From contig CDRNST010000213.1 in the NCBI GenBank assembly GCA_977016875.1, forward strand, positions 806,001-870,000: DNA of 64,000 nucleotides, given 5' to 3'. Source of the stretch: Pavona decussata (lineage: Eukaryota). The notes beneath the pieces are model-generated. The model saw only the letters and a list, made by a program, of their open reading frames with translations, was not told where the DNA came from and ran no database searches. Shown in pieces: positions 1 through 64,000 of this stretch. The position numbers and the translations under genes are program-made. Within the stretch, counting starts at the first letter, position 1. Each line of letters starts with the position of its first letter.

Positions 1-846
1 AAATGGAATCCCGAATTTACAAGCAGTTGTTAGCTATACAAAAAATGCAAGCCGTTTTGTTTTGGTATTTTTAACTAGATGTTTGTCCCTCCGAAAACGA
101 AAGGAATTGGCTTTCCCGTGTTACGAAATTTGAGCTGATGTTCTTCTGAAGAAAACTGTAAAAATTTATTTAAAATTAAATCCGATTTTCTAAGGGGATT
201 AAGGCCCCCCGAACAGATATCTACCAAAATGAACTGTTTGGTGTCCCTGATTTGATTGGTAGACAACAGGTTGTTGTGATCATTCAAGTGTCATTGTTTC
301 CGTGAAAGCTAGCTTCACATTGCAGAAATTAACAAAAAAAGGGGTCTTGATAGACGCTGTGATGACCATTTTTGGGAATAAAGTAATCAGGTAAGAGTTG
401 ACATTGATAGTTGCATTTTTCTTCTCGTTCAAATTCTAAACGTATTCTGAAATAGTTTATACATGCTAGGTATAACTCGTTTAAATTTACTCAGCTTATT
501 ATATGCTGTGTATAGAGACACTATAAATCACCAGAGAAGAGATTTGGACAGACTACTTTTTAACAAACAAAGCGCTACACTTCTTTGTAAGCTTCTCTAA
601 ATTTATGAAGGATTTCTCGTGGGCATTTGGAAAACTGTTTTGAAGATTTGATTGATTTTCTGCCAGATTTGATAGTGTTAAATTATTATTGTAGCTTGTC
701 AATGACTTGTAGTTAAATCGTTCTTTTAATGGTTTATCAATCTAAGAATTTGCATTAAACTTACCCCGAAGATAAACTCGTCCCAGGAATTTGTATTTAG
801 ACAAGAAATTTGTTTATTGAACTGACAGACTAGTACTGTGAACTGG

Positions 847-3800
847 CTAAAATTCACAATGCATTGTAAACAGGGTGGAGTTCAGCTGCCCTTCCATCAC
901 CTCTAAGAAGCTGCTAAAGAACTAAGAGTCCAATTGGTTTGATTTCGAAAGAAAAATAAGCGGACTGGGAGATATTTTTCAAAACATATCAAACTGTAAT
1001 TTATGATCACTGTCCCCACACAAAGTCCAATAAATATTTCGTCCTCTATTGCCTTTATATTTTCGAGGACAGTTAAAAATCCCAAAGGGTCAGTTATTAA
1101 AAGACAGTTTAGACGATGTTTGGCCAACAATCATTTACTTCATCAACAATCATCTGCTTCTGACGGTAACAAGAAAGGCTGCACTCCAGACCAGAAAACT
1201 ATTTATCTGCTTAAAACACTACTTATAAATAGATTTGGAGGCCTGCTGATAGTCTTAAGCTGCGGCCTAAGTTAGACTCTGTTTGAAAAACTGGTCCAAA
1301 ATCTTTAAGGACGGCTCTGCGGCGTCTAAAACTGACATAAGACCTGCCTTACACAAGCTTTCGTCTTCCAATTTGAATTGCGCTAGTATTGCAAGACTAT
1401 TATAAGATATTTGTACCTTTGCAGCCCTTTCCTGTGTAGCCTTTTCTGCAAATGCATTCAAACGTTTCTCCAAGATTGACACAAGACCCTCCATTGTGAC
1501 AGGGATTTGGCAAACAAACACCACCTAAAGGCAACGGGAAGTAATCAAATGTAAATTATAAGAAGGTGAAAAAAAAAAAAAACTAAAGTTCTCAAAATTG
1601 AATCTCACTAATTGACCATGCTAGATGGAACTAGGAGAATTAATACTCTCCCCTAGGATGGGGAACTAGTTTATCGTTCGGTTGTTTTTAAGTATTTTGC
1701 AAGGCTCTATTTCAGTCTATTGGTAAACATTCTGTCTGGGTAGAGTGTCGTGCCTCGACTAACTCTAGCTCTTGCGACAGGCTACTCTTCACCTTGTCGA
1801 TAAAAGCCGTTTGAGCATTGGCTGACCTCGTCTACCGAAATTTCAACTTAATTCCTGATTTCTCCAGGGGTATTTGTTAAACGGAGTTTTCGTTTTTGGA
1901 GTGTTACACATACGCACAAATTACAGAAAATGGCAAATCCCCACATCGCCGAGCAACAGGTTGGGGTACGAATGTGGCTTGGGTTTGTAGCTGGTTCTCC
2001 TCCCTAAACCAAGAGCTTTTTTCTAGGTTCTTCGGTTTTCCCTGCTTCCTCCACAAATAAAGTCTATTTCCAAATTCCATTTAGACGAAGAGCCACTCTG
2101 TGGATGTGTCACTGAAATTCCCTAATTTTTTTGTTTGTTATTTTAAGTGCGGTCTTCTTATTAGAGAGTGACCAGAAACAGTGTCATCCTCAGATCATGA
2201 TCTCTGACGGGAATGCTATGTTCTGTTTAACAGTTATTCCACAAGCACGCGTTGGATATGAAATGATAGACAGGTATAATTAACCCTTTTCCAACAAGCG
2301 CTAGTTGAATACATGTTTTATTAAGAACCTCGCTATTTGTCGGGCATTGAGTAATGGCTGATATCGCATAACCGCTAAGCCAATCAAAGCGCTGGAATTG
2401 TATTATGCAATGATACAGTATTTAAAAATACAGTTATTCCTCAGGATTACGTTAAGTTTTCCCAACGATTTCCTTATATGCCGTAATTGTTACAATTTAC
2501 CCTTATATAGAGAGGTAATATTGAGAAACGCTTCTTTTCAGTCTTAAGTTAAGTTGGTGTTTCACGTGTAAATTTTAATGACAAGTCAACATTTGACAAA
2601 TTTTGTATTAGCTCCTGGCCTATGTGAGACAACATTTGTAAAGTTTACCCTTGAACAATCTCCTTGTTAAAAAGGCTGTCTTTTCAGTTCTTAATTATGT
2701 TCACGGAAAACTTGCTCAATCTTTACACTCTTACAAGCAAAAGTTGTCAAAACAATCATGAGAAAACTTGCTCATGTGCAACGAGTCTTAGTTTCGAGTC
2801 TTTCTGCCAAAGGATACTTTTTAAAGGGGAGTTTTGAATGTTTCTTTACAAGGATATATGTGAATTGCCGACATGACAAGATTATCAAGCTTTAATCCCA
2901 GCAAATGTTCTCTTGTCTTCAAGGTGAGCTATATAATTGGGCACTTGTGAATTAGTAAGGTACTTGGCAAAAAGATAGGGTTAATTAATATACAATGGTA
3001 AGTTAAATTCACTCCTAGCTCCGTAAGCCAGTGATTAAAGCGGAATGGTTAGCGATAATCAGAACAGCAGATTTATTTGCTTGACTAAAAAATAAGCCAT
3101 AACACATAACAAAAGCAAGATCACTTTTGCAGGTGCTGTAGCTGCGTTGTGTAACACCGCAAAATTTTGGGTCCATGACAATTCTGAATTTCCGATCTTC
3201 GATATATGAAACGTCTCAGACTAAAAATTTCCCCTTGAAAGTAGTTTTGATACTAAAGGCTGGTAATAAGTAGTTTAACGGAATTATCACTGTTGAAAAC
3301 TACGATCCTTACTTCAACTGAGAAAAGCTTCATAAATTCAACTTATTATTATATGAACTTGCTAAGAATTGGTTCATTTTATGATATCATTGAACTTCCG
3401 AAATTTTTTTTATTAGATTATTAGTCATTTTCTATTGGATATATGAGCAACTTTTGTCTTCAAAGACTAATGTACTAACACCTAATATTTGCAAGAAAGA
3501 TGCGCTGGTTTAAAGGAGATTTCAAATGTTTAGAAAATAACCCTTTTGGACAAGCGAATGTAGTGGTTTTTTTAAATGTCACTAAACTACGTAAAATTAG
3601 TTTTCTGTAACATGCCTCCTATATAAGCTAAAATAATTTACCCTCATAACAATTTCCGCTATTCGCTAGAACAAACTGTTCTTAATCGGTTATAAGCAAA
3701 CCATTTCCAGACAATGTCGAAGGCGGAACTCTAAAAATAAAGTTAAAAAAAAAAAAAAAAACAACAACAACTTAATCTGCAGAAAATCGCGGATTATTCG

Positions 3801-5572
3801 GTCTCTGTCTCTTGAAATTTAGTTTAATTCTCGAAGTAATCACCATTTTTATTTACTCTTATGGAATTTAATTTCAATAGTTGTGGTTGAGCTAACGCTT
3901 TATTCGATAAAGTAAAACAGAATTCAAACTGACCTTTATAGCCGTCTTTCTACATAATAACTATAATAACTGAGTGAAATACAATAAGAAAGGAAATAAA
4001 TGCGAGATTCGATAATCACAGAGCTTCGTCCTATCAAGAAATGGTCCATTGTACCGGATCAAATTCGTCACCTCACTTGTAAACAGAAGTCTTTTGTTGT
4101 TTTGTGCGCTGAGGGACTTGTGCCGAGAATTGGCGAAGATGAGGTGATGATTATCGTAAAAATTCGAGGTGACAAATTAGCTGCATTAGGGTAGTGTGGC
4201 GCGGAAAGCTGCGTCGTTGTACATAATCGAATTTTACAGCAAAAATAGCAATCGGAGGGATCACAACTAACCAACTAACTCATTTGTATATATTTTGTTT
4301 GAAAAGAATCTAGAGGAACACCGCTCAGTATTTCATTTTCGGCCCGACTGTTGCCCCTCACCTCCGATTTCAGATCTTAGCAAACGTTCTTACCTCTCCG
4401 GTCGAAATCCATATTTTATCTTGTTCAGTTTGATCCAAAGTATTTTGGACGAGTCTATCAATCAAGGATTTCTGTTTTTGAGGCTTAATTCTTGTGACAT
4501 CGAGAACGCATTGCTTAACTGAAAGTTTGAAAACTATCGCCGATGGCGTCAGCTCTTGGCCTTTTTATCCACCTGTACTCTTATTGACAATAAATTAGCA
4601 GATTAATTATCAACTTTACAGGCGATATTAGCGTAAAATTAGTTAACTAAGTATGATATTTTTTCATAAGTACCTCTTGACAAAAGAAAATATTGGCATT
4701 GCCTTTTCAGTGAGGGGGAATCATGTTAAGTTCATTCTAAATGTTCTCTGATAACCAAGAATGACAACAATACGAGTGTCTACGCTCTTTGAAGCAGTGT
4801 CGACTTACCAGGTTAAGAAAATGCACATATTTAAGCGTGGACATTGAAATGCAAGTATAAAACTGAACAAGGACCCACCTAATTCATCAAGGTCGGCCTC
4901 ACTTTCATCTGATAAGTCGTTAATACCTTGATCCCCAGCAGAATTTAATTGTAGCAAGGCTGGCAGATTCAGTCCATTACCAACTAACTCCTGTTGCTCA
5001 ATATTTGGTTTAAGTGGAATAGAATCGTACTTTAACCTGTTAGGTCTCTTAAAAACATGCACATCAGTCGCCATGTTCCCTCCAACATTTCCAGGCAACT
5101 GCAATCGGTTTCTGTATATGTTTAAAGCAGGTAACAGTCTGGCCAGCTGAAGTCCGTATGGTAATCGTAGCGCCGCTGGGTTTTGAATCAACCCATTCGT
5201 CGTGGGAACCAAACCGGTGTATTGCGGAAGTTGTTGCAAAGCAGGAGCTAGCTGATAACCAGTAGCAAGCCTTGTTCCGTAAGGTACTGCTAGGGGGTTT
5301 ATTCCGAGAGCGGCGCGGTTAAGTCCTGCTAAAGCAGCCAGTGAAATACCACGGTTTTTCCGCGTTTTGACAAGGTGTTTGCCAGAAAGTTGTTTAGCGT
5401 TCTTATTGAACTTGTTGTTATCCTGTACAGTCCTGTTTTGGGGGACGATGTTTTTTGTTTTGGTAACGTTTCGTCCTCCTCCATGTTTATGCTTAGCGTT
5501 GTGTGCGATGACTTGTTGAACGACAATTACGAAAACAATCACAACCAAAAGACGCCCCAGCCCTTGACACAT
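847..5572 (-). CDS. Gene A: secreted protein with signal peptide, basic pro-region, Leu/Ala/Gly/Pro-rich block and one EGF-like domain
   Basis: Exon 1 is 5572-4879 ([23 protein letters not shown] signal; donor TTAG|GTGGGT, phase 1). The EGF exon is 1524-1417 (ctttag|...[35 protein letters not shown]|gtacaa; 108 bp, phase 1-1). The 3' end is uncertain: either exon 902-847 ([18 protein letters not shown]) or read-through to the stop at 1400. Confidence 0.75.
1970..2122 (+). mobile_element. Degenerate tRNA-derived SINE body, same family as the copies at 33396 and 35320
   Basis: Shares the pattern 'ggttctc...ttttct.ggtt.t.cggttttccct...ccaaattcca...gaagagccactctgtgga...ctgaaattc' with 35320-35510. 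Confidence 0.55.
2232..2432. repeat. Dispersed repeat; second copy at ~24803-25090
   Basis: Both copies share 'cacaagc.cgc.tt.gatatga.atgataga' and 'gctaagccaatcaaa...aattg.attat.caatgat.cagt.ttt'. Confidence 0.6.
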
Positions 5573-7012
5573 TGTCTACGATCATAGCCACATCCACATA
5601 ACACACCCAGGCTGGTTTAACCCATCTTGTTAATCGAAAATCTAATAAACTAAATGAATTATTTTCAGAGGCAAAACTAGACGACCTCGTTATTCACGTC
5701 GATGCAATTTTTCACTTCCAGTAATATTAAATTAACAAGTTTCTGGTTACATCATCTCTAAAGCAAATACTTCTTGAATGACGTAAAAGCTGAGATGTTT
5801 AAGGAGTTTTCATAGCACGACTTCGAAACACTATTTGCTCTTGCTAGTTTTTGGATTTATTGTCAGAAAGAAAGCGAAAATAGAAAAATAATTTATTTTT
5901 TAGACGCCGATCATTTTAATGTGTTCCACAAACTTTGACACTATACTGAAACACCTGCTAACCTGCCATGATTCGGTCAAGCCTTCTCACATCTCTTTTT
6001 ATTGCCCTTCTTAAATTACCAACTAGGTTGTTATCATATTGGGCTACTGTGTCGTAATTTTAAGCTTTATTTTATAATTTCCTGTATTGACTCTTAATCC
6101 TTTATTTCTGTCTTTAGAATTTTTTTTCAATCGTTCAATTGTTGGTATGAGGTACATCGTTATCTCTCGAATTCATATTTGATGGTAAATTTTCTCCTCT
6201 TGACTGGGTTTTTACCAAGGAAGCGTAGCACCATTTTTATTGTAAGTAAACAATGCTAACAAACCAGAACAATTATAGCAATTAAGGTTTTTTAATTCTG
6301 GACTTCCTTCAGATGTAACTTTGTTTACGAATCAAGCTCCTAAGCAAATAACTTTATTCACAAAAAGAGCGAAATTATTTCCTACACAGACTGCTCTAAC
6401 ATTTGGTAAACTAGGACCGCACAGAATACACACAAAATTTCCAAATTAATCGCTTCGTATAAACCTCTTGTTTGATTAATGTACCGTTTAAAACTCAGCC
6501 GTCTATAGAGTGCCTTTAGTCACAACTTTCAAGAGTCCAAACACGACAAATATGAAAGCTTTATTTGGAAAGACAACAAACACCAACGATGGCTTTTAAC
6601 GCGTTCCAGCTAAGTTGCACAAAAACCCACCCGTAAGATTTAGTGGGAATGTGGCAATAATCCTATTTCAGGGTGGTAAAAATACCACGAGGCGCAATTC
6701 AGTTGTTTCAGGACCGGAAACGATGTGAGTTGTAAAACACAGTCTGGGACAGCGGAATAAAATGAGGTCTGAGATACTACTCGTAATTCCTTGTTACAGA
6801 AACCGAACCAAACAACTTGGAAGGGTAAATAGTCTTTAAGTGCTACTTTATGTTGTGTAGATACTGTTGAAACTGAAATCTAAACTGTCACCTTCCCCCA
6901 GTCTGACCAAAGGTGATTCAACTTCTACAATTACATAGCCCTGGATATTTCATCAACATTACTAAACTACTTCTGCTAAAATGCGATTTCCAATCACAGT
7001 CTGTGACTGATT

Positions 7013-7207
7013 ACATCATCTAGATCAGGAAAACCCTCATACGCATTTAATTTCAACACACAGTCTACAAATGCTACTATAAAAGTTTCGTCGAAAGGCT
7101 TGTCAGTTGATCGCCATGTCTTTCGAGGAAACTAGTTTTATAGTCGCATATGTAAACTGTGTGTTGCAATTAAATGCAAATGAGGCTTTTCCTGATCAAG
7201 ATGGCGT
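7013..7207. other. Long near-perfect inverted repeat (hairpin), arms ~90 bp, loop ~8 nt
   Basis: 7017-7097 (catctagatcaggaaaaccctcat...gtttcgtcgaaag) matches the reverse complement of 7120-7203 with isolated mismatches and one 3-nt indel. Confidence 0.85.
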
Positions 7208-8175
7208 TGAGTAATACTTTCTTGGCTTCGATATAGAGCACTTCACAGGACTGTGAATTGGTAAAGTTCAATTAAAATCAATCAGTTTGATTATTTAACG
7301 ATGGAGCCCAGATTTCCATAACCCACAGTTTGCATTATCAGGGTGTCCACACCACTTTCTGTTTATTTGTTTTTATATACAATGTGTATCCATTTAGGGG
7401 TAAAATAAAGACAATTAAGCATTTTAACCCCGAAAAGCTCAGTATGTTACATATACAAACACCCTGTACAAGGTTCACTAGTTGTTCTGTATTTGTGAAT
7501 ACCCCAGCATTTTACATTTGGTAACTGCATAGGGACCTGACCTATTAAATAAAAACGAGACTAAGGTTTCTTTTGTTCGATATAAAAAACGTTCCATCCT
7601 GTAAAGAGAAAGACGGAGCTGGTCTATAATCAGTGAAATAAATCATTTGAGTTGCAAGTATGACGGTAAATATACGCATACGGGGCCTGATGCCAGTTCA
7701 GACGTCACAGCACGTATGTTAGCTCTTCAAGTTGACTAGTTTCCTGCGTCCAACTCGTTTCTGATAAACATTTATTCAAGGAAAGTACAAAATCTCTTGC
7801 AAAAGGAGTTTACATTTCACCTAATGTTTTAGCGGTCTCAAGTTGATTTACGGGAATGAATCTTGCTGGTTACTAGTGTATAGAGACGGTGGTGTCGGAA
7901 GGGCACGTGATTAATGAGAAATTTAAATTTCTCATTTCTATTCAAGTCGAGCTCCCATTGGCTCTCTTGTTCGCGCGCCACGCTTCAACATGCGCTTTTG
8001 TGCATGTGAGAATTTTTTCACCGTGAGCAAAAATATATTATGAAATCGACTTGTAGGCAACTCTGTAATTTAGTACCTACTGTGAAGGAAAAAAAATCCT
8101 TTGACCCATCGAAACAAACACTACGATCACTTTGTAAAGCATCTTAAAAACTTTTTATCGCACTATTATTTAAAC

Positions 8176-8493
8176 CACATTTTACTAACAATAGACAAAC
8201 AGACTTTTTGACGTACAAAATACCGATCGAAACCCACTAATCACTTTTTACAGCCTTGACACGGCTTTACCTCTCGATGTCGTTGACCAATCAGGTCAAC
8301 AACCAGAGACATCTTTTATCAATCTGCTGACGTTCCACAATTAACTTCACTCTGAAGATGACTTCAGCTCAGGTTGTCGGAACGTCAGTCAATGCCACCT
8401 CGAACAGTCCTTCTGAGAACTACACTCACCCGGATGATCATAGTTTACGTTAATGTATGACATTTCTCCTGGGTTCACACCATTTACAGTTTT
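8176..8493 (+). mobile_element. Penelope-like element pLTR/3' remnant with a degenerate minimal hammerhead ribozyme (8346-8392)
   Basis: Homologous to 33720-34042, which follows a Penelope ORF fragment. Contains CTGAAGA-T-GAC...GTC-GGAA-CGTC-AGTCAA. Confidence 0.7.
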
Positions 8494-10808
8494 ACTGTTT
8501 AGACTCCATTTACCGACATATATCTTAACAACTTTTAACATCCTGTCTCAGCTACTTTCCTCATCTTGCAAATCCTCTTGCCACCATATACGGTGATTTC
8601 ATCCCCTATTCCGCCCACGTCCCGCATCAGTTGCAAACTCAGTGAAGCTTAACAGGCACATCATTACACAACCAAGCTCAATCGCTAACAAAAAAATTGT
8701 TATTTGATTAAATGCAATGTTGTTTTTGTCAAAGTGGAATGTAAAAATATGCATTTTGACTTTCTTTAGAACCACTAAAAATACTAAAATAAGAAAGCAA
8801 GCAAAAGGAAATACAGCTTATATTTCGGGTTATTTCATGAGTTTGTGCAAATCAAATATGGTAGCTACTCACTAGTTTCACACCCAGAGGAAACATTACT
8901 TTTCTGAAGGTTAAGTTAAAATGAATCAGCATGAGAAATGATAATTTCTGCTGGCAAGCAAATGAAAGGAAAAGATGTGACTTATAGCACAGCAGCAGAT
9001 GTACTTAGTAATTTTAGTGCCCCTTCCTTGAAATCGTTTGACTTTGATTTGTCCACAAACATCATTTCCTAACTTTTAAATTCCAACGTTGATATTGCAA
9101 ATCCAAAATCCTTTTTACTTTTTTATCATCAGCCGCTAAAATTCATAGAGCAGAAAAGGTGATTTGAAACAGTCGTCAAGTTCAGTTGATGTTACACGTG
9201 ACGTCGAGTCATGACAACGACACCGCGTCGTTTCAGTTCTTGTTTGTTATCCGCGACCATTCGCAATAACGGGCGCCAGTAAGACAAGAGAGCAATTTTA
9301 GGTCGACGTTTGCATTGTGAGCAAGTTTCCAAGTTTTGAACCCATTAGAAAACCCGTTGGGTATAGACAACTCAATTGCGTTGAAATTCGTCCGAGCACA
9401 CATGTTACAGGGGGATAAACTTTTCATGCGGTATTGCTTCTTTAAAAACTCGTCGTTCGGCCTTTTATGTATAATATATCTTTAGTATTTTTATTATTAG
9501 TGATTTTGTCTCATGTTTAGGAAGCCAAAATGATACGTTACGTACTTAAACTCTAAACTCTAGTGCGATTAGTATAATCCAGGATCAGAGTTATCTTTGA
9601 TGTCAGAATTTTTTTTTATTAAACTGCACTTATGAATGGAGACTCCTCGGAGAAAATTCATCCACGGAGATACGCTTTCAAGAAAATATAAAGATCTTGG
9701 TTAATTATTGTTATGGTTTATCCTTAATCTACTCCCTAGTAACTGAACCCTGGACTGATTAACAATCACAGTTGACATCATTTTTTGCATCTTTATTATT
9801 TATTTGTTTTGCTAAATACTATTGTTAACTTAGCCTAAGGTTTATTTTTCATGCATTGTGAAGTAATTGTTTTACTTTTGAGGAAAAGCAAGTTTGACAT
9901 CATCATCAAGTGCATAAGAATAATAATTATGCCTCTTGCCAAACCATGTAAGGCAGTTACCATCTAAGTTGAGGTCTAGAGGTGACGGGGAATGGTGAAG
10001 TTTTTCTTAATAAATTTCTATGTATCGTCGCGGTATTCCTCCGACTTACCAGAGGGAGAAGACAAGAAAAATTTTGTACTAGAAAATAAACCTAAAGATG
10101 AGTATTTTTGCTCAGAAAAGGCACAGTTAAACATTGTTGCTATATCTTTGTTCCTCAAATATATCGTTGCGTTTTATATGACCATAGCGGACACGAACAA
10201 GAAGATGTGTTCTGTTTTGTTCCCTACTAAAGGTTTACATATTGGAAGTCGTGTGGGATAGATGGTGAAAATTTAGGCTTCCTTTAACATAAACTATTTT
10301 GCTGCATTCATAATACTTTTTTAAACTGTGGATGTGGTTCTGTTTATGAAACGAAGGTTGTCTTCATCGATCTCGTCGTACTTAAACTTGCGGCCAACTC
10401 AGCACAAGGCGTCTTGTTACCTACGAGTTTAAGACTTGATTCCATGTCGTAATTATTTTATGTTTGTAAATGGTTTCACATTTCAGCGTTTGTTTAGAGC
10501 TGCTACATAATTCGCCTCACAATAAACTTTTTTTTTTAATTTTGAGAAATAATACATGGGCAATAATTATCTACCATCGGTTTGCATTTTTAACTGGGTT
10601 GTATTTAGAAAATTATTTGTTTCATCATTCTGTGCGTTCCTCAATGTACAGGAGTAATTGAACTTCAAACTATTTTATTTCTGCATTTTTCTCCAAGGTT
10701 AAAACCTTGCTTCATGTATATGTAATCTCTGTACTGTTTGTATGAAATCTGAAAAATTTTATTCCGTTTGAAGGGGTTGGAATTTTTCCCATGTGTTAAT
10801 ATCACACT

Positions 10809-12874
10809 TTAGATGTTTGGTGCTCTTTGTCGTCGACTGTTATTTATTACTGTCCTTTTGGTCCCCATTTGATCACCAAAAGTACTTTTTTCAGAAGCTA
10901 TCAAGCTGGATTGGGAGGTTATTGTTTTTATTTTTCTCATTCTGCTTAGGTATTTCCTCTTATCCTGCAAAACTGGTGCTTGGTAACTTCCTCTTTCACG
11001 TTTGAAGAGTGTTGTGTCTTTCCTTTGTAAACAACACTCGTGATGACAGTAGTAAAGACAGTTAAATGGCCTGCATTCCGATGGACAGGGTACGTTAATG
11101 TTAAAAGGCGATGATCCCGCAGCTTGAGTTGAACTTGACAAACGAGCAGAGTGCTCCGAGGTTGCCCTGCAGCAAGGTTCGTCGCAATTAGGATAACATG
11201 ATCGTGAACATCCAGGATGGCAAACGGCAGCCGATGATAACAACGCAAAAGGTTGACGTTTTGGAACAGGTTGATTTTGCTTTCTTGTGGGATTTTCTGT
11301 TGGAAAATGCTTCTTAATGTCCGCTCTGCAGCAGCTAATCGTGCAAGCAGGGAAGCATTCGGAAACACAGCCACCAGGACATAGAGGCGCACTGGATTGT
11401 ACTTGTGAAGTAGCTAGTAGTTTTGATGGTGTTGGCGAATGCGATAACCGAGCGCAACATCCTGCAGGGCATGATGGCACACATTTGCCGTTACAACCTG
11501 CTGGACAATTGGGGTTGGAGGGTGTTGGTTGCTTAGCAAAGAAATTGTCGTATGATTGTTTAGCTTGCCCTTGTGCTGCTATTGGTTCCTTTGGCACTTC
11601 ACCTCTTCGACAACAGTTTTCTAAGCATTGAGGATAGCAGTAAGCTGGGCAACTGGCTGTGCAGGAAGCATGCGGCTTAGAGGGGACTACAGATGACGAA
11701 AGATGAGGTGGAGTTATCGGTGATGATTTTACAGTTTTAATTGGTTCTGTCGGACGTTTCGCTGCCACAGGTGGAATTTTACTCTTCGAACAACAATGCA
11801 TTGGGCAACTGTTAGAACAGAACCAAGAACAGGATGGTTGGCAATGTAATGGTGTACCGACTTTACTCAAAGTTGGTTTACTTGGTTTTTCACGACAGCA
11901 TCTTTGGGGACAAAGATGTGAGCATGTCCCATTGCAAAATTCAGGGCAAGTAATATTTGAATCCTTTGGACTTTCCGCAACACCTACTTGCTTGAAGATT
12001 ATATGCGTTTCCACGCCGAGATTTTTTGGCTTTGTGGGCTGAGCTCCCTTAACTTTATGATCGTCCATTTTTAAAGGAAACTTCTTATGCTTGGAGTCAT
12101 AGATATTACCATACATACTGTACATCATGTTTAAAAAGTTCATCATCCCGAACCAACTCATTGCGTTTCTAAAAAAGTCAGCGTTGTTTTTGCTTTCGCT
12201 TTTCAGGTGTTGAAAATCGGTTTCCTTGAAGGTTGTAGAAGTCGAATTTCGCTCACAACAAATGGGTGGACACTTGGAGTCACATTTGATTTTGCACGCC
12301 CTTGGACAAAACTTTTCTGCCATCGTTTTCATAAAACTCTCCTGAACTTTGGGGTCCAACATGGGAAATTGATTCTTCACTCCAGAAAGATAGCAACATG
12401 CTTTTGGACAGGATGGCTGACAGTTTGCCATACAGCTTACGGGACACTTTCCCAGACAACACCTAATGGAACAGGTATCTCGACACTCAGTTTTACAGTT
12501 GTCAGGACATCCTTCTTCCTCTGAGAGGGGTTTTGCTTCCGTTTCTGAAACTGCAAACCCACCTGACGGATTTTTCAAGTTTATAGCTTCTAGATTAGTT
12601 TCATCTGATTCGCTGGGTCGCTGTTGAAAGTCTGGTGCAAAGTTAGTTATAGCTTCACCCACTTTGACTATAGGTTTAAGGACAACTTCTGAAGGATGTG
12701 GACCGTGTTTGTTTTTTGGAGGAGGGGCATTGGGTGGTACGGTTATCTGTTGGGTATCTCCATCATTGTAATGAATCTTGAGCACTGGATGATGCTTGCA
12801 GCAGTTTGGTGGGCATCTGGCGTGACATGTCGTGGTGCATTGGATGGGGCAGTTCCTGTGTGTTATCTTATACG
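10809..12874 (-). CDS. Gene B terminal exon encoding 11 CxxxCxxxCxxxCxxxCC (minicollagen/NOWA-type) Cys-rich domains
   Basis: Acceptor tttaaacag at 12875. Examples: CPIQCTTTCHARCPPNCC, CPDNCKTECRDTCSIRCC, CPVSCMANCQPSCPKACC, CPAGCNGKCVPSCPAGCC. The last copy, CPSECRPFNCLYYCHHECC, has one extra residue. Confidence 0.9.
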
Positions 12875-15800
12875 CTGTTTAAAGAGAACGAAAATACCTA
12901 AAGTAAAATGTGTGAAGCTTGAAGACATACACAACAACGATGACATCTGCAGTATCAAATAGAGAATAACATGGGAGCTAAAACGGGATTCGACCTCGTT
13001 GCATTTATAATGCATATGCTACATCAACGTAGGTAATGACGCCGTCCCAAGAAAGAGATTATACCCACTGTCGGAAAAAAATAATGTGCACGGAAAATAT
13101 GGAACACAAGGGGAATTACAGTGTAACGAACTTAACCGGGACAACCGAAAAAACCGACACTTTGAAGTTTAAAGAAATGTTCTTGTTTTTGATTGGTTTA
13201 CAAACTACCAAAGCCGGACTCCTTTGTCGTAAACGTGACCTGTGATTGGCTGATCAATGTTGGGTGGCCCCGGTTGAGTTCGTTGCACTGTAATGACAAA
13301 TTTCAGCACAGTCAATTAAAACTAAAGGAAATTGGGGTGTTTGTTGTCCAAGGACAAGGAGTGATGCCTCTTCTAAGTGACTAGAGTAGGTGCTGAGAGC
13401 ACTTTTGTTTTGTTGCGTAAAACTGATAAGAAAAACAAATCGTTTTTTTACATTGTGAAGACTTCGATGTCATGTTATTCGGAGACATAGATAACATCAT
13501 TCCACCCGAATGTTTGTTCCCATTTAACTTTTAATGGACTGCAAGTCTTAGATTTTTTTGGGGATATATTTTAGATACTTGTGGGAAAGCCCTGCGTGCA
13601 TTATTCACAAATAATTGGTCAAATCATTTGGTAAATCATGGTCCGAAATCTTTGGAAATCAGCAGAAAAAATTATAAAAAAGTTGCGGTAGGAGAAAAGA
13701 GTACGGAGGAAGTATCATGCCTAGAAAACGAGCACGACCTCTACAAATAGGACTTTTAAGCACTTTTATGTATAAATTGAAGTTCCAATCGTTTGACCAG
13801 CGCGACCTTTGTATTGACCTAACATCGTTAGTTCACCAGGTTACCAAAAATATTGATCGGGCTTACGTGCGCATTCATATCCGTTGAAGTAATGATGATG
13901 GTCACATAGACAGAATCCTTTGATGCATTTTCCGTGCTGCTTGCACCCTGGCAGACAGGTATCAGCTGTTTAAAAATATAATAAAGGTACTCAGTGTAAC
14001 GGTGACCGGCTGACTGCTATCGAAATGAATGATCTCTATGAAAACTAAGCCCGTGGAAAGGTATAAGGTATATGAAGACGCATTGTAAAACAGCTAATAT
14101 GTTAACACAAAACTACCACATCATCCATCACCCATCACTTTTGGGCATCATTTTTTGGCATCGGTAGAAAAGCGTGGTTACTGTAAGAAAAAAAAGAAAA
14201 ACAATACTTACGGCGGCAGTCGAGTCCATCCCCTGTGTAACCGGGCTTACAAACACATTCTTTGTTGATGCATTTGGCATTGTAATGACATTCTTTACAT
14301 TCAATCCCTTGGGAATCTTCATCTGAAATAGAAACGAGATTACAGTTTGGAGAGAAATCAGGCATTTCGCTTTTAGATACGAGAGACCTTAAATTTTTTC
14401 TCAACCCTTTCACTGTCAGATTTTAATGAAAAATCTCATTTTGAAGCTTAAGCCACAAACGATATTTTGCGACTGTCACTTTGAAGTATCGTAGCCAAAC
14501 TTCCAAAACACTTTGTTCACATTCGAGGCAAGTATCTTAACGTCTTTATTTATGGTATACACAGAAAGTAAAATGTCTGTGCTTGGTGGTTCGAATGGGA
14601 TTCCAGTATACTTCCTTTGTGGGTTTCTTTTGCTTAACTGCTTCAAAAGTGGTCTGCTCTTCCTCTCTTACTGATTTTAACATGTTTTCGTAGATCTTTT
14701 CCCAGTACGTTAGTTTGAAACATCTGATCACGTTGGAAAGGATGATGATGATACAACCATGAGCATTCCCATAGAGTGCGCCTTAAATTGCTCATGAGCA
14801 ATTTGGCAAGAGTGCAACAAGGTACTTGGGATTGTATCACCTTCAAACTTTTTGCTGTAATGAGCAACACAGAATGCCTAGCTCTTAATACAAAAGCATT
14901 ATACTTGTAAGTTTAAAAAATCAGTTGTCTACAATACATAATTCAGATTTATTTAAATGGGGCCAGTCCAAACAAAGCACAGGCCTATATATATACTCAT
15001 AGAGCGCTACAAATAGGGAAGAATTGTAGAATATCCTTGAACAGGAGATACTCTCGCAATAAAACAAGTACAAGTTTAAACTGAACATCAGCACAATAGC
15101 TTTGCATGAATAGTTAAATTTTAATACAGTTACGATAAAACCCTTTCTTTGTAAAATCTTGATTTTGGTTAAGTTCATTTCTCAAACATTATTAAACATA
15201 CCATGCTCAAAAATGTCCATCGGCTAGATTTAGTTTGTATCCTTTTATTTTCACTTTAGTTAGCAAGCGTTATTGTGGTTAGAAATCTGAAACAAAAAAG
15301 GGGTAGTCTCGCTTGTATTGCAAAAAATGGTAAATTGAGCTTAAAAACCTTTTTTTAGAAAAAAACATCTTACTCTCTGCACAAAATGAAAATAAAGAAT
15401 TTCGTTTCAGTTAGCTCTAACTGAACATAACGTTTCGACTTTCGATTTCGACTGTTAACAGAGAAATAATCTTTGAGATTGAGCAGACTTCTTTTGAGAC
15501 TCATAACGTTAACTTAGATAAGTCACAATTTATGTTCAGGCGAAAATTGAAAAAATGATCATTACGCGTAAGATGTCACGATATGCATATTTAAGAATTT
15601 ACAGAATCAATGAAAACAGGTTTTGAATCCACACCGTTTTTCTTGAGAGAAATGTTGCCTGCCATTTAAAGTGGCTCGCTCAGGCTACCCAGTTCTGAAA
15701 GACACCTTCCAAGTACCTGACAACAATTTGATCGCAATAAATAACTTAACATGCCATTAGTTTCTGTAAAAGAGGTTCCTGTTCTCTTCTTAAAAATGAG

Positions 15801-18524
15801 ATTCAATTAGGTATTTACTTGAATAATATTGTTTTTGTCGTACAATGTAAACTGCCGCTTTCCCAGTACCTAGGGGTTAGTTGTTTTTATTTATTGGGTC
15901 AGTTTACCTTGCTCTGTTGTCTTTTTTTTCAAGAAGCGAGCACTTAACACAAAGAATTCGTTTTTGTGGTTTCTGGACCAGTGAAAAGGATTAGTCAAAC
16001 ACAGAACTCTTACTGAAGGAAGAAGATAAATTAGCATAATTAATTTCGAAGAAAGGACTCAGATCATGCATACCTGGCTCGGGACCAGAGAGAGCGGACA
16101 GTATATGGGCCAGCGGTTGATCATCGTTGATTATGCAGACTTTGTCTACGCATCTCGCATTGGGAGGGCATCCTTTACATCCCTTGACTGTGCATGCACA
16201 AAAGAAAACTCAATCACGGCTTCCACTATCCCTCGAAGGCAGATTAATGGTTAATGGTTAAGCTTTTTTATGAAATATTTATATTTTGAAATCTATAATT
16301 TAGCGCGAAATTTATCTCAAGTTATCCGTCGGGCATGTCTCACTTTCCAATACTGAAACAACCCACTAAGCTGATGGCCTGTTAAAATTCATTTATGAGT
16401 TTGTTAGATGATCACCAATAATTCTAAAGGGCGGCTATAATTCAGGCTTCTGATGTTAAATTGAACTGTCAATATTGTTTCGGTCTGGACAAATATGAAT
16501 TAGAACATTGTGTTTTAAATTATTCCTTGCTCGTACAGTCTTTTTTACAGATTTATATTATCTCTTCATTCAATTACCTCCATTATATATGCTCTTCATA
16601 ATCTAACGTGCCCTATTATTCGATTGTATTTAACTGTTGAACTGAGTGTTTTTTAACTTGAAATTTGTAGTTCTGCATTAGCTAGCTCACCTGCTGGTGG
16701 ACCATTCTTGTTTCCAATATTAATGATTTTGTAAGCGTCGTCCTCCATAGGTGGAACGTTCGGTTCGGAACTTTGGTGCTGAAATTGTTGTTGAACAAAG
16801 TTAAGTTCATTTTGACTCTCCGCAGACGTAGCACTTTGCAACTCTTGGTTTCCTTCAAATCCATTTGCCGCGTCATTTACTACCTGGTCATTCGAGGGAG
16901 CATATCCATTGACTTCATTTCCAGTTCCGGTCTGGATAGGATTACCGTTGTCATCTACAACAGAGGTATGATATCCAGTTGGGGAACTTATACTTCCCGC
17001 ACCCATAAAACCATTAGTGCCGCCTTTGGAATCTGGCTCGGGACCAGTGTTAATCGCATTTCCTCCTTCGGTGGCAGAGATAATTCTTTGACCATCTCCT
17101 CTGTCGCCATTGGTTTCCTGTGGTGAAAGAGGTGGTTCTTTGAGCGCTTCCTCGATTGATGAAGCATATTGAACACCAGGCTCAGGACTCTTATCGCCAA
17201 CTTCGTTGGACTGCTCATTCGTGTAACTAAGAGTTCCCTGACCTTGTTGTTCTGGGGCTGTTTGCTGACCCTCTGTACCAAACAAGCCGCCATATGAATT
17301 GGACGAAGTGGTCAGACTTTGTGAATCGTAAGATGTTCCGTCTGATGCTTGTGGTTCGTCTCCTGGCTGCTGTTGTTGTTGTTGTTGGTCTTCTTGCTGC
17401 TGCTGGTATTCCTGTGTTTGGTCTTGCTGCTGCTGAACAATGCCCTGTGATTGCTGCTGGTCAAGTTCTTGTTGCTGTTCTTGTTGAAAACCAGCTTGTT
17501 CAAAACTAGTTTGAGTTGGACCTTGTTCTTGGTCCCCTTGCCGTTGAACGCTCTCTTCCTGTCCTTGACCTGTCTGTTCACTCTGATATTGCAGCTGTCC
17601 ACCTTCAATCATTGGACTTTGCTGCCCTGCTAGTTCGCCTTCTTGGCTGTTTGGTGATGTACTGTCTTGGTCTTGTCCTGGTTCCTGTGGGTGCTGTGTG
17701 TACGCCGCTTGCTGTAACTGAATAGCTTGTTCAAGACTAGAGGGTTGCCCACCCTCACTTTGACCGGTATCTTCGTTATTACTGGTAGCGAAATTTGCCA
17801 CTGACGACTGGCTGTTTACTTGTTGATACGCTGTACCATCTTGAGGCGCTTCGAATTGCATCAAAGAATTACCATCACTTAATGGCTGCTGTTGTTGATC
17901 ATCATTTGACAATTCTTGGTTTGTTCGGTCAGTCTGTGGCGAATAATCTGTATTTGATTCATCTCCTCCAGTCATAATGGACTGGTAGTCGTCAGACTGT
18001 GATTGGAGGGAAGGCAATGATTGGAACAAAGCATATTTCTTGAAAACTTTTTTCTTTTTCTTTGCTGCATTGTCCTTGACTTGTAACTCATTATATCTTT
18101 TTCCTTGGGTCTTGGCATTTGTGAGATTTGATTTTTGAAAAGAAGTTGATTTAGTACCGATGGCTTTACCCCTTGGTCCCTCTTGAGAGAAATGTTTCTT
18201 TGAAATACCACCAACTAAGTCGAGATTGACATGTACCTTTTCCTCCTTCCCAGCGTGTCGATCTCCATACTCAGAGTTAATTGACGATGTTGCTTGTTTC
18301 TTCACCGTAGAACCACTATCTTTTGTCTTGTCGGTTACAATCCTTTCCGGTTTTAAATCCCTTTCTATTACGTTCTCTCTCCTGACAGTACTTAGTCGAG
18401 AGGATTTCCTTGGCTGCTTAACATGACTATTTGCTTGTTTTGTTTCGGCCCTACCAGTTGAATCAACAATGAACTGTAAAACACATAACATGAAAAGCGG
18501 ACCAAAATATCTAAAAACTTTCAT
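10809..18524 (-). CDS. Gene B: secreted ~1407-aa protein with signal peptide, basic pro-region, Gln/Glu/Ser-rich block, half-EGF, 2 EGF-like domains and 11 minicollagen-type Cys-rich domains (candidate cnidocyst structural protein)
   Basis: Exons 18524-16691, 16187-16074, 14322-14212, 13965-13867 and 12874-10809. All introns are GT-AG and phase 1; the total is 4224 nt and in frame. Signal MKVFRYFGPLFMLCVLQFIVDSTG. EGF-like ECKECHYNAKCINKECVCKPGYTGDGLDC and TCLPGCKQHGKCIKGFCLCDHHHYFNGYEC. Confidence 0.85.
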
Positions 18525-19545
18525 ATTTTGACTACATATCTTTTTTTCTGTTATGATAGTAAGACAATAACTCAATTAATAATACAAACAATTGCGCTCG
18601 CGAGCGAGGAATATAGGTAACATGAAAACAATTTGACCGCCAGTGGACCGTGCTTACTTCTCATTAAACAAACGGCAAGTTTAGTTTACAACCTGTTACG
18701 TTCTTCATTAAATAGCTCCTGATTGGACAAGCTAAAGTTTTAAGACAACACAAGCTGGTATTGCTGCCTTGCTCTAGTGCGTACGCACCCAATGTGTAAT
18801 TTCAAAGCGTGAAAAGAGTTTCTAATTCAGTGACTTGCCACAAATTTATATGCTCACAACGAATTACTGCTTCTTCTTCTTCCGATTGTCAGCAAATATT
18901 TACAAACAAATTGGGGAAGCCTTTTTTTCTTTTTCAAACCTAGATTTTTGATGAGCAAAAGCAATGTTTTTGTATTTTATAATGTTCAAGGTAAATATAA
19001 GGAGAGGAAAATAAAAACCTGCAAAATAAGGTAATAGCAGCAAGTAACAGAGCACGCTACGCATATCAAATTTGTGTGAATTTGAACATCAATAGATGCT
19101 TGAGCAACTGAAACCGGAAAGATACCAATTTCGTTTCAACTGACGTTTTTGTAGCTATTATTTTTTTCTTTTCATAACTAGATCTTAAATGAGGAAAAGC
19201 AGCTTTTCTTGTATTTTTTGTAGGGATCGAGATAAAGTATAAGTGAAGGAAAATAACATTTAACCTAAAAACTAAAACAATAGTAGACAAGCAACAGGGT
19301 ACTCTAGATAAATCAGATTTGGGTGAATTTGAATATCAATCGACGCTTGAGCAAGTGGTAGCTGAAACACCATTTTTTCCCTGTTAGACGGGAGGTGGCA
19401 GAGGGGGGTGGGCAGCCTGCATTTTAATATTTTGAACACAGCTCATTGCTCTCATTTGCCATTTGGATTTGGCTGTTTGTGTCATTTTATGAAAATAAAG
19501 CGTCGCTGTGTAGCCACTAGGAGCGTCATGCAAGAAGGTAATACA

Positions 19546-19826
19546 TAGAGGATATTACATGACCGCGCGGAGATACGAAATTTCTCTTCGAGTGTTTCAC
19601 TCGTTCGCTGCGCTCACTCGTGAAATATTTTTCAACACTCGAAGAGAAATTTCGTATCTATAAATAGTAATGAAATACGAAATCAATGCAAAAGGCACGA
19701 TTTATTATGAAACCATAGCAGCGGTGATCTTTTCACGTGTGAAGATAACATGTTATTTTCACGTGTGAAGATATCATGTTTTCGCGCGAAAGCTCACCTG
19801 GTATTTCACTGGTGTTAATATAATAA
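19546..19826. mobile_element. Palindromic non-autonomous element (MITE-like)
   Basis: Internal inverted repeat agatacgaaatttctcttcgagtgtt / aacactcgaagagaaatttcgtatct, plus tandem 'tttcacgtgtgaagata'. Confidence 0.6.
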
Positions 19827-21076
19827 ATTGATTTTACCGTTCTAAACTTTTTGTTAATATGGGATCGAACGTATATAGTTTTCTATCAGAGCTACATCTT
19901 AAATTTCACCCATCGAGACCTTACTTCCGTTTGAAGCTTCAAGCGACTATTTTCAGTTGTCTTGAGATGGCATTTGATCAATAACATGGAGAATTTCATT
20001 CTTTTCAGAAGCCTTTAAAATAAAGACTTGTCCCTTGGTCGTAGTGAGTCTGGAAAGTATTCAGTGGAATTTTTGTCTTCTAAAATATTTATCCAAGTGT
20101 CGATAAATGTCAGCTTTTTGGTCAAGACAACACTGTTCGAGTAGTCGACCCTTGTGTTTCCCACTGTTCGTGCTCCGAATAGTATTTGCTATTCACCTAC
20201 CCGTACTGAACTGGATTTCGCGCGTGAATTTCTCGCTAACCTTTCCAAAAAAAAAAAAAAGTAAAAAAAGGAAAGAATAAACGAATTGGTGCTAGCTACC
20301 CACTCATTAGTATATCAGTACTAAAAGTATTATTCATCTCAGTGTTAATGTTGAATATATAGCTCGTTAATGATGTCCACCACTATCTGATATTGACTAT
20401 AGTTCAGGTAAGTTCAAGCTTTGGAGTGACTTCCTAACTTTCCTTAGTATTATTCAAAAACACCTATTATCTGATATTAGACAATTGGAGTTTTTGGAAA
20501 TTAGAGCTCACGCAATCCAACACTTGAAAAGAGCAGCAAAGGAAATAAATGAATAAGATCTCGAATTGGAATAAATTATTTCAAGTGACAATAACTTTTT
20601 ACAGCTATAACTGATTCCTCGGGAAGTTCAAACTATTTTATGAATAAGGAACTAAAGGAATTCCTGTCAATACCGGCTAACACGAGCAAAATGACTGAAA
20701 GCATTTAACATTCTCTGAATCAAAAGAAAAGAAATAATATAAAAAAATATATACGGAAGTTGAAAATAAATTACACCATCGCATCTCATCCTCGTGTATA
20801 ATTTATTATTCTCTCCCAATAAGAATTCAAAACACTACTGTTCAGTGTTACTAAATAAAAAAACCAAATCCCCCGTTGAGCAGCTCTGAAGCTACAAGAT
20901 TTCTCTTTCTCCTCTGAAAACTTGCAAAAAAGTTCGGTATTCCATTAAAGTAACTCGAGAGCCAAACGTATTGTCCTACTAGTATAATGGTACTTAATTT
21001 AATTCTGTACTCCAAATTGTTTTCAAAATTGACTTTATTCATTGTAAAAAGTACACGATTAGATTAAGATAAACAG

Positions 21077-21412
21077 TTAAGGATTAAAATTAGCGAGAAA
21101 ATACAGCGTTTCGATGTCGCCATGATATCATTTTCAAGTGACAAAACAAAAAATTCTACAGTGTGAGGTGATAAAAACTTAACAATAAGTAACATATTTA
21201 GCATTGTAAGTGTGCGTGCATGGTATATCTAATGTCTGTCCGCGTATAAACTATTTGTTTAGAAATAGCAGACACACACACTTACAATGCTAAATTACTT
21301 ATTGTTGAGTTTTAATCGCCTCCGTTATATATATTAAGTCAGTTTGATATTTTATTTTGTCACTTGAAAGTGCATCGAATCGTTGTGTTTTCTCGCTAAT
21401 TTTTATCCTTAA
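21077..21412. repeat. Inverted pair of ~140-bp repeats (possible inverted Penelope-type termini)
   Basis: ttaaggattaaaattagcgagaaaa...tttagcattgtaagtgtg (21077-21215) is the reverse complement of cacacttacaatgctaaa...ttttctcgctaatttttatccttaa (21277-21412). Confidence 0.75.
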
Positions 21413-21892
21413 ATAAATAAATAAAAAGTATTAATAACTTTTGAAAATTGGATTGGAAACATTGTATCATGATGTTAGTGACATATCAATACGAAGAAAA
21501 GTCAGTTCCAAACACGAGAAGTGGGTTGAAAATTAAAACGAGGCGCAGCTGAGGATTTTAAACCACTTCTCAGACTATCTTCGCAGAACATCAAGAACTC
21601 TTGTAGAATTCCAAAGCAGAAGTTCCCCAGTTTTTTGATAATTTAAAAAATCACAGTGCTCCTACACGGTACTGATTTCCTTTGTTTTCCATTTACGAAT
21701 TGTTAATACTAGAGATTTCTGGTATTATTTTGAATTATTTTTGTTTTCTTTCACCACACAGATTACACACTTCACCTTTTAAATAGTTTTTTTTAACGGC
21801 ACCATAGCTGGACCAGGCCCCTTGCTCAACTATCTTCTTTTAATTTCCACAATTTACCTATGGGATTGCAATTCTTACAAGTATTCCGCACT

Positions 21893-22262
21893 TTAAAGGG
21901 GAAGTATCACGAAAATTTGCTGTCATTTCAAAACCCAAAAATGTTTGACTGTCAGCAGAAACAACGAAATAATTGTCAAGTTTGTTAAAAAATTATCACC
22001 CCAGTGCAATAAAACTGTCGATTAGTGCCTCTAGCCAGAGACAGAGTAGGCCGTTATGGATTGAAACTTGAAAAATATTAGGCTAATGTTTTTCAAGTTC
22101 TCGCATTTTTGTTTCCAAAATGCGCTAGAACAGATCACGAGTTGTTTCTTTCAAGAACTTAGTTGATTTCAGTCCTCTTGTCATTCTAGAATTATTTGGC
22201 TGGTGATTGAAGGTCTTATTTCATCATTTTTAACAAAATATATCAAAACCCCCATGTGACCA
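21893..22262. mobile_element. TTAA-bounded non-autonomous DNA transposon; related copies at ~38250-38498 (inverted) and 62291-62672
   Basis: Begins ttaaaggggaagtatcacg. Shares 'ggattg.aacttgaaaaaat..ggc.aa..ttttcaagtt' with the other copies. The 62291-62672 copy has ttaaAGGTGCAGTGTCAC...GTGACAGTGTCTCTttaa ends. Confidence 0.55.
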
Positions 22263-22800
22263 TTATACGTAAGCATAGTTACACCGTAAAATAACGGAAA
22301 AACACTACTGATAATAAGTCGCGTTAATTATTTACTAGTGACAAAGTCCAAATTTCTGGATATTCCATATTATTTCCACTTTTTGCAATACTCAATTTTA
22401 TTCAAATGAAGCAAGTAGTATTGTAAGGCTTCGTTAAATATTCAGACATGGAATTAGTCTTTGATCAATGTATGAAACTCGACAGCCTGATATAATGAAG
22501 ATCTCTATAGGCTGCTATTGTAATCAGATTCAACCCCAAAACTGTTTTTCAGCTTGTCCTTTTATCACTTCTCCATTCACATATTGGCATGGTATTATTC
22601 TTACTCGTTCACTTTAATAGTTTGGTCAGTTTTCTCTTTAGAAATTTCGTTCTCAAATGCAATTTAACCCCTTCACAAAACTAAATTGTGACTTAAAAAG
22701 GCATGGGCAGGTTTATCTTCATGGAGGTTCAGACTAAAATATGACAGGTAACCTTAATAACAATCTGGAAATTCGTTGATAGAATGATGATGGAACAGAC

Positions 22801-23117
22801 TCAGAGCTTGTATACATCATTGGATAAGGGACCTCCTACACCATCAGCACACTTTTCGGAAGACCCGTATGTTTTGTACGTAGCTTCATCCGCACCGCCG
22901 AAACACTGGCCTCCATTTTGAATGGCAAACACCCGAAAACCAAGTCGCTTCGCCACCTCAGCACATTTGCTGATTGGCTGTTTTCTTTCATGGTAATTTC
23001 CGCCAAGAAGTGGATCTAAGCCTTCCAAGACCATCATTGTTCGCTTGGATGGATCCCTCCACTCAGTCGTGTCAGCCCAGCAGCCGAGGTTACGGTATTC
23101 TGTTACTATGATGTCTT
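22801..23117 (-). CDS. Gene C terminal exon: WSC-like (putative carbohydrate-binding) domain
   Basis: YRNLGCWAD...LEGLDPLL...[25 protein letters not shown]...[25 protein letters not shown] fits the YxGC(W/Y)xD...C...FAxQxGxxC...C...GG...NxVY pattern. The acceptor is a tandem NAGNAG (aagcag). Confidence 0.75.
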
Positions 23118-26100
23118 CTGCTTAGAAGAAAAAATGATTCATATCAATGTAAATGTTGGCATATTTGGTGGCAAACCAAAAATGTTCACACATTCTAGAG
23201 CATTACTTTATTTTTGGTTGGGCCTTGCATTGTTGTTTTCTGGAAGTGCTTAAGACTGAACTTGAACTGTAGTTTGTTAAGAGGTAATAGTAGCCTAAAA
23301 GTGGCATTAGAGTGAAGATACAATATATAAAAAAAAAATGATAATTTACTTACTTTAAATATGTTCAAATGACCACATACATGTACGAGATAATAAATCA
23401 AAGGATAACTTTCCTGAACCAAAAGAATGTTAAGCATTTCCGAATCGTCCTTGTAGGGTCAGGTGCTGTGAATTTGCTTCTAAGGTTTCATAATTTGTTG
23501 TGACGCTAGAGGTCATGTAGCGGTGATACGAATTGCTCCTAGTTATTCTCCTACTTTTACCTGACCACTGCTGTCCTCCTCTTGTAACTGAGCTGTCCTC
23601 AGGAAGAGGAAGTGCAAGCTTCGGTCCATGCTGCGATGCAGGTAAAGCTCGAACTGCTGTCTCGTTCGCTGCCACAGGTGAGAAACAAATGAATAATGAA
23701 AAGTTTATTCACCTGTCGATGATTTTAGCTAAACGGTAAGCTAATTGAGGACACCTATCTACTATAAACCAATCTAAGATACTACAATTATTAACAGTGT
23801 GTAGGAATAGATGTAAAAAATCTAAAATAAATGTGGATTATTCATAAGTTGAAGAATCTAAAAATACTAAAATTATTTACAATGCGTGGGAATAAAAGAA
23901 AGCAAGTATAAAACAAGTGCACAATATTCATCATCATATGATAAGATGCAGAGCTTACAGCAACTCACGATTGTGAGAGTAGCCTTAAACGTTGCCTTGA
24001 CAGTTGGAAATTCGTCAAAGGAGGAAGCTGGCAGGGAAGGGGTAGGGATTGGAAGGAGCCAATATGGGAGGCGGTAAGCCTTGGTTGTAACAATAACCTA
24101 TTTCCTGCTCAGGAGGAGGTGTTATCTTGCAGAGGTTGTTTGAAGTAAAATGTTCCACTGTAACAGTGGTAATTTAGTGGTTTCTAAAAGACGGTTAATA
24201 ATTTTAATTTCGTAGTTGACATTCTTACCTCTAGAGCAAAATATAGTGAATTTGATTTATTTAACATACGCCGGTTTTCTGATTACTGTCCTCAAATGTT
24301 TATATATTGTGAATTATATGAAAGTCGATGTGAAAGTGAGTTGTAAATGTAAAGTAAACGTTTCAGTCACAAAGATGTCACTTACAAGAATTTTAATCAA
24401 GGAGCCATTAAAAATATTTACTTACGAATGCAGGTGCGTCTACCAGCGTTGCCCATGTAATATCCAGGGTTACATACGCAAATATCACCACTGACAACAG
24501 TGGAATACTGGGGACATTTCACTTTGGGTTTTACTGCAAAAGAAAGTCGTAATAAATTCAATAGACAACAGCAGAACTGAGCTTGTTACTCAGTCTGGGT
24601 GTAATACCTTCGATCAAGAATTTCGTAGAGAGCTACCAAAGGGATGTAATTTATTTCACGTTAAACTATAAATTATTTTCTGCAGTGATATCCCTTTATA
24701 TTTTAAATGGAAGTGGACCATGTGAGGGTAATAAAAAATGACACCGCAGTTACCCATGCAAGGAATCAAGAACAAGAAATCTACCAACGAAGCTAAATAC
24801 CTGATTATAGCACAAGCGCGCTTTTGATATGAGATGATAGATAGCTAACGAGGCGTGTAGCACCGAGTTGGGTATAATCATCTCATATCCAGCAAGCGTG
24901 AGTGGAATAATTGTTTTTATCAATCAAGAACTACTGCTAGATCTTGCTGAATTCGCTTTGCAAGAACAACCAAAGGGCAACTAGTGGTTACTATCTCTCA
25001 GGCAAGGAATAAACGGCCCATATACCTTGGCCGCTAAGCCAATCAAACATCTGAAATTGCATTATACAATGATCCAGTTTTTAATAAATATACTTATATT
25101 TTTCAAACCACACCGCGAATTTCACATCTAATTTATCTTCACGAGTTTCTCCCGAATCATGTGAAATATTTCCATTACAATGTTTAGTATTGTTGACGCC
25201 ATGAATCTAGACGTAAATTTGTAACAATTTTGATTAATACTAAGGCGTGGTGATGAATACCTTTCTTGCAAGAAAATCCATCTCCTATATAACCTCTCCG
25301 GCAATAACATTTTCCATTTATGCATCGAGCATGGGAATCACATTCCGCACACATGTCCACTGTAAAGAAAAGACGACAGTGTCATTTACTACCAAAAAGT
25401 AACAAACTTTTGTTTTAGTAATTCAAACAAGGTAATTTTCATATTATTATGTTATGAAAAATCACGAAATATATGATGACGAATACACGGTGAAGGCTTC
25501 GTTCCAGTCACAACTAATATGTATCTGGTCTAACGTAAGCATTGATTTTTAAACGCACTGCACAACATTTAATTTTAGTGATAACGAATTTACGCTGAGA
25601 ATCCATTGCGTGCATTCCAGACAAATATTACCAGCAATTTTGATTACCTTGCGTTACAGGCGAGGAATTCGAGAAGAATCCAAAAGGGCTGTTTCGAAAG
25701 GGTAAATGATTGATTTTAAATGGCTATTTAATTTCTGCTTACCATCACAGAACCTTCCCTTAAACCGAGGATTGGGACAAATGCAGTCAAAATCCTGATT
25801 GACGCCTGTTTCTTTACAAATGCCTCCGTTAAGACATGGGTTGGGATGACACACTACTTTTGGTGGAGCTGCCACGTAACAAAAAAAAAATGAAACATGA
25901 TTAATGAACATAGTAACTTCGCAAAATAGCACAAAATAAACTGTTACTTATCTTGTTAGTTTTTAATCCTTAAAAGTAACAAGTCGCGCAGGAATTTGGA
26001 CAAAAGTTTGTTTTAAACGATTGGTTTTTGTGGTGTTACGATGGCGTAACCCGTTATGGCCTCAGTAGGGAAGGATTAAGGCTTGTAATATCATTTCGTT

Positions 26101-29100
26101 CGTGGCAAAGTTTGCAAATGTTGATTTCATTTTTATATTTCCGACAAATTGCAATTTTGACATTATGGACATCTACAGCATGCTTTTTAGCCCCTTAGAA
26201 GATTTCAGTCTTTCCTGGCAAAACATGCAGGGAACATATGTCAAGAACTACAAAGTACCAATATCAGATTTCACAAAAATTCATTGAATTTCTTGACATA
26301 CGTATACGACACCCAATCCTTTAGAATTCAGGCGAGGAGGCGATCTAAGGACCCTTTTATATGCACTCTTTTGATTAATTTTATAGGCTCTTAGTTTGTT
26401 TATGTCTCCAATGTGTGTTGCCATCATTAAAAAAAGTTATAGACTTTTTGTAGTAAGATTTGGTCATTAAGAACTTACCTGTTGTTGGTGTGGTTTTCTT
26501 CTCACATAGCCTGCCATGGGTGTTCTCAGGACAAACACAGAAAAAGGTGTCTTTTCCTTCAATACAAGCCGCTCCATTCAAGCATTTATTTGGAACACAG
26601 CTATTTGGGAGTTCGCTTGGAGATGGAGGAGCCCCTGAAAAAAACAAAAATTGATTGGCTTACACTAGGTTGTATTTCATATATATATATATAAAACATT
26701 TCGCGGTAACTGCCTTTTCTGTTGCAAAGTAAAGAGTATTTGTTTTCTAAAGTACAACCAAATGGCTGTTGACCAGTTTGTAAGCTGCACGGGAAGAAAG
26801 GTCCAATTCAGCCAATCGTTTTTTTCAATTAAAGCCTTCCACCCATGATGAAAGATTGATCTGAACTTCAAGATATTGAAAAGGGGAGGGAGAGGGAGGG
26901 CTCAAGTCACCCTTACGACAGAATGTCCCTCCACCTTTCAACATTTGAGTTTCAAAACAATTTAACGTATTTTATAGAGTAGACCAGCACTAAAATTTTA
27001 GGGAAAGGGGTGGGATATCATCCCGTTCTGTCTCAACCACTTTGACCAAGATTGTAGTAGTTTGAATTTCATATAAAAATCTTGTTCGAGTTTTCCCTTT
27101 ATTGACTTACTTGCTGGAGGTTTTGGCTCGTTGCATGTTATCCCGTCTCCAGTGTAAGGGGGTTTACATTTACAGATTCCTTTGTCGCAAAATGCGTGCT
27201 TCTTGTCACATTTATCACACTTGTTCTCTATAGGGTAAAAACATCAATGCGTTTATAAAAGAAAAATGTTTTAAACGCTAACCTCTTTGGAAACAAGCAA
27301 AACAAACAAATAAAAAAAGCGACAACAAAGTAAATAAAATTCTCTATCTTCTTTAAGGAAGGACTAACTTAAATACCATATTGTTGCTATGGAAAGTTCC
27401 AAATTGTCATATCTTGGAAACCCTAACTTTCAAAGAGAGGTTATTTGGACCATAGTTTTCTAAAAGATTTTAACTTATCGAGTCACAACCATATTTGGCA
27501 GAAAAAGAAAAAAAAAACCAGAAAAAGGCCTAAAACTCAAACGGCGTACGTTTGAAAAATGAAATCAGTGCCTATTGTAAAAGCTTACCAAGGTGCAAAA
27601 CGTGACCTACTGATTGCTCAAAATTTGAATTTTTATAGAATTTATGACGTCATAAGCAAGTATATTTATCCAATCTCGTTTGTAGCAACAACGAAAACAA
27701 TAAATAATGATGTCAGGTTATAAAGAAGGTCGTGACAAAAAATTGCACACAGCATAAGTTTTTCATATTATTTGTACGTCGCCTGGCTACGGTGTATAAT
27801 GCATATTTCCTTCAGCTTACCTGAACAGGTAGGGCCTTGATAAGGAACCGGACAAGAGCACTTTACTTCACCATTTGTGAATTCACATTTCCCGCCATTT
27901 TTACAGGGATCCCTGTTTACGCCGTCTTTTGGTAAACATGGATTATCAACTGAGGGAAAAAGAAATGATCACTAGTTAGCCATGACTGTTTCTCACCCTA
28001 CCGAGTCAGCAATGTCTAAACCAATCAACGTGTAAAAGACTAGATTATATCTATATCGTTGGCTTACTCAACCAATACCCTTGGTTAAATGCAGTTAAGG
28101 TTAATGTTTTGGTGAAACTGTTCGTAACATAACTTTAATTTAGTTCAACGATTGTTGATTTGTTTACAGGTAGCATATGTGTGCAATAATAAAGGAACTT
28201 TACTTACGAAGACAGCTTGGGCCTTCCCATGGTTCGTCGCAGTTGCATCGCGGTACGTTGTTCGTGACTTCACATCTTCCGCCATTATGACACTTGAAAT
28301 TGAAGCATGGATCATACTCTACAGGTAAACAAAACATGCTTGTTTCGAAAGGGTTTATCTAACCACCCCTTCTGAATGCAGTACTTAATTAACGAGTGTC
28401 GCTTGAAAAAAACCTGTTTAACCTTCACATTCTCAAAATTACGTTTGAAAAATCAAATTCAGTTGGGGCAAGCCTTACGTGAAGACACTACATCAACTGA
28501 TATTTCAAATCTCCGGCGAACCACTTAACATTATGGTGGAAAATATGTCATTGGCGAGTTTAATTGTCTGTCAGCACTTGCTGGAAGTGAGGGATGTGAT
28601 AACATATGAAGGTGATGGAAATAGGGTCCGCAGCAGTGGGGGAACAATGGTGACAGTGCTGGCAATTGTAATCTACCTTTAGCGTACTTCTGGTTCAAAT
28701 CTCCTCCTTACTCTTTGGAGTTTCTTTGGGTTCTCCGCTGTTCCTTCGCCATGGAACACCAAATTTTAACCTAAACTCTTACAGTTTATTAGCTTATGAT
28801 TGCTAAGTATTCACTCTCGTTTAACAAAGTCGATGGACTGATTTAAGTTACAGCATTTTTACACTAAATAGTACCGTGGCAGTGTCGTCCGTTGTAACCC
28901 TTTGCACACTCGCACCACCAATCTGGCTGATGTGGGTCAGTGGTTTCCTCCTCGCGGCACGTGCCACCATTCTCACACGGGTTTGGATGGCAGTGGGACA
29001 TTTCTATGAAATGTGCAAAGCAAAAGCTACGGTTACAATACAAGCTGAAATAATTTTGATCCCGCGTTGTTCTGTAAGTTTTGTGTCAGCTAGAAGCAGT

Positions 29101-32100
29101 GATTTGATATGAGTAACTGTAACCAGTAATTGTGTCTGCAAGGACGACCGTGACACAATAAAAGTACCGGATCCTGTAGTAAAGGATCTAATCAGCAACA
29201 AATTGTAGGAAAAATAATCCAAAAAGAGCAAGACTGTTAAATATTGGAAAAGTTTATTCTGACCGTGATATCAGTCTTTTTTAGATGATTTGATAGGAGT
29301 TGCACTAGGCTGTTTTAAAAGCTAGTAAGCTCGAGCGTACTCACGTGGACGACAGCTTTTCCCGTCACCAATGTATCCTGGCCTACATGAGCATTTACTA
29401 TAAATGCAAACAGCATGGCGGTGACAGCCATGACAACTACTTTCCTGAAAGAAATCTAAGACATAAAATTATTTTAAAACACCAAACTAACAGTGTAAGA
29501 ACCTAGAAGGAAAATATTTGAGTTTATGCTGAATGTTACACAATTGTTAATTATAATTCTTTCCATCTTCTGGTTGCTGGTTGCTCGGATCCTATCTTAA
29601 AAAATTTTTCATCGCCCCTTCTCTTTTAACTACAACTTACGCTCACAGCGGGATCCTGCTCGTCCTGCGGGACACAGACACGTATATTCCTCACCCTCCG
29701 GAATACAGTGTCCACCAAATAGGCAAGGGTTGGTTGGACCGCAAGGTAGACTAGAGAAAGAAATTGAGGCAAATCCTTTTTCTGCAAGGAAATAAAAATA
29801 AATTTGAGTCGTATTATTTTATATCATCGAACTAGCGTAGTTTCTGTATTGGAAAATATTGGCCAAGTTGTTTTCTTTTCACCATCGGCTTTCAAAACAA
29901 ACAAACAAACAAACAAACAAACAAACACACATTTAACGTGCTTTTAATTTAGCTGTAAAAGGTGGACTGTAAATAAAATGTAACCTGAGCAATACCTACT
30001 TGCGTACTAGTCAGATATTTGTCCGCAAGGTGGTTTTAAGTGTGGAGTCTGAGAATCAAATCCCTGAAGTGATGCCACTGACCAGTGAAGGATATTGCAT
30101 AACGAGTTTGTTATACTCTTATAATTGGTTGAAGCATTTGTGCCCGTGAACAAAATCGAATCCAAACAAACTTAATCAAGAAGTAAATTTACTGTCACAG
30201 ACTATCATTTTGTGCAACCTCGTAATTTAGGAATCTGTTTTGATGGCTGTGCCATATATGTGACTGTTAAAGGCCAACTTTCATACCTTCAGAATCGTTA
30301 TTCAACATGCATGCTCCTTGAATGCATGTCGATGGACTAGGACAGTTGTCGCATGCCGCCTCTTCTGTTTTCATGCAAACCGTGCATGCATTTTGCAAAA
30401 CAAAAAAGAGTACAATGAGAACAATGCGCAAATTATTAAAGCAAAGAAAGGCTACAACAATTAATGGCAGCTACTGTTTATTAGGCCAAGTTGAGAAACA
30501 GAGAAGGGAAACAAAGCATTTTCAACTTGGTCATTCAACTTTACTGCTTGTCATAAAATTGCAACGCTCCACTTTTACTATCATGGGAAAGGTGATTGGT
30601 TTCAATTATCCAAGTACTTTGGTTTCATTACTGGTATGACGTATAAGGAGTTGCTCTTTAATATAACAATAAATGCTTTTGTGAATTAAGTAATTTTCCG
30701 CCTTTAGTTCCCTCCCTACCCTCCTCTTTCCCCATGTCAATTTTATACTGCAATTACTTGAATTGGGGAAGGGAAGAGGTGAGCATAATGTCGTTGTCTT
30801 CTTTTTTTCAATTTTAGTGTACTTCTAAGTATTTCCGAATCTGATTGGCTTAGATTGATCACGCGACATGATAATCAGTTCAACCGCAGAGACATTACTA
30901 CCGTACTAATCGTTCGCGGAAACTACTCCATTTTATTTTCTAATGCATTAACAAAAAAAAATTTTTTTATTGTGTCTCTGGCTCGTATGTTGTTTATTCG
31001 TCTTTTCCATGTCGACCTTTCACCTTAAAGTTCGGACTGCCAGATTCAATAACTCGCGGAGAAAAAATTAGCTAGTGGTGGACGATAAAAACGAGTGCAG
31101 TTCGTGTTTACTGCGACTATCGAGCTGTAAGTTGCCTCTTGGAAATTTACTGTTCATTAAACATTAGCATATAAGTTATGAACATCATGCCGGCAAGTTC
31201 ATCAGTCGATGGTCCCTTGACAAAAACACTCTCTTGCTTAAATGCTTTCGTCTACTGTTGACAGAGGTCCGCAGGAATGAAATCTGGCCTTGTAACGGGT
31301 GACATATAAGAATATTAAAAGTGTCTTTTAAGGAAATATCATGATTCAGGGTATGGAATTATCCTGCTGTTACAGTTACAACCGTAATCACCTTCACATC
31401 CCAGTCCTGTGTATCCAGAGGTACAGTAACAGGAATATTTGGATGGATCGTAAATATCGGCGATACACGTAGCGCCATTATGACACGGATAGCTATCACA
31501 GGCTGTGCTTGTCTCCCTCACTAAAAGAATTTTGACCAAGGATATATCAAAATAGTGTTTATATATCATAAAATTCCGCTTTCATTAGGGTGTAAGCACA
31601 AAATACTGGCAGATTTAGATTGTGGAAACTGTTTCAAAATTATATTAAGTTGGATGTTGCTTTATTTTACCTTCACAATTTATTCCGTTGTAGCCATCTT
31701 TGCAATTACACTTGTAGCCAATAAGATTCTCAGTGCACACACCGCCATTTTTGCACGGGTTTACCGGTAGACATTTTGATTCCCCTGAAAATAAAGGAGA
31801 TATGTATACTTTAGGTAGTTGCTCCTATTATGTTAATCAGTGCTCTATAATAAGTTACAATAATTGTAACACGAAGAAAGTTCGCTTTTAATCACCGGAG
31901 GAAAAATTTTCATGTGCTAGAAAAATTAAATGCCAAATCAAAAGCATCAATAGTAAAATATTTGCGGGAGCTATGAATTTTATAGTATAATATGATTAGA
32001 TGTATTAATTTTCTTCCTTTTGTCTCTTGCTAATTAATCTTAAGAAACAATTAATTAAGATATAGATCCCAATTTACCTTCTGTCTTTTTAGCTCCTGTA

Positions 32101-35100
32101 CTTATTCGATTAACCGCCCGGGGCGCCTTTTTAATTTTGGGCCCATGAGGGTGGGCGCTTATTCGAGGTGGGCGCCTATTCGAGGGTGGGCACCAAGCAA
32201 GGACATTTATAGAGAATAAGAAAACAAGGGATAAGAAGTTTATTTTGCTTCAACAAGACAAAACAAAGTGCAAAAGCTGAAATAAACCAGCTATTAACAA
32301 TACAACGTTCACTGACTATCTAAAACCAATTTTGGAACACAACTGACGCTCCTCTTTCTTCACGCTGGGCTAGAACAGAAGCAATGTTTTTTGTTGGGAA
32401 GGGGGTGGGGTGGGTGCTTATTCGAGGGTGATCGCTTATTAACTTTTTGGGCTTTCAGGGCGCTCATTCGAAGGTGGGCGTTTAATCGACTAAAAACGGT
32501 ATAAATCACAGATGGCGTCAAAATGTGGTAAGAACACAGAATTGGCAAACGATCAGAAGGCGGCGTTAAGTCAGTGATGTTCTCACCACATTTTAAAGAC
32601 TTCTACGATTTTGAACTGAACTGATGAACTAGGGCAAAATCGAATCTGTTTTTTTATACAATAATAAAGATATTTCGATCATTTCATATAAACTGAAAAA
32701 AATTGTAGATTATTCCATGCGATTGTGAACTTCAAAATTAGAGCAATTAACTCAAAAGAAGCTCATAAACGATTTTTGTTTATTTAAAACTAACCTCGAT
32801 TTTTGTTCGAAATTTCTGACCAAAAATAATTTATTGCAGCTATTTTACAGTGATTTGTGATAACTCCTCGCCATTCATCACTTTTCTCTCCGGTGAAAAA
32901 AGTTGGAGACATTTTTCTTTTCGCCTTACAGCAACATTCCCGTTTTTGAGAATGATGTATTAATCAGTAAATGACACAGGTATACTCGGAAAAAAATCCG
33001 AATGCTCCTATCAAGAGTCGAACCTGAGACCTTCCGATTACTAGTTCGGATGCTCTACCACTGAGCTACAGGAGACTCGTGGGAGCTAAAGCCATTACAC
33101 TAGGTTCATGGGACAAACTGCATACTACTATGCTTGGAATGTCAATGTGTGGCATACGAATAATGGAAATAATGTGATGGAATATGTTTAGCCTGACGAA
33201 TAAACGAGAATGATATATTAATTAGTAAATGACAAAGGCATACTCGGAAAAAAATCCAAGTGCTCCCATCAGGAGTCGAACCTAAGACCTTTCGAGAACT
33301 AGAAATCGGAAGGTCTGCTATTGTCTGCTACGAAGGAAAACAGTTGAAAAACTTTGTTGAACAGTTCTTGGATGTGAATAATATGTGTCTGTCTGGGGAG
33401 TAGGGATGGCACAGTGATGATAGAACTCGCCTCCCACCAATGTAGCCCGGTTCGATTCCCGGACTAGGCGTTATATTTGGATAGATTTTGTTGTTGGTCC
33501 TCGTCTTTTCTCCGAGAGAATGGTGATATCAACAATCACATTGCTGAGCATCATTTACAAACGAACCACAGAATCGACTGGGACTCTGCCAAGTGCATTA
33601 CCTACAGTACAAATTACTATCAACGACTCACTCTGGAAAACTGGTTTACTCAGACGCCACTCAACCGTTTCCTACAACTGCCTACACCAATTGACAACAA
33701 CAACGAAACAGACAAACAATAGACATTTTACTAACAATAGACCCACGGACTTTTGACTAACAAAAGACTGATCGAAACCCACTAATCACTTTTTAGTCTC
33801 CACAGCCAATAACATCACGGCTTACTGACAAACGACCAATAACATTTCGACTTTGTTGAACAATCAGGTTAACAACCAGAGACGTATATACTACCTACTG
33901 ACGTTCCACAATTCACTTGACTTTGGAGATGACTTCCGCTCAGGTTGTCGAAACGTCAGTCAAAGTCACCACAAACAGTCCTTCTAAGGACTACACTCAC
34001 CCGGATGATCATAATTTACGTACTTATGACATGACTCCTGGGTTCAAACCATTTACAGTTTTACATAAATACCTTGGACGAGGTGTATAAAATCTAACTA
34101 TCGGGATTAACTTCTAAAGTCAAGCATTTTAAATCCACCTAAAATACTTTTTGAACGACTGATGTTTGTAGTTACGCTCGCAAATCAATCTGATACAAAC
34201 CCATTCAATAAAATGTGGGTATATTAAACAAATAGGAATATATAAGCCACGAGCACTGATTCACTCACGCTCGCAGTTTTTGCCCATGAATCCAGCCACA
34301 CATGAGCATATGTAATTTCCAAGATTTTCTGTACAAACTCCTCCGTTCCTGCATGGATTTGGTTCACATCTGCTCTCAACTAAAACAAAAGTGTGAAATT
34401 TTAGGCTCAATTACAGTTAAATTATACCCTTTAATACTTCTCAAGAACTAAACAGGTCGCGAGTTCATCGAGGGACTGTACATTCAAGGTGTTATGTAAT
34501 ACATATTAACTTTCCCCTGGAGAAGCCCCTATAGCTCACCATCTAAACAGTAATCAATATATAAACCATTATGACGATTTCCTGTCTTAAATCTCCCAGT
34601 GCTCGTGTCTTTGATCATTTCATATAATTAGTACATTGATCAGTTTTTAACTCTGTTAGGAATCTATTTGTCGTTTAAATTTTCTATACACCAAAATTTA
34701 GCTTACGGTCGCATCTCTTTCCGTGGAATCCAGTGTGACAAGTGCATTCGAAATCGTCGGGGAGCTCGGTGCATTTTCCAAAGTTCTTGCATGGGTTTGG
34801 GTTGCATTTGCTTTGCACTGCAGAAGTGGAATATCATAACATAACCATGTCAGAAACACTTTAACCGGACTAGTTGTTAGCACCTATTTGGCCTTCACAG
34901 TAAGCCATATAATTGCATGTAACTGAAGTGAGTTTGAAACGTTTTGTTGAATCATAGTGTTTGGTAACAGTTGGGACTAAAAACAACCAAGTGCCTCTTA
35001 CGAATCGTGAACACTTGTGTGAAAATATGTCTGCATTCATGGGGGAACTTAGTCTGCGCGCTAAGCGAAAACCAAATATACCATTAACGGGTTAGATGCC

Positions 35101-37618
35101 CTAATAAACCGTAAACTCTTTCAACTTTATTCATTGATGCCATGAAGTGAGAACTAAATATTCAACAGTATACAAAATGCAATAAATAGCAATTTTCTTT
35201 CCTTTTTGTGTTCTGGTAATAACTTCCTTGAAATATATTACAATATTGCCTCCTCAACACATCACTAGCATGAAATAGGAGCCAGGGGGGGGGGGGGGGG
35301 GGGAAGGGGGCGCAGATGCTCTCGCTTCACACCAATATGGCCCATATGTGGAATGAGTTTGTTTTTGGTTCTCGTCCCTGCTCCGAGGGTTTTTCTCGGG
35401 GTTCTCCTGTTTGGCTTTCTCCTCAAAACCAACATTCAAAAACCAAAATCCAATTCGACGTGGAAACAGTGGATGAAAGATCCATTCTCTGGAAGCCCCT
35501 GAAATTCACATTTATTATTTCTAAATAGACTGAAGTCGGCCATTATATAGCGCATGAAGGGAAATAGATAGTCAAGGATGGATAACGTTTTCAGGTTTCA
35601 ACGAACAACCTGGATGAGAAATCTTCACGCAGAACAGGGTTGTGGGAAGGGGGTATCGCCTGAAGTGGAGTTCATGGTAGAAGGGCTCTTTTAATGTCGC
35701 ACCTACTTTCTGGAACAATTTGCCGGACGATGTAAGGTCCTTGGCTGACTTGGAGCTAGGTTAAGAGGCTCTTTCTAGGCATTCTTTTTAAATCGTAATT
35801 AATGGAGTTTTAGTCCGATCTTAGCTAGCGCTGTTTCTACTATGTAGAAACAGCGCTGCATAAGTTATTATTATTATTGTTGTTATTCAGTATTTTATAA
35901 TATATTATCCCAATAGTCCTAATTCATATTTTCAAACATTGATATATAAAAAAAAGTTCTTTGACCTTGACACCTATCTCCCTTGTATCCAACTGGACAG
36001 ATGCATCTAAACTCGTTAACCACTGCTGTGCATGTACCTCCATTTCTGCACGGGTTGACGCCGCAAGGATCGATCGCTAAAAAAGGGTGAAAGTAATCAG
36101 TGATTCACACCTGCGGTTCCCAAGTTTACGGCGAGGTAAAACTATTCGCAATCCTTGGTCTGCACAGTATTAAGAAAAAGAAAAAATAACCCCGTAAAAT
36201 GCTGATTAGTAGCAACTGGGGCTTAACGAACAGCCTTCATTAAGATCTGAACATCAATGAGCTATTCAAGGTTCGTAACAGGCTAACAAGGAAAACCCGT
36301 ATAGCCCTTTGTTTTAATTTCATTATTTTTACTGAACATTTTCTTACTCCTTGATACCTTTGCAAGCTTGAACATGGTTATATGCGAGAACACCCTTTTT
36401 CAAGTGCCACGTTTCCACCTTGCTTGCTCGTTACCGCTAACACTCAAACGTACCTGGCGCAGAGAAGTCTCCGTGATGAACAATAACAAACGGTGGAGGT
36501 CTTGGTATCATGACTGGAACTGGTACTCTCTGCGGTGGTAATGGTAGTGGCTGGCGCAAAACAACAATCCTAGAGGGCCCGGGTATAGGCATTGAGAAAG
36601 GATTCTGGAAAGGTCTTTTCACAACGATGATATGCTGCCTGTGATGAGGAAGTCGCTGAGAAAGAGGCTGAGGTCCTACCTCAAAGTGTCTTTCTTGTGC
36701 CGTCATTCCTCTGTTATCCGCTGAACTCTGACCAGCATTTACTAGTGCATCATTGGCTCCTTTAAAGATCACGGGCGAAGAAAGGTATCTGTGAATCGGT
36801 GGACTAGGATATCGGTGCTCAGCTGGCAAGAACTTGTGCACAGCAGGAGCATAAAAGTGGGATGGATGAAAGGCCCGTATTTCAGAGTTCGACGCTACCG
36901 GATCTGCGAAAAAGTTATCAGGATTTGTAGCTAGCCGCATCTCCTCATCAGAAGTTACTTGGTTATTACCGTTGTCTAGATAGTTTGGGCTGTCATTTTT
37001 GGTAAATCTTTCGGAGATCCGCTGCCGTTTTATTTCCGCGGGCACAGTCCTGCTGGCAGATTTTTTCAAGGTACTTTGTTTTGTAGTAAACCTATCACGT
37101 TGAGATTCCGTCTTCCGATGGTGAGATAGTTGTGATTTTAACCTTACTCTGTTTCGAGATCTTTTAATTAAGCCGTCATCCGACTCCTCTAAACTGTTCC
37201 CTTCCCAGCGTCCATTCTGTTTTAGTTCTTTTACGGGATCTGAAATTACATTCCGTCGTTGGTTTAAGCCATGTTGTATTTCATGTTGCAGCTGCAAAGA
37301 CTGTGCTTTTGATTTACCATCTGTAGGGAAGCGTGTCACAATTATTTCCCTAGGAACGTCAATTTTGTTCTTGAAGCTGGTTTTAAAGTCACCTCTTTTC
37401 TTCAGTTTGAAACCATGTTTATTTCTCGCCGAATACTCCGAAGAATGTTTCTTAAAACTGTTTTGTTTTTGCCTTGATTGTAACGATTTCGTGATGATGT
37501 TATGATGACGGTCTTTTGACATCCCCTTTGTCTTTTTAAGTAGAGTCATTTCCACAGAACCGACGAAGAGGACACAAGCTAGTGAGAGTAGAACTCTAGC
37601 CCAAGTCTTGATCTCCAT
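22801..37618 (-). CDS. Gene C: secreted ~1156-aa multi-EGF protein with signal peptide, basic pro-region, His/Pro-rich block, 14 EGF, two 4-Cys half-EGF modules and a C-terminal WSC-like domain
   Basis: 19 exons, all GT-AG phase 1: 37618-36454, 36076-35966, 34817-34707, 34379-34269, 31784-31671, 31520-31392, 30364-30287, 29781-29641, 29455-29345, 29003-28875, 28318-28208, 27949-27821, 27227-27111, 26634-26479, 25868-25743, 25359-25261, 24533-24426, 23668-23561, 23117-22801. The total is 3471 nt and in frame. Signal [23 protein letters not shown]. No transmembrane segment seen. Confidence 0.85.
29896..29925. repeat. (AAAC)n microsatellite
   Basis: Direct reading. Confidence 0.9.
32094..32502. 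mobile_element. MITE-like element with inverted ends and internal gggcgc(t/c)tattcga repeats
   Basis: Ends t(a)ttcgattaaccgccc / gggcgtttaatcgact. Several gggcgcttattcgagg-type units inside. Confidence 0.65.
33004..33075 (-). tRNA. tRNA-Thr(AGT)-like sequence, probably a tRNA-derived repeat or pseudogene, in a ~260-bp tandem unit; partial second copy at 33221-33316
   Basis: The minus strand reads TCTCCTG-TAGCTCAGTGGTAGAGC-ATCCGAA-CTAGTAA-TCGGA-AGGTC-TCAGGTTCGACTCTTGA-TAGGAGC. It has A and B boxes and an AGT anticodon but imperfect stems. The flank 'agtaaatgaca.agg.atactcggaaaaaaatcc' is duplicated. Confidence 0.5.
33396..33516 (+). mobile_element. 5' part of a tRNA-derived SINE
   Basis: ggggagtagggatggcacagtgatgatagaactcgcctcccaccaatgtagcccggttcgattcccgg has Pol III A/B-box-like motifs. 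The body resembles 35320-35510. Confidence 0.7.
33517..34042 (+). mobile_element. Penelope-like retroelement 3' fragment (GIY-YIG C-terminal region plus pLTR with a degenerate hammerhead at 33917-33963)
   Basis: The translation [39 protein letters not shown]...PLNR fits the 'AEH...H.IDW...R...E' tail of Penelope GIY-YIG endonucleases. The downstream part is homologous to 8176-8493. Confidence 0.8.
35320..35510 (+). mobile_element. tRNA-derived SINE, internally deleted, preceded by a poly-G tract
   Basis: ctcgcttcaccaatatggccc...gagtttg...ggttctcgtccctgctccgagggtttttctcggggttctcc matches the SINE at 33396. Confidence 0.65.
35676..35890 (+). mobile_element. LINE (CR1/L2-like) 3' end remnant
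   Basis: Encodes an [13 protein letters not shown]-like RT C-terminal motif, followed by a stem-loop (agcgctgtttctac-tat-gtagaaacagcgct) and a (tta)n tail. Confidence 0.5.
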
Positions 37619-38873
37619 TTTGCGACCTTGGTCTTCTACAAAAACCAAAACAATTTCGTACAATCATTTCCCCTCCATTTTTGAAATCTTAGGCTTTGTC
37701 TTTCTTAACTTCTTCTTGAAACATAATAAATAATACATTACCCTCAATGGTTTTCAAGTCCATATGACCTCATGGTATCTAGACATGCACTACTAGACAA
37801 GAAGTTAAAATTTCTCTGTTGAAACACTGGTAATGCGTGAGACAAAAATGACCCAAAAGCCACAATCCGTCAAATGATGAAAGGCAATCTACAATGTGCC
37901 AGATGTCATAAAAATAATTATCAACTGCTCTTTCTAATTGAATTACCAAATGCGAGGTGTGATTGTTTGTTTTTGGTTTTGTCTTTCTTTCTTTCTCCTC
38001 CTAATGTTATTGAGTACCTGTTGAATTCTTAAACAATCTTTCGATGTGCCAATAAAGCAACGTTTATTTAGGTGAATCATAAATGTGAGACAAAGTTTTG
38101 CTTCAATGACTATAAAGAAGTCACTGACGGGTTGTATTGTATTCCGCATTCGGTAGGCCAAACATCATTACTAAGTTTTAAGTTTAAGGTGCATTGTAAA
38201 GGAGCGCTTTCTCTCTCGATCTAAACTGCTTAAACATTTGACAAAATACCTGTGCCCTAACATAAAGTAGCTGTAGACAGTTCCCAGGGATTTCTCCAAA
38301 ATGCACAGAAACTTGAGAAAATAGGCCATTTTTTTCAAGTTACAATCCCTTCGAACAAAGTCATCCTCAACCTTATTTTTGTGCATTAGTCTGATAATTG
38401 TTAACAAAACCGAACCACTATTTTAGCCTTTCCGTCGATATAAATATATTCTTTGGCTGTCGAAAGTGACACTAAAACAGGTGACACTATCTCTTTAAGT
38501 ACATGGGTCATTAACTGGTACCAAACTAACAACACTAATTTTCCTCACCAAGTTCAAATCACACGGTGAACATTATCCAAAACGAATGCTCATATTTCTT
38601 CCTAGGTACGAAAAGATCCCGCTGCATTTGTTTTGTCTTTTTTTTTTTCAAACAGTCAAACGTCACAGTATAATCTGTAAGAATAAATAGAAAATAACAA
38701 ATTTTTAATCGGAGGATAGCACCAATCTAACTCGAGGTTAATTGGGGTGACTGATCCCTTATTCGCGCTCGTACGGCGGAAACTTAAATTTTGTGCTCTG
38801 GCGCGGCCACTCAAAACAAGCGAAGTTTTTCGAGTTTTCGCTTCAAGGCATATTCTAAACTGAATAGAAAGTG

Positions 38874-38974
38874 AGCCATGTTGTATTTCATGTTGCAGCT
38901 GCAGGGACTGTGCTTTTGATTTACCATCTGTAGGAGAGCGTGTCATAGCTATTTCCCCAGGAACGTCAATTTTG
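38874..38974 (-). pseudogene. 101-bp orphan duplicate of part of gene C exon 1 (37267-37367)
   Basis: Aligns without gaps, about 8 mismatches by hand. [33 protein letters not shown] versus [33 protein letters not shown]. Confidence 0.85.
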
Positions 38975-39004
38975 CGGTCTACCCGTACCGCCAACAATTT
39001 AGGG

Positions 39005-40433
39005 GTTTATTTTACTCATGACAAAAGACTTAGAGAAAAACTTTAATTTTGACAATTTAATCCAAGCGGCGAAGAAAGTAATACCTCAGTGGAGGAGAAG
39101 AAACCTCCCGAAACATTCTTGGTCTACCCGAACCGCTGACAGGGAAGGCCGACGGAGGTCATGTGACGTTGATTCAGAAACCAACGTTAGAGTGTTGTAA
39201 GCGAAGTGAAAGGAAAATAGTGAGTGTTGGTATCTTATTGTCGGTCTTCGTGTTATATCCTGCAATGCCATCGGCTGAAGAGAGCTTGTCTGACACAGAA
39301 AGTAAGCAATTGAACAGCTAAGACGAAATTGAAGTCACGTGTTCCTTAATCTTCGTCACAGCTTCCAGAACAACCGAGAGAAGACTAAATCAACCGGTGA
39401 GCCAAAATAGAGGCAAATTTAAAGGGCACTTTAAGATTGAGGGTTTCCTCTTAAACCGGAAACCCCAAACGTCGACCAACAGTTTACATAATCGGGGCTT
39501 AATATCGAGGGTTACTTTTTATCTTTGTATCATGGGATATTCGCAGGAAACCAAGATGCCAAGGAATGGGATGATACAGGATCTTCGTAAAAAATATGAA
39601 TTACTGTAATGTAGTTTGGCAAGGAAACATGTACCTCACGACGCCATGTTTGTACATGACCATTTATGCACTAACGGTTGGTAATTCTTGTAATCTCGCA
39701 ATAGAACCAAACAAACCTCTCACTCACCGAGATAATATAAAATCTCTGAGGAAAATAAATTTGACTCTTTCGGAATTCACTTACCTCTAGACAGTGTCCA
39801 TGACGTTGAAACCTGAACCTCAAACGTCAAACGGGACGGCAGGAACGGAGTCACGTGAATTTTAGGATTTTGCAGTTTGCCGTAGACGAGGAAAAACCTC
39901 AATCCTAAGGTCCCTAAAATTTCTGATTTTCCTTTTCCGACGATCATACGAGTCAATAATATATTCAACATTGTGCACCCTACTGAAGTTGTAAATGTAA
40001 TTATGAAAAATTGTAACCAGTGCACGTGCACGCCTCAAGCAGTTGTAAAAGAGTTACATGATAAAGGGTTCTGCGCGACCTTAAGGCGCAGTTAAAATGA
40101 AGTTTTATAAAACAACAGAGGGAAACAATATTTTCTTTCATATTTCTAGTTAATAAACCCGTCACGCAAAGATGATAGAGCCGTCTAGCATGGTCATGTA
40201 GAAAATAATTTTTTGACGATAGTCTCCTCGGTATACTGATTTGCATCGCATCTCGAGGTGAGGTAGATATAGCCACGGAATTCCTAATACGTCAGAACCA
40301 ACTACAATTTTCATGTGTTTATTTTACTCATGACATGAGACTTAGAGACAAACTTAATTTTGACAATTTAATCCAAGCGGCGAAGAAAGTATTATCTTAC
40401 TGGAGGAGAGGAAAACCTCGCTAAATATTCTTG
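39005..40433. repeat. ~115-bp direct repeat pair (39005-39122 and 40317-40433)
   Basis: Both read gtttattttactcatgaca...ttttgacaatttaatccaagcggcgaagaaagta...ggaggaga...attcttgg. Confidence 0.8.
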
Positions 40434-42269
40434 GCAAAATTCAAGTCATAAAATCCTTCATCGTCCCAAAATTTCTTTACCGCTTCACCACCACTTGTTA
40501 GTCAGAAAATATTGTGAAATAAATCAGTAAAATATTGTACAACTTTAAATAGAATGGAAAAGAAAAAATAAGGGGAGTGGAGTGGGGGTTTAAAATGGCC
40601 CACATAGAGTCTGCCACTGCAGCTCACAAGAATATGTTTTTGAAGAGATAGGCCGATGATAAATATCTTTCTTTTAAAGGGCGTCCCATAAGGCGTACTA
40701 GTGGTAGAGCGACCTACTTGGGACAATAAATTAATTTGTATTCAGGAAAAATTATTTTTTTTATCTACAACTAGCAAGAAAAGTCCTTTTATCAATTAGG
40801 GATATGCTAACTAAAACAAGTAACTCTCTTGGATTTAATGAATTGGAGCAGAAAACGCTAAAACCACTGGATAATTATTTTCTTTGGTTGGGCATTGTTG
40901 ACTCTATCCTTGTGAGTGGTGTTCAGTAATTAAATCTTGCGATCCGAGCTTACTTCGTAAAAAAAAACCTCTATATGCCCACTCAAATATTCTTTACAGC
41001 CTTAACCAGTATTCACGTATACAAGGAGCCTATGTCTAAGAGTGGAGCAGGGCAAGAAGTAAAGCTACGTAAATGGCTTCCTCCTTTGAGGACATCTCAG
41101 ACTGGGCAGTTATTTACAAAATTCGTTTCCTCTCGACAATTGACACCAGAACTAGAATTAAAACTGTAGACAAAGGATACTCTCGTCATCGTTATCACTG
41201 GTTCAAGATTCGGTAAAGATTTGGCTGCCTGGAATTTTTAACTCTAAGTTTATTTCCAGGAAGCCGTTACCCCTATTATTTCATAATGAATACTTTTTTG
41301 TACTGACTGCGGGGGCTAGTAAAGTTTTGTTGTTGTTGTTGTTGCACACGGTATTATTGAAATCGGAAAAGGTATAGCAAACAAGAGGAACAAGTTAATT
41401 GTGCATATGGAAAAGTAGAAGAACGTTTAAGTAGTTTGATATTCCGGTTTACGGAGTACGTATTCATTTAAACGGAAACTGGGCGTTTTGAAAACGCACT
41501 AGCGCGGAGGGATGGCGCTTGATTCAGTTTTCGCGAGTAGTAAATGCATACTTTTAGCATTTTCCGTGATAAGAAATTTAACGTTGTAGCCAGACATGGT
41601 TAAAGATATCAAAAGGATTAAAAGTTGGCACTGACCAAAAATTCAAGATTAGGTAGTTTCGCTTCATAACTGCAACCTTTAGCGAGATATAAATGGAAAT
41701 GGCCTCGAAAAAGGCCAAATTAATAACTAGAATGTTAAACTTGTGTGTGTATTTTTTTTTTAGAAATTTTGGCTCCAGCTTATTTGTTTCAATATTCTTT
41801 TTGTGAATAGTTTTAATACTGTATATAATTTTATGTGTTTTATGTTATCCTTTTCTCTTATTAAGAGAAAATTGAATAGATTTATTAGTCAGTGCTTCTC
41901 ATTATGGGAGAAGCCGTTTAGCTTCCGTAAAGCCTACCGAGATTTTTTCGCAATAAAATTCTATTTCTGTGTAAATGGAATCTTATTACTCGGGCCGTAA
42001 GGCGGACTGAGTTAAGGTTTCGGTAGCATTATCAAATTCTTTTTTCTTTTTGGAGTCGCGATGGGCCGAGAGATAAGACTTCGGGCCACGAGTTATTGTT
42101 CTCGGTCTCGTTTTTTGTACTCGGCTGGTACGAGTTACGTTTCTGTCGTGTTATCAAATTCTTTAAATTCTTCGTTTTCGGGCCGTGAGGAGTGTTTACA
42201 ATATGCGAGCCAGACGTGCAAGGCATGACATGCGAGGCATGCGAGGCATGAACAACCCCAACATAAACT

Positions 42270-42400
42270 GCTAACCGTTAAGCTAACCGGGGAGCTATTT
42301 AAGCTAACCTAAGTGTTATTTAGGCCAACTGGAGTGCTCTTTAAGCTAACCGGAGTGTTTATTAGGCTAACCTGAGTCTCTCAAGGTTAGTTTTGTTTAA
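42270..42400. repeat. Degenerate ~20-bp tandem repeat (ta[a/g]gctaacc core)
   Basis: About five units of taagctaacc/taggctaacc separated by g(a/g)agtg.t.tt. Confidence 0.6.
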
Positions 42401-42642
42401 CCGAAAATTTGGCAACTTAATCAGTCTATGACCTCGAAGACCAAGATACAGAAGATAGATAAAGATGTCTCACGTTTACTATAGAAAAACAATCAATGTA
42501 GAAACAGTTTCAGTCTTCAAATGAAAGGTGAATAACAAATGCTTACCCCTGAATTTCATTTAAAAATATAAACAGCGAAACATTGAAAAACGTACAAGGA
42601 TATAAACGTACGCGTGATGTGCAACGTTACTCTAGTTACGCA

Positions 42643-43027
42643 GGGGGGGTGGGGGGGGGGGGGGTTACTCAACAGATGCTTGAGTAGGGAGGTGCAGCCC
42701 GGGCGTTCAAACCCTGAACCTGTTTAAGACACAATTCTCCGATTTCCCTATCCCGTTTAAGACAGAATTCAAACTTTTCAGGCCCTTTCTAAGTCATTTA
42801 ACCCAAAATCACACCCTGTTTAAGACTAGAATGAAATAAGAATACACTAGTTTCTTACTGTATTTTAATGCATTGGCAATCACAATCTGTTTAAGCCATT
42901 AGGGACAGAAAGTGATGAAATAGATACCCCGTTCAAGACAAAACGCCCTGAAAAACATACCCTAACGGGCCGCACGTCCCCGTTAAGGTCACATAAGGGA
43001 GTGCCTCCCCCCCCCCCCCCCCCCCGG
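42643..43027. mobile_element. Non-autonomous element with poly-G / poly-C inverted ends
   Basis: Starts (G)n-ttactc and ends gagtgcct-(C)n-gg, with internal repeats of 'ccc.gtttaagac'. Confidence 0.6.
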
Positions 43028-43626
43028 TCTAGATCATACCGAAAATTACGATCCATCATTGACCCGGCGTCACATACATATTAGGATCGTACAAATGGTT
43101 TCTGTCTCTGAATGAAAGGTGAAAACGTAAGGATTAAAGCCCGGGGATTTTGAAAAGCATTCGTATGACAAATGTCGTTTTTCCCTGTATTTCATTCTGA
43201 CTACAAGAAATGCAATTCTATCTGGTGGTTACTCACTGCCTCACTATATCTCTGTATCTATCTATTTAATAGCCTGCGAGCATGCTCTCTTGGGGATGGG
43301 GGGGGCGGGAGGGGGAAAGAGGTTCCACCCCCAACAGAGCTTGCTCGCACGCTATCTATTTGGGGGAATTGGCGATGCTGGAGGTTATCACTGTTAAAAG
43401 ATTGTAGGCTTTACGCACCACACAGTCAAATATGGCCCGAGTATAAGCTGGAAACAGCTTCTTGTTGGCTTTGAAAGCGGTAGAAAGTTTTCCATGTGGG
43501 CTTGCTCAATCTATCGCCTTTGACCTCTTTGGCTGGAAAAATCATGCAATCATTTTGGTAAATGTCAAATTAAAAACAAGGGAAAACCCTATGGCTCCCA
43601 GTAAAAAGTGTATAGCGAGAGAAGCC

Positions 43627-43646
43627 TAAATAAGTAAATAACTAAC

Positions 43647-43693
<47 letters not shown>

Positions 43694-43720
43694 AAAATAG
43701 ATAAATAAATAAATAAATAA
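43627..43720. repeat. (AAAT)n microsatellite
   Basis: Direct reading. Confidence 0.95.
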
Positions 43721-44000
43721 GCAGTAATGATTGATTTTTGAAAAACTTGCCAAGAAGCTGATTGAAGAGACGTTTACTCTGTAACTGAAATACTTCAGTT
43801 TCACTTCTGGTGAAAAAGGTCCAGGGTAGCATTTGTGAAATATGTCTCATTTCTAAGTCGTTGCAACCGATAGAAATGTGATGGTCCTAGGAGTTTTGCT
43901 TTAGAACAATGGTCTCTTCCGCACACTTAAACGTATTCCGCTCAGAGAAGTTTGCTTGTAATGTACTTTTTATACATCGTTCACTTTTCCAACAGCACAG

Positions 44001-44117
44001 GGCTGAGTTGCTCGAAGCATGGTTAGCGCTAACCATTGGTTAAGAGGGCTTAAAACCTATAGGTTGTCATGGCATTTAACCCGGGTTAGCGCTAACCATG
44101 CTTCGAGCAACTGGGCC
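44001..44117. mobile_element. Short MITE, PIF/Harbinger-like
   Basis: TIR ggc..agttgctcgaagcatggttagcgctaacc / ggttagcgctaaccatgcttcgagcaactgggcc, flanked by CAG and CTG. Confidence 0.8.
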
Positions 44118-45114
44118 CTGATTGGCCAGTTATGGTTTGGTAAGAGGAAGAACATATAATTGAAAATAGTACACAAATATGTAGATTATATGTTTGAAGG
44201 CTTCTGAAACAAAAAATAAAGAAGAGGAAAAAAATGTAGGTGAAAAAGTGGAAAGAAGGGTTGCTATTTTCTTTATCAAGACATAAGATAATTTGGTGTA
44301 TGCAGATTTTTCTTTTACAGATGCATGAAGATTATTTCTTTAACAATTTCAAGTTATTATAAGTAACTTGTACTTTTAAGTTATTTTAGTCATGTCACTT
44401 TAGTCATGAGTTTTTGCTTTGTTTTCCAATCTTGAGTATTTAATAAAGGATGATAAATACATTTACTCTCTAAGGTGATTTGTAGTGGTCCGCTATTACG
44501 AAGTATATTAAAAGTTAATGTATGCGGATCTGAGCATCAAGCGTCATATTAATTTACAGAACATCATCGTAATCGGTTTTTAAACTATAGCATATGACCT
44601 GTACTTGTTCTTTTTGTCCTCGATGATCATTCTAAATGAATAAAAGCTACCGACAAAACAGATTTCCATTCGATGAACAATTATAGAAAAGAGTGAGCTG
44701 CCTAAAACAGCCAAGCAATATCGGAAACTATACCTTGGTCGGTGAAACATTTACTCTAAGTATCGAGCTTTTCAGCAACATTACAGGAACTTTAGGCTTT
44801 TACCATCATTTTTCGCAACGCCTTATCATGATAAAGAGAATACATCAACGACAGAGGCGAATGCTAAGGATAATAACTAAGATATTTCAAGTTAAGGTGG
44901 CAAATAATGTCGAAAGCAAATTAAATTTTTCTGACAATTTCCAGTTCAAGATTAAACTGAAATAGAAAGCTATATTTTCTCCACTGCGATTGAATTGTTT
45001 TTTTTTATTCTATTAAAAACAATGTAACTGAGGGATCTGCTAAAGATGGCAGTTTGATAAAAATAACTTATGGTAAAAACATAGACTGATTTCCAAAACA
45101 GATGCTCCCCCAAG

Positions 45115-46254
45115 TCACAAAAGTTGACTATCCTTAACGCCTAAATGTACGCTTGCTTCTGGTCTCGGAAACTCTATATTCTGATGACTTCGGTTGAGGC
45201 ACATAACATCTCCAGAGAATGGGAAACGAGGGAATGGTTCAATGTTTCCATCCACCAACTCTGCGCCTCTGCACCTGGGTCTTTTCTTTTCCAAAGCATC
45301 AACCGTTCGCTCCTTTCTTTTCCAAAAAAATCCCATAAAGATAAATGGATTCGCCATATACCTAACAAATACTAATAGCTGTAGGTAGATTTGAACGTCG
45401 TTGCAGAGTGGGCAGCTTTTAATCCTGGCGACACGCAAAACCAGTGCCCACAGCGCCATGGGAACCAAGCTTATCAAATACGTTGTTACTATATTTATTG
45501 TCAAAAAGATCATTTTTCTCTCGGTAGTAGCACGTCTTTTCATAGATGCGTTAGGCCTTCTTGATAAAATTCTTAACGATTTAAACGAAGACCAGTTGGT
45601 GACCACGACAAAGATGCATGTAAGTATCAAAATGATGCTTAAAAGGGCAACCATTGGCCCTGAGTAAGGGCCTTCCAGGGTGGCTACGAAAACGCAGTGT
45701 AAAGAATTTATTTTGATAACAAGATGAGGCAGGGCGATAAAAAGCGGTATTACCCAGGTCATACTGATAAATCGTTTGATGTTCTCTTTCCTTATTCTCT
45801 TTCGGAATGGTCTTAATACAAAATCGTACCGTTCTAGGCTCAGGCAACAGATATTGATGCTGTCGGCGATAAAGAAATACGTCAAGGAAAAATATCTTAT
45901 TCTACAAAGAAAGCCTGGAACAGATCTCCATTGGATGAACGAAAGAAAAACCGTGGCAAACAGGCTGGGCATTCCTGTTAAACTGGCTATTGTACCAATT
46001 ACACATAAGTTTTGAAGTAGGTCTCTATAAGCCGTGTCCCGCTGGCGCGAGTTTCGTAAGCTCCTCAAAAGGGCAGTGTTACCACCAAATGTCAGACCTA
46101 TTTCCACGAAGAAAATTATCAAGAACGCGTTGATTTCCCTCGAAGAATGATTTGAAGACGTAGAGATTTTAGTAAGGCTAACTTCAGTTCCTTGTGTTTG
46201 ATTTTGCAGTCGAAGGTTAGGTGAAGTAGAGTACTCATAAGGCATACTCTTCAT
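45115..46254 (-). CDS. Rhodopsin-family (class A) G-protein-coupled receptor, intronless CDS, ~379 aa
   Basis: Seven hydrophobic segments. Motifs: TM1 GN (FGGNTALL), TM3 C...SLERY, TM4 W...P, TM6 SLVP, TM7 ANPFIF. N-terminal N-glycosylation sequons (NQT, NHS). First ATG at 46254; a possible 5'UTR acceptor (ttttcag) lies at ~46342. Confidence 0.9.
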   Translation of the reverse strand: MKSMPYEYSTSPNLRLQNQTQGTEVSLTKISTSSNHSSREINAFLIIFFVEIGLTFGGNTALLRSLRNSRQRDTAYRDLLQNLCVIGTIASLTGMPSLFATVFLSFIQWRSVPGFLCRIRYFSLTYFFIADSINICCLSLERYDFVLRPFRKRIRKENIKRFISMTWVIPLFIALPHLVIKINSLHCVFVATLEGPYSGPMVALLSIILILTCIFVVVTNWSSFKSLRILSRRPNASMKRRATTERKMIFLTINIVTTYLISLVPMALWALVLRVARIKSCPLCNDVQIYLQLLVFVRYMANPFIFMGFFWKRKERTVDALEKKRPRCRGAELVDGNIEPFPRFPFSGDVMCLNRSHQNIEFPRPEASVHLGVKDSQLL

Positions 46255-47990
46255 TTCCCAGAGGGCTAAAAAACTGAACAGTTTCCTGATAATGTCTGTA
46301 CAAAGCACATGTGAAGACTAGGGCTTCCGTTCTATTTCACTCTGAAAATGGAAATTCGGGTTTGGTCCTTAACGGAGAAAACAATAACTTATCCTGGGTA
46401 ATTGTCGTGAAAATTTGAATATCAATCATGGGAAACAGGAAAATATAATTCAAACCTTGAGCAGCTGGGACTTTGAATATTTATGTCCAGATCATTGTAT
46501 TTATGCCCTTTTATTTTATACCGTATCAGAAGCACCAAACGAGAAAACGCAGAATTCATTTTCCGTTTTCCAAGGTCGTTTTGGCGCCTTTAAAGGTCAA
46601 ACTTATTTGCTTCAAGGTAGCTTTATCTGTTTGAATTCTTCAACTTGATTTTAAGTTGCAGACGATCATGGGAACAGAATCCCATCCCCAAATTTAAATT
46701 CTCAATATTACCTTGGTTTTATATTGATTTTAAGCCGTTATTTATATAAACAAGAAGTTTTTTTTATAACAGATAAATTGAAGAAAGTATTTGTCTTCAA
46801 CAAGTAAATAAATGTGACATCAATTTTTTCTTGACTATAATATTTCTCTTTGGTAGTTAAATTGTGATAAACATGTTTGGATAAACAACATGCAGTCGTT
46901 TTAATTATAATCGAACCACAAACTGAAAGCTATACACAAATCACATTGAATTGTGCTGAACTTTATCTTTAAGGAACTCTTGCAAATGGAAATTAAGAGA
47001 AAACAGCGCTGATAAACTAAGATAAATTACTATCTGCTCCTGGATAATGAAGAATAACTGGCCACTGATTTTTTTAATAATTATAATGCTAAAAGCTTCC
47101 TTTCGTGGTAGTGAATTGTGTATTATAAAAAATGCAATAAAACACTAAATAACGCTTTACAAAAGTCAAAAGAAAGGATCCTTGTTCTTTTTTATATTAA
47201 AACTCTTTCTCCAATATTTTGCAGTTCTCACTGCAGTGGTTGATTAACGTGACAGATACGTCGCAGGTATGAAATAAATAAGCAAGGTTGAGATAATCAA
47301 CCCAAGTGCTCATCCACGGGATATAGTGCCACGGGTATACATAGAAGGCCACGAGGGCTTCCGTTCTGATACGAGTGACACTTACTCTTATAGGAAACGA
47401 GCATTTATTGTCTATCTTGGATATTTATTATATGCCTGTAGCATATTTCAAACTGGTGACATCCACGAAGAATTTCAAATTTTATCATAGTTAATTGAGG
47501 CACTGGTTATGAAACCTTGCCATGAAAATAATGGTGCCGCTGCAATTTATGTTGGAAGGGCCGCGACCGTGCACAATCCTTTGTTTTGATGTTCACACCA
47601 CAGTTGAATATCTTAAAAGAAACGTTTCTATTGGTCAGTTGCTCCAACACATTTAAAAATCTATTGTGGTTTATGTACGGTCAAGGCCTGAAATGCTAAC
47701 AAAAACACATAACAAAGATGTCAGCCTTCATAACCATTGCCTTTTATTAACTCTGATTTTATGTAGATCCTATGTTTGAACGTATTTTAACTTTGTCATT
47801 CACACTTGCGAATTTGATTAGGACGTCGCTCTGATGTTGATAGAATGTTTTGATAACCAGTGCCCTTTTTCGTTATCTTTTTCTTTTTTTTTTTTGTCTT
47901 TGAATTAAATACGTACCTGACGGCAGTTTTCATGTATTCATATAATCATGAAAAATTACCGGCAGGTACATATCGAATTTAGAAGAACAA

Positions 47991-48164
47991 ATAGGCCATT
48001 TCCTAGTTGCTGTGAACCTCACTATGAAAGCGAGGCTAAGTGCAAAACTATTCATATGAAAATTACTTTTGTTTGCATATGAAGGAAAAACTAATTTTCA
48101 TAACAAAAACTTTGCACTTTGCCTCGCTTTCACAATTAGGTTCAAAGCAACTCAGAAATGGTCT
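47991..48164. mobile_element. Palindromic MITE-like element
   Basis: ataggccatttcctagttgc...gaaagcgaggctaagtgcaaa is inverted in tttgcactttgcctcgctttc...gcaactcagaaatggtct. Confidence 0.7.
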
Positions 48165-48300
48165 CAGTATTATGGCAAATTTTCAATAAGGTTTAAGGGA
48201 GCAATTATGTGGAAGAGCCTTTCCATTGAAATCAGAAACATAAGTTCGTTTTAATTAATACTTTCAAAACCAAACTTAAAGAGTATGTTCAAGATCATCT
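48165..48300 (+). mobile_element. CR1-like LINE 3' remnant
   Basis: YGKFSIRFKGAIMWKSLSIEIRNISSF resembles the CR1 ORF2 C-terminal 'YGKFSIRF.G..IWN.L' motif. Confidence 0.55.
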
Positions 48301-51300
48301 TTCATAATAGTTTTCTATGCAATAAGTAATACGTTAGTCAATAAATGGCTTTTTTCCATTTGTGGTGTAAAACAAGAAGTCCGCCTTCTGTTATTAACTG
48401 ATTTACATCTCTATTTAAATAAACTAAAGTGAGGATCTTTTAAAAAGCTCAACAGAGCTTGCTGGGTCTCCTGCCTTTTGATGTAATAGCTTATTTTAAA
48501 TAAAGGTAAATAAAGGAACTTCTCCATTTTCTTTTTTCTTTCAAGATTTATTCGCCTTGGCTTATTCATCAACGGTTTCGATGGACCATTTGCTTTTGAT
48601 AAGATGAGACAGTGCAAGGATCCCTGGGAACATTAGGCTGTACTGGCCACCCGACATTAACTTACTTGCTGCCAAAGGCACAGACATATACCAGAGTACT
48701 TGGGGAATTAAATGGAAAAACGTGCACGAAAACGCCTATCACAGTAAATGAAATTGAGCAAAGAAAAAGAGAATCAAAGAAGAAAGGCTCAACATGGCGA
48801 GACCAGTGTTTCCTTTACTTTAACCTTTATACAGTCAAGAATTAATTTTTTTCTTTCCTGATCCATGACTTGGTCATATGAACAAAAAACACCTGATTTG
48901 TCGTTGTTGTTGCTACATGTTGTTCACGTAACAAAACAAAATAAACAAAAACAACAGGCCTTTTACGTATCCTCTACATGCAGCATATCTATCATTGCTT
49001 ATTTACTCTAAAATTTCGCTGTTCTTCATTCACTTGACTCTGAATTTGCTGTCCATGTTACCAAGAAATCAAAAAATTCCCTTTTCTGGACTTTCATCCA
49101 CCCGAGTGATAAATTATGGCGTTCCACAATCTACTGAGGTTCTTGAATATAAGCCATTTATTAACTGTATGTATGAAACACATTGATATCGTAACATTTC
49201 AAGAAACAATCGGAAACAATCATCACGCAGACTGAAAATTTGCTGAAATGTGGCAATGACCTATAAGTAAGTTATTATCAAATAAACTCAACCTCTGTTT
49301 TAGCCTGGTGCAAATGTTCCCAAATTTTCTTATTTTCACAAAAGAGAATTTTCACCAACACTCGTTTTACAAGAGAAGTAAAAGATAGTCAAAATTCAAA
49401 AAAAGGCTTCGCACTACGGAAACAAAATGGGATAATTGCTGTAAAAGGAGCCTGAGAGCCTGGATTTACAATTTTTGCTGTCGAAAGTCTACGTGCAAGC
49501 TAAAGATTGCATGAAAAACCACGAAAATGTGATCAAATTTTGCATCGGGCCAGTGAAATTAAATATCTCACGCATTATTTTACGCTATTGAAATAACAGT
49601 CAGACAGGAAGTCTCGGTTTACTTCAGTGTCACATCTCACTTAATATCAAAAGGGCTCGATTGGACAAATAATTTTAACCTATTTATCATTTCCAATAAT
49701 GAGCAACCATAAAATAAAAAGTAGTAACTTATTTATTTACAGTGGGACCTATGCTTTGGTATTTGCGAGTAATCTATTATTCACTAATCAACCGTACTAT
49801 AGGCTTCGGCGAGCAAAAGGGCTTCGACCTCAATCCACTTTAAAGCGGCACATGGTGTCAGGATCTTGGTCAGGTTCTACAGAGAAACCGGTTAAAACAA
49901 AGGTTAGCATTATATTATCAGCTAGGCCGGTCAATGTAAACTAATCGAAGTTTGAGGTGTTGCTGATCGAAGTGTAAGTGTAAGTGTTCTGAATTCTAAA
50001 AACAATCGGAAAACGTTACATTAAGCATGATATTCCTTTGTATGGTCCCCAGTCTTCTCTGTCGTTTTAGGAACGCGTATGAAGAGGGTGCGCAAGTGTC
50101 TCCCTTCCCATCAACCACAGACTTTTATGATTTAAGACTAGGAGACACGACAAGGCATAAGGCATACTCTTTTTCCTTATTTGTATAGATATCAAAAGCT
50201 CTAGTACTTGTACGCAGTTGTAGTTTGGGCCAAAGTTTAACTTTTCTGATTGTCGGTACAGCCATTCTAAGAGGAATTTGGGCCATCTTACTGGCGTTTA
50301 CATATTGTGTCTTAAGTATGAAACAGCTAGAAGGACATTCCACTCCATTCCCCAACTAAACATGCTTTTTGCAATGTATTTCTGCTTACCGAATTGTAAA
50401 AGAAAAACCATTTAGAGTAGAGTGTTTCGGTCGTATGGCCATGGTTTAAAATGGGAGGGATTATATCTGATAATTCTCCAAGCAGCGAAAAATGGTTGAA
50501 CTCACCTTTGTTTATATCCTTTTATAACGTTCCCTTTCTTGAAGTTTGTTAGTCTGTTTCGAAGCTTATTTCTTTTCATCTGTTCCAGAAAATGATCGTC
50601 CGATGTGAGACAATTTTCACAGAGAACTTAAAAGAGAAAAGGTATTTGAGGTGTTTATTCATTATAAGGACTAGCTAATAATGAACTATTAGGTAAAACT
50701 CTATTTTTCAATTTCACACTAACTAAAATTTTTATCCTAAAAAGATTTGACACTGTTTTAGATTACAATTAAAATGAAATTATTATAAAGAAAACGTTCA
50801 GCCTTCTAGAATGTGCACCTATTCATTTCGAACCAAAAGGATATTGCCTTGGACACTGTCACAGAGTAATATCTCCATTTCGGTGTCATATTAACAAAAC
50901 AATCCTTTTACTTAGAAAGGAAAAATATATCATCTACAAATGATTTTCATGCAGGTGTTTATACTCTGATTGATTTAAAATTTAAGATGCTAACGCTGTA
51001 CCGATAAAGGGAGGAAGAAAGGAAGAGCCTTCTAATTAAGGAAATCATTTATGGCGCCAATTATGAGATTAGCAGTTGTAGGGGTTGGGAAGAGGAGAGG
51101 GAGTGAGTGAGCTCAGTATTGTGGCAGCCCTTCTTCTCTAAATCGCTAGCCTTGTGTGTGGGAAAATATTTACACACCTACAGGTATTCGATAAATTCTA
51201 ACGTTGAAGACAATTAAGAGATACTGAAATACCTGACTGATGAAGAGTTTCAGGGGCTGAAACTGCAAGGTACATGTAGAAAATAAAATTAAATGTGAGG

Positions 51301-51361
51301 AAAATGAAAAAAAGGGACCCTAAATTCCACAATTTTCGTAACTTACAGAAAGGTGAATTAC

Positions 51362-54300
51362 CTTCACAGCTGAGGCCGGTCCACCCTGGGGTGCACTCAC
51401 ACTTGTATGCCCCTTGTGTTTCAGTACATGTCCCTCCATTCTGGCAAGGGTTTAGTGGAAGGCACTTTGATTCCTCTAGGGAATAAACAATGCACATAAT
51501 TTTAGGAAGGTTATTCAATAGCCCACGAATTTCCGGGATGATTTTCGTTCTGCTACCAGGCTTGTAATACCCATTAACGATCTTTTTTTGCTAATCTATA
51601 CCGTACACAAAACGTGTCATCGTCATGTAGGCTGAAAATTTGCTGAAACGTGGCAATGGCAATGGCCCCGGGCTTTTGTTTGTCTCGGCACTTAAGACGT
51701 TTTTGGCTACGCACGTGGCAGAAAACTTTTGGAACGATAAACTACAATTTGCTTTCTTCCGAAGTACCATGTACTTATATAACTCCAAAGTTTTGACCAT
51801 TCCTTGTACATATCATTATTAAACGCAAAAGTTGTCTTATAACAGTGTTGGTTGTGTATTGGAGAACGCTCGATCTTGCTTCATTCGTGGATAGATTAAA
51901 CAAAAGTTAGGAAGCCAGATGGAAATATAGCAAGAAATTTTTTTGCCTACTTTGGCAGATCCATCAGCCAGGAGCGTGGTGTGGTTCGTAATAAATAAGA
52001 ATCGTCGGAAATTATTGGTTTAGGACCGATGTTAGTTGATCTAAAAGACGAATTGAAGTCTTCTGTTCATTGGGAAATTTATTCCCGGGTACCGAGATGA
52101 AAAATGTCCAAAAGGTCCCCACAATACCCGTGGAACCACGCTCCGACTTGTCAGCGACCTTACAAGCCATGCGCAGTTGAAAATGTTTCGCCACGGACAG
52201 TCCCGGTATCCAGGCTGGAGTGTTCATATGGGAAAAATTTCCAGCTCGGTTACCGAGATCTCGTTAAAGGGGCCAGCCCTCCTTCTCATTTGAACACATC
52301 GAAATTTTTGTAGAGAAAAGATTGGCGAGGCGAGATCTCGGAAACCGAGCCAGTCCGGTCGATCGAGCTCATATGAAGAGGCCCTAAATCTGCTTCTCTA
52401 TAATCTCAACCTCTGTAAACGAAATGACGCTATTTTGCACTCTGTCCCAAGAATAAATTAGGAAATGGGAAAACTTGTAATTAATAACCATTCTTACAAT
52501 TTATTTGTGAGATTTTCAAAGGCGTTGTTTTCATCTCTTGTTTTAACGAGTCAAAAGGGCTACAAAAGATATTAAAAAATACTTTTAAAGACATTTTACT
52601 GCAGTAAATACTAAGGCTTATTGAAGCTCTAAAAGCTCACGGATTCTTTTACAATTTTAGATTCTGCTGCCACTTAATTCCAATAAAAAAATATCATTCG
52701 GGACAAACCAAAAATTAAACCACCAAGTACAGCATGTTAATTGCAAGTCTCGCAAATTTATTTATTTTATCTTTTTTATCACACTTTTCAAGTGTCGCAT
52801 CTCTTTTGATTGTCATTACATTCGTTGTTTTTGCCAGTTAAGTAAAACTTGTTTTTAACCGACTCTGTAACGCGTAATATTCAACAGACGATGGCAGATG
52901 AAACTCCCAAAATAGGTGTTAAAGTTAAAAAAATGTCTTGAAAAATTAAAACAAAAATCGTACTTTTCATCAAAGGTAACCAAAAGGTGCTTCAAAAAGA
53001 AAAAAAAAATAGAAAAGCCCTAACCAAAGCAGTTTCCAGGGATAGTTTTATTAGCTAAGGCACTATCTGGTGCAGTAAGTATCACCCTTCTTTGAGGTAT
53101 TACGTAGTACCTTGGCAGTTCTTTCCCATCCATCCTAATCGACAAATACAGGAATAAGAAGTCCCGTCAGATGAACAGGTGGCGCCGTTTTCACAAGGAG
53201 ACGGAAAACACGGATCTGGTTCTGAAAGACAATTAACTTTACCTAATGCCGAACTCTACTCTCTTGGACGAAGCTGTTATTTAACTTAACCATACTTAGC
53301 TGCTTATTTACACAGGTTTCCTCATGTTACGTTATTAAGGCTCCATTTGTTTGATCTAAGAAAAGGGACTCACTGAAACCATCGGGATCAATCAACCCGA
53401 TTATGTCTTGGAGGTTAGCCGGGGCTAGGTGCGAAAAAGAAAGTAGATGTTTTACACAAAACTAGTTATGAAATAAAAACATCGAAATCGTAAAGGTATT
53501 ATCACGTTCAAAACTCGTAACGCGTCACCATTTGAAACAAAGAAGTGTGTATGCAACCGTCAATATCTTAAATATTAAGTATAATTAAGTTCATTCGCAA
53601 TTACATGCCGCTTGTTGGTTAATAACGGTTAATGTAAATTGTTTCGTTGTGTACTTACTGTCGCAGTTCTTTCCGATAAATCCTTTACTGCAGGTACATT
53701 CGTAGTCGTGTTCCACTTGCGAGCAAACACCAAAGTTGCGACAAGGATTTGGTTTACACAAGTTTTGTTCTACCAAAAAAAATATATAAAACATTAGTTA
53801 AGTAGTCTCTACTTTAAGCCTGGTTTTCACTAGGACATAAGCATAAGCATGAACAGAAGCTCAAACTCTTCTTAAACAAGTGAGAACACTTGCGGCATAA
53901 GCACAAGAAGAACGAACGTGTTCGTTCTTCCTGTGCTTATGCTTATGCTTATGCTTATGTTATGTTATGTTTTCGCCAGTGAGAACAGGGACGACATAAG
54001 GACAAGCACAAGCACAAGGCAGTCAACCGTTTCGTCTGCCATCTTGCTTAACATTGAGGGGAGCTGGCATCGAGAATTCCGTCAAGAAATGGTTTTCTGT
54101 GCGTGCGTCTGTCCTTATGCTTATGTAGCTAGTGTTCTCACTTGCTTATCTTCATTCTTATGATTATGCTTATGCTTATGTCCTAATGAAAACCAGCCTT
54201 AAAACGTCAAAAAATACAAAGCACGCTTAGTATCGAAGGTGGAGGTAAGCAGAGGCTGCAGCTAGGTTTGAAAACTTCTTGGTAGAAACTCATCGAAGGA

Positions 54301-57278
54301 GACAATTAGGAGAGAAAGAAACACGGATCGTGATAATAATGATGACTAGTTGATAAGCAGTAATTTAGTTTAAAACCAAATTTAAATAAAATTCCAAGTG
54401 AAACTTTGAACTTTTGTTTTCTCTATTAGCATATAATGCGGTTCTATTCTATCAGTATTGTAAATGCTATTGTCTTTGTAAATGTATTGCAAATTGTAAC
54501 GTAAATGTAGTATTTTTCTTTTTTTTCCAAGATAAATGTTTATAATTATATTGTATAAAAACAATAAAGGTACCTCTAACAGTCCAACGCAAATGACGAC
54601 GAAGTCATAGAAAATGTGACGAGTAATCACAAGATGCAACACAAAGCAATCCCTTTGTATACTGGGACTTTTGATGCTATCCGTTTTTACGAGCCATTAA
54701 AATACTCCCAAAAGTGACAGGTTTTTTCTTTTTACCTTCACAGTGTTTTCCTTGAAATCCATCGGGGCAGTGGCATCGATAGGTGTTCATATAGGCAGAG
54801 CACGTCCCTCCATTAAGACAAAGGTTCACAATGCACTGACCGTTCATTATGGACTCTAAACAGAACGTTCACGAACAAAAATAATGATGTCGGGTATTAA
54901 GAGGCAGATGATGCACCGCTTGTAGTAGGTGCATTAAGAGAGAAGGAGCTAACAAAGAATGCAAGGAATCATGTATAATTAAACTTATAGCTTGGTATTC
55001 ATTCTGGATCCTGGCTGTCGTGTACAGATGAAGTGTTGATAGCTTGGAAGCGTTGTTGATAAAACTGCCGCCAAATCTTCTTTGCATGTTTACTTAAGAA
55101 GTGTCCATGAATTCTTTTTTGGAAGCTTCCCCAATTATTTCTTATTATTTTTTTACTCTAATTTATCGCTGATGGCTAATTTGTCTTAGCTTATTTCCAT
55201 TTCATGAGAATAAGCCAATAAGAACTTTCATCAATGCAGTACCAAATGCTCACTATCTCCGATGTAAGACGAGCAGATTGTAGTTCCTTTTTGTATAGCA
55301 ACTGATCTACTCTTTTGCACTTGCCTCCTTGGCAACGACATACACTTAGGAACGCTGTACCCCAATACACATGTCTATAGTATGGAAGTCCGAGTTTGGT
55401 CTATTCGATTCGCTGTTTTATCACTCATATTATGAAACTGTAATTACCTCCTCCATTGTCCACGTCCTCATGAATGTGATGATGATGGATCTCAATGGGT
55501 ACTGGGAAAGGAACTTTCTGAGGATACATGACCGGGTAAGGTACCCGGTGAATCATCAGTTGTGGTGGTGATGGCACAGGAACCGGATAGGGTTTCGGAG
55601 GAGAAGCAACAGGAAACGGAACTCTTCTTATTTCGGGTGGATACCGGATGTAAACTGGATACGGGACATGGTGTACTTGTGATGGTTGGGAAACCGCAAT
55701 AGGATAAAATATTCTTTGGATTTCTGGGGGTTCCTTGACGGGAACAGCGATAGGATAAGCAACACGTTGTATTTGTGGAGGCGAAGGGACTTCTACTGGA
55801 TACGGTACTGGTACATTTTTGATCTTTGGAGGGGATGGTACAGCGACAGGAATTTCTTGGATTTTTGGTGGAGAGGGCACGCCTACCGGCACCACTACCG
55901 GCTGTACGGAAGGTGGACCAGGTACAGGAACAGGATAAGGTACATGCTCTACTTTAGGTGGTGAGGGAACTGGTACAGGAAACGGAACCTTTTCAACGGC
56001 TGGTGGAGACGCCATAGGGGAAATGTCTATGGGTGGAGGCACCCCCTGAATATCAATAGGGTGTGGTGCCACAGGAACGTCCGTAGGTGGCATCATGGAA
56101 AAGTCCGGAGAATTGATTTCGGGGGTAACAGGTGCATCTATTAGAGGATGATTGTGGATTGGACCATCAGGATGAGGCATCATGTGAACATCGGGATACG
56201 GGAAGTTTCCCCCAGACGGAGGGTTTATAGGAGGAATCTGTCCACCCAACATATCTGGGGGAATCGAAGGCGGAACATTTATAGGGGGGAGTGGTTGAGG
56301 TATAATATTAGGTTGCGCTGGAGGTTCTAGTCTGGGAGGTGCATGAATATGAATGGCGTACGGAGGAGGTGGACCAAAGTGATGAAGATGAGAATGGTGA
56401 TGAGGAAGATTCAGAGGAACAGGAATGTGGTGTGGTGGCGGGCGACCAACCAAATTAATCGGAAATGGAAGCAACTGTCCAGAGTGTTTTATTGTGTGCA
56501 GGTGATTCTTACCACCATGGAAAAAGGGCCCTGGTCCTATCCCGTGCAAATGTCCAATGGCATGAAAAGGGCCTTGTCTTAAATGCACTGCGGCCTCATT
56601 AGGCCTGTGCACTGATGGAGTTTTCTGCTCAACGTATTCCGCTGGTGCACTATTGAAAAAGAAACGTGGCTTCATTTCACTCTTGACATCTGACCATTCA
56701 TGCCTTTTGTCCCATGCTTGGCTTTCTGTAGGTTTATCTGTAAGATTAGTTGTTCTATTTGAGCTGCGTTCACTTGTATCTGTCCCATTGCTAAATTGCT
56801 TATATGGCTTGTTAGGCGTAGCGCGAGTAGCAAAGTTCGATAACTCGCGAGGCTTTGAGTGATCCAGCGAGTCAAGCGCTTTAGCCAAGAAGACTGATTC
56901 TGTCCTGCGATTTCGAGTAAGCTTATCCCGCAATGTAATTTTACTTGTGGCAACATTTTTACTGCTCCATAAGCACGACGTTCCTTTACAAGGTATCCCC
57001 TTGCCACCATTAATTGTCTGCAGGTGGCTTTTGTTGTGCTCAGTTTCCCAACTATTCACATCACTGTCTCTTTGACCGCTTTCTTTCTTCCTCCCACGAG
57101 TAAAAGGTCTCACAGTTCTTTTTCCAGAATCGACGACGTTTTCTGTTCTGTCATTAAAACTCACCTGATTTTGTAACTTTTCTACATGGTGTTTACGAAG
57201 ACCTGCACTGGTGTTTGTTTCAACCCATTCCAATGTAATGAAAATGCGGAGGAAGCAAAGTTGGATTAAGAACTTCAT
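51362..57278 (-). CDS. Gene D: secreted protein with signal peptide, basic pro-region, His-rich block, Pro/Val/Tyr (VP[Y/F]PV) repeats and at least 4 EGF domains; terminal exon unresolved
   Basis: Exons 57278-55448 ([18 protein letters not shown]...; donor GGAG|gtaatt), 54855-54736 ([12 protein letters not shown]...), 53769-53659 ([12 protein letters not shown]...), 53221-53111 ([12 protein letters not shown]...) and 51475-51362 ([13 protein letters not shown]...). All are GT-AG phase 1. Confidence 0.85.
52052..52386. mobile_element. Non-autonomous DNA element remnant
   Basis: Repeated 'ttcat.tgggaaa..t..cc.g..c.g.taccgagat' units, ending catatgaagaggccc-taa. Confidence 0.5.
53815..54200. 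mobile_element. MITE with TIRs and (gcataa)/(ttatgc) subterminal repeats
   Basis: aagcctggttttcactaggacataagcataagcat...atgcttatgcttatgtcctaatgaaaaccagcctt, flanked by TTA and TAA. Confidence 0.8.
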
Positions 57279-58635
57279 TAGCGCACGTCATTTGAACAAT
57301 AACTACACATATCTGTCCTTCATGTTGTCAGAAAAAACTGCCAAGTGCCTGTTAGAAAAAGGAACCCTTGATCGAGAGTTTTTCACAAGAAGAAAAAGCG
57401 CAAAGCTGTGAAATTATCTCATCAGTTTCTATGAGTATGAAATATTAAACGCAATCGCAGATGGTTAATTTTAGAAGTAAAAGTCATCCTAATGAACCTA
57501 GCACTGAACCCAACATTCATGGTCGACCTTTTCAGTCAAAACTTGTCCATCCATTACCTAGACAACTTAAACACATACCATTGTAAGATAGTCAAGATAA
57601 TATACCTATGGTAGACAAAATTAAAAATAATTGCCGTTGACACCCCAGTGATAGATATCAGGTTAAATAATAATTACTGATCTATAAGTTGCCTTTTCAA
57701 AAGTACAGTCAGAAACACTAAAAACGTAACCGGTTAGTTTGATTTTCCAGATACAAGTCAGTTACTTTGTAGTTATGTTTGTAAAAGCAATTGCTATTCA
57801 TTTGCCAAACAGCTCATTCGACAGAGTTATCTATGTCGCTTACAATACTCATAGTCGCCCAACAGCTACGTTATTTTATCATTAGCTTATAACTGTGTGG
57901 GTCTCATGGATTTTCGCAGCAATTTAGGAAGACGTTTGGACACCAGTTAGTCGTTCTATTATAATTGATTTGTAATTTTGCGGGTGTCCTAGATTTTTAC
58001 GACAATCAAGGAAGACTATTATTCTACTATTGTATGGACAATATGGTTATGTCTTGGTGGATATAAAGTTTGTGGTACAAATAGATTCAGGCGTACACTA
58101 CGCGCTGCGAATAGTTCTCAAAATATCACTTGGTTTTAGACGGAATGCGAATAAAAAGGAAAAACGATTATGCACGGTTGTGGCGCCGACCCAATCTTTC
58201 AGTGCGTATTTTATCAACTATAACGTTTGCAAGGTTTTAAAACATCTTTTTTATACCATTTGATCTGAACCAAATACGGAGTTTGGACACACACTGATCT
58301 TGGAAGTTATGTTATGCTATACTAAAGCTAATCTGGTGACTTTCGTTTGTTCAAGAGGTGAAAAGAAAACAGTTTTTGACCTAACATAAAATGGTTCTTG
58401 CGTGAACAGGTGCCACTTTCATGGTCATTTTGACTATGGAACAAATAACACTAAAAACGTGTTTATAAGGTATAGCTTTGGCCAGGCTTGTAAAACTTTA
58501 ATAGCTTGAATATTACTACAGTGGTTTTCTATTTCTTGTTCAGTGTAACTTGTTTAAGTAGGATTTAATGCATTTTCACAGAAGAGGAAAGAGATGATAT
58601 CCCTTCAAGGAATGTGAACTGCGAGGGATTTCACC

Positions 58636-60391
58636 ATGCGGGAGGTTTTGGGATGTGTTTCTCTGGTGGAATGTCTGGCAGTGTGTTGCTTCTTCACCTT
58701 TATTGAGACTACAAATGTTGTTAGTGGATTAGGCCTTCAAAAAATAGATAACATGTCAGAAAAGACAAATAGCATTACAGGAAAACACGCTTTGATGCTT
58801 GAACAAAAATTTAATGTATTTCAAAAGAGGCAAAGTGGAAAGCGCTTACGAAAAAGGCGCCGACTACCAGGTACTTTATTTCATGGTAGGGAAGACATAG
58901 TTAGTAATCATTCAAAGAAAGTGAATGTGAAAGAAAACGGAATTACTTCAGGCGAACAGGAACCTGTTTTAAGTAAGAGGGACTACTTCTTTGCGCCAGC
59001 TTCGCCTTACGGACAAATGATGAATTCTGTTGACCGAAGGATGTTTCTGGTTCATCGTGGAGAAAGAGGTACATGTAGCTAGTTTAGCGACCTTTTTGTT
59101 GCACTTAATCTCGATTGGTATCTGAGTAATCATGTCTTTTGCTCGATTGTATGCCATTTATTGTTGACAGTTCCAAGACACAAACCTGTAAAGCTTGTTT
59201 TCATTATAATTAGTTCATTAAGCGGGATATGGGCTTAACGCGTCTCAAGTGAAGGGCTAGCGGATATATTTGCACTGTGAAATAATTTTGTCAGCTCCTT
59301 TTGATCAGGAGCCGTATAATACAGTAGACCCCTTATTTTCTGAGATACTCGACAGAAGCGAACCAACTGGTTTACAAAGCAGAAACTTACGATAGCGGGA
59401 AGTAAATCACTTTTGCAACTCTCCGTTCTTGATAAAGTATTTGGTCATCAAGTGGGAGGAAGTCTACCATGCTTAATAAGACTCGGCAACGATAACCATT
59501 TCGACACTTGTTTTTATGTCATCGAAACTAACTTAGCAACAATTAGTCAAAAACTAGCTGACGTAATTCTCATTTCATATCGACTGATCAGACAATTTGT
59601 GTTTTATGAATTAAACTGAACAAATAAGCGACTGACAAACTAGACTAGAAATGCGGAGAATATGAGAGGGCAATTTGAAGAATGACGTCTTTAGCCTTGA
59701 AGCAATGATATTTTCCTGTAAACTTCTCCACTTCAAGTTAACTTTAGCTTAACCAGAAGAACAAGCAAGCATAAAATAACTTTTCAACTTAACCTCATAT
59801 TTGTACAGGACCGTGTTTCTTCCACTCGTGTCATCATGGTGGAATGTGTGTTCCAAGACGCCATGGGTTCTATTGCGAATGTCTTCCGGGTTTTATGGGG
59901 ACAAAATGTGAAGGTTTGTGATACTAAAAAAAGTTTTATCATTAGCCATTGTTAGAGTAAAAAAAAATGTTCCGTATTTAACCTATTCGTATTCATCACA
60001 GTATCGTAGAAGATGCGAAATTTCTAGGCGATACAAAACCAGCAACTGTTTAGCGCTAGCCTCAAGGAAAGCCAGAAAAGTCCATTTCTCAGCCAAATCG
60101 TTATTGGTAATTATACTTTGTAATGCTTGCTTCGAATTTTAATACCAAAATCTTAGCTGTAATTGTTTATAACAGTGTAAAAACCACATCGGTAAATAAC
60201 TGTAGAGTTATGGTAAGGAAGAATTTTGTGTTAAGTTTGGAGCATTATAAAACAATTTGACTATACGAGTCTGCTCTCTGAGAGAAATACGAGACTTTTT
60301 GTAGTCTAGTTACGTTTTATTTAGAAAAGCTTTCATCAATTTTCAGAATTAAGTCTAATTAAATCCTCCATTTTCACAACAAAGCAGCAGT

Positions 60392-60422
<31 letters not shown>

Positions 60423-63400
60423 ATAGCAGTAGCAGTAGTAGTAGTGNNNNNNNNNNNNNNNNNNNNNNNNNNNNNNNNNNNNNNNNNNNNNNNNNNNNNN
60501 NNNNNNNNNNNNNNNNNNNNNNNNNNNNNNNNNNNNNNNNNNNNNNNNNNNNNNNNNNNNNNNNNNNNNNNNNNNNNNNNNNNNNNNNNNNNNNNNNNNN
60601 NNNNNNNNNNNNNNNNNNNNNNNNNNNNNNNNNNNNNNNNNNNNNNNNNNNNNNNNNNNNNNNNNNNNNNNNNNNAAGGGTTGTGATGATGGCAGTGGTG
60701 GTAGTAGCAAGAGACTCGGCTACTGATATAATGTAAAATACTGACTAGTCCGTCAGCCCTGCGATGAGAGTAAAGCAGGTACAGAGAAGGGATCAAGTTT
60801 ATGCTTGCAATGACTCCCTGCTAGTTAATGGATTACACAACATAACATCTAACAGGTTTTTCTTTGCGTTGTTCAATCATGCAGTTAAAAAAGAGTGCAA
60901 ACCTACAACGTGCAAAAATGGGGGAACGTGCACAGAAATAGCAATAGGAAGGCATCTGTGCACATGTCCAGTGGGTTTCCTTGGCGAGAATTGTGAAGGT
61001 GAGTGTTAACCGTAAATGGCGGGGAAAATTCTGTGCTATTCTCTTTGTTGTAATAACAGAAGCTGTATCCGTACATAACAACCTGCCCCATTAAATTCAG
61101 AGTCATTGCACATCCGTCTGTTCCTTACCGAGCCAGTTCATGGAATTAAAGTCGGCCTGATTCAGAAAATCGTTGTAGTGCACTTCGATACTGTCGGGCA
61201 GACAAATCGTAGCGTGTAAACCTGCCTTTGTAAAACCACGCGGAGGTATTCAAAGCAGTTTTTCTCACTTGTACAGATGTTACGGTAACTTTTTTAATGA
61301 ACGTTCTGTGATTCTAAGCAGTTTGTAACTCCCCTGGATGCATTGTGGTCAGGCAAAAACTCTTACTTCAAGGAGGTTTTTGTAATTGTTTAAAGTGTTT
61401 ACATGCTACGAATTGTCGGTTTAAACATTATCGCAAGGCGAATCACATATGTATTTAGAAACCCGATTTACGACCGATTCGTTAAATGAAAATCAGTCCT
61501 ATTCAGAAAATCTGTTGCGGTACAACATATTTTCCTCCACATCTGGCTGACACACTCAAAGAAACCGCCGCCTCAATCGGGACTCTAAATACACCTACGA
61601 TTTGCCCACCTACATTGTCGGGCCGACAAATGGGACCGACCAATCGAAGCGTTTAAACCGGCTTTAGGAATTCAGAACTATTGATATATAAGTTTTCATA
61701 TATGTCACGGCCTACAAGCCATCCTCCACCATTTTTGTCTTTGTTCCTTATTTAACTTGAAGTCATTTGTTAAAGTATTATTAAGGGCGGAAGCTTTTTC
61801 ATGAATAAACATATACAATAAATAATCTAACGACTCCTTTTGTCTGCATTCCTTGATAAAATCAAACATTATGGAACTATAATGTTATTTATGTCGCGAC
61901 ATGATGCCCACGTGATAATCCGTTGCTGTCATCGGTGCTAGGTATGTCTAACCAATGAGGTGTTAGGGCGGTTCCGACTAGGTTTATAGTCGAGATTCCT
62001 TGTCAAAAGCGGCCTTGCCATCAGAGTGTTCATATCAAGAGAGAAGGCAAATGTCGCGATATAAAATAGATTATACTTCTCCATGAAAAGCTGCTTCAAA
62101 GGTTAGCAATACGTGTTGACTGCCCCATTGCCTAAAAATGCTTCAAAATTGTTTTTGTTCCAGAGCAAAGCTATTGTCATCCGAATCCGTGCCTTAATGG
62201 AGGTACATGTAGTCAGTTGGATGAGTCATTCACCTGTGTGTGCCAGGAGGGCTACAAAGGAAAGAACTGTGAAGGTTGGTGAGCGGATATTTAAAGGTGC
62301 AGTGTCACCGATTTTTAATGTCACTATGAATAGCCCCCAAATGTATTTGTTTCAATGGAAATGATGTTTGAGTTTTGTTAACAATGACCCTACTAGTGCG
62401 TAGAAACTAATATTGATTATGTTTGGCTGCGGATGGCTAGGATAAAAGTGGATTGCAACTTGAAAAAATTGGCCAACTTTTTCAAGTTATTCCTGTGTAT
62501 TTTGGAGAAGTCACTAAAAACTGATCACAGTTTGTTCTTTCTAGGAGAAAAACCTTATTATTTTCCTCCTGATGTTGTAAGAACAATTTTAGGTTACAAC
62601 CAGGCTATTTATAAACCATTTAAACAGCTTTGGCCAAACTAAAGCAGAATCGCCGTGACAGTGTCTCTTTAAGATATCACTGTCTATGAGCATCCCTTAA
62701 ACCCTGCTTTGTTCCTTACAATTAGGCTCCGTCCATACTAGTGCGTTTTCGATTGAGACGCATGCTTTTTGATACACAAATCCTATCATCCATACTAAAA
62801 CGATCAAAAACGCTGTTAAAACAAAAGACTTGAAATTTTAGAAACGCATCTTTTTGTTAACGCTTCGTTTTTAATGTGGACAAGTTAAAACGAAAAATAC
62901 TGAAAACGATGACGTGGATAGCATCACACGACAACCAGTCCAAGCGTGAGCAAATTTTCATGCAACGACTGACAGGTACGTGCAGTCGTTTACATCGTTG
63001 TTGAGCGTCTTAGTGTGGACAGGTGAAAACGATACAAAACGCTTGCATGGACGGAAAGATTTCAGCGAGATGAAAAAACCTCATATCATGGTAGCGACAA
63101 TTCGTTGAAGCACTTTGCAGAATAATTCCTGCTTAATTAAACGAAAATGTTTACATGATATGAGAAATCAACTCTCTCATGAAAATAAGTAATTAATATA
63201 AATAAATAATTCAATAGTAGGATGCTCCCTAGCCTATGAAGATGGATAAAACATTAATTACTTTAATAGGTTTAGTGTATATTTTTTACATTTTTACTCA
63301 TAATAACGAAATCAATCAATGGACAAGATAAATAGCCTTGATGTGCTGCATTATAAACTCATTTTATCTACAGCCATTAACAAGTGCTCACCAAATCCCT

Positions 63401-63484
63401 GCAAAAATGCGGGCGCCTGTTTCGAATTGAACAACGATTACATTTGTAATTGTCCACAAGGCTTCAAAGGAAAAACCTGCGAAG
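58636..63484 (+). CDS. Gene E (3'-incomplete): secreted protein with signal peptide, basic pro-region and at least 4 EGF domains
   Basis: Exons 58636-59068 (MREVLGCVSLVECLAVCCFFTFI...; AGAG|gtacat), 59809-59913 (PCFFHSCHHGGMC...), 60885-60998 (CKPTTCKNGGTC...), 62164-62274 ([12 protein letters not shown]...) and 63374-63484 (CSPNPCKNAGAC...). All are GT-AG phase 1. The gene probably continues beyond the window. Confidence 0.85.
60383..60710. repeat. (CAG/TAG)n trinucleotide tract interrupted by an assembly gap (N 60447-60675)
   Basis: Direct reading. The gap lies in intron 2 of gene E. Confidence 0.9.
62291..62672. mobile_element. TTAA-flanked MITE
   Basis: ttaaAGGTGCAGTGTCAC...GTGACAGTGTCTCTttaa. 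Confidence 0.7.
62724..63054. mobile_element. MITE remnant
   Basis: aggctccgtccatactag.gcgtttt...aaaacgcttgcatggacgga inverted ends, with internal tgtggac repeats. Confidence 0.6.
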
Positions 63485-63698
63485 GTCAGTGCCTCCATTT
63501 ATACATTCTTAAACAAAATGAAATATTTTCCGATGAACAAGCAAACGATTTATTGACAGAATAAAAACCTGGAGTAATATTTTTCATCAAGAAAGAGGAA
63601 AGGGGAGACGACGAAAACACAAACAAAGAAACAACAAACAAACAAGCAAAAACACATCTCCACTAAAAAAAAAAAAAAAAAAACAATTTCATTTGCTT

Positions 63699-63990
63699 AA
63701 AGCCGCCGTTACACGTTGAAACGTTTAGCTGAAACTTGTGTGCAACGGCGTTGCGAAACAAGTTTCAGCAGGCGTTGCACCGTGCAACAAGGTCAGTTTC
63801 GTGAAACTTTTTCAAACTTTCTTTGCGAGACAAGTTTCACGAAAAAGTAGAACCGCTTTCTACTTCCGCAACGGCTCGCAACAGTCCCAGTGGTGAAAAA
63901 ACAAGAGTTTCATCGTGTAACACCACTTCGTGAAACTCAGTGGTATGGTTCCGATCGCCGTTGCACACAAGTTTCGGCTTAAAGTTTTAA
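63699..63990. mobile_element. MITE with long TIR, right end decayed
   Basis: gctgaaacttgtgtgcaacggcg is inverted in cgccgttgcacacaagtttcggc. Confidence 0.65.
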
Positions 63991-64000
63991 CTAAAGTTTC

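Follow-up and report, generated by a model that had tools for sequence, protein, structure and literature searches.

Results

The window, a 64,000-nt stretch of Pavona decussata DNA within which all coordinates below are positions, holds five genes for secreted proteins (A to E), all present as described in an earlier sequence-only reading. Each begins with a long first exon that encodes a methionine and hydrophobic stretch followed by a K/R-rich stretch, with basic sites such as KTRKNR (A), KKR (C), RNRR (D) and RKRRR (E), and has near the end of its open frame a candidate phase-1 GT donor, single in B, C and D and one of several in A and E. Low-complexity blocks differ from gene to gene in the compositions that the reading had reported. 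Downstream, a script recovered ~26 exons flanked by AG and GT, in phase 1-1 and 96–156 bp long; the reading had given a range of 78–156 bp, and its 78-bp exon was not found among the phase 1-1 exons of the window. The downstream exons tested against Pfam matched EGF, hEGF or EGF_3, with EGF (PF00008) at 1.5e-11 and 1.4e-10 and EGF_3 (PF12947) at 1.9e-6, which reaches the cut-off of that model. The pattern of one phase 1-1 exon per module comes from the script for these ~26 exons and from RNA for the exons of gene B; RNA support covers gene B, and the models of A, C, D and E are built from splice consensus and orthologues. Genes A and E run past the window edges, and the neighborhood spans at least 140 kb, including a second 11-CRD exon 44 kb beyond the window end with B-like EGF exons ahead of it. 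D and E lie head-to-head across a shared intergenic region of 1.36 kb. Between C and D lies a GPCR gene that has no introns and is unrelated to the cluster.

Gene B (minus strand) encodes a protein of 1407 codons in which a signal peptide and basic segment are followed by a disordered, acidic block of ~400 aa rich in Q/E/S, by three small modules of EGF type and by 11 minicollagen-type CRDs, with a basic tail at the end. Exon 1 (16691–18524) carries the signal peptide, the K-rich basic segment and the acidic Q/E/S/G-rich block (Q 30%, S 11%, E 9%) up to a phase-1 donor at 16691 that is shown by RNA, and its layout is the same in the Nematostella and Stylophora orthologues. Exon 2 (16074–16187, 114 bp) is a half-EGF cassette (CKGCPPNARCVDKVCIINDD...) with 74–78% identity in Nematostella and two further contigs (L016 and L017). 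It is followed by an EGF_3-type module in exon 3 (14212–14322, 111 bp, Pfam EGF_3 1.1e-5) and a tenascin/teneurin-like EGF module, also seen by Pfam, in exon 4 (13867–13965, 99 bp), both phase 1-1. The last exon (10812–12874) holds the CRDs, separated by P/S/T-rich linkers, together with the conserved motif FRNAMSWFGMMNFLNMMY and the basic tail, and ends at a stop codon at 10809–10811. RNA contigs from three studies confirm the splicing of the gene; they contain the junctions 12874|13867 (which fixes the last acceptor at 12874), 13965|14212 and 14322|16074. The last of these, with exon 2 included, is present in two RNA runs, and one RNA contig has the alternative junction 14322|16691, an in-frame skipping of the exon 2 cassette.

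Minicollagen CRDs had been proposed for the C-terminus of gene B, and closer analysis bears this out. Ten domains have the strict CX3CX3CX3CX3CC spacing and one is a variant with a single extra residue, and together the 11 use all 66 cysteines of the exon. Against 177,635 PDB sequences, a profile of these domains matched only NOWA (2hm4/2hm3/2hm6, E 8.7e-6 to 9.9e-5) and minicollagen chains (1sp7/1sop, E 1.5e-3 to ~2e-3), with no further PDB protein below E 8. Judged by spacing and profile, they are true minicollagen/NOWA-type CRDs. Pfam found no family in exon 1 or in the CRD exon, its matches in gene B being the EGF-type ones in exons 3 and 4, and the CRD exon matched only 12 representative clusters among 1.84 billion.

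The remaining genes are built on EGF arrays. In gene A (minus strand), exon 1 (4879/4903–5572; the donor is at 4879 or 4903, both phase 1) encodes the signal peptide, the basic KTRKNR and an L/A/G/P-rich block (L 23%, A 17%, P 10%, G 9%). The first EGF exon (1417–1524, 108 bp, phase 1-1) gives the Pfam EGF match of 1.5e-11, and beyond the window start ~30 more EGF exons and then Laminin_G_3 exons follow on the same strand, the latter split and matching only at the level of the concanavalin-like superfamily. Gene C (minus strand) starts with an exon (36454–37618) encoding a signal peptide, a long K/R-rich segment and an H/P-rich block (P 18%, V 10%, R 8%, H 7%) up to a phase-1 donor. Its 16 phase 1-1 cassettes (24426–36076) are of hEGF and EGF_3 types, with one half-EGF resembling exon 2 of B; in order, they lie at 35966–36076, 34707–34817, 34269–34379, 31671–31784, 31392–31520, ~30287–30400, 29641–29781, 29345–29455, 28875–29003, 28208–28318, 27821–27949, 27111–27227, 26479–26634, 25743–25868, 25261–25359 and 24426–24533. 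The cassette order is kept in Stylophora and the last cassettes are kept in Nematostella. The terminal exon of C (22804–23121, acceptor not fixed) had been called WSC-like; while the differing C-terminal modules of the earlier reading hold for the CRDs of B, this one is a weak match that stays under the Pfam cut-off (PF01822, E 1.8e-5, 25.3 bits against 27.8 bits), with only four cysteines. A PDB profile search returned the Kremen WSC domain at E ~1.1, and Foldseek gave no match for an AF2 model whose pLDDT was low (66). In Nematostella, the gene upstream of the B orthologue ends in an exon with 65% identity to this terminal exon of C.

Gene D (minus strand) opens with exon 1 (55448–57278), which encodes a signal peptide and a basic segment in which RNRR precedes the conserved sequence SVFLAKALD, and further on a block rich in H/P and VPYPV repeats rich in P/V (P 24–29%, H 12%, V 18%; seven [VI]P[YF]P[VI] motifs). 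Four hEGF exons follow (54736–54855, 53659–53769, 53111–53221 and 51362–51475), and the 3′ end either uses a donor at 51362/51347 or reads through to a stop at 51201. Gene E, on the plus strand, has a first exon (58636–59068) with a signal peptide, RLRKRRR, several candidate donors and almost no low-complexity block. Its EGF exons in the window lie at 59809–59913, 60885–60998, 62164–62274 and 63374–63484, and the gene continues past the window end. The intron that separates the first two of these exons holds a (GCA/GTA)n microsatellite with an assembly gap (60447–60675) inside it; since both flanking exons are phase 1-1, the reading frame is independent of the gap.

The reading had regarded the genes as a paralogous tool-kit, which holds for the EGF exons and finds no support in the first exons. 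Six of the top 10 genome-wide matches of the second EGF exon of D, and four of the top five of the EGF_3 exon of B, lie inside the neighborhood, as expected if these exons are closer to each other than to EGFs elsewhere in a genome with at least 1753 candidate EGF matches. The EGF exons of C align colinearly with those of D, and the unusual half-EGF cassette is common to B and C. Among the first exons of A to E, no homology was detectable to each other or elsewhere in the genome, and a common sorting propeptide is therefore left unsupported. On these matches, paralogy in the cluster applies to the EGF modules only.

Full-length orthologues of gene B with the same architecture occur in Nematostella (XP_032230174.2, LOC116613828), Actinia (LOC116304487) and Stylophora (XP_022810609.1), all labelled "uncharacterized", and all named matches are from Hexacorallia. 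The predicted microsynteny across this group was recovered: the gene directly upstream of B is C in P. decussata, Stylophora and Nematostella, and the one directly downstream is A in P. decussata, Nematostella and a third anthozoan contig (L017). In Nematostella, the gene that follows the B orthologue directly has a first exon with 35% identity over 213 aa to that of A; in L017, the identity is 43% over 164 aa. Homologues of D are found in many corals and in Exaiptasia (LOC110240410), where the hEGF exon order is the same; a search for a Nematostella orthologue of D found none.

Discussion

The cnidocyst, the organelle that defines Cnidaria, is held together covalently by CRD-bearing proteins. 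To our knowledge, few architectures of such proteins have been described: minicollagens, NOWA, cnidoin and a few others. NOWA, the nematocyst outer wall antigen of Hydra, carries eight CRDs in that species, and Nematostella has four NOWA genes. Numerous minicollagen-type CRDs stand in series at the C-terminus of NOWA and of gene B alike (11 in B), the profile of B is closest to NOWA CRD structures (E 8.7e-6), and both proteins presumably serve the capsule wall as multivalent cross-linkers acting through disulfides. The N-terminal half of NOWA consists of an SCP/CAP and a C-type lectin domain, neither of which Pfam finds in gene B, and we reject the assignment of B to NOWA on this ground; in their place, B has the basic segment, the acidic Q/E/S-rich block and three EGF-type modules, and FRNAMSWFGMMNFLNMMY is a family-specific motif that further sets it apart. 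A minicollagen proper has 12–16 central Gly-X-Y triplets, polyproline flanks and terminal CRDs. Gene B shares the CX3CX3CX3CX3CC domain and proline-rich linkers with these proteins, but has 11 CRDs rather than one per end, is ~10 times longer and lacks, in its first and in its last exon, any stretch of at least four consecutive G-x-y triplets, and so is not a minicollagen either. Cnidoin, the elastomeric capsule protein of Hydra, combines CRDs with a long disordered Gln/Gly-rich domain. Gene B resembles it in this combination; in cnidoin, the CRDs are single and terminal, and EGF modules are absent. The cysteine pattern itself and its polymerization by disulfide reshuffling are established for nematocyst walls (PMC4863159).

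For the EGF-array genes, the closest counterpart is the "cnidocyst-specific matrisome" of Nematostella, which includes fibropellin-like and poly-EGF proteins and in which the neighboring genes NV2.6437, 6438, 6439 and 6441 are nematocyte markers (PMC12549020). Like the cluster, these are neighboring genes whose secreted products consist of little besides EGF repeats; that report includes neither a CRD-array gene among them nor coral synteny. Our guess is that the Nematostella orthologues are NV2.6439/6440/6441. An alternative identifier pattern, NV2.5960/[5961]/5962, is absent among the listed rows of the cnidocyte-specific and marker tables of the same report.

We consider it somewhat better than an even chance that the window corresponds to the core of an old neighborhood of secreted matrix genes in Hexacorallia, in which gene B is a cnidocyst CRD cross-linker and the flanking EGF-array genes belong to the same cnidocyte-made matrix. 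Such a neighborhood would have arisen through the shuffling of phase 1-1 EGF cassettes. From the analogy to minicollagens and NOWA, we infer that B is expressed in cnidocytes and cross-links through its CRDs: its product would pass by secretion into the post-Golgi cnidocyst vesicle, and during capsule maturation disulfides would be exchanged between its 11 CRDs and those of minicollagens and NOWA. The protein would thereby act as a multivalent cross-linker that anchors an acidic, hydrated and possibly elastic domain in the polymer of the capsule or tubule. The neighbors A (EGF and Laminin_G_3), C (16 EGF modules and the WSC-like end), D (H/P-rich, VPYPV, four EGF modules) and E would in all likelihood contribute to that matrix as well, with a presumed shared function. 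Their co-expression in cnidocytes is plausible because the Nematostella data list neighboring poly-EGF genes as nematocyte markers (PMC12549020). We propose tentatively, and as something short of probable, the stronger version in which this is an ancient syntenic "cnidocyst matrix locus" of Hexacorallia, its poly-EGF and CRD-array genes co-regulated in capsule-building cnidocytes and B representing a new class of capsule protein whose 11 CRDs link an acidic, possibly elastomeric domain to the minicollagen network. Since all named matches are from Hexacorallia, B might belong to a capsule type specific to hexacorals, such as the spirocyst.

A rather less likely account, though the main competitor, restricts the cnidocyst role to B and the B-like exon beyond the window end, with the flanking genes encoding ordinary extracellular-matrix or cell-surface proteins of other cell types that came to be adjacent by ancient tandem duplication and exon shuffling and share no function. 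CRDs are confined to B and that exon, while EGF arrays are common in ordinary extracellular matrix and abundant in this genome; the unrelated first exons and the GPCR gene inside the cluster point the same way, as does the absence of the NV2.5960/5962 pattern from the listed table rows, and the lack of a detected Nematostella orthologue of D likewise counts against a common cnidocyte matrix. This account fits poorly with a gene order retained between coral and sea anemones, with the half-EGF cassette common to B and C, with the nearest relatives of the EGF_3 exon of B lying inside the neighborhood, and with the many poly-EGF genes, some of them neighbors, that are nematocyte-specific in Nematostella (PMC12549020).

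It is improbable that the genes serve adhesion, mucus or other gland-cell secretion after the pattern of mussel foot protein-2, in which case the CRDs of B would be disulfide cross-linkers of a general kind, acting outside cnidocysts. EGF arrays and low-complexity P/H/Q-rich blocks in proteins that are secreted would suit such a role, and mussel foot protein-2 is likewise a secreted structural protein of tandem EGF modules, yet it comes from an unrelated lineage, uses DOPA chemistry and has no CRDs, so the likeness is one of design only. The cluster proteins lack a DOPA-type Tyr/Lys-rich composition, and the CRD pattern is known only from cnidocyst proteins; its PDB matches are restricted to NOWA and minicollagen. 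Bioadhesive or fibrous roles have been proposed for poly-EGF proteins, though within cnidocysts (PMC12549020). A skeletal organic matrix, one of three candidate structures in the sequence-only reading, is very improbable: biomineral proteins do typically contain acidic Q/E-rich blocks, but orthologues of A, B, C and D occur in anemones that do not calcify (Nematostella, Actinia or Exaiptasia). A protein described in PMC4890752 has domain names in common with gene A; set against that description, the architecture of A, with at least ~30 EGF exons and split Laminin_G_3 exons, is different.

Gene B thus adds an unnamed architecture, conserved from reef corals to sea anemones, that Pfam and genome annotation have missed and that is uncharacterized in every database searched. 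Its fixed place between two EGF-array genes across deep divergences offers a testable conserved neighborhood of structural genes for a cell-type-specific organelle. Shuffling of phase 1-1 cassettes, together with the in-frame exon skipping seen in RNA, suggests a route to such proteins. For coral genomics, the expectation that automated annotation would misname these genes proved correct: database labels on the cluster homologues read "Protocadherin Fat 4, partial", "Protocadherin Fat 3" or "uncharacterized", chimeric or misnamed models that could mislead work on skeleton proteomes and cell atlases.

Gene layout of the window

The window corresponds to G000:C213:806001-870000 of a 602-Mb coral assembly. 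In six-frame scans, nearly all EGF-type cysteine patterns fall in two stretches, one on the minus strand between 1.4 and 55 kb and the other on the plus strand, beginning at 59.8 kb, and the five genes were placed as follows: A with its first exon at 4879/4903-5572 (minus), B at 10812-18524 (minus), C at 22804-37618 (minus), D at about 51.2-57.3 kb (minus) and E from 58636 (plus). Each first exon encodes a methionine and hydrophobic stretch, a net-basic stretch and then a low-complexity block specific to the gene, and a candidate phase-1 donor is found close to the end of its open frame (one in B, C and D, several in A and E). Downstream of the first exons, a splice-aware scan detected ~26 exons of 96-156 bp, all AG..GT-flanked and in phase 1-1, and nearly all EGF-type. 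Window exons were searched singly, one query each, and not as joined protein models; Pfam called EGF, hEGF or EGF_3 on the downstream exons tested, and no family in any of the five first exons or in the last exon of B. The scans and Pfam confirm what the sequence-only reading had described, i.e., five genes with a long first exon, the quoted basic motifs, a gene-specific low-complexity block and phase 1-1 EGF exons.

The assembly gap (N at 60447-60675) is located inside a (GCA/GTA)n microsatellite in the intron between the first two EGF exons of E, 533 bases past the donor and 209 ahead of the acceptor. Since both flanking exons are phase 1-1, the reading frame of E does not depend on the gap. 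An intronless rhodopsin-family ORF of 400 aa between C and D (45118-46317, minus; 7tm_1 E 1.3e-17) is a GPCR outside the EGF family.

Gene B, a probable CRD-array capsule protein of new architecture

The last exon of B encodes 10 strict CX3CX3CX3CX3CC units plus an eleventh, variant one, and none of the 66 cysteines of the exon lies outside them. When the 11-unit profile was compared with every PDB chain, the only matches were CRDs of NOWA (E 8.7e-6 to 1e-4) and of minicollagens (about 2e-3). This cysteine pattern and the polymerization of the nematocyst wall by disulfide reshuffling are established (PMC4863159). Unlike minicollagens, B has no Gly-X-Y run, as judged by a regular expression applied to the translations of its first and last exons laid end to end, and unlike NOWA it yielded neither an SCP nor a C-type lectin domain in Pfam; B was thus ruled out as either protein. 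Searched against the coral genome, the CRD profile gave nothing passing E 0.01 beyond B's own 11 copies, the whole CRD exon matched only itself, and the ESM Atlas returned no usable match for this exon.

HMMER, run exhaustively on 1.84 billion representative proteins, recovered only 12 clusters matching the CRD exon, and those among the hits that carry a name are hexacoral in every case. These are Nematostella XP_032230174.2 ("uncharacterized LOC116613828", 1348 aa; OW051995.1:5.18-5.21 Mb), Stylophora PFX12157.1 (labeled "Protocadherin Fat 4, partial") and XP_022810609.1 (uncharacterized), and Actinia tenebrosa LOC116304487 (uncharacterized). The layout is complete in the Nematostella protein, with a signal peptide, a His/Lys/Arg-rich segment, a Q/G/S-rich acidic block, three small cysteine modules ordered as in coral B, and the CRD array, while the Actinia and Stylophora RefSeq models start within the Q-rich block and agree with this layout over the remainder. 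Across an alignment of ten family members the CRD positions are conserved, and the members have in common the motif FRNAMSWFGMMNFLNMMYNMYG as well as an atypical CRD at the end, VPCPxECRPFNCLxYCHHDCCLR. We conclude that gene B, set in a conserved EGF-gene neighborhood, is probably a CRD-array capsule protein with a new architecture.

Transcription and splicing of gene B

The RNA runs covering the window include "coral metagenome" metatranscriptomes. The sequence-only reading had proposed RNA mapping as a check on its exons, and for gene B the splice junctions are as predicted in contigs of three separate studies (runs X1, X2 and X5), which contain 12874|13867, 13965|14212 and 14322|16074, with all RNA-supported introns having GT..AG ends on the minus strand. 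A single 2164-nt contig has the CRD exon at one end and exon 1 at the other and joins 14322 to 16691, so that the 114-bp exon 2 is skipped in frame, which is direct evidence that the cassettes are used as swappable modules. By arithmetic on exon coordinates, the exons of B total 4221 nt, or 1407 codons.

Two further RNA signals were seen at this gene. A 3284-nt contig from run X8 (15376-18550) reads unspliced through exon 1 and the intron next to it and differs from the window by ~5% and by several indels; its probable source is genomic DNA or pre-mRNA of a related coral in the sample. In the last intron, a short repeat at about 13098-13296 has a depth of hundreds to 15,000 in four of four runs, with many loose ends and strand-switch joints, and no Rfam family was found there. 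A transcribed interspersed repeat is the probable explanation.

Conserved gene order and relationships among the genes

At the Nematostella locus, the B orthologue has an EGF-repeat gene on each side, on the same strand. The upstream gene (1276 aa) matches C: its last exons correspond in order to C EGF exons 12-15 (55-75% identity) and its final exon to C's WSC-like exon (65%, E 5e-46), an exon for which the AF2 model was poor and Foldseek gave no match. The downstream gene (2230 aa) has a first exon matching that of A (35% over 213 aa, E 5e-22). In Stylophora, C EGF exons 7-13 keep their order and lie upstream of the CRD exon and of exons 3 and 4 of B, with 9 kb of N between the two groups, and this order across the gap explains the "Protocadherin Fat 4" model: PFX12157.1 (LSMT01001549.1) is a chimera in which C-type EGF exons are fused to B exon 3 and the CRD exon. 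On an anthozoan metagenome contig (L017), a first exon resembling that of A (43% over 164 aa) comes after B, and EGF exons come after it. From these gene orders, C adjoins B, and A adjoins B, in lineages as distant as stony corals and sea anemones. The proposed check for conservation of the cluster in related species thus came out positive, for C-B in Stylophora and Nematostella and for A-B in Nematostella and L017.

The claim that the genes are paralogous holds for the EGF exons, whose closest relatives are local, but not for the first exons, which gave no mutual match (all pairwise BLASTP E-values at least 0.47). Genome-wide, the second EGF exon of D has its best non-self match in the second EGF exon of C (58%), and the neighborhood supplies 6 of the 10 top matches of the D exon vs. 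18 of 149 of all; for B's EGF_3 exon the figures are 4 of 5 vs. 5 of 149. For these two query exons, this enrichment answers positively the question of whether the EGF exons are closer to each other than to EGFs genome-wide. D EGF exons 1, 2 and 4 have C EGF exons 1, 2 and 4, respectively, as their best partners, and an unusual half-EGF cassette whose end reads (I/L)N(D/N)D is common to B and C. Genome-wide, the first exons of A, C, D and E match only themselves, save for one short copy of part of C exon 1. This copy, 1.3 kb upstream of C (38872-38979, minus), is 81% identical to first-exon residues 83-118 and has the appearance of a partial duplication or a pseudo-exon. A second locus dense in EGF exons, at 1.07-1.21 Mb on contig C248, accounts for most of the other top matches of the EGF exons and may be a paralogous cluster.

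For gene D, a full-length orthologue of 812 aa was found in Exaiptasia, with H/P-rich and VPYPV blocks as in coral and four EGFs in the coral order; its EGF_3 module and tail were not found in coral, and neither the coral nor the Exaiptasia query found a Nematostella orthologue. The four coral homologues of D exon 1 that were inspected (P0042, P0051, P0052 and P0064) are unspliced ORF calls and thus uninformative on splicing. LOC110240410 and KXJ13352 are not mentioned in the main text of open papers.

Cnidocyst or skeleton

The sequence-only reading took the cluster for a tool-kit for one extracellular structure, either of the cnidocyst, adhesive or skeletal, and this interpretation is partly supported. 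A role in the skeletal organic matrix is unlikely, since orthologues of A, B, C and D occur in anemones, which do not calcify. The skeletal "EGF and laminin G" proteins, moreover, are neurexin-like and built differently from gene A, which was ruled out as one of them on architecture.

A putative cnidocyst role rests for one support on B's CRDs, and it also draws on the tables of a cnidocyte matrisome study (PMC12549020), in which the neighboring Nematostella genes NV2.6437, 6438, 6439 and 6441 are nematocyte markers and NV2.6440 is missing from the domain-based list. A CRD gene to which Pfam is blind would be expected to be missing from such a list, as NV2.6440 is. The supplement is without lengths, sequences and coordinates, and two ID patterns of the form "EGF, unlisted gene, EGF" fit the B neighborhood, 6439/[6440]/6441 and 5960/[5961]/5962, the latter not found in the accessible part of the cnidocyte tables; the candidate mapping of 6439/[6440]/6441 to the Nematostella B neighborhood is therefore a lead only. 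The main text of open papers mentions neither NV2.6437-6441 nor LOC116613828, XP_032230174, PFX12157, XP_022810609 or LOC116304487, and XP_022810609 was not found in the available portion of the Stylophora cell-atlas supplements. An epigenomic cnidocyte preprint contains nothing on EGF genes or clusters, and the "EGF" in a bioRxiv minicollagen paper proved to be eGFP and not EGF modules.

The neighborhood beyond the window

Within the 60 kb examined on each side, gene A continues past the window on the same strand with ~30 further EGF exons, followed by two exons of a split Laminin_G_3 (concanavalin-like) domain (L007:6151-6603 and L007:4562-4996, minus, in a stretch beyond the window). Next after these, on the same strand, is a P/Q-rich ORF of 787 aa (L007:1899-4259). 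The plus-strand arm contains many more EGF exons and two tandem-duplicate genes on the same first-exon plan, whose first exons (L010:653-1813 and L010:5046-6308, plus) encode a signal peptide, a K/R-rich segment and a low-complexity block and are each followed by near-identical EGF exons. A second poly-CRD exon lies 44 kb past the window end (L013:3486-4823, window numbering 107486-108823, plus), with 66 cysteines in 11 CRDs, a very basic tail and 27% identity to B. EGF_3 and "YF.G" EGF exons come before it, in the order seen in B, and it may close a long EGF-array gene on this arm.

Repeat-like elements were also observed. The intron between C EGF exons 3 and 4 holds a tRNA-like element (33003-33075, minus; Rfam tRNA, 47.5 bits) to which ARAGORN could assign no anticodon and which is possibly a tRNA-derived SINE. 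In the stretch separating gene E from the EGF genes that follow, ORFs at L004:7211-9232 (window numbering 71211-73232, plus) resemble, by eye, Ty3/gypsy-type reverse transcriptase and RNase H.

Follow-up and report, generated by a model that had tools for sequence, protein, structure and literature searches.

Does the stretch between positions 10809 and 18524 of the window (the whole 64-kb piece of Pavona decussata DNA analysed here) hold one gene in which a glutamine-rich region, EGF-like modules and an array of minicollagen-type Cys-rich domains are joined, and what might its product do? An earlier note, made from the letters of the sequence, had described such an architecture and suggested a multivalent cross-linker or elastomer of anthozoan cnidae. 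The locus, designated gene B, is predicted to be a real, single five-exon gene for a large secreted protein, and this protein is neither a minicollagen, nor NOWA, nor Cnidoin.

Gene model and orthologues

The coordinates proposed by the earlier note were exact, with the ATG at 18524 and the stop codon at 10809-10811 on the minus strand (Table 1). The exons, joined in a script with frame, splice dinucleotides and junction residues checked, form one frame of 1407 codons, and the four introns are all GT-AG and all in phase 1; the joined 1407-aa model was used only for this check, and similarity searches were run exon by exon. In a blastn comparison of the window with a related coral contig (L001), shared blocks occurred only at the five exons, the block at 18866-18274 (73% identity) running 340 nt past the ATG and exon 2 being the best conserved (89.8% of nucleotides). 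Exon 1 has a dN/dS ratio of 0.24, and exon 5 one of 0.17. Computational models of orthologues in Stylophora (LOC111347648), Actinia tenebrosa (LOC116304487) and Nematostella (LOC116613828), all from RefSeq, and in Montipora capricornis have the module order and junction residues of gene B, and the module order recurs in three further genomic lineages. The phase-1 GT-AG introns, the conservation confined to exons and the joined models in four other species thus support one gene, as the earlier note had supposed, and not separate transcripts.

It is very improbable that this gene model is an annotation artefact in which the Gln-rich and Cys-rich exons derive from different genes or transcripts. 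Left unspliced, exon 1 could stop 13 codons past its donor, and in the GenBank Stylophora model PFX12157.1 the Cys-rich exon is instead linked to exons from the EGF gene upstream. However, the four annotated models are independent and their junction residues are identical to the prediction, all intron phases fit together, at least seven lineages keep the exon order, and the 5' end of exon 5 has neither a start codon nor a signal peptide of its own.

Table 1. Features of gene B, with positions counted from the first letter of the window
Feature	Position	Strand	Remarks
Coding span	18524..10809	-	5 exons, open frame
Upstream region (promoter / 5' UTR)	18525..18866	-	conserved with L001
Exon 1	16691..18524	-	611 codons + 1 base; open frame; GT donor after 16691
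Signal peptide, putative (residues 1-24)	18453..18524	-	hydrophobic N-terminus
Basic block (residues 25-172)	18009..18452	-	K 16.9%, net +20, about 150 aa
Polybasic motif K5-V-F-K-K-Y	18033-18062	-	closes basic block
Acidic disordered block (residues 173-611)	16692..18008	-	net -58; no Cys; about 440 aa
Exon 2	16074..16187	-	4-Cys module; AG/GT, phase 1-1
Exon 3	14212..14322	-	six-Cys EGF-like module; AG/GT, phase 1-1
Exon 4	13867..13965	-	six-Cys tenascin/teneurin-type EGF-like module; AG/GT, phase 1-1
Exon 5	10809..12874	-	687 codons + stop; 11 Cys-rich domains; net +37
Cys-rich domain 1	12798..12851	-	motif
Cys-rich domain 2	12456..12509	-	motif
Cys-rich domain 3	12393..12446	-	motif; 3 residues beyond domain 2
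Cys-rich domain 4	12255..12308	-	family-invariant C..C..C..CPP.CC; predicted helix before it
Met/aromatic-rich motif F-R-N-A-M-S-W-F-G-M-M-N-F-L-N-M-M-Y..., Cys-free	12105..12173	-	conserved; predicted helix
Cys-rich domain 5	11895..11948	-	motif
Cys-rich domain 6	11790..11843	-	motif; Cys invariant in family
Cys-rich domain 7	11610..11663	-	motif
Cys-rich domain 8	11454..11507	-	motif; aligns to solved Hydra NOWA domain
Cys-rich domain 9	11328..11381	-	motif
Cys-rich domain 10	11169..11222	-	motif; Cys invariant in family
Cys-rich domain 11	11031..11087	-	terminal variant CX3CX4CX3CX3CC; family's most conserved unit

Gene B is present in single copy and belongs to a small family, the named members of which occur only in stony corals and sea anemones, with no medusozoan match. 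A search of 1.84 billion representatives with exon 5 returned 12 matches, none of which carries a NOWA name. The family hallmarks, a disordered half, a 4-Cys module, two EGF modules, a Cys-rich array, the Met-rich motif and the terminal variant, are all present in gene B, and the number of Cys-rich domains ranges from about 7 to 11 across orthologues. Database names are uninformative ("uncharacterized") or wrong ("Protocadherin Fat 4" and, for the Montipora model, "kinase fhkB"), two orthologues being misnamed, and in PFX12157.1 the Cys-rich exon is fused to foreign exons. The domain combination, which the earlier note did not recognise from any described protein, is already deposited in RefSeq under uncharacterised or mistaken names, for Nematostella and Actinia as well as Stylophora and Montipora. 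In the library searched, no paper contains the orthologue accessions or gene identifiers, and the supplementary files of the Nematostella matrisome paper give neither a peptide nor a name that matches.

Several candidates were set aside. Short Logan and ENA contigs were rejected as transcripts, since they retain the intron and are genomic. The 'derived NOWA' NVE17236 (Sunagar 2018) carries a C-type lectin domain and is therefore a different gene from the Nematostella orthologue; the NOWA genes of Nematostella are NvNOWA-1 to -4. A tentacle-enriched Fimbriaphyllia gene annotated 'Protocadherin Fat 4' cannot be tied to the family and is a lead only, since many EGF genes share that name.

Modules of the predicted protein

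The predicted protein begins with a hydrophobic stretch, found at the same position in L001, L004 and Nematostella, that probably serves as a signal peptide. The Q/E/S/G-rich stretch reported earlier is present, though it is longer than the 300 aa claimed and is preceded by a basic block. The polybasic motif closing the basic block is kept in L001, L004 and Montipora and is reduced in Nematostella to a K-K-Y remnant at the basic/acidic boundary. The basic block is a putative pro-region; an acidic propeptide of the minicollagen type, with Lys-Arg at its end, was not clearly recognised, only the polybasic motif, and this counts against a cnidocyst role. The acidic block (Q 19.6, S 10.9, G 10.9, E 8.7 and Met 1.1%) lacks any internal protein repeat, and its sole tandem DNA repeat is a poly-Gln tract. 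An equivalent acidic block (G 17, Q 15%, net -50) occurs in Nematostella, with which the layout of charge blocks is shared. Exon 1 has 60% identity with the L001 ORF and 51% with the Montipora model, and between coral and Nematostella the disordered half has diverged past BLAST recognition; a BLASTP comparison of exon 1 with the N-terminal half of the Nematostella protein was not significant, the two having only composition and organisation in common.

The three EGF-like exons claimed by the earlier note fared unequally. Exon 3 just reaches the PF00008 cut-off (21.8 bits against 21.5, a borderline match) and scores 25.9 bits with EGF_3. Exon 4 scores 19.8 bits with EGF_Tenascin, below the cut-off of 25, and its Nematostella counterpart, at 26.8, lies above it. 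Exon 2 has no Pfam match; its 4-Cys module is followed by a conserved I-I-N-D-D-x-P-L-A-x-I-L-x-A-L-S-G motif, and it shares 76% identity with Nematostella. Next to gene B lies an ordinary EGF-repeat gene, with which it has exon types in common.

Exon 5 holds 11 Cys-rich units, the number given in the earlier note, of which 10 are exact CX3CX3CX3CX3CC motifs and the last is the variant, with the pattern C-P-x-E-C-R-P-F-N-C-L-x-Y-C-H-H-x-C-C-L. All 66 cysteines of the exon lie within these units, and the window, translated in six frames, contains no further copy of the canonical motif. The linkers span 3-102 aa and may fairly be called Pro/Ser/Lys-rich, as the earlier note had it (P 10.8, S 10.0 and K 8.4% over the whole exon, linkers included), and the reported absence of Gly-X-Y collagen holds, no run of at least 4 triplets being found in exons 1 and 5. 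In an alignment of 10 family members, residues W241, M244, M245, Y252 and Y255 of the Met-rich motif are invariant or nearly so, and AF2, run with this 10-sequence family alignment, predicts a helix at 241-259. The AF2 model of exon 5 resembles beads on a string, and its mean pLDDT of 40.7 is low, so that the model does not confirm the fold of the Cys-rich domains. Exon 5 is 73% identical to P0001 and 55% identical to Stylophora.

Relationship to known cnidocyst proteins

By sequence, in comparisons with solved structures, the Cys-rich domains are of the minicollagen/NOWA type, in agreement with the earlier note. Domain 8 matches the Hydra NOWA domain 2hm4 at 12 of 18 positions (E 0.0025), and exon 5 alone matches Hydra NOWA domains only in the PDB. 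A profile of the 11 units, searched against the whole PDB, recovers the NOWA domains 2hm3-2hm6 (E 8.7e-6 to 1e-4) and the minicollagen-1 domains 1sp7 and 1sop (E about 2e-3); below E 0.01 all matches are Hydra NOWA and minicollagen domains, and the next, non-cnidarian match has an E of 8. The C_tripleX check suggested in the earlier note gave nothing, as Pfam searches of exons 1 and 5 (E up to 1) and of the full Nematostella orthologue returned no family, C_tripleX included, and a feature search of the ESM Atlas with exon 5 gave no usable match. A published rule for the highly reactive C-type fold, derived from Hydra domains and perhaps not transferable, calls for Val/Ile at position 4 and Pro at position 14. 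None of the 11 domains has both residues, and an N-type fold is therefore expected for each.

Among the described proteins, NOWA is likewise non-collagenous and secreted, with a C-terminal tandem array (8 domains in Hydra NOWA, 11 in gene B), it provides the best PDB match, and the domains of both are N-type, by prediction in gene B. Unlike NOWA, gene B has no SCP/CAP or C-type lectin domain (Pfam, exons 1 and 5), possesses a basic and acidic disordered N-terminal half and EGF modules, and has long linkers that include the conserved Met-rich helix. Minicollagens have at their centre a short collagen triple helix of about 12-16 Gly-X-Y repeats. Gene B shares with them the CX3CX3CX3CX3CC domain and Pro-rich linkers, but lacks the triple-helix segment, carries 11 domains where minicollagens have a single one per end, and exceeds them about tenfold in size.

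Possible role and significance

We consider it probable, at roughly 60%, that the gene B protein cross-links the cnidocyst polymer multivalently through disulfides and bears a polyanionic disordered arm; the placement in the cnidocyst is one we infer through guilt by domain. In the nematocyst wall, minicollagen-type Cys-rich domains polymerise as their disulfides are reshuffled, and NOWA and Cnidoin are joined to the minicollagen network through such domains (PMC4863159, PMC4321713). Expression of all Nematostella minicollagens, and of the minicollagen-like NvNCol-7, is confined to cnidocytes (PMC12549020). In developing stinging cells the protein would pass into the post-Golgi cnidocyst vesicle, and there its 11 domains would trade internal disulfides for intermolecular bonds to minicollagens and NOWA-like proteins; each molecule, like Hydra NOWA, would then form a multivalent covalent node in the polymer of the capsule or tubule. 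If the domains are N-type, each would form one link, and valency would thus come from domain number. The acidic arm might conceivably stay tethered to the polymer as a polyanion that binds cations or water or acts as a spacer, and not as a silk-like spring.

The same modules could instead belong to a secreted, disulfide-cross-linked matrix outside cnidocysts (mucus, mesoglea, an epithelial surface coat or the coral skeletal organic matrix), with the six-cysteine domain redeployed as an all-purpose module for polymerisation. Extracellular matrix and the acid-rich skeletal proteins of corals typically feature EGF modules and an acidic block, the adjoining EGF-repeat gene with its shared exon types would suit such a setting, and the tentacle enrichment of the Fimbriaphyllia gene, as a lead only, points the same way. 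Yet the family is also found in the skeleton-less anemones Nematostella and Actinia, the described carriers of the domain that were found (minicollagens, NOWA, Cnidoin and CPP-1) are all cnidocyst components, and the PDB matches with E below 0.01 are to nematocyst proteins only, and a matrix role is unlikely. More doubtful still is the elastomer raised in the earlier note, in which the Gln-rich block, fixed in the wall through the Cys-rich domains, would store and release the energy of discharge in the manner of Cnidoin. A long, disordered, Cys-free Gln/Gly-rich block is joined to Cys-rich domains in gene B, and Cnidoin likewise pairs a Gly/Gln-rich region with Cys-rich domains and has a long N-terminal pro-region past the signal peptide. 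The elastic domain of Cnidoin, however, is repetitive and rich in Gly, Gln, Met and Cys, with a GxGQQ motif (PMC4321713), and against this published description the gene B block has no GxGQQ or QMQGCGQQxP repeat, no Cys, and 1.1% Met where Cnidoin has 17%; it is strongly charged, not hydrophobic and silk-like, and lacks any internal repeat. Moreover, Cnidoin has a Cys-rich domain at each end, whereas those of gene B lie on the C-terminal side only, so that its arm, tethered at one end, cannot carry load between two anchors.

The cross-linker reading can be extended, with little confidence, to a capsule-wall protein private to hexacorals that would tether a polyanionic arm to the minicollagen network, either as a wall-anchored counterpart of the polyanion matrix or as a spirocyst-specific component. 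Capsule pressure is built by a soluble polyanion matrix, and spirocysts are cnidae of hexacorals only. Cnidoin and spinalin are absent from corals, Cnidoin not having been found in a coral transcriptome or genome (PMC7430897).

The analysis of this family corrects the names "Protocadherin Fat 4" and "kinase fhkB" and exposes one fused gene model. Nearly all molecular knowledge of the stinging capsule comes from Hydra, and to our knowledge minicollagens and NOWA-like genes are the only anthozoan capsule proteins to have been named. A conserved single-copy protein with 11 putative cross-linking domains and a polyanionic arm therefore provides a testable candidate for a component of the wall or tubule specific to anthozoans, and an orthologue is available in the genetically tractable Nematostella. 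Should the hexacoral-private reading be true, anthozoans would have in this family a solution of their own to the mechanical problem for which Hydra is believed to use Cnidoin.

Gene structure and neighbouring reading frames

Gene B encodes a secreted modular protein with 11 cnidocyst-type cross-linking domains and a long polyanionic disordered arm. Two long open frames on the minus strand (18575-16653 and 12878-10812) stand on either side of three short Cys-containing open segments, the introns are GT-AG and the junctions phase 1 throughout, and the exons joined by a local script give 1407 codons with a single stop at the end. This join was used for the frame and the junction residues; homology searches were run per exon, and folding on exon 5. 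Its own 602-Mb assembly contains one copy of Gene B. Alignment by blastn to L001, a contig from a related coral, returned six blocks, which correspond exactly to the five exons and some 340 nt preceding the ATG, and none in the introns. Purifying selection acts on the gene: dN/dS between the two species is 0.24 in exon 1 and 0.17 in exon 5.

Exons of Gene B and other features of the window
Feature	Position	Strand	Basis or character
Exon 1	18524-16691	minus	sequence reading
Exon 2	16187-16074	minus	sequence reading
Exon 3	14322-14212	minus	sequence reading
Exon 4	13965-13867	minus	sequence reading
Exon 5	12874-10809	minus	sequence reading
Open frame	4808-5575	minus	signal-peptide-like start; no Pfam family
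Gene C	24421-31824	minus	tandem neighbour upstream of Gene B; many single-EGF exons
Open frame	36440-37663	minus	signal-peptide-like start; basic, Pro/Val-rich C-terminus; no Pfam family
Open frame	45118-46317	minus	single exon, 400 aa; rhodopsin-family 7TM receptor match (PF00001, E 1.3e-17)
Gene D	55428-57287	minus	620-aa open frame; hydrophobic N-terminus, His-rich stretches, many V-P-Y/F-P-V-P-x-P-S-P-P-type repeats; no Pfam family
N run	60447-60675		229 N; assembly gap or mask

Among the exons of Gene C are a 4-Cys module and a compact EGF of the CxxC type, similar to exons 2 and 3 of Gene B. Taken together, the window may represent a cluster of genes for lineage-specific secreted proteins, every one of them on the minus strand.

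Modules of the protein

The 11 Cys-rich domains claimed in the earlier note were recovered in one frame of exon 5, ten as exact CX3CX3CX3CX3CC motifs and the remaining one as a CX3CX4CX3CX3CC variant; elsewhere in the 64-kb window, translated in six frames, the canonical motif is absent. All 66 cysteines of exon 5 lie inside these units, and its Pro/Ser/Lys-rich composition (linkers of 3-102 residues) and lack of any Gly-X-Y run agree with the linkers and the absence of collagen that the note described. The proposed C_tripleX check was negative, since Pfam matches nothing in exons 1 and 5. Searched against all PDB sequences, exon 5 matched solely the Hydra NOWA Cys-rich domain, and an 11-unit profile matched NOWA domains (E 8.7e-6 to 1e-4) and minicollagen-1 domains (E about 2e-3), with the next unrelated match only at E 8. 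Based on these matches, the units are minicollagen/NOWA-type domains by sequence. Such domains swap intramolecular for intermolecular disulfides, building the capsule polymer, and their fold type is determined by positions 4 (Val/Ile) and 14 (Pro) (PMC4863159). As none of the 10 canonical units combines both residues, the Gene B domains are expected to be N-type with one link apiece, and valency would derive from domain number, as in NOWA. Across the family alignment, the cysteines of several domains and a Met/aromatic-rich motif between domains 4 and 5 are invariant, and the terminal variant domain is very conserved. The low-confidence AF2 prediction for exon 5 shows small knots at moderate confidence and disordered linkers, and places a helix at the Met-rich motif.

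Exon 1 begins with a hydrophobic N-terminus and continues as a basic block (residues 25-172, net +20) and an acidic Gln/Ser/Gly/Glu block without Cys (residues 173-611; Q 19.6 %, net -58). The coral and Nematostella disordered halves can no longer be aligned, but share the basic-then-acidic layout, and small islands are retained, such as a polybasic K-rich motif and a D-D-x-Y-K-I-I-N-I end. The 'three EGF-like exons' held only in part: exon 3 scores only just above the Pfam EGF cut-off, exon 4 is EGF-like of the tenascin/teneurin type and falls short of the cut-off (its Nematostella counterpart is above), and exon 2 is a 4-Cys module without a Pfam match. Nowhere is the gene better conserved than in exon 2 (89.8 % nt to L001, 76 % aa to Nematostella), which consists of the 4-Cys unit and a hydrophobic-acidic motif, I-I-N-D-D-x-P-L-A-x-I-L-x-A-L-S-G, without a known domain.

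A family with named members in hexacorals

In an exhaustive HMMER search, exon 5 retrieved just 12 of 1.84 billion representative proteins and no medusozoan protein; word searches added a few more members. The named members are hexacorals in every case.

Annotated models of the Gene B family
Species	Model	Length (aa)	Database name
Nematostella vectensis	LOC116613828	1348	uncharacterized
Actinia tenebrosa	LOC116304487	1046	uncharacterized
Stylophora pistillata	LOC111347648	1178	uncharacterized
Stylophora pistillata	PFX12157.1	1029	Protocadherin Fat 4, partial
Montipora capricornis	P0053	836	probable serine/threonine-protein kinase fhkB

The three LOC models and P0053 share the order disordered half, 4-Cys module, EGF, EGF, Cys-rich array. 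Junction residues in the Stylophora and Montipora models are those predicted by the Gene B splice model, while the anemone models have the same junctions with substituted residues; three more genomic lineages also keep the exon order. The GenBank model PFX12157.1 instead links exons of Gene C, the upstream EGF gene (window about 28304-26480), with exons 3 and 5 of Gene B and most plausibly represents a fused gene prediction. Its name is an artefact of the EGF exons, and the kinase name of P0053 one of a Gln-rich low-complexity match. Because no paper searched contains the orthologue identifiers, and the database entries carry either no informative name or a wrong one, the architecture, which the earlier note did not recognise as a described protein, is undescribed in that literature, yet it is already in RefSeq.

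Probable role in the cnidocyst

Like NOWA, the Gene B protein carries an array of Cys-rich domains without being a collagen, but it falls outside NOWA because it lacks the SCP and C-type lectin domains and outside the minicollagens because it has no collagen. Repeat type, composition and domain placement exclude it from Cnidoin, and it belongs to a family that has no name. The protein is probably a cnidocyst cross-linker (probability about 0.6), since all described carriers of the domain that were found are cnidocyst proteins. It would be made in developing cnidocytes and enter the polymer of the capsule or tubule as a multivalent covalent node, bringing the acidic arm with it. As a possible pro-region, the basic N-terminal region would mask this arm and be cleaved at the polybasic motif; Cnidoin likewise carries a long pro-region.

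A matrix protein outside cnidocysts is an unlikely but not negligible alternative, weakened by the occurrence of the family in anemones, which have no skeleton. The elastomer option, a spring like Cnidoin, is a poor fit and quite improbable, as the acidic arm is highly charged and Met-poor, has neither Cys nor the GxGQQ repeat, and is tethered at one side only. That the parts belong to separate genes is very improbable: the exon-only conservation contradicts it, and so do four annotated models, independent of one another though all computational, that join parts of the single gene originally proposed.

Gene B leaves current views standing, and is a good candidate, accessible to genetic work, for a capsule component specific to anthozoans.
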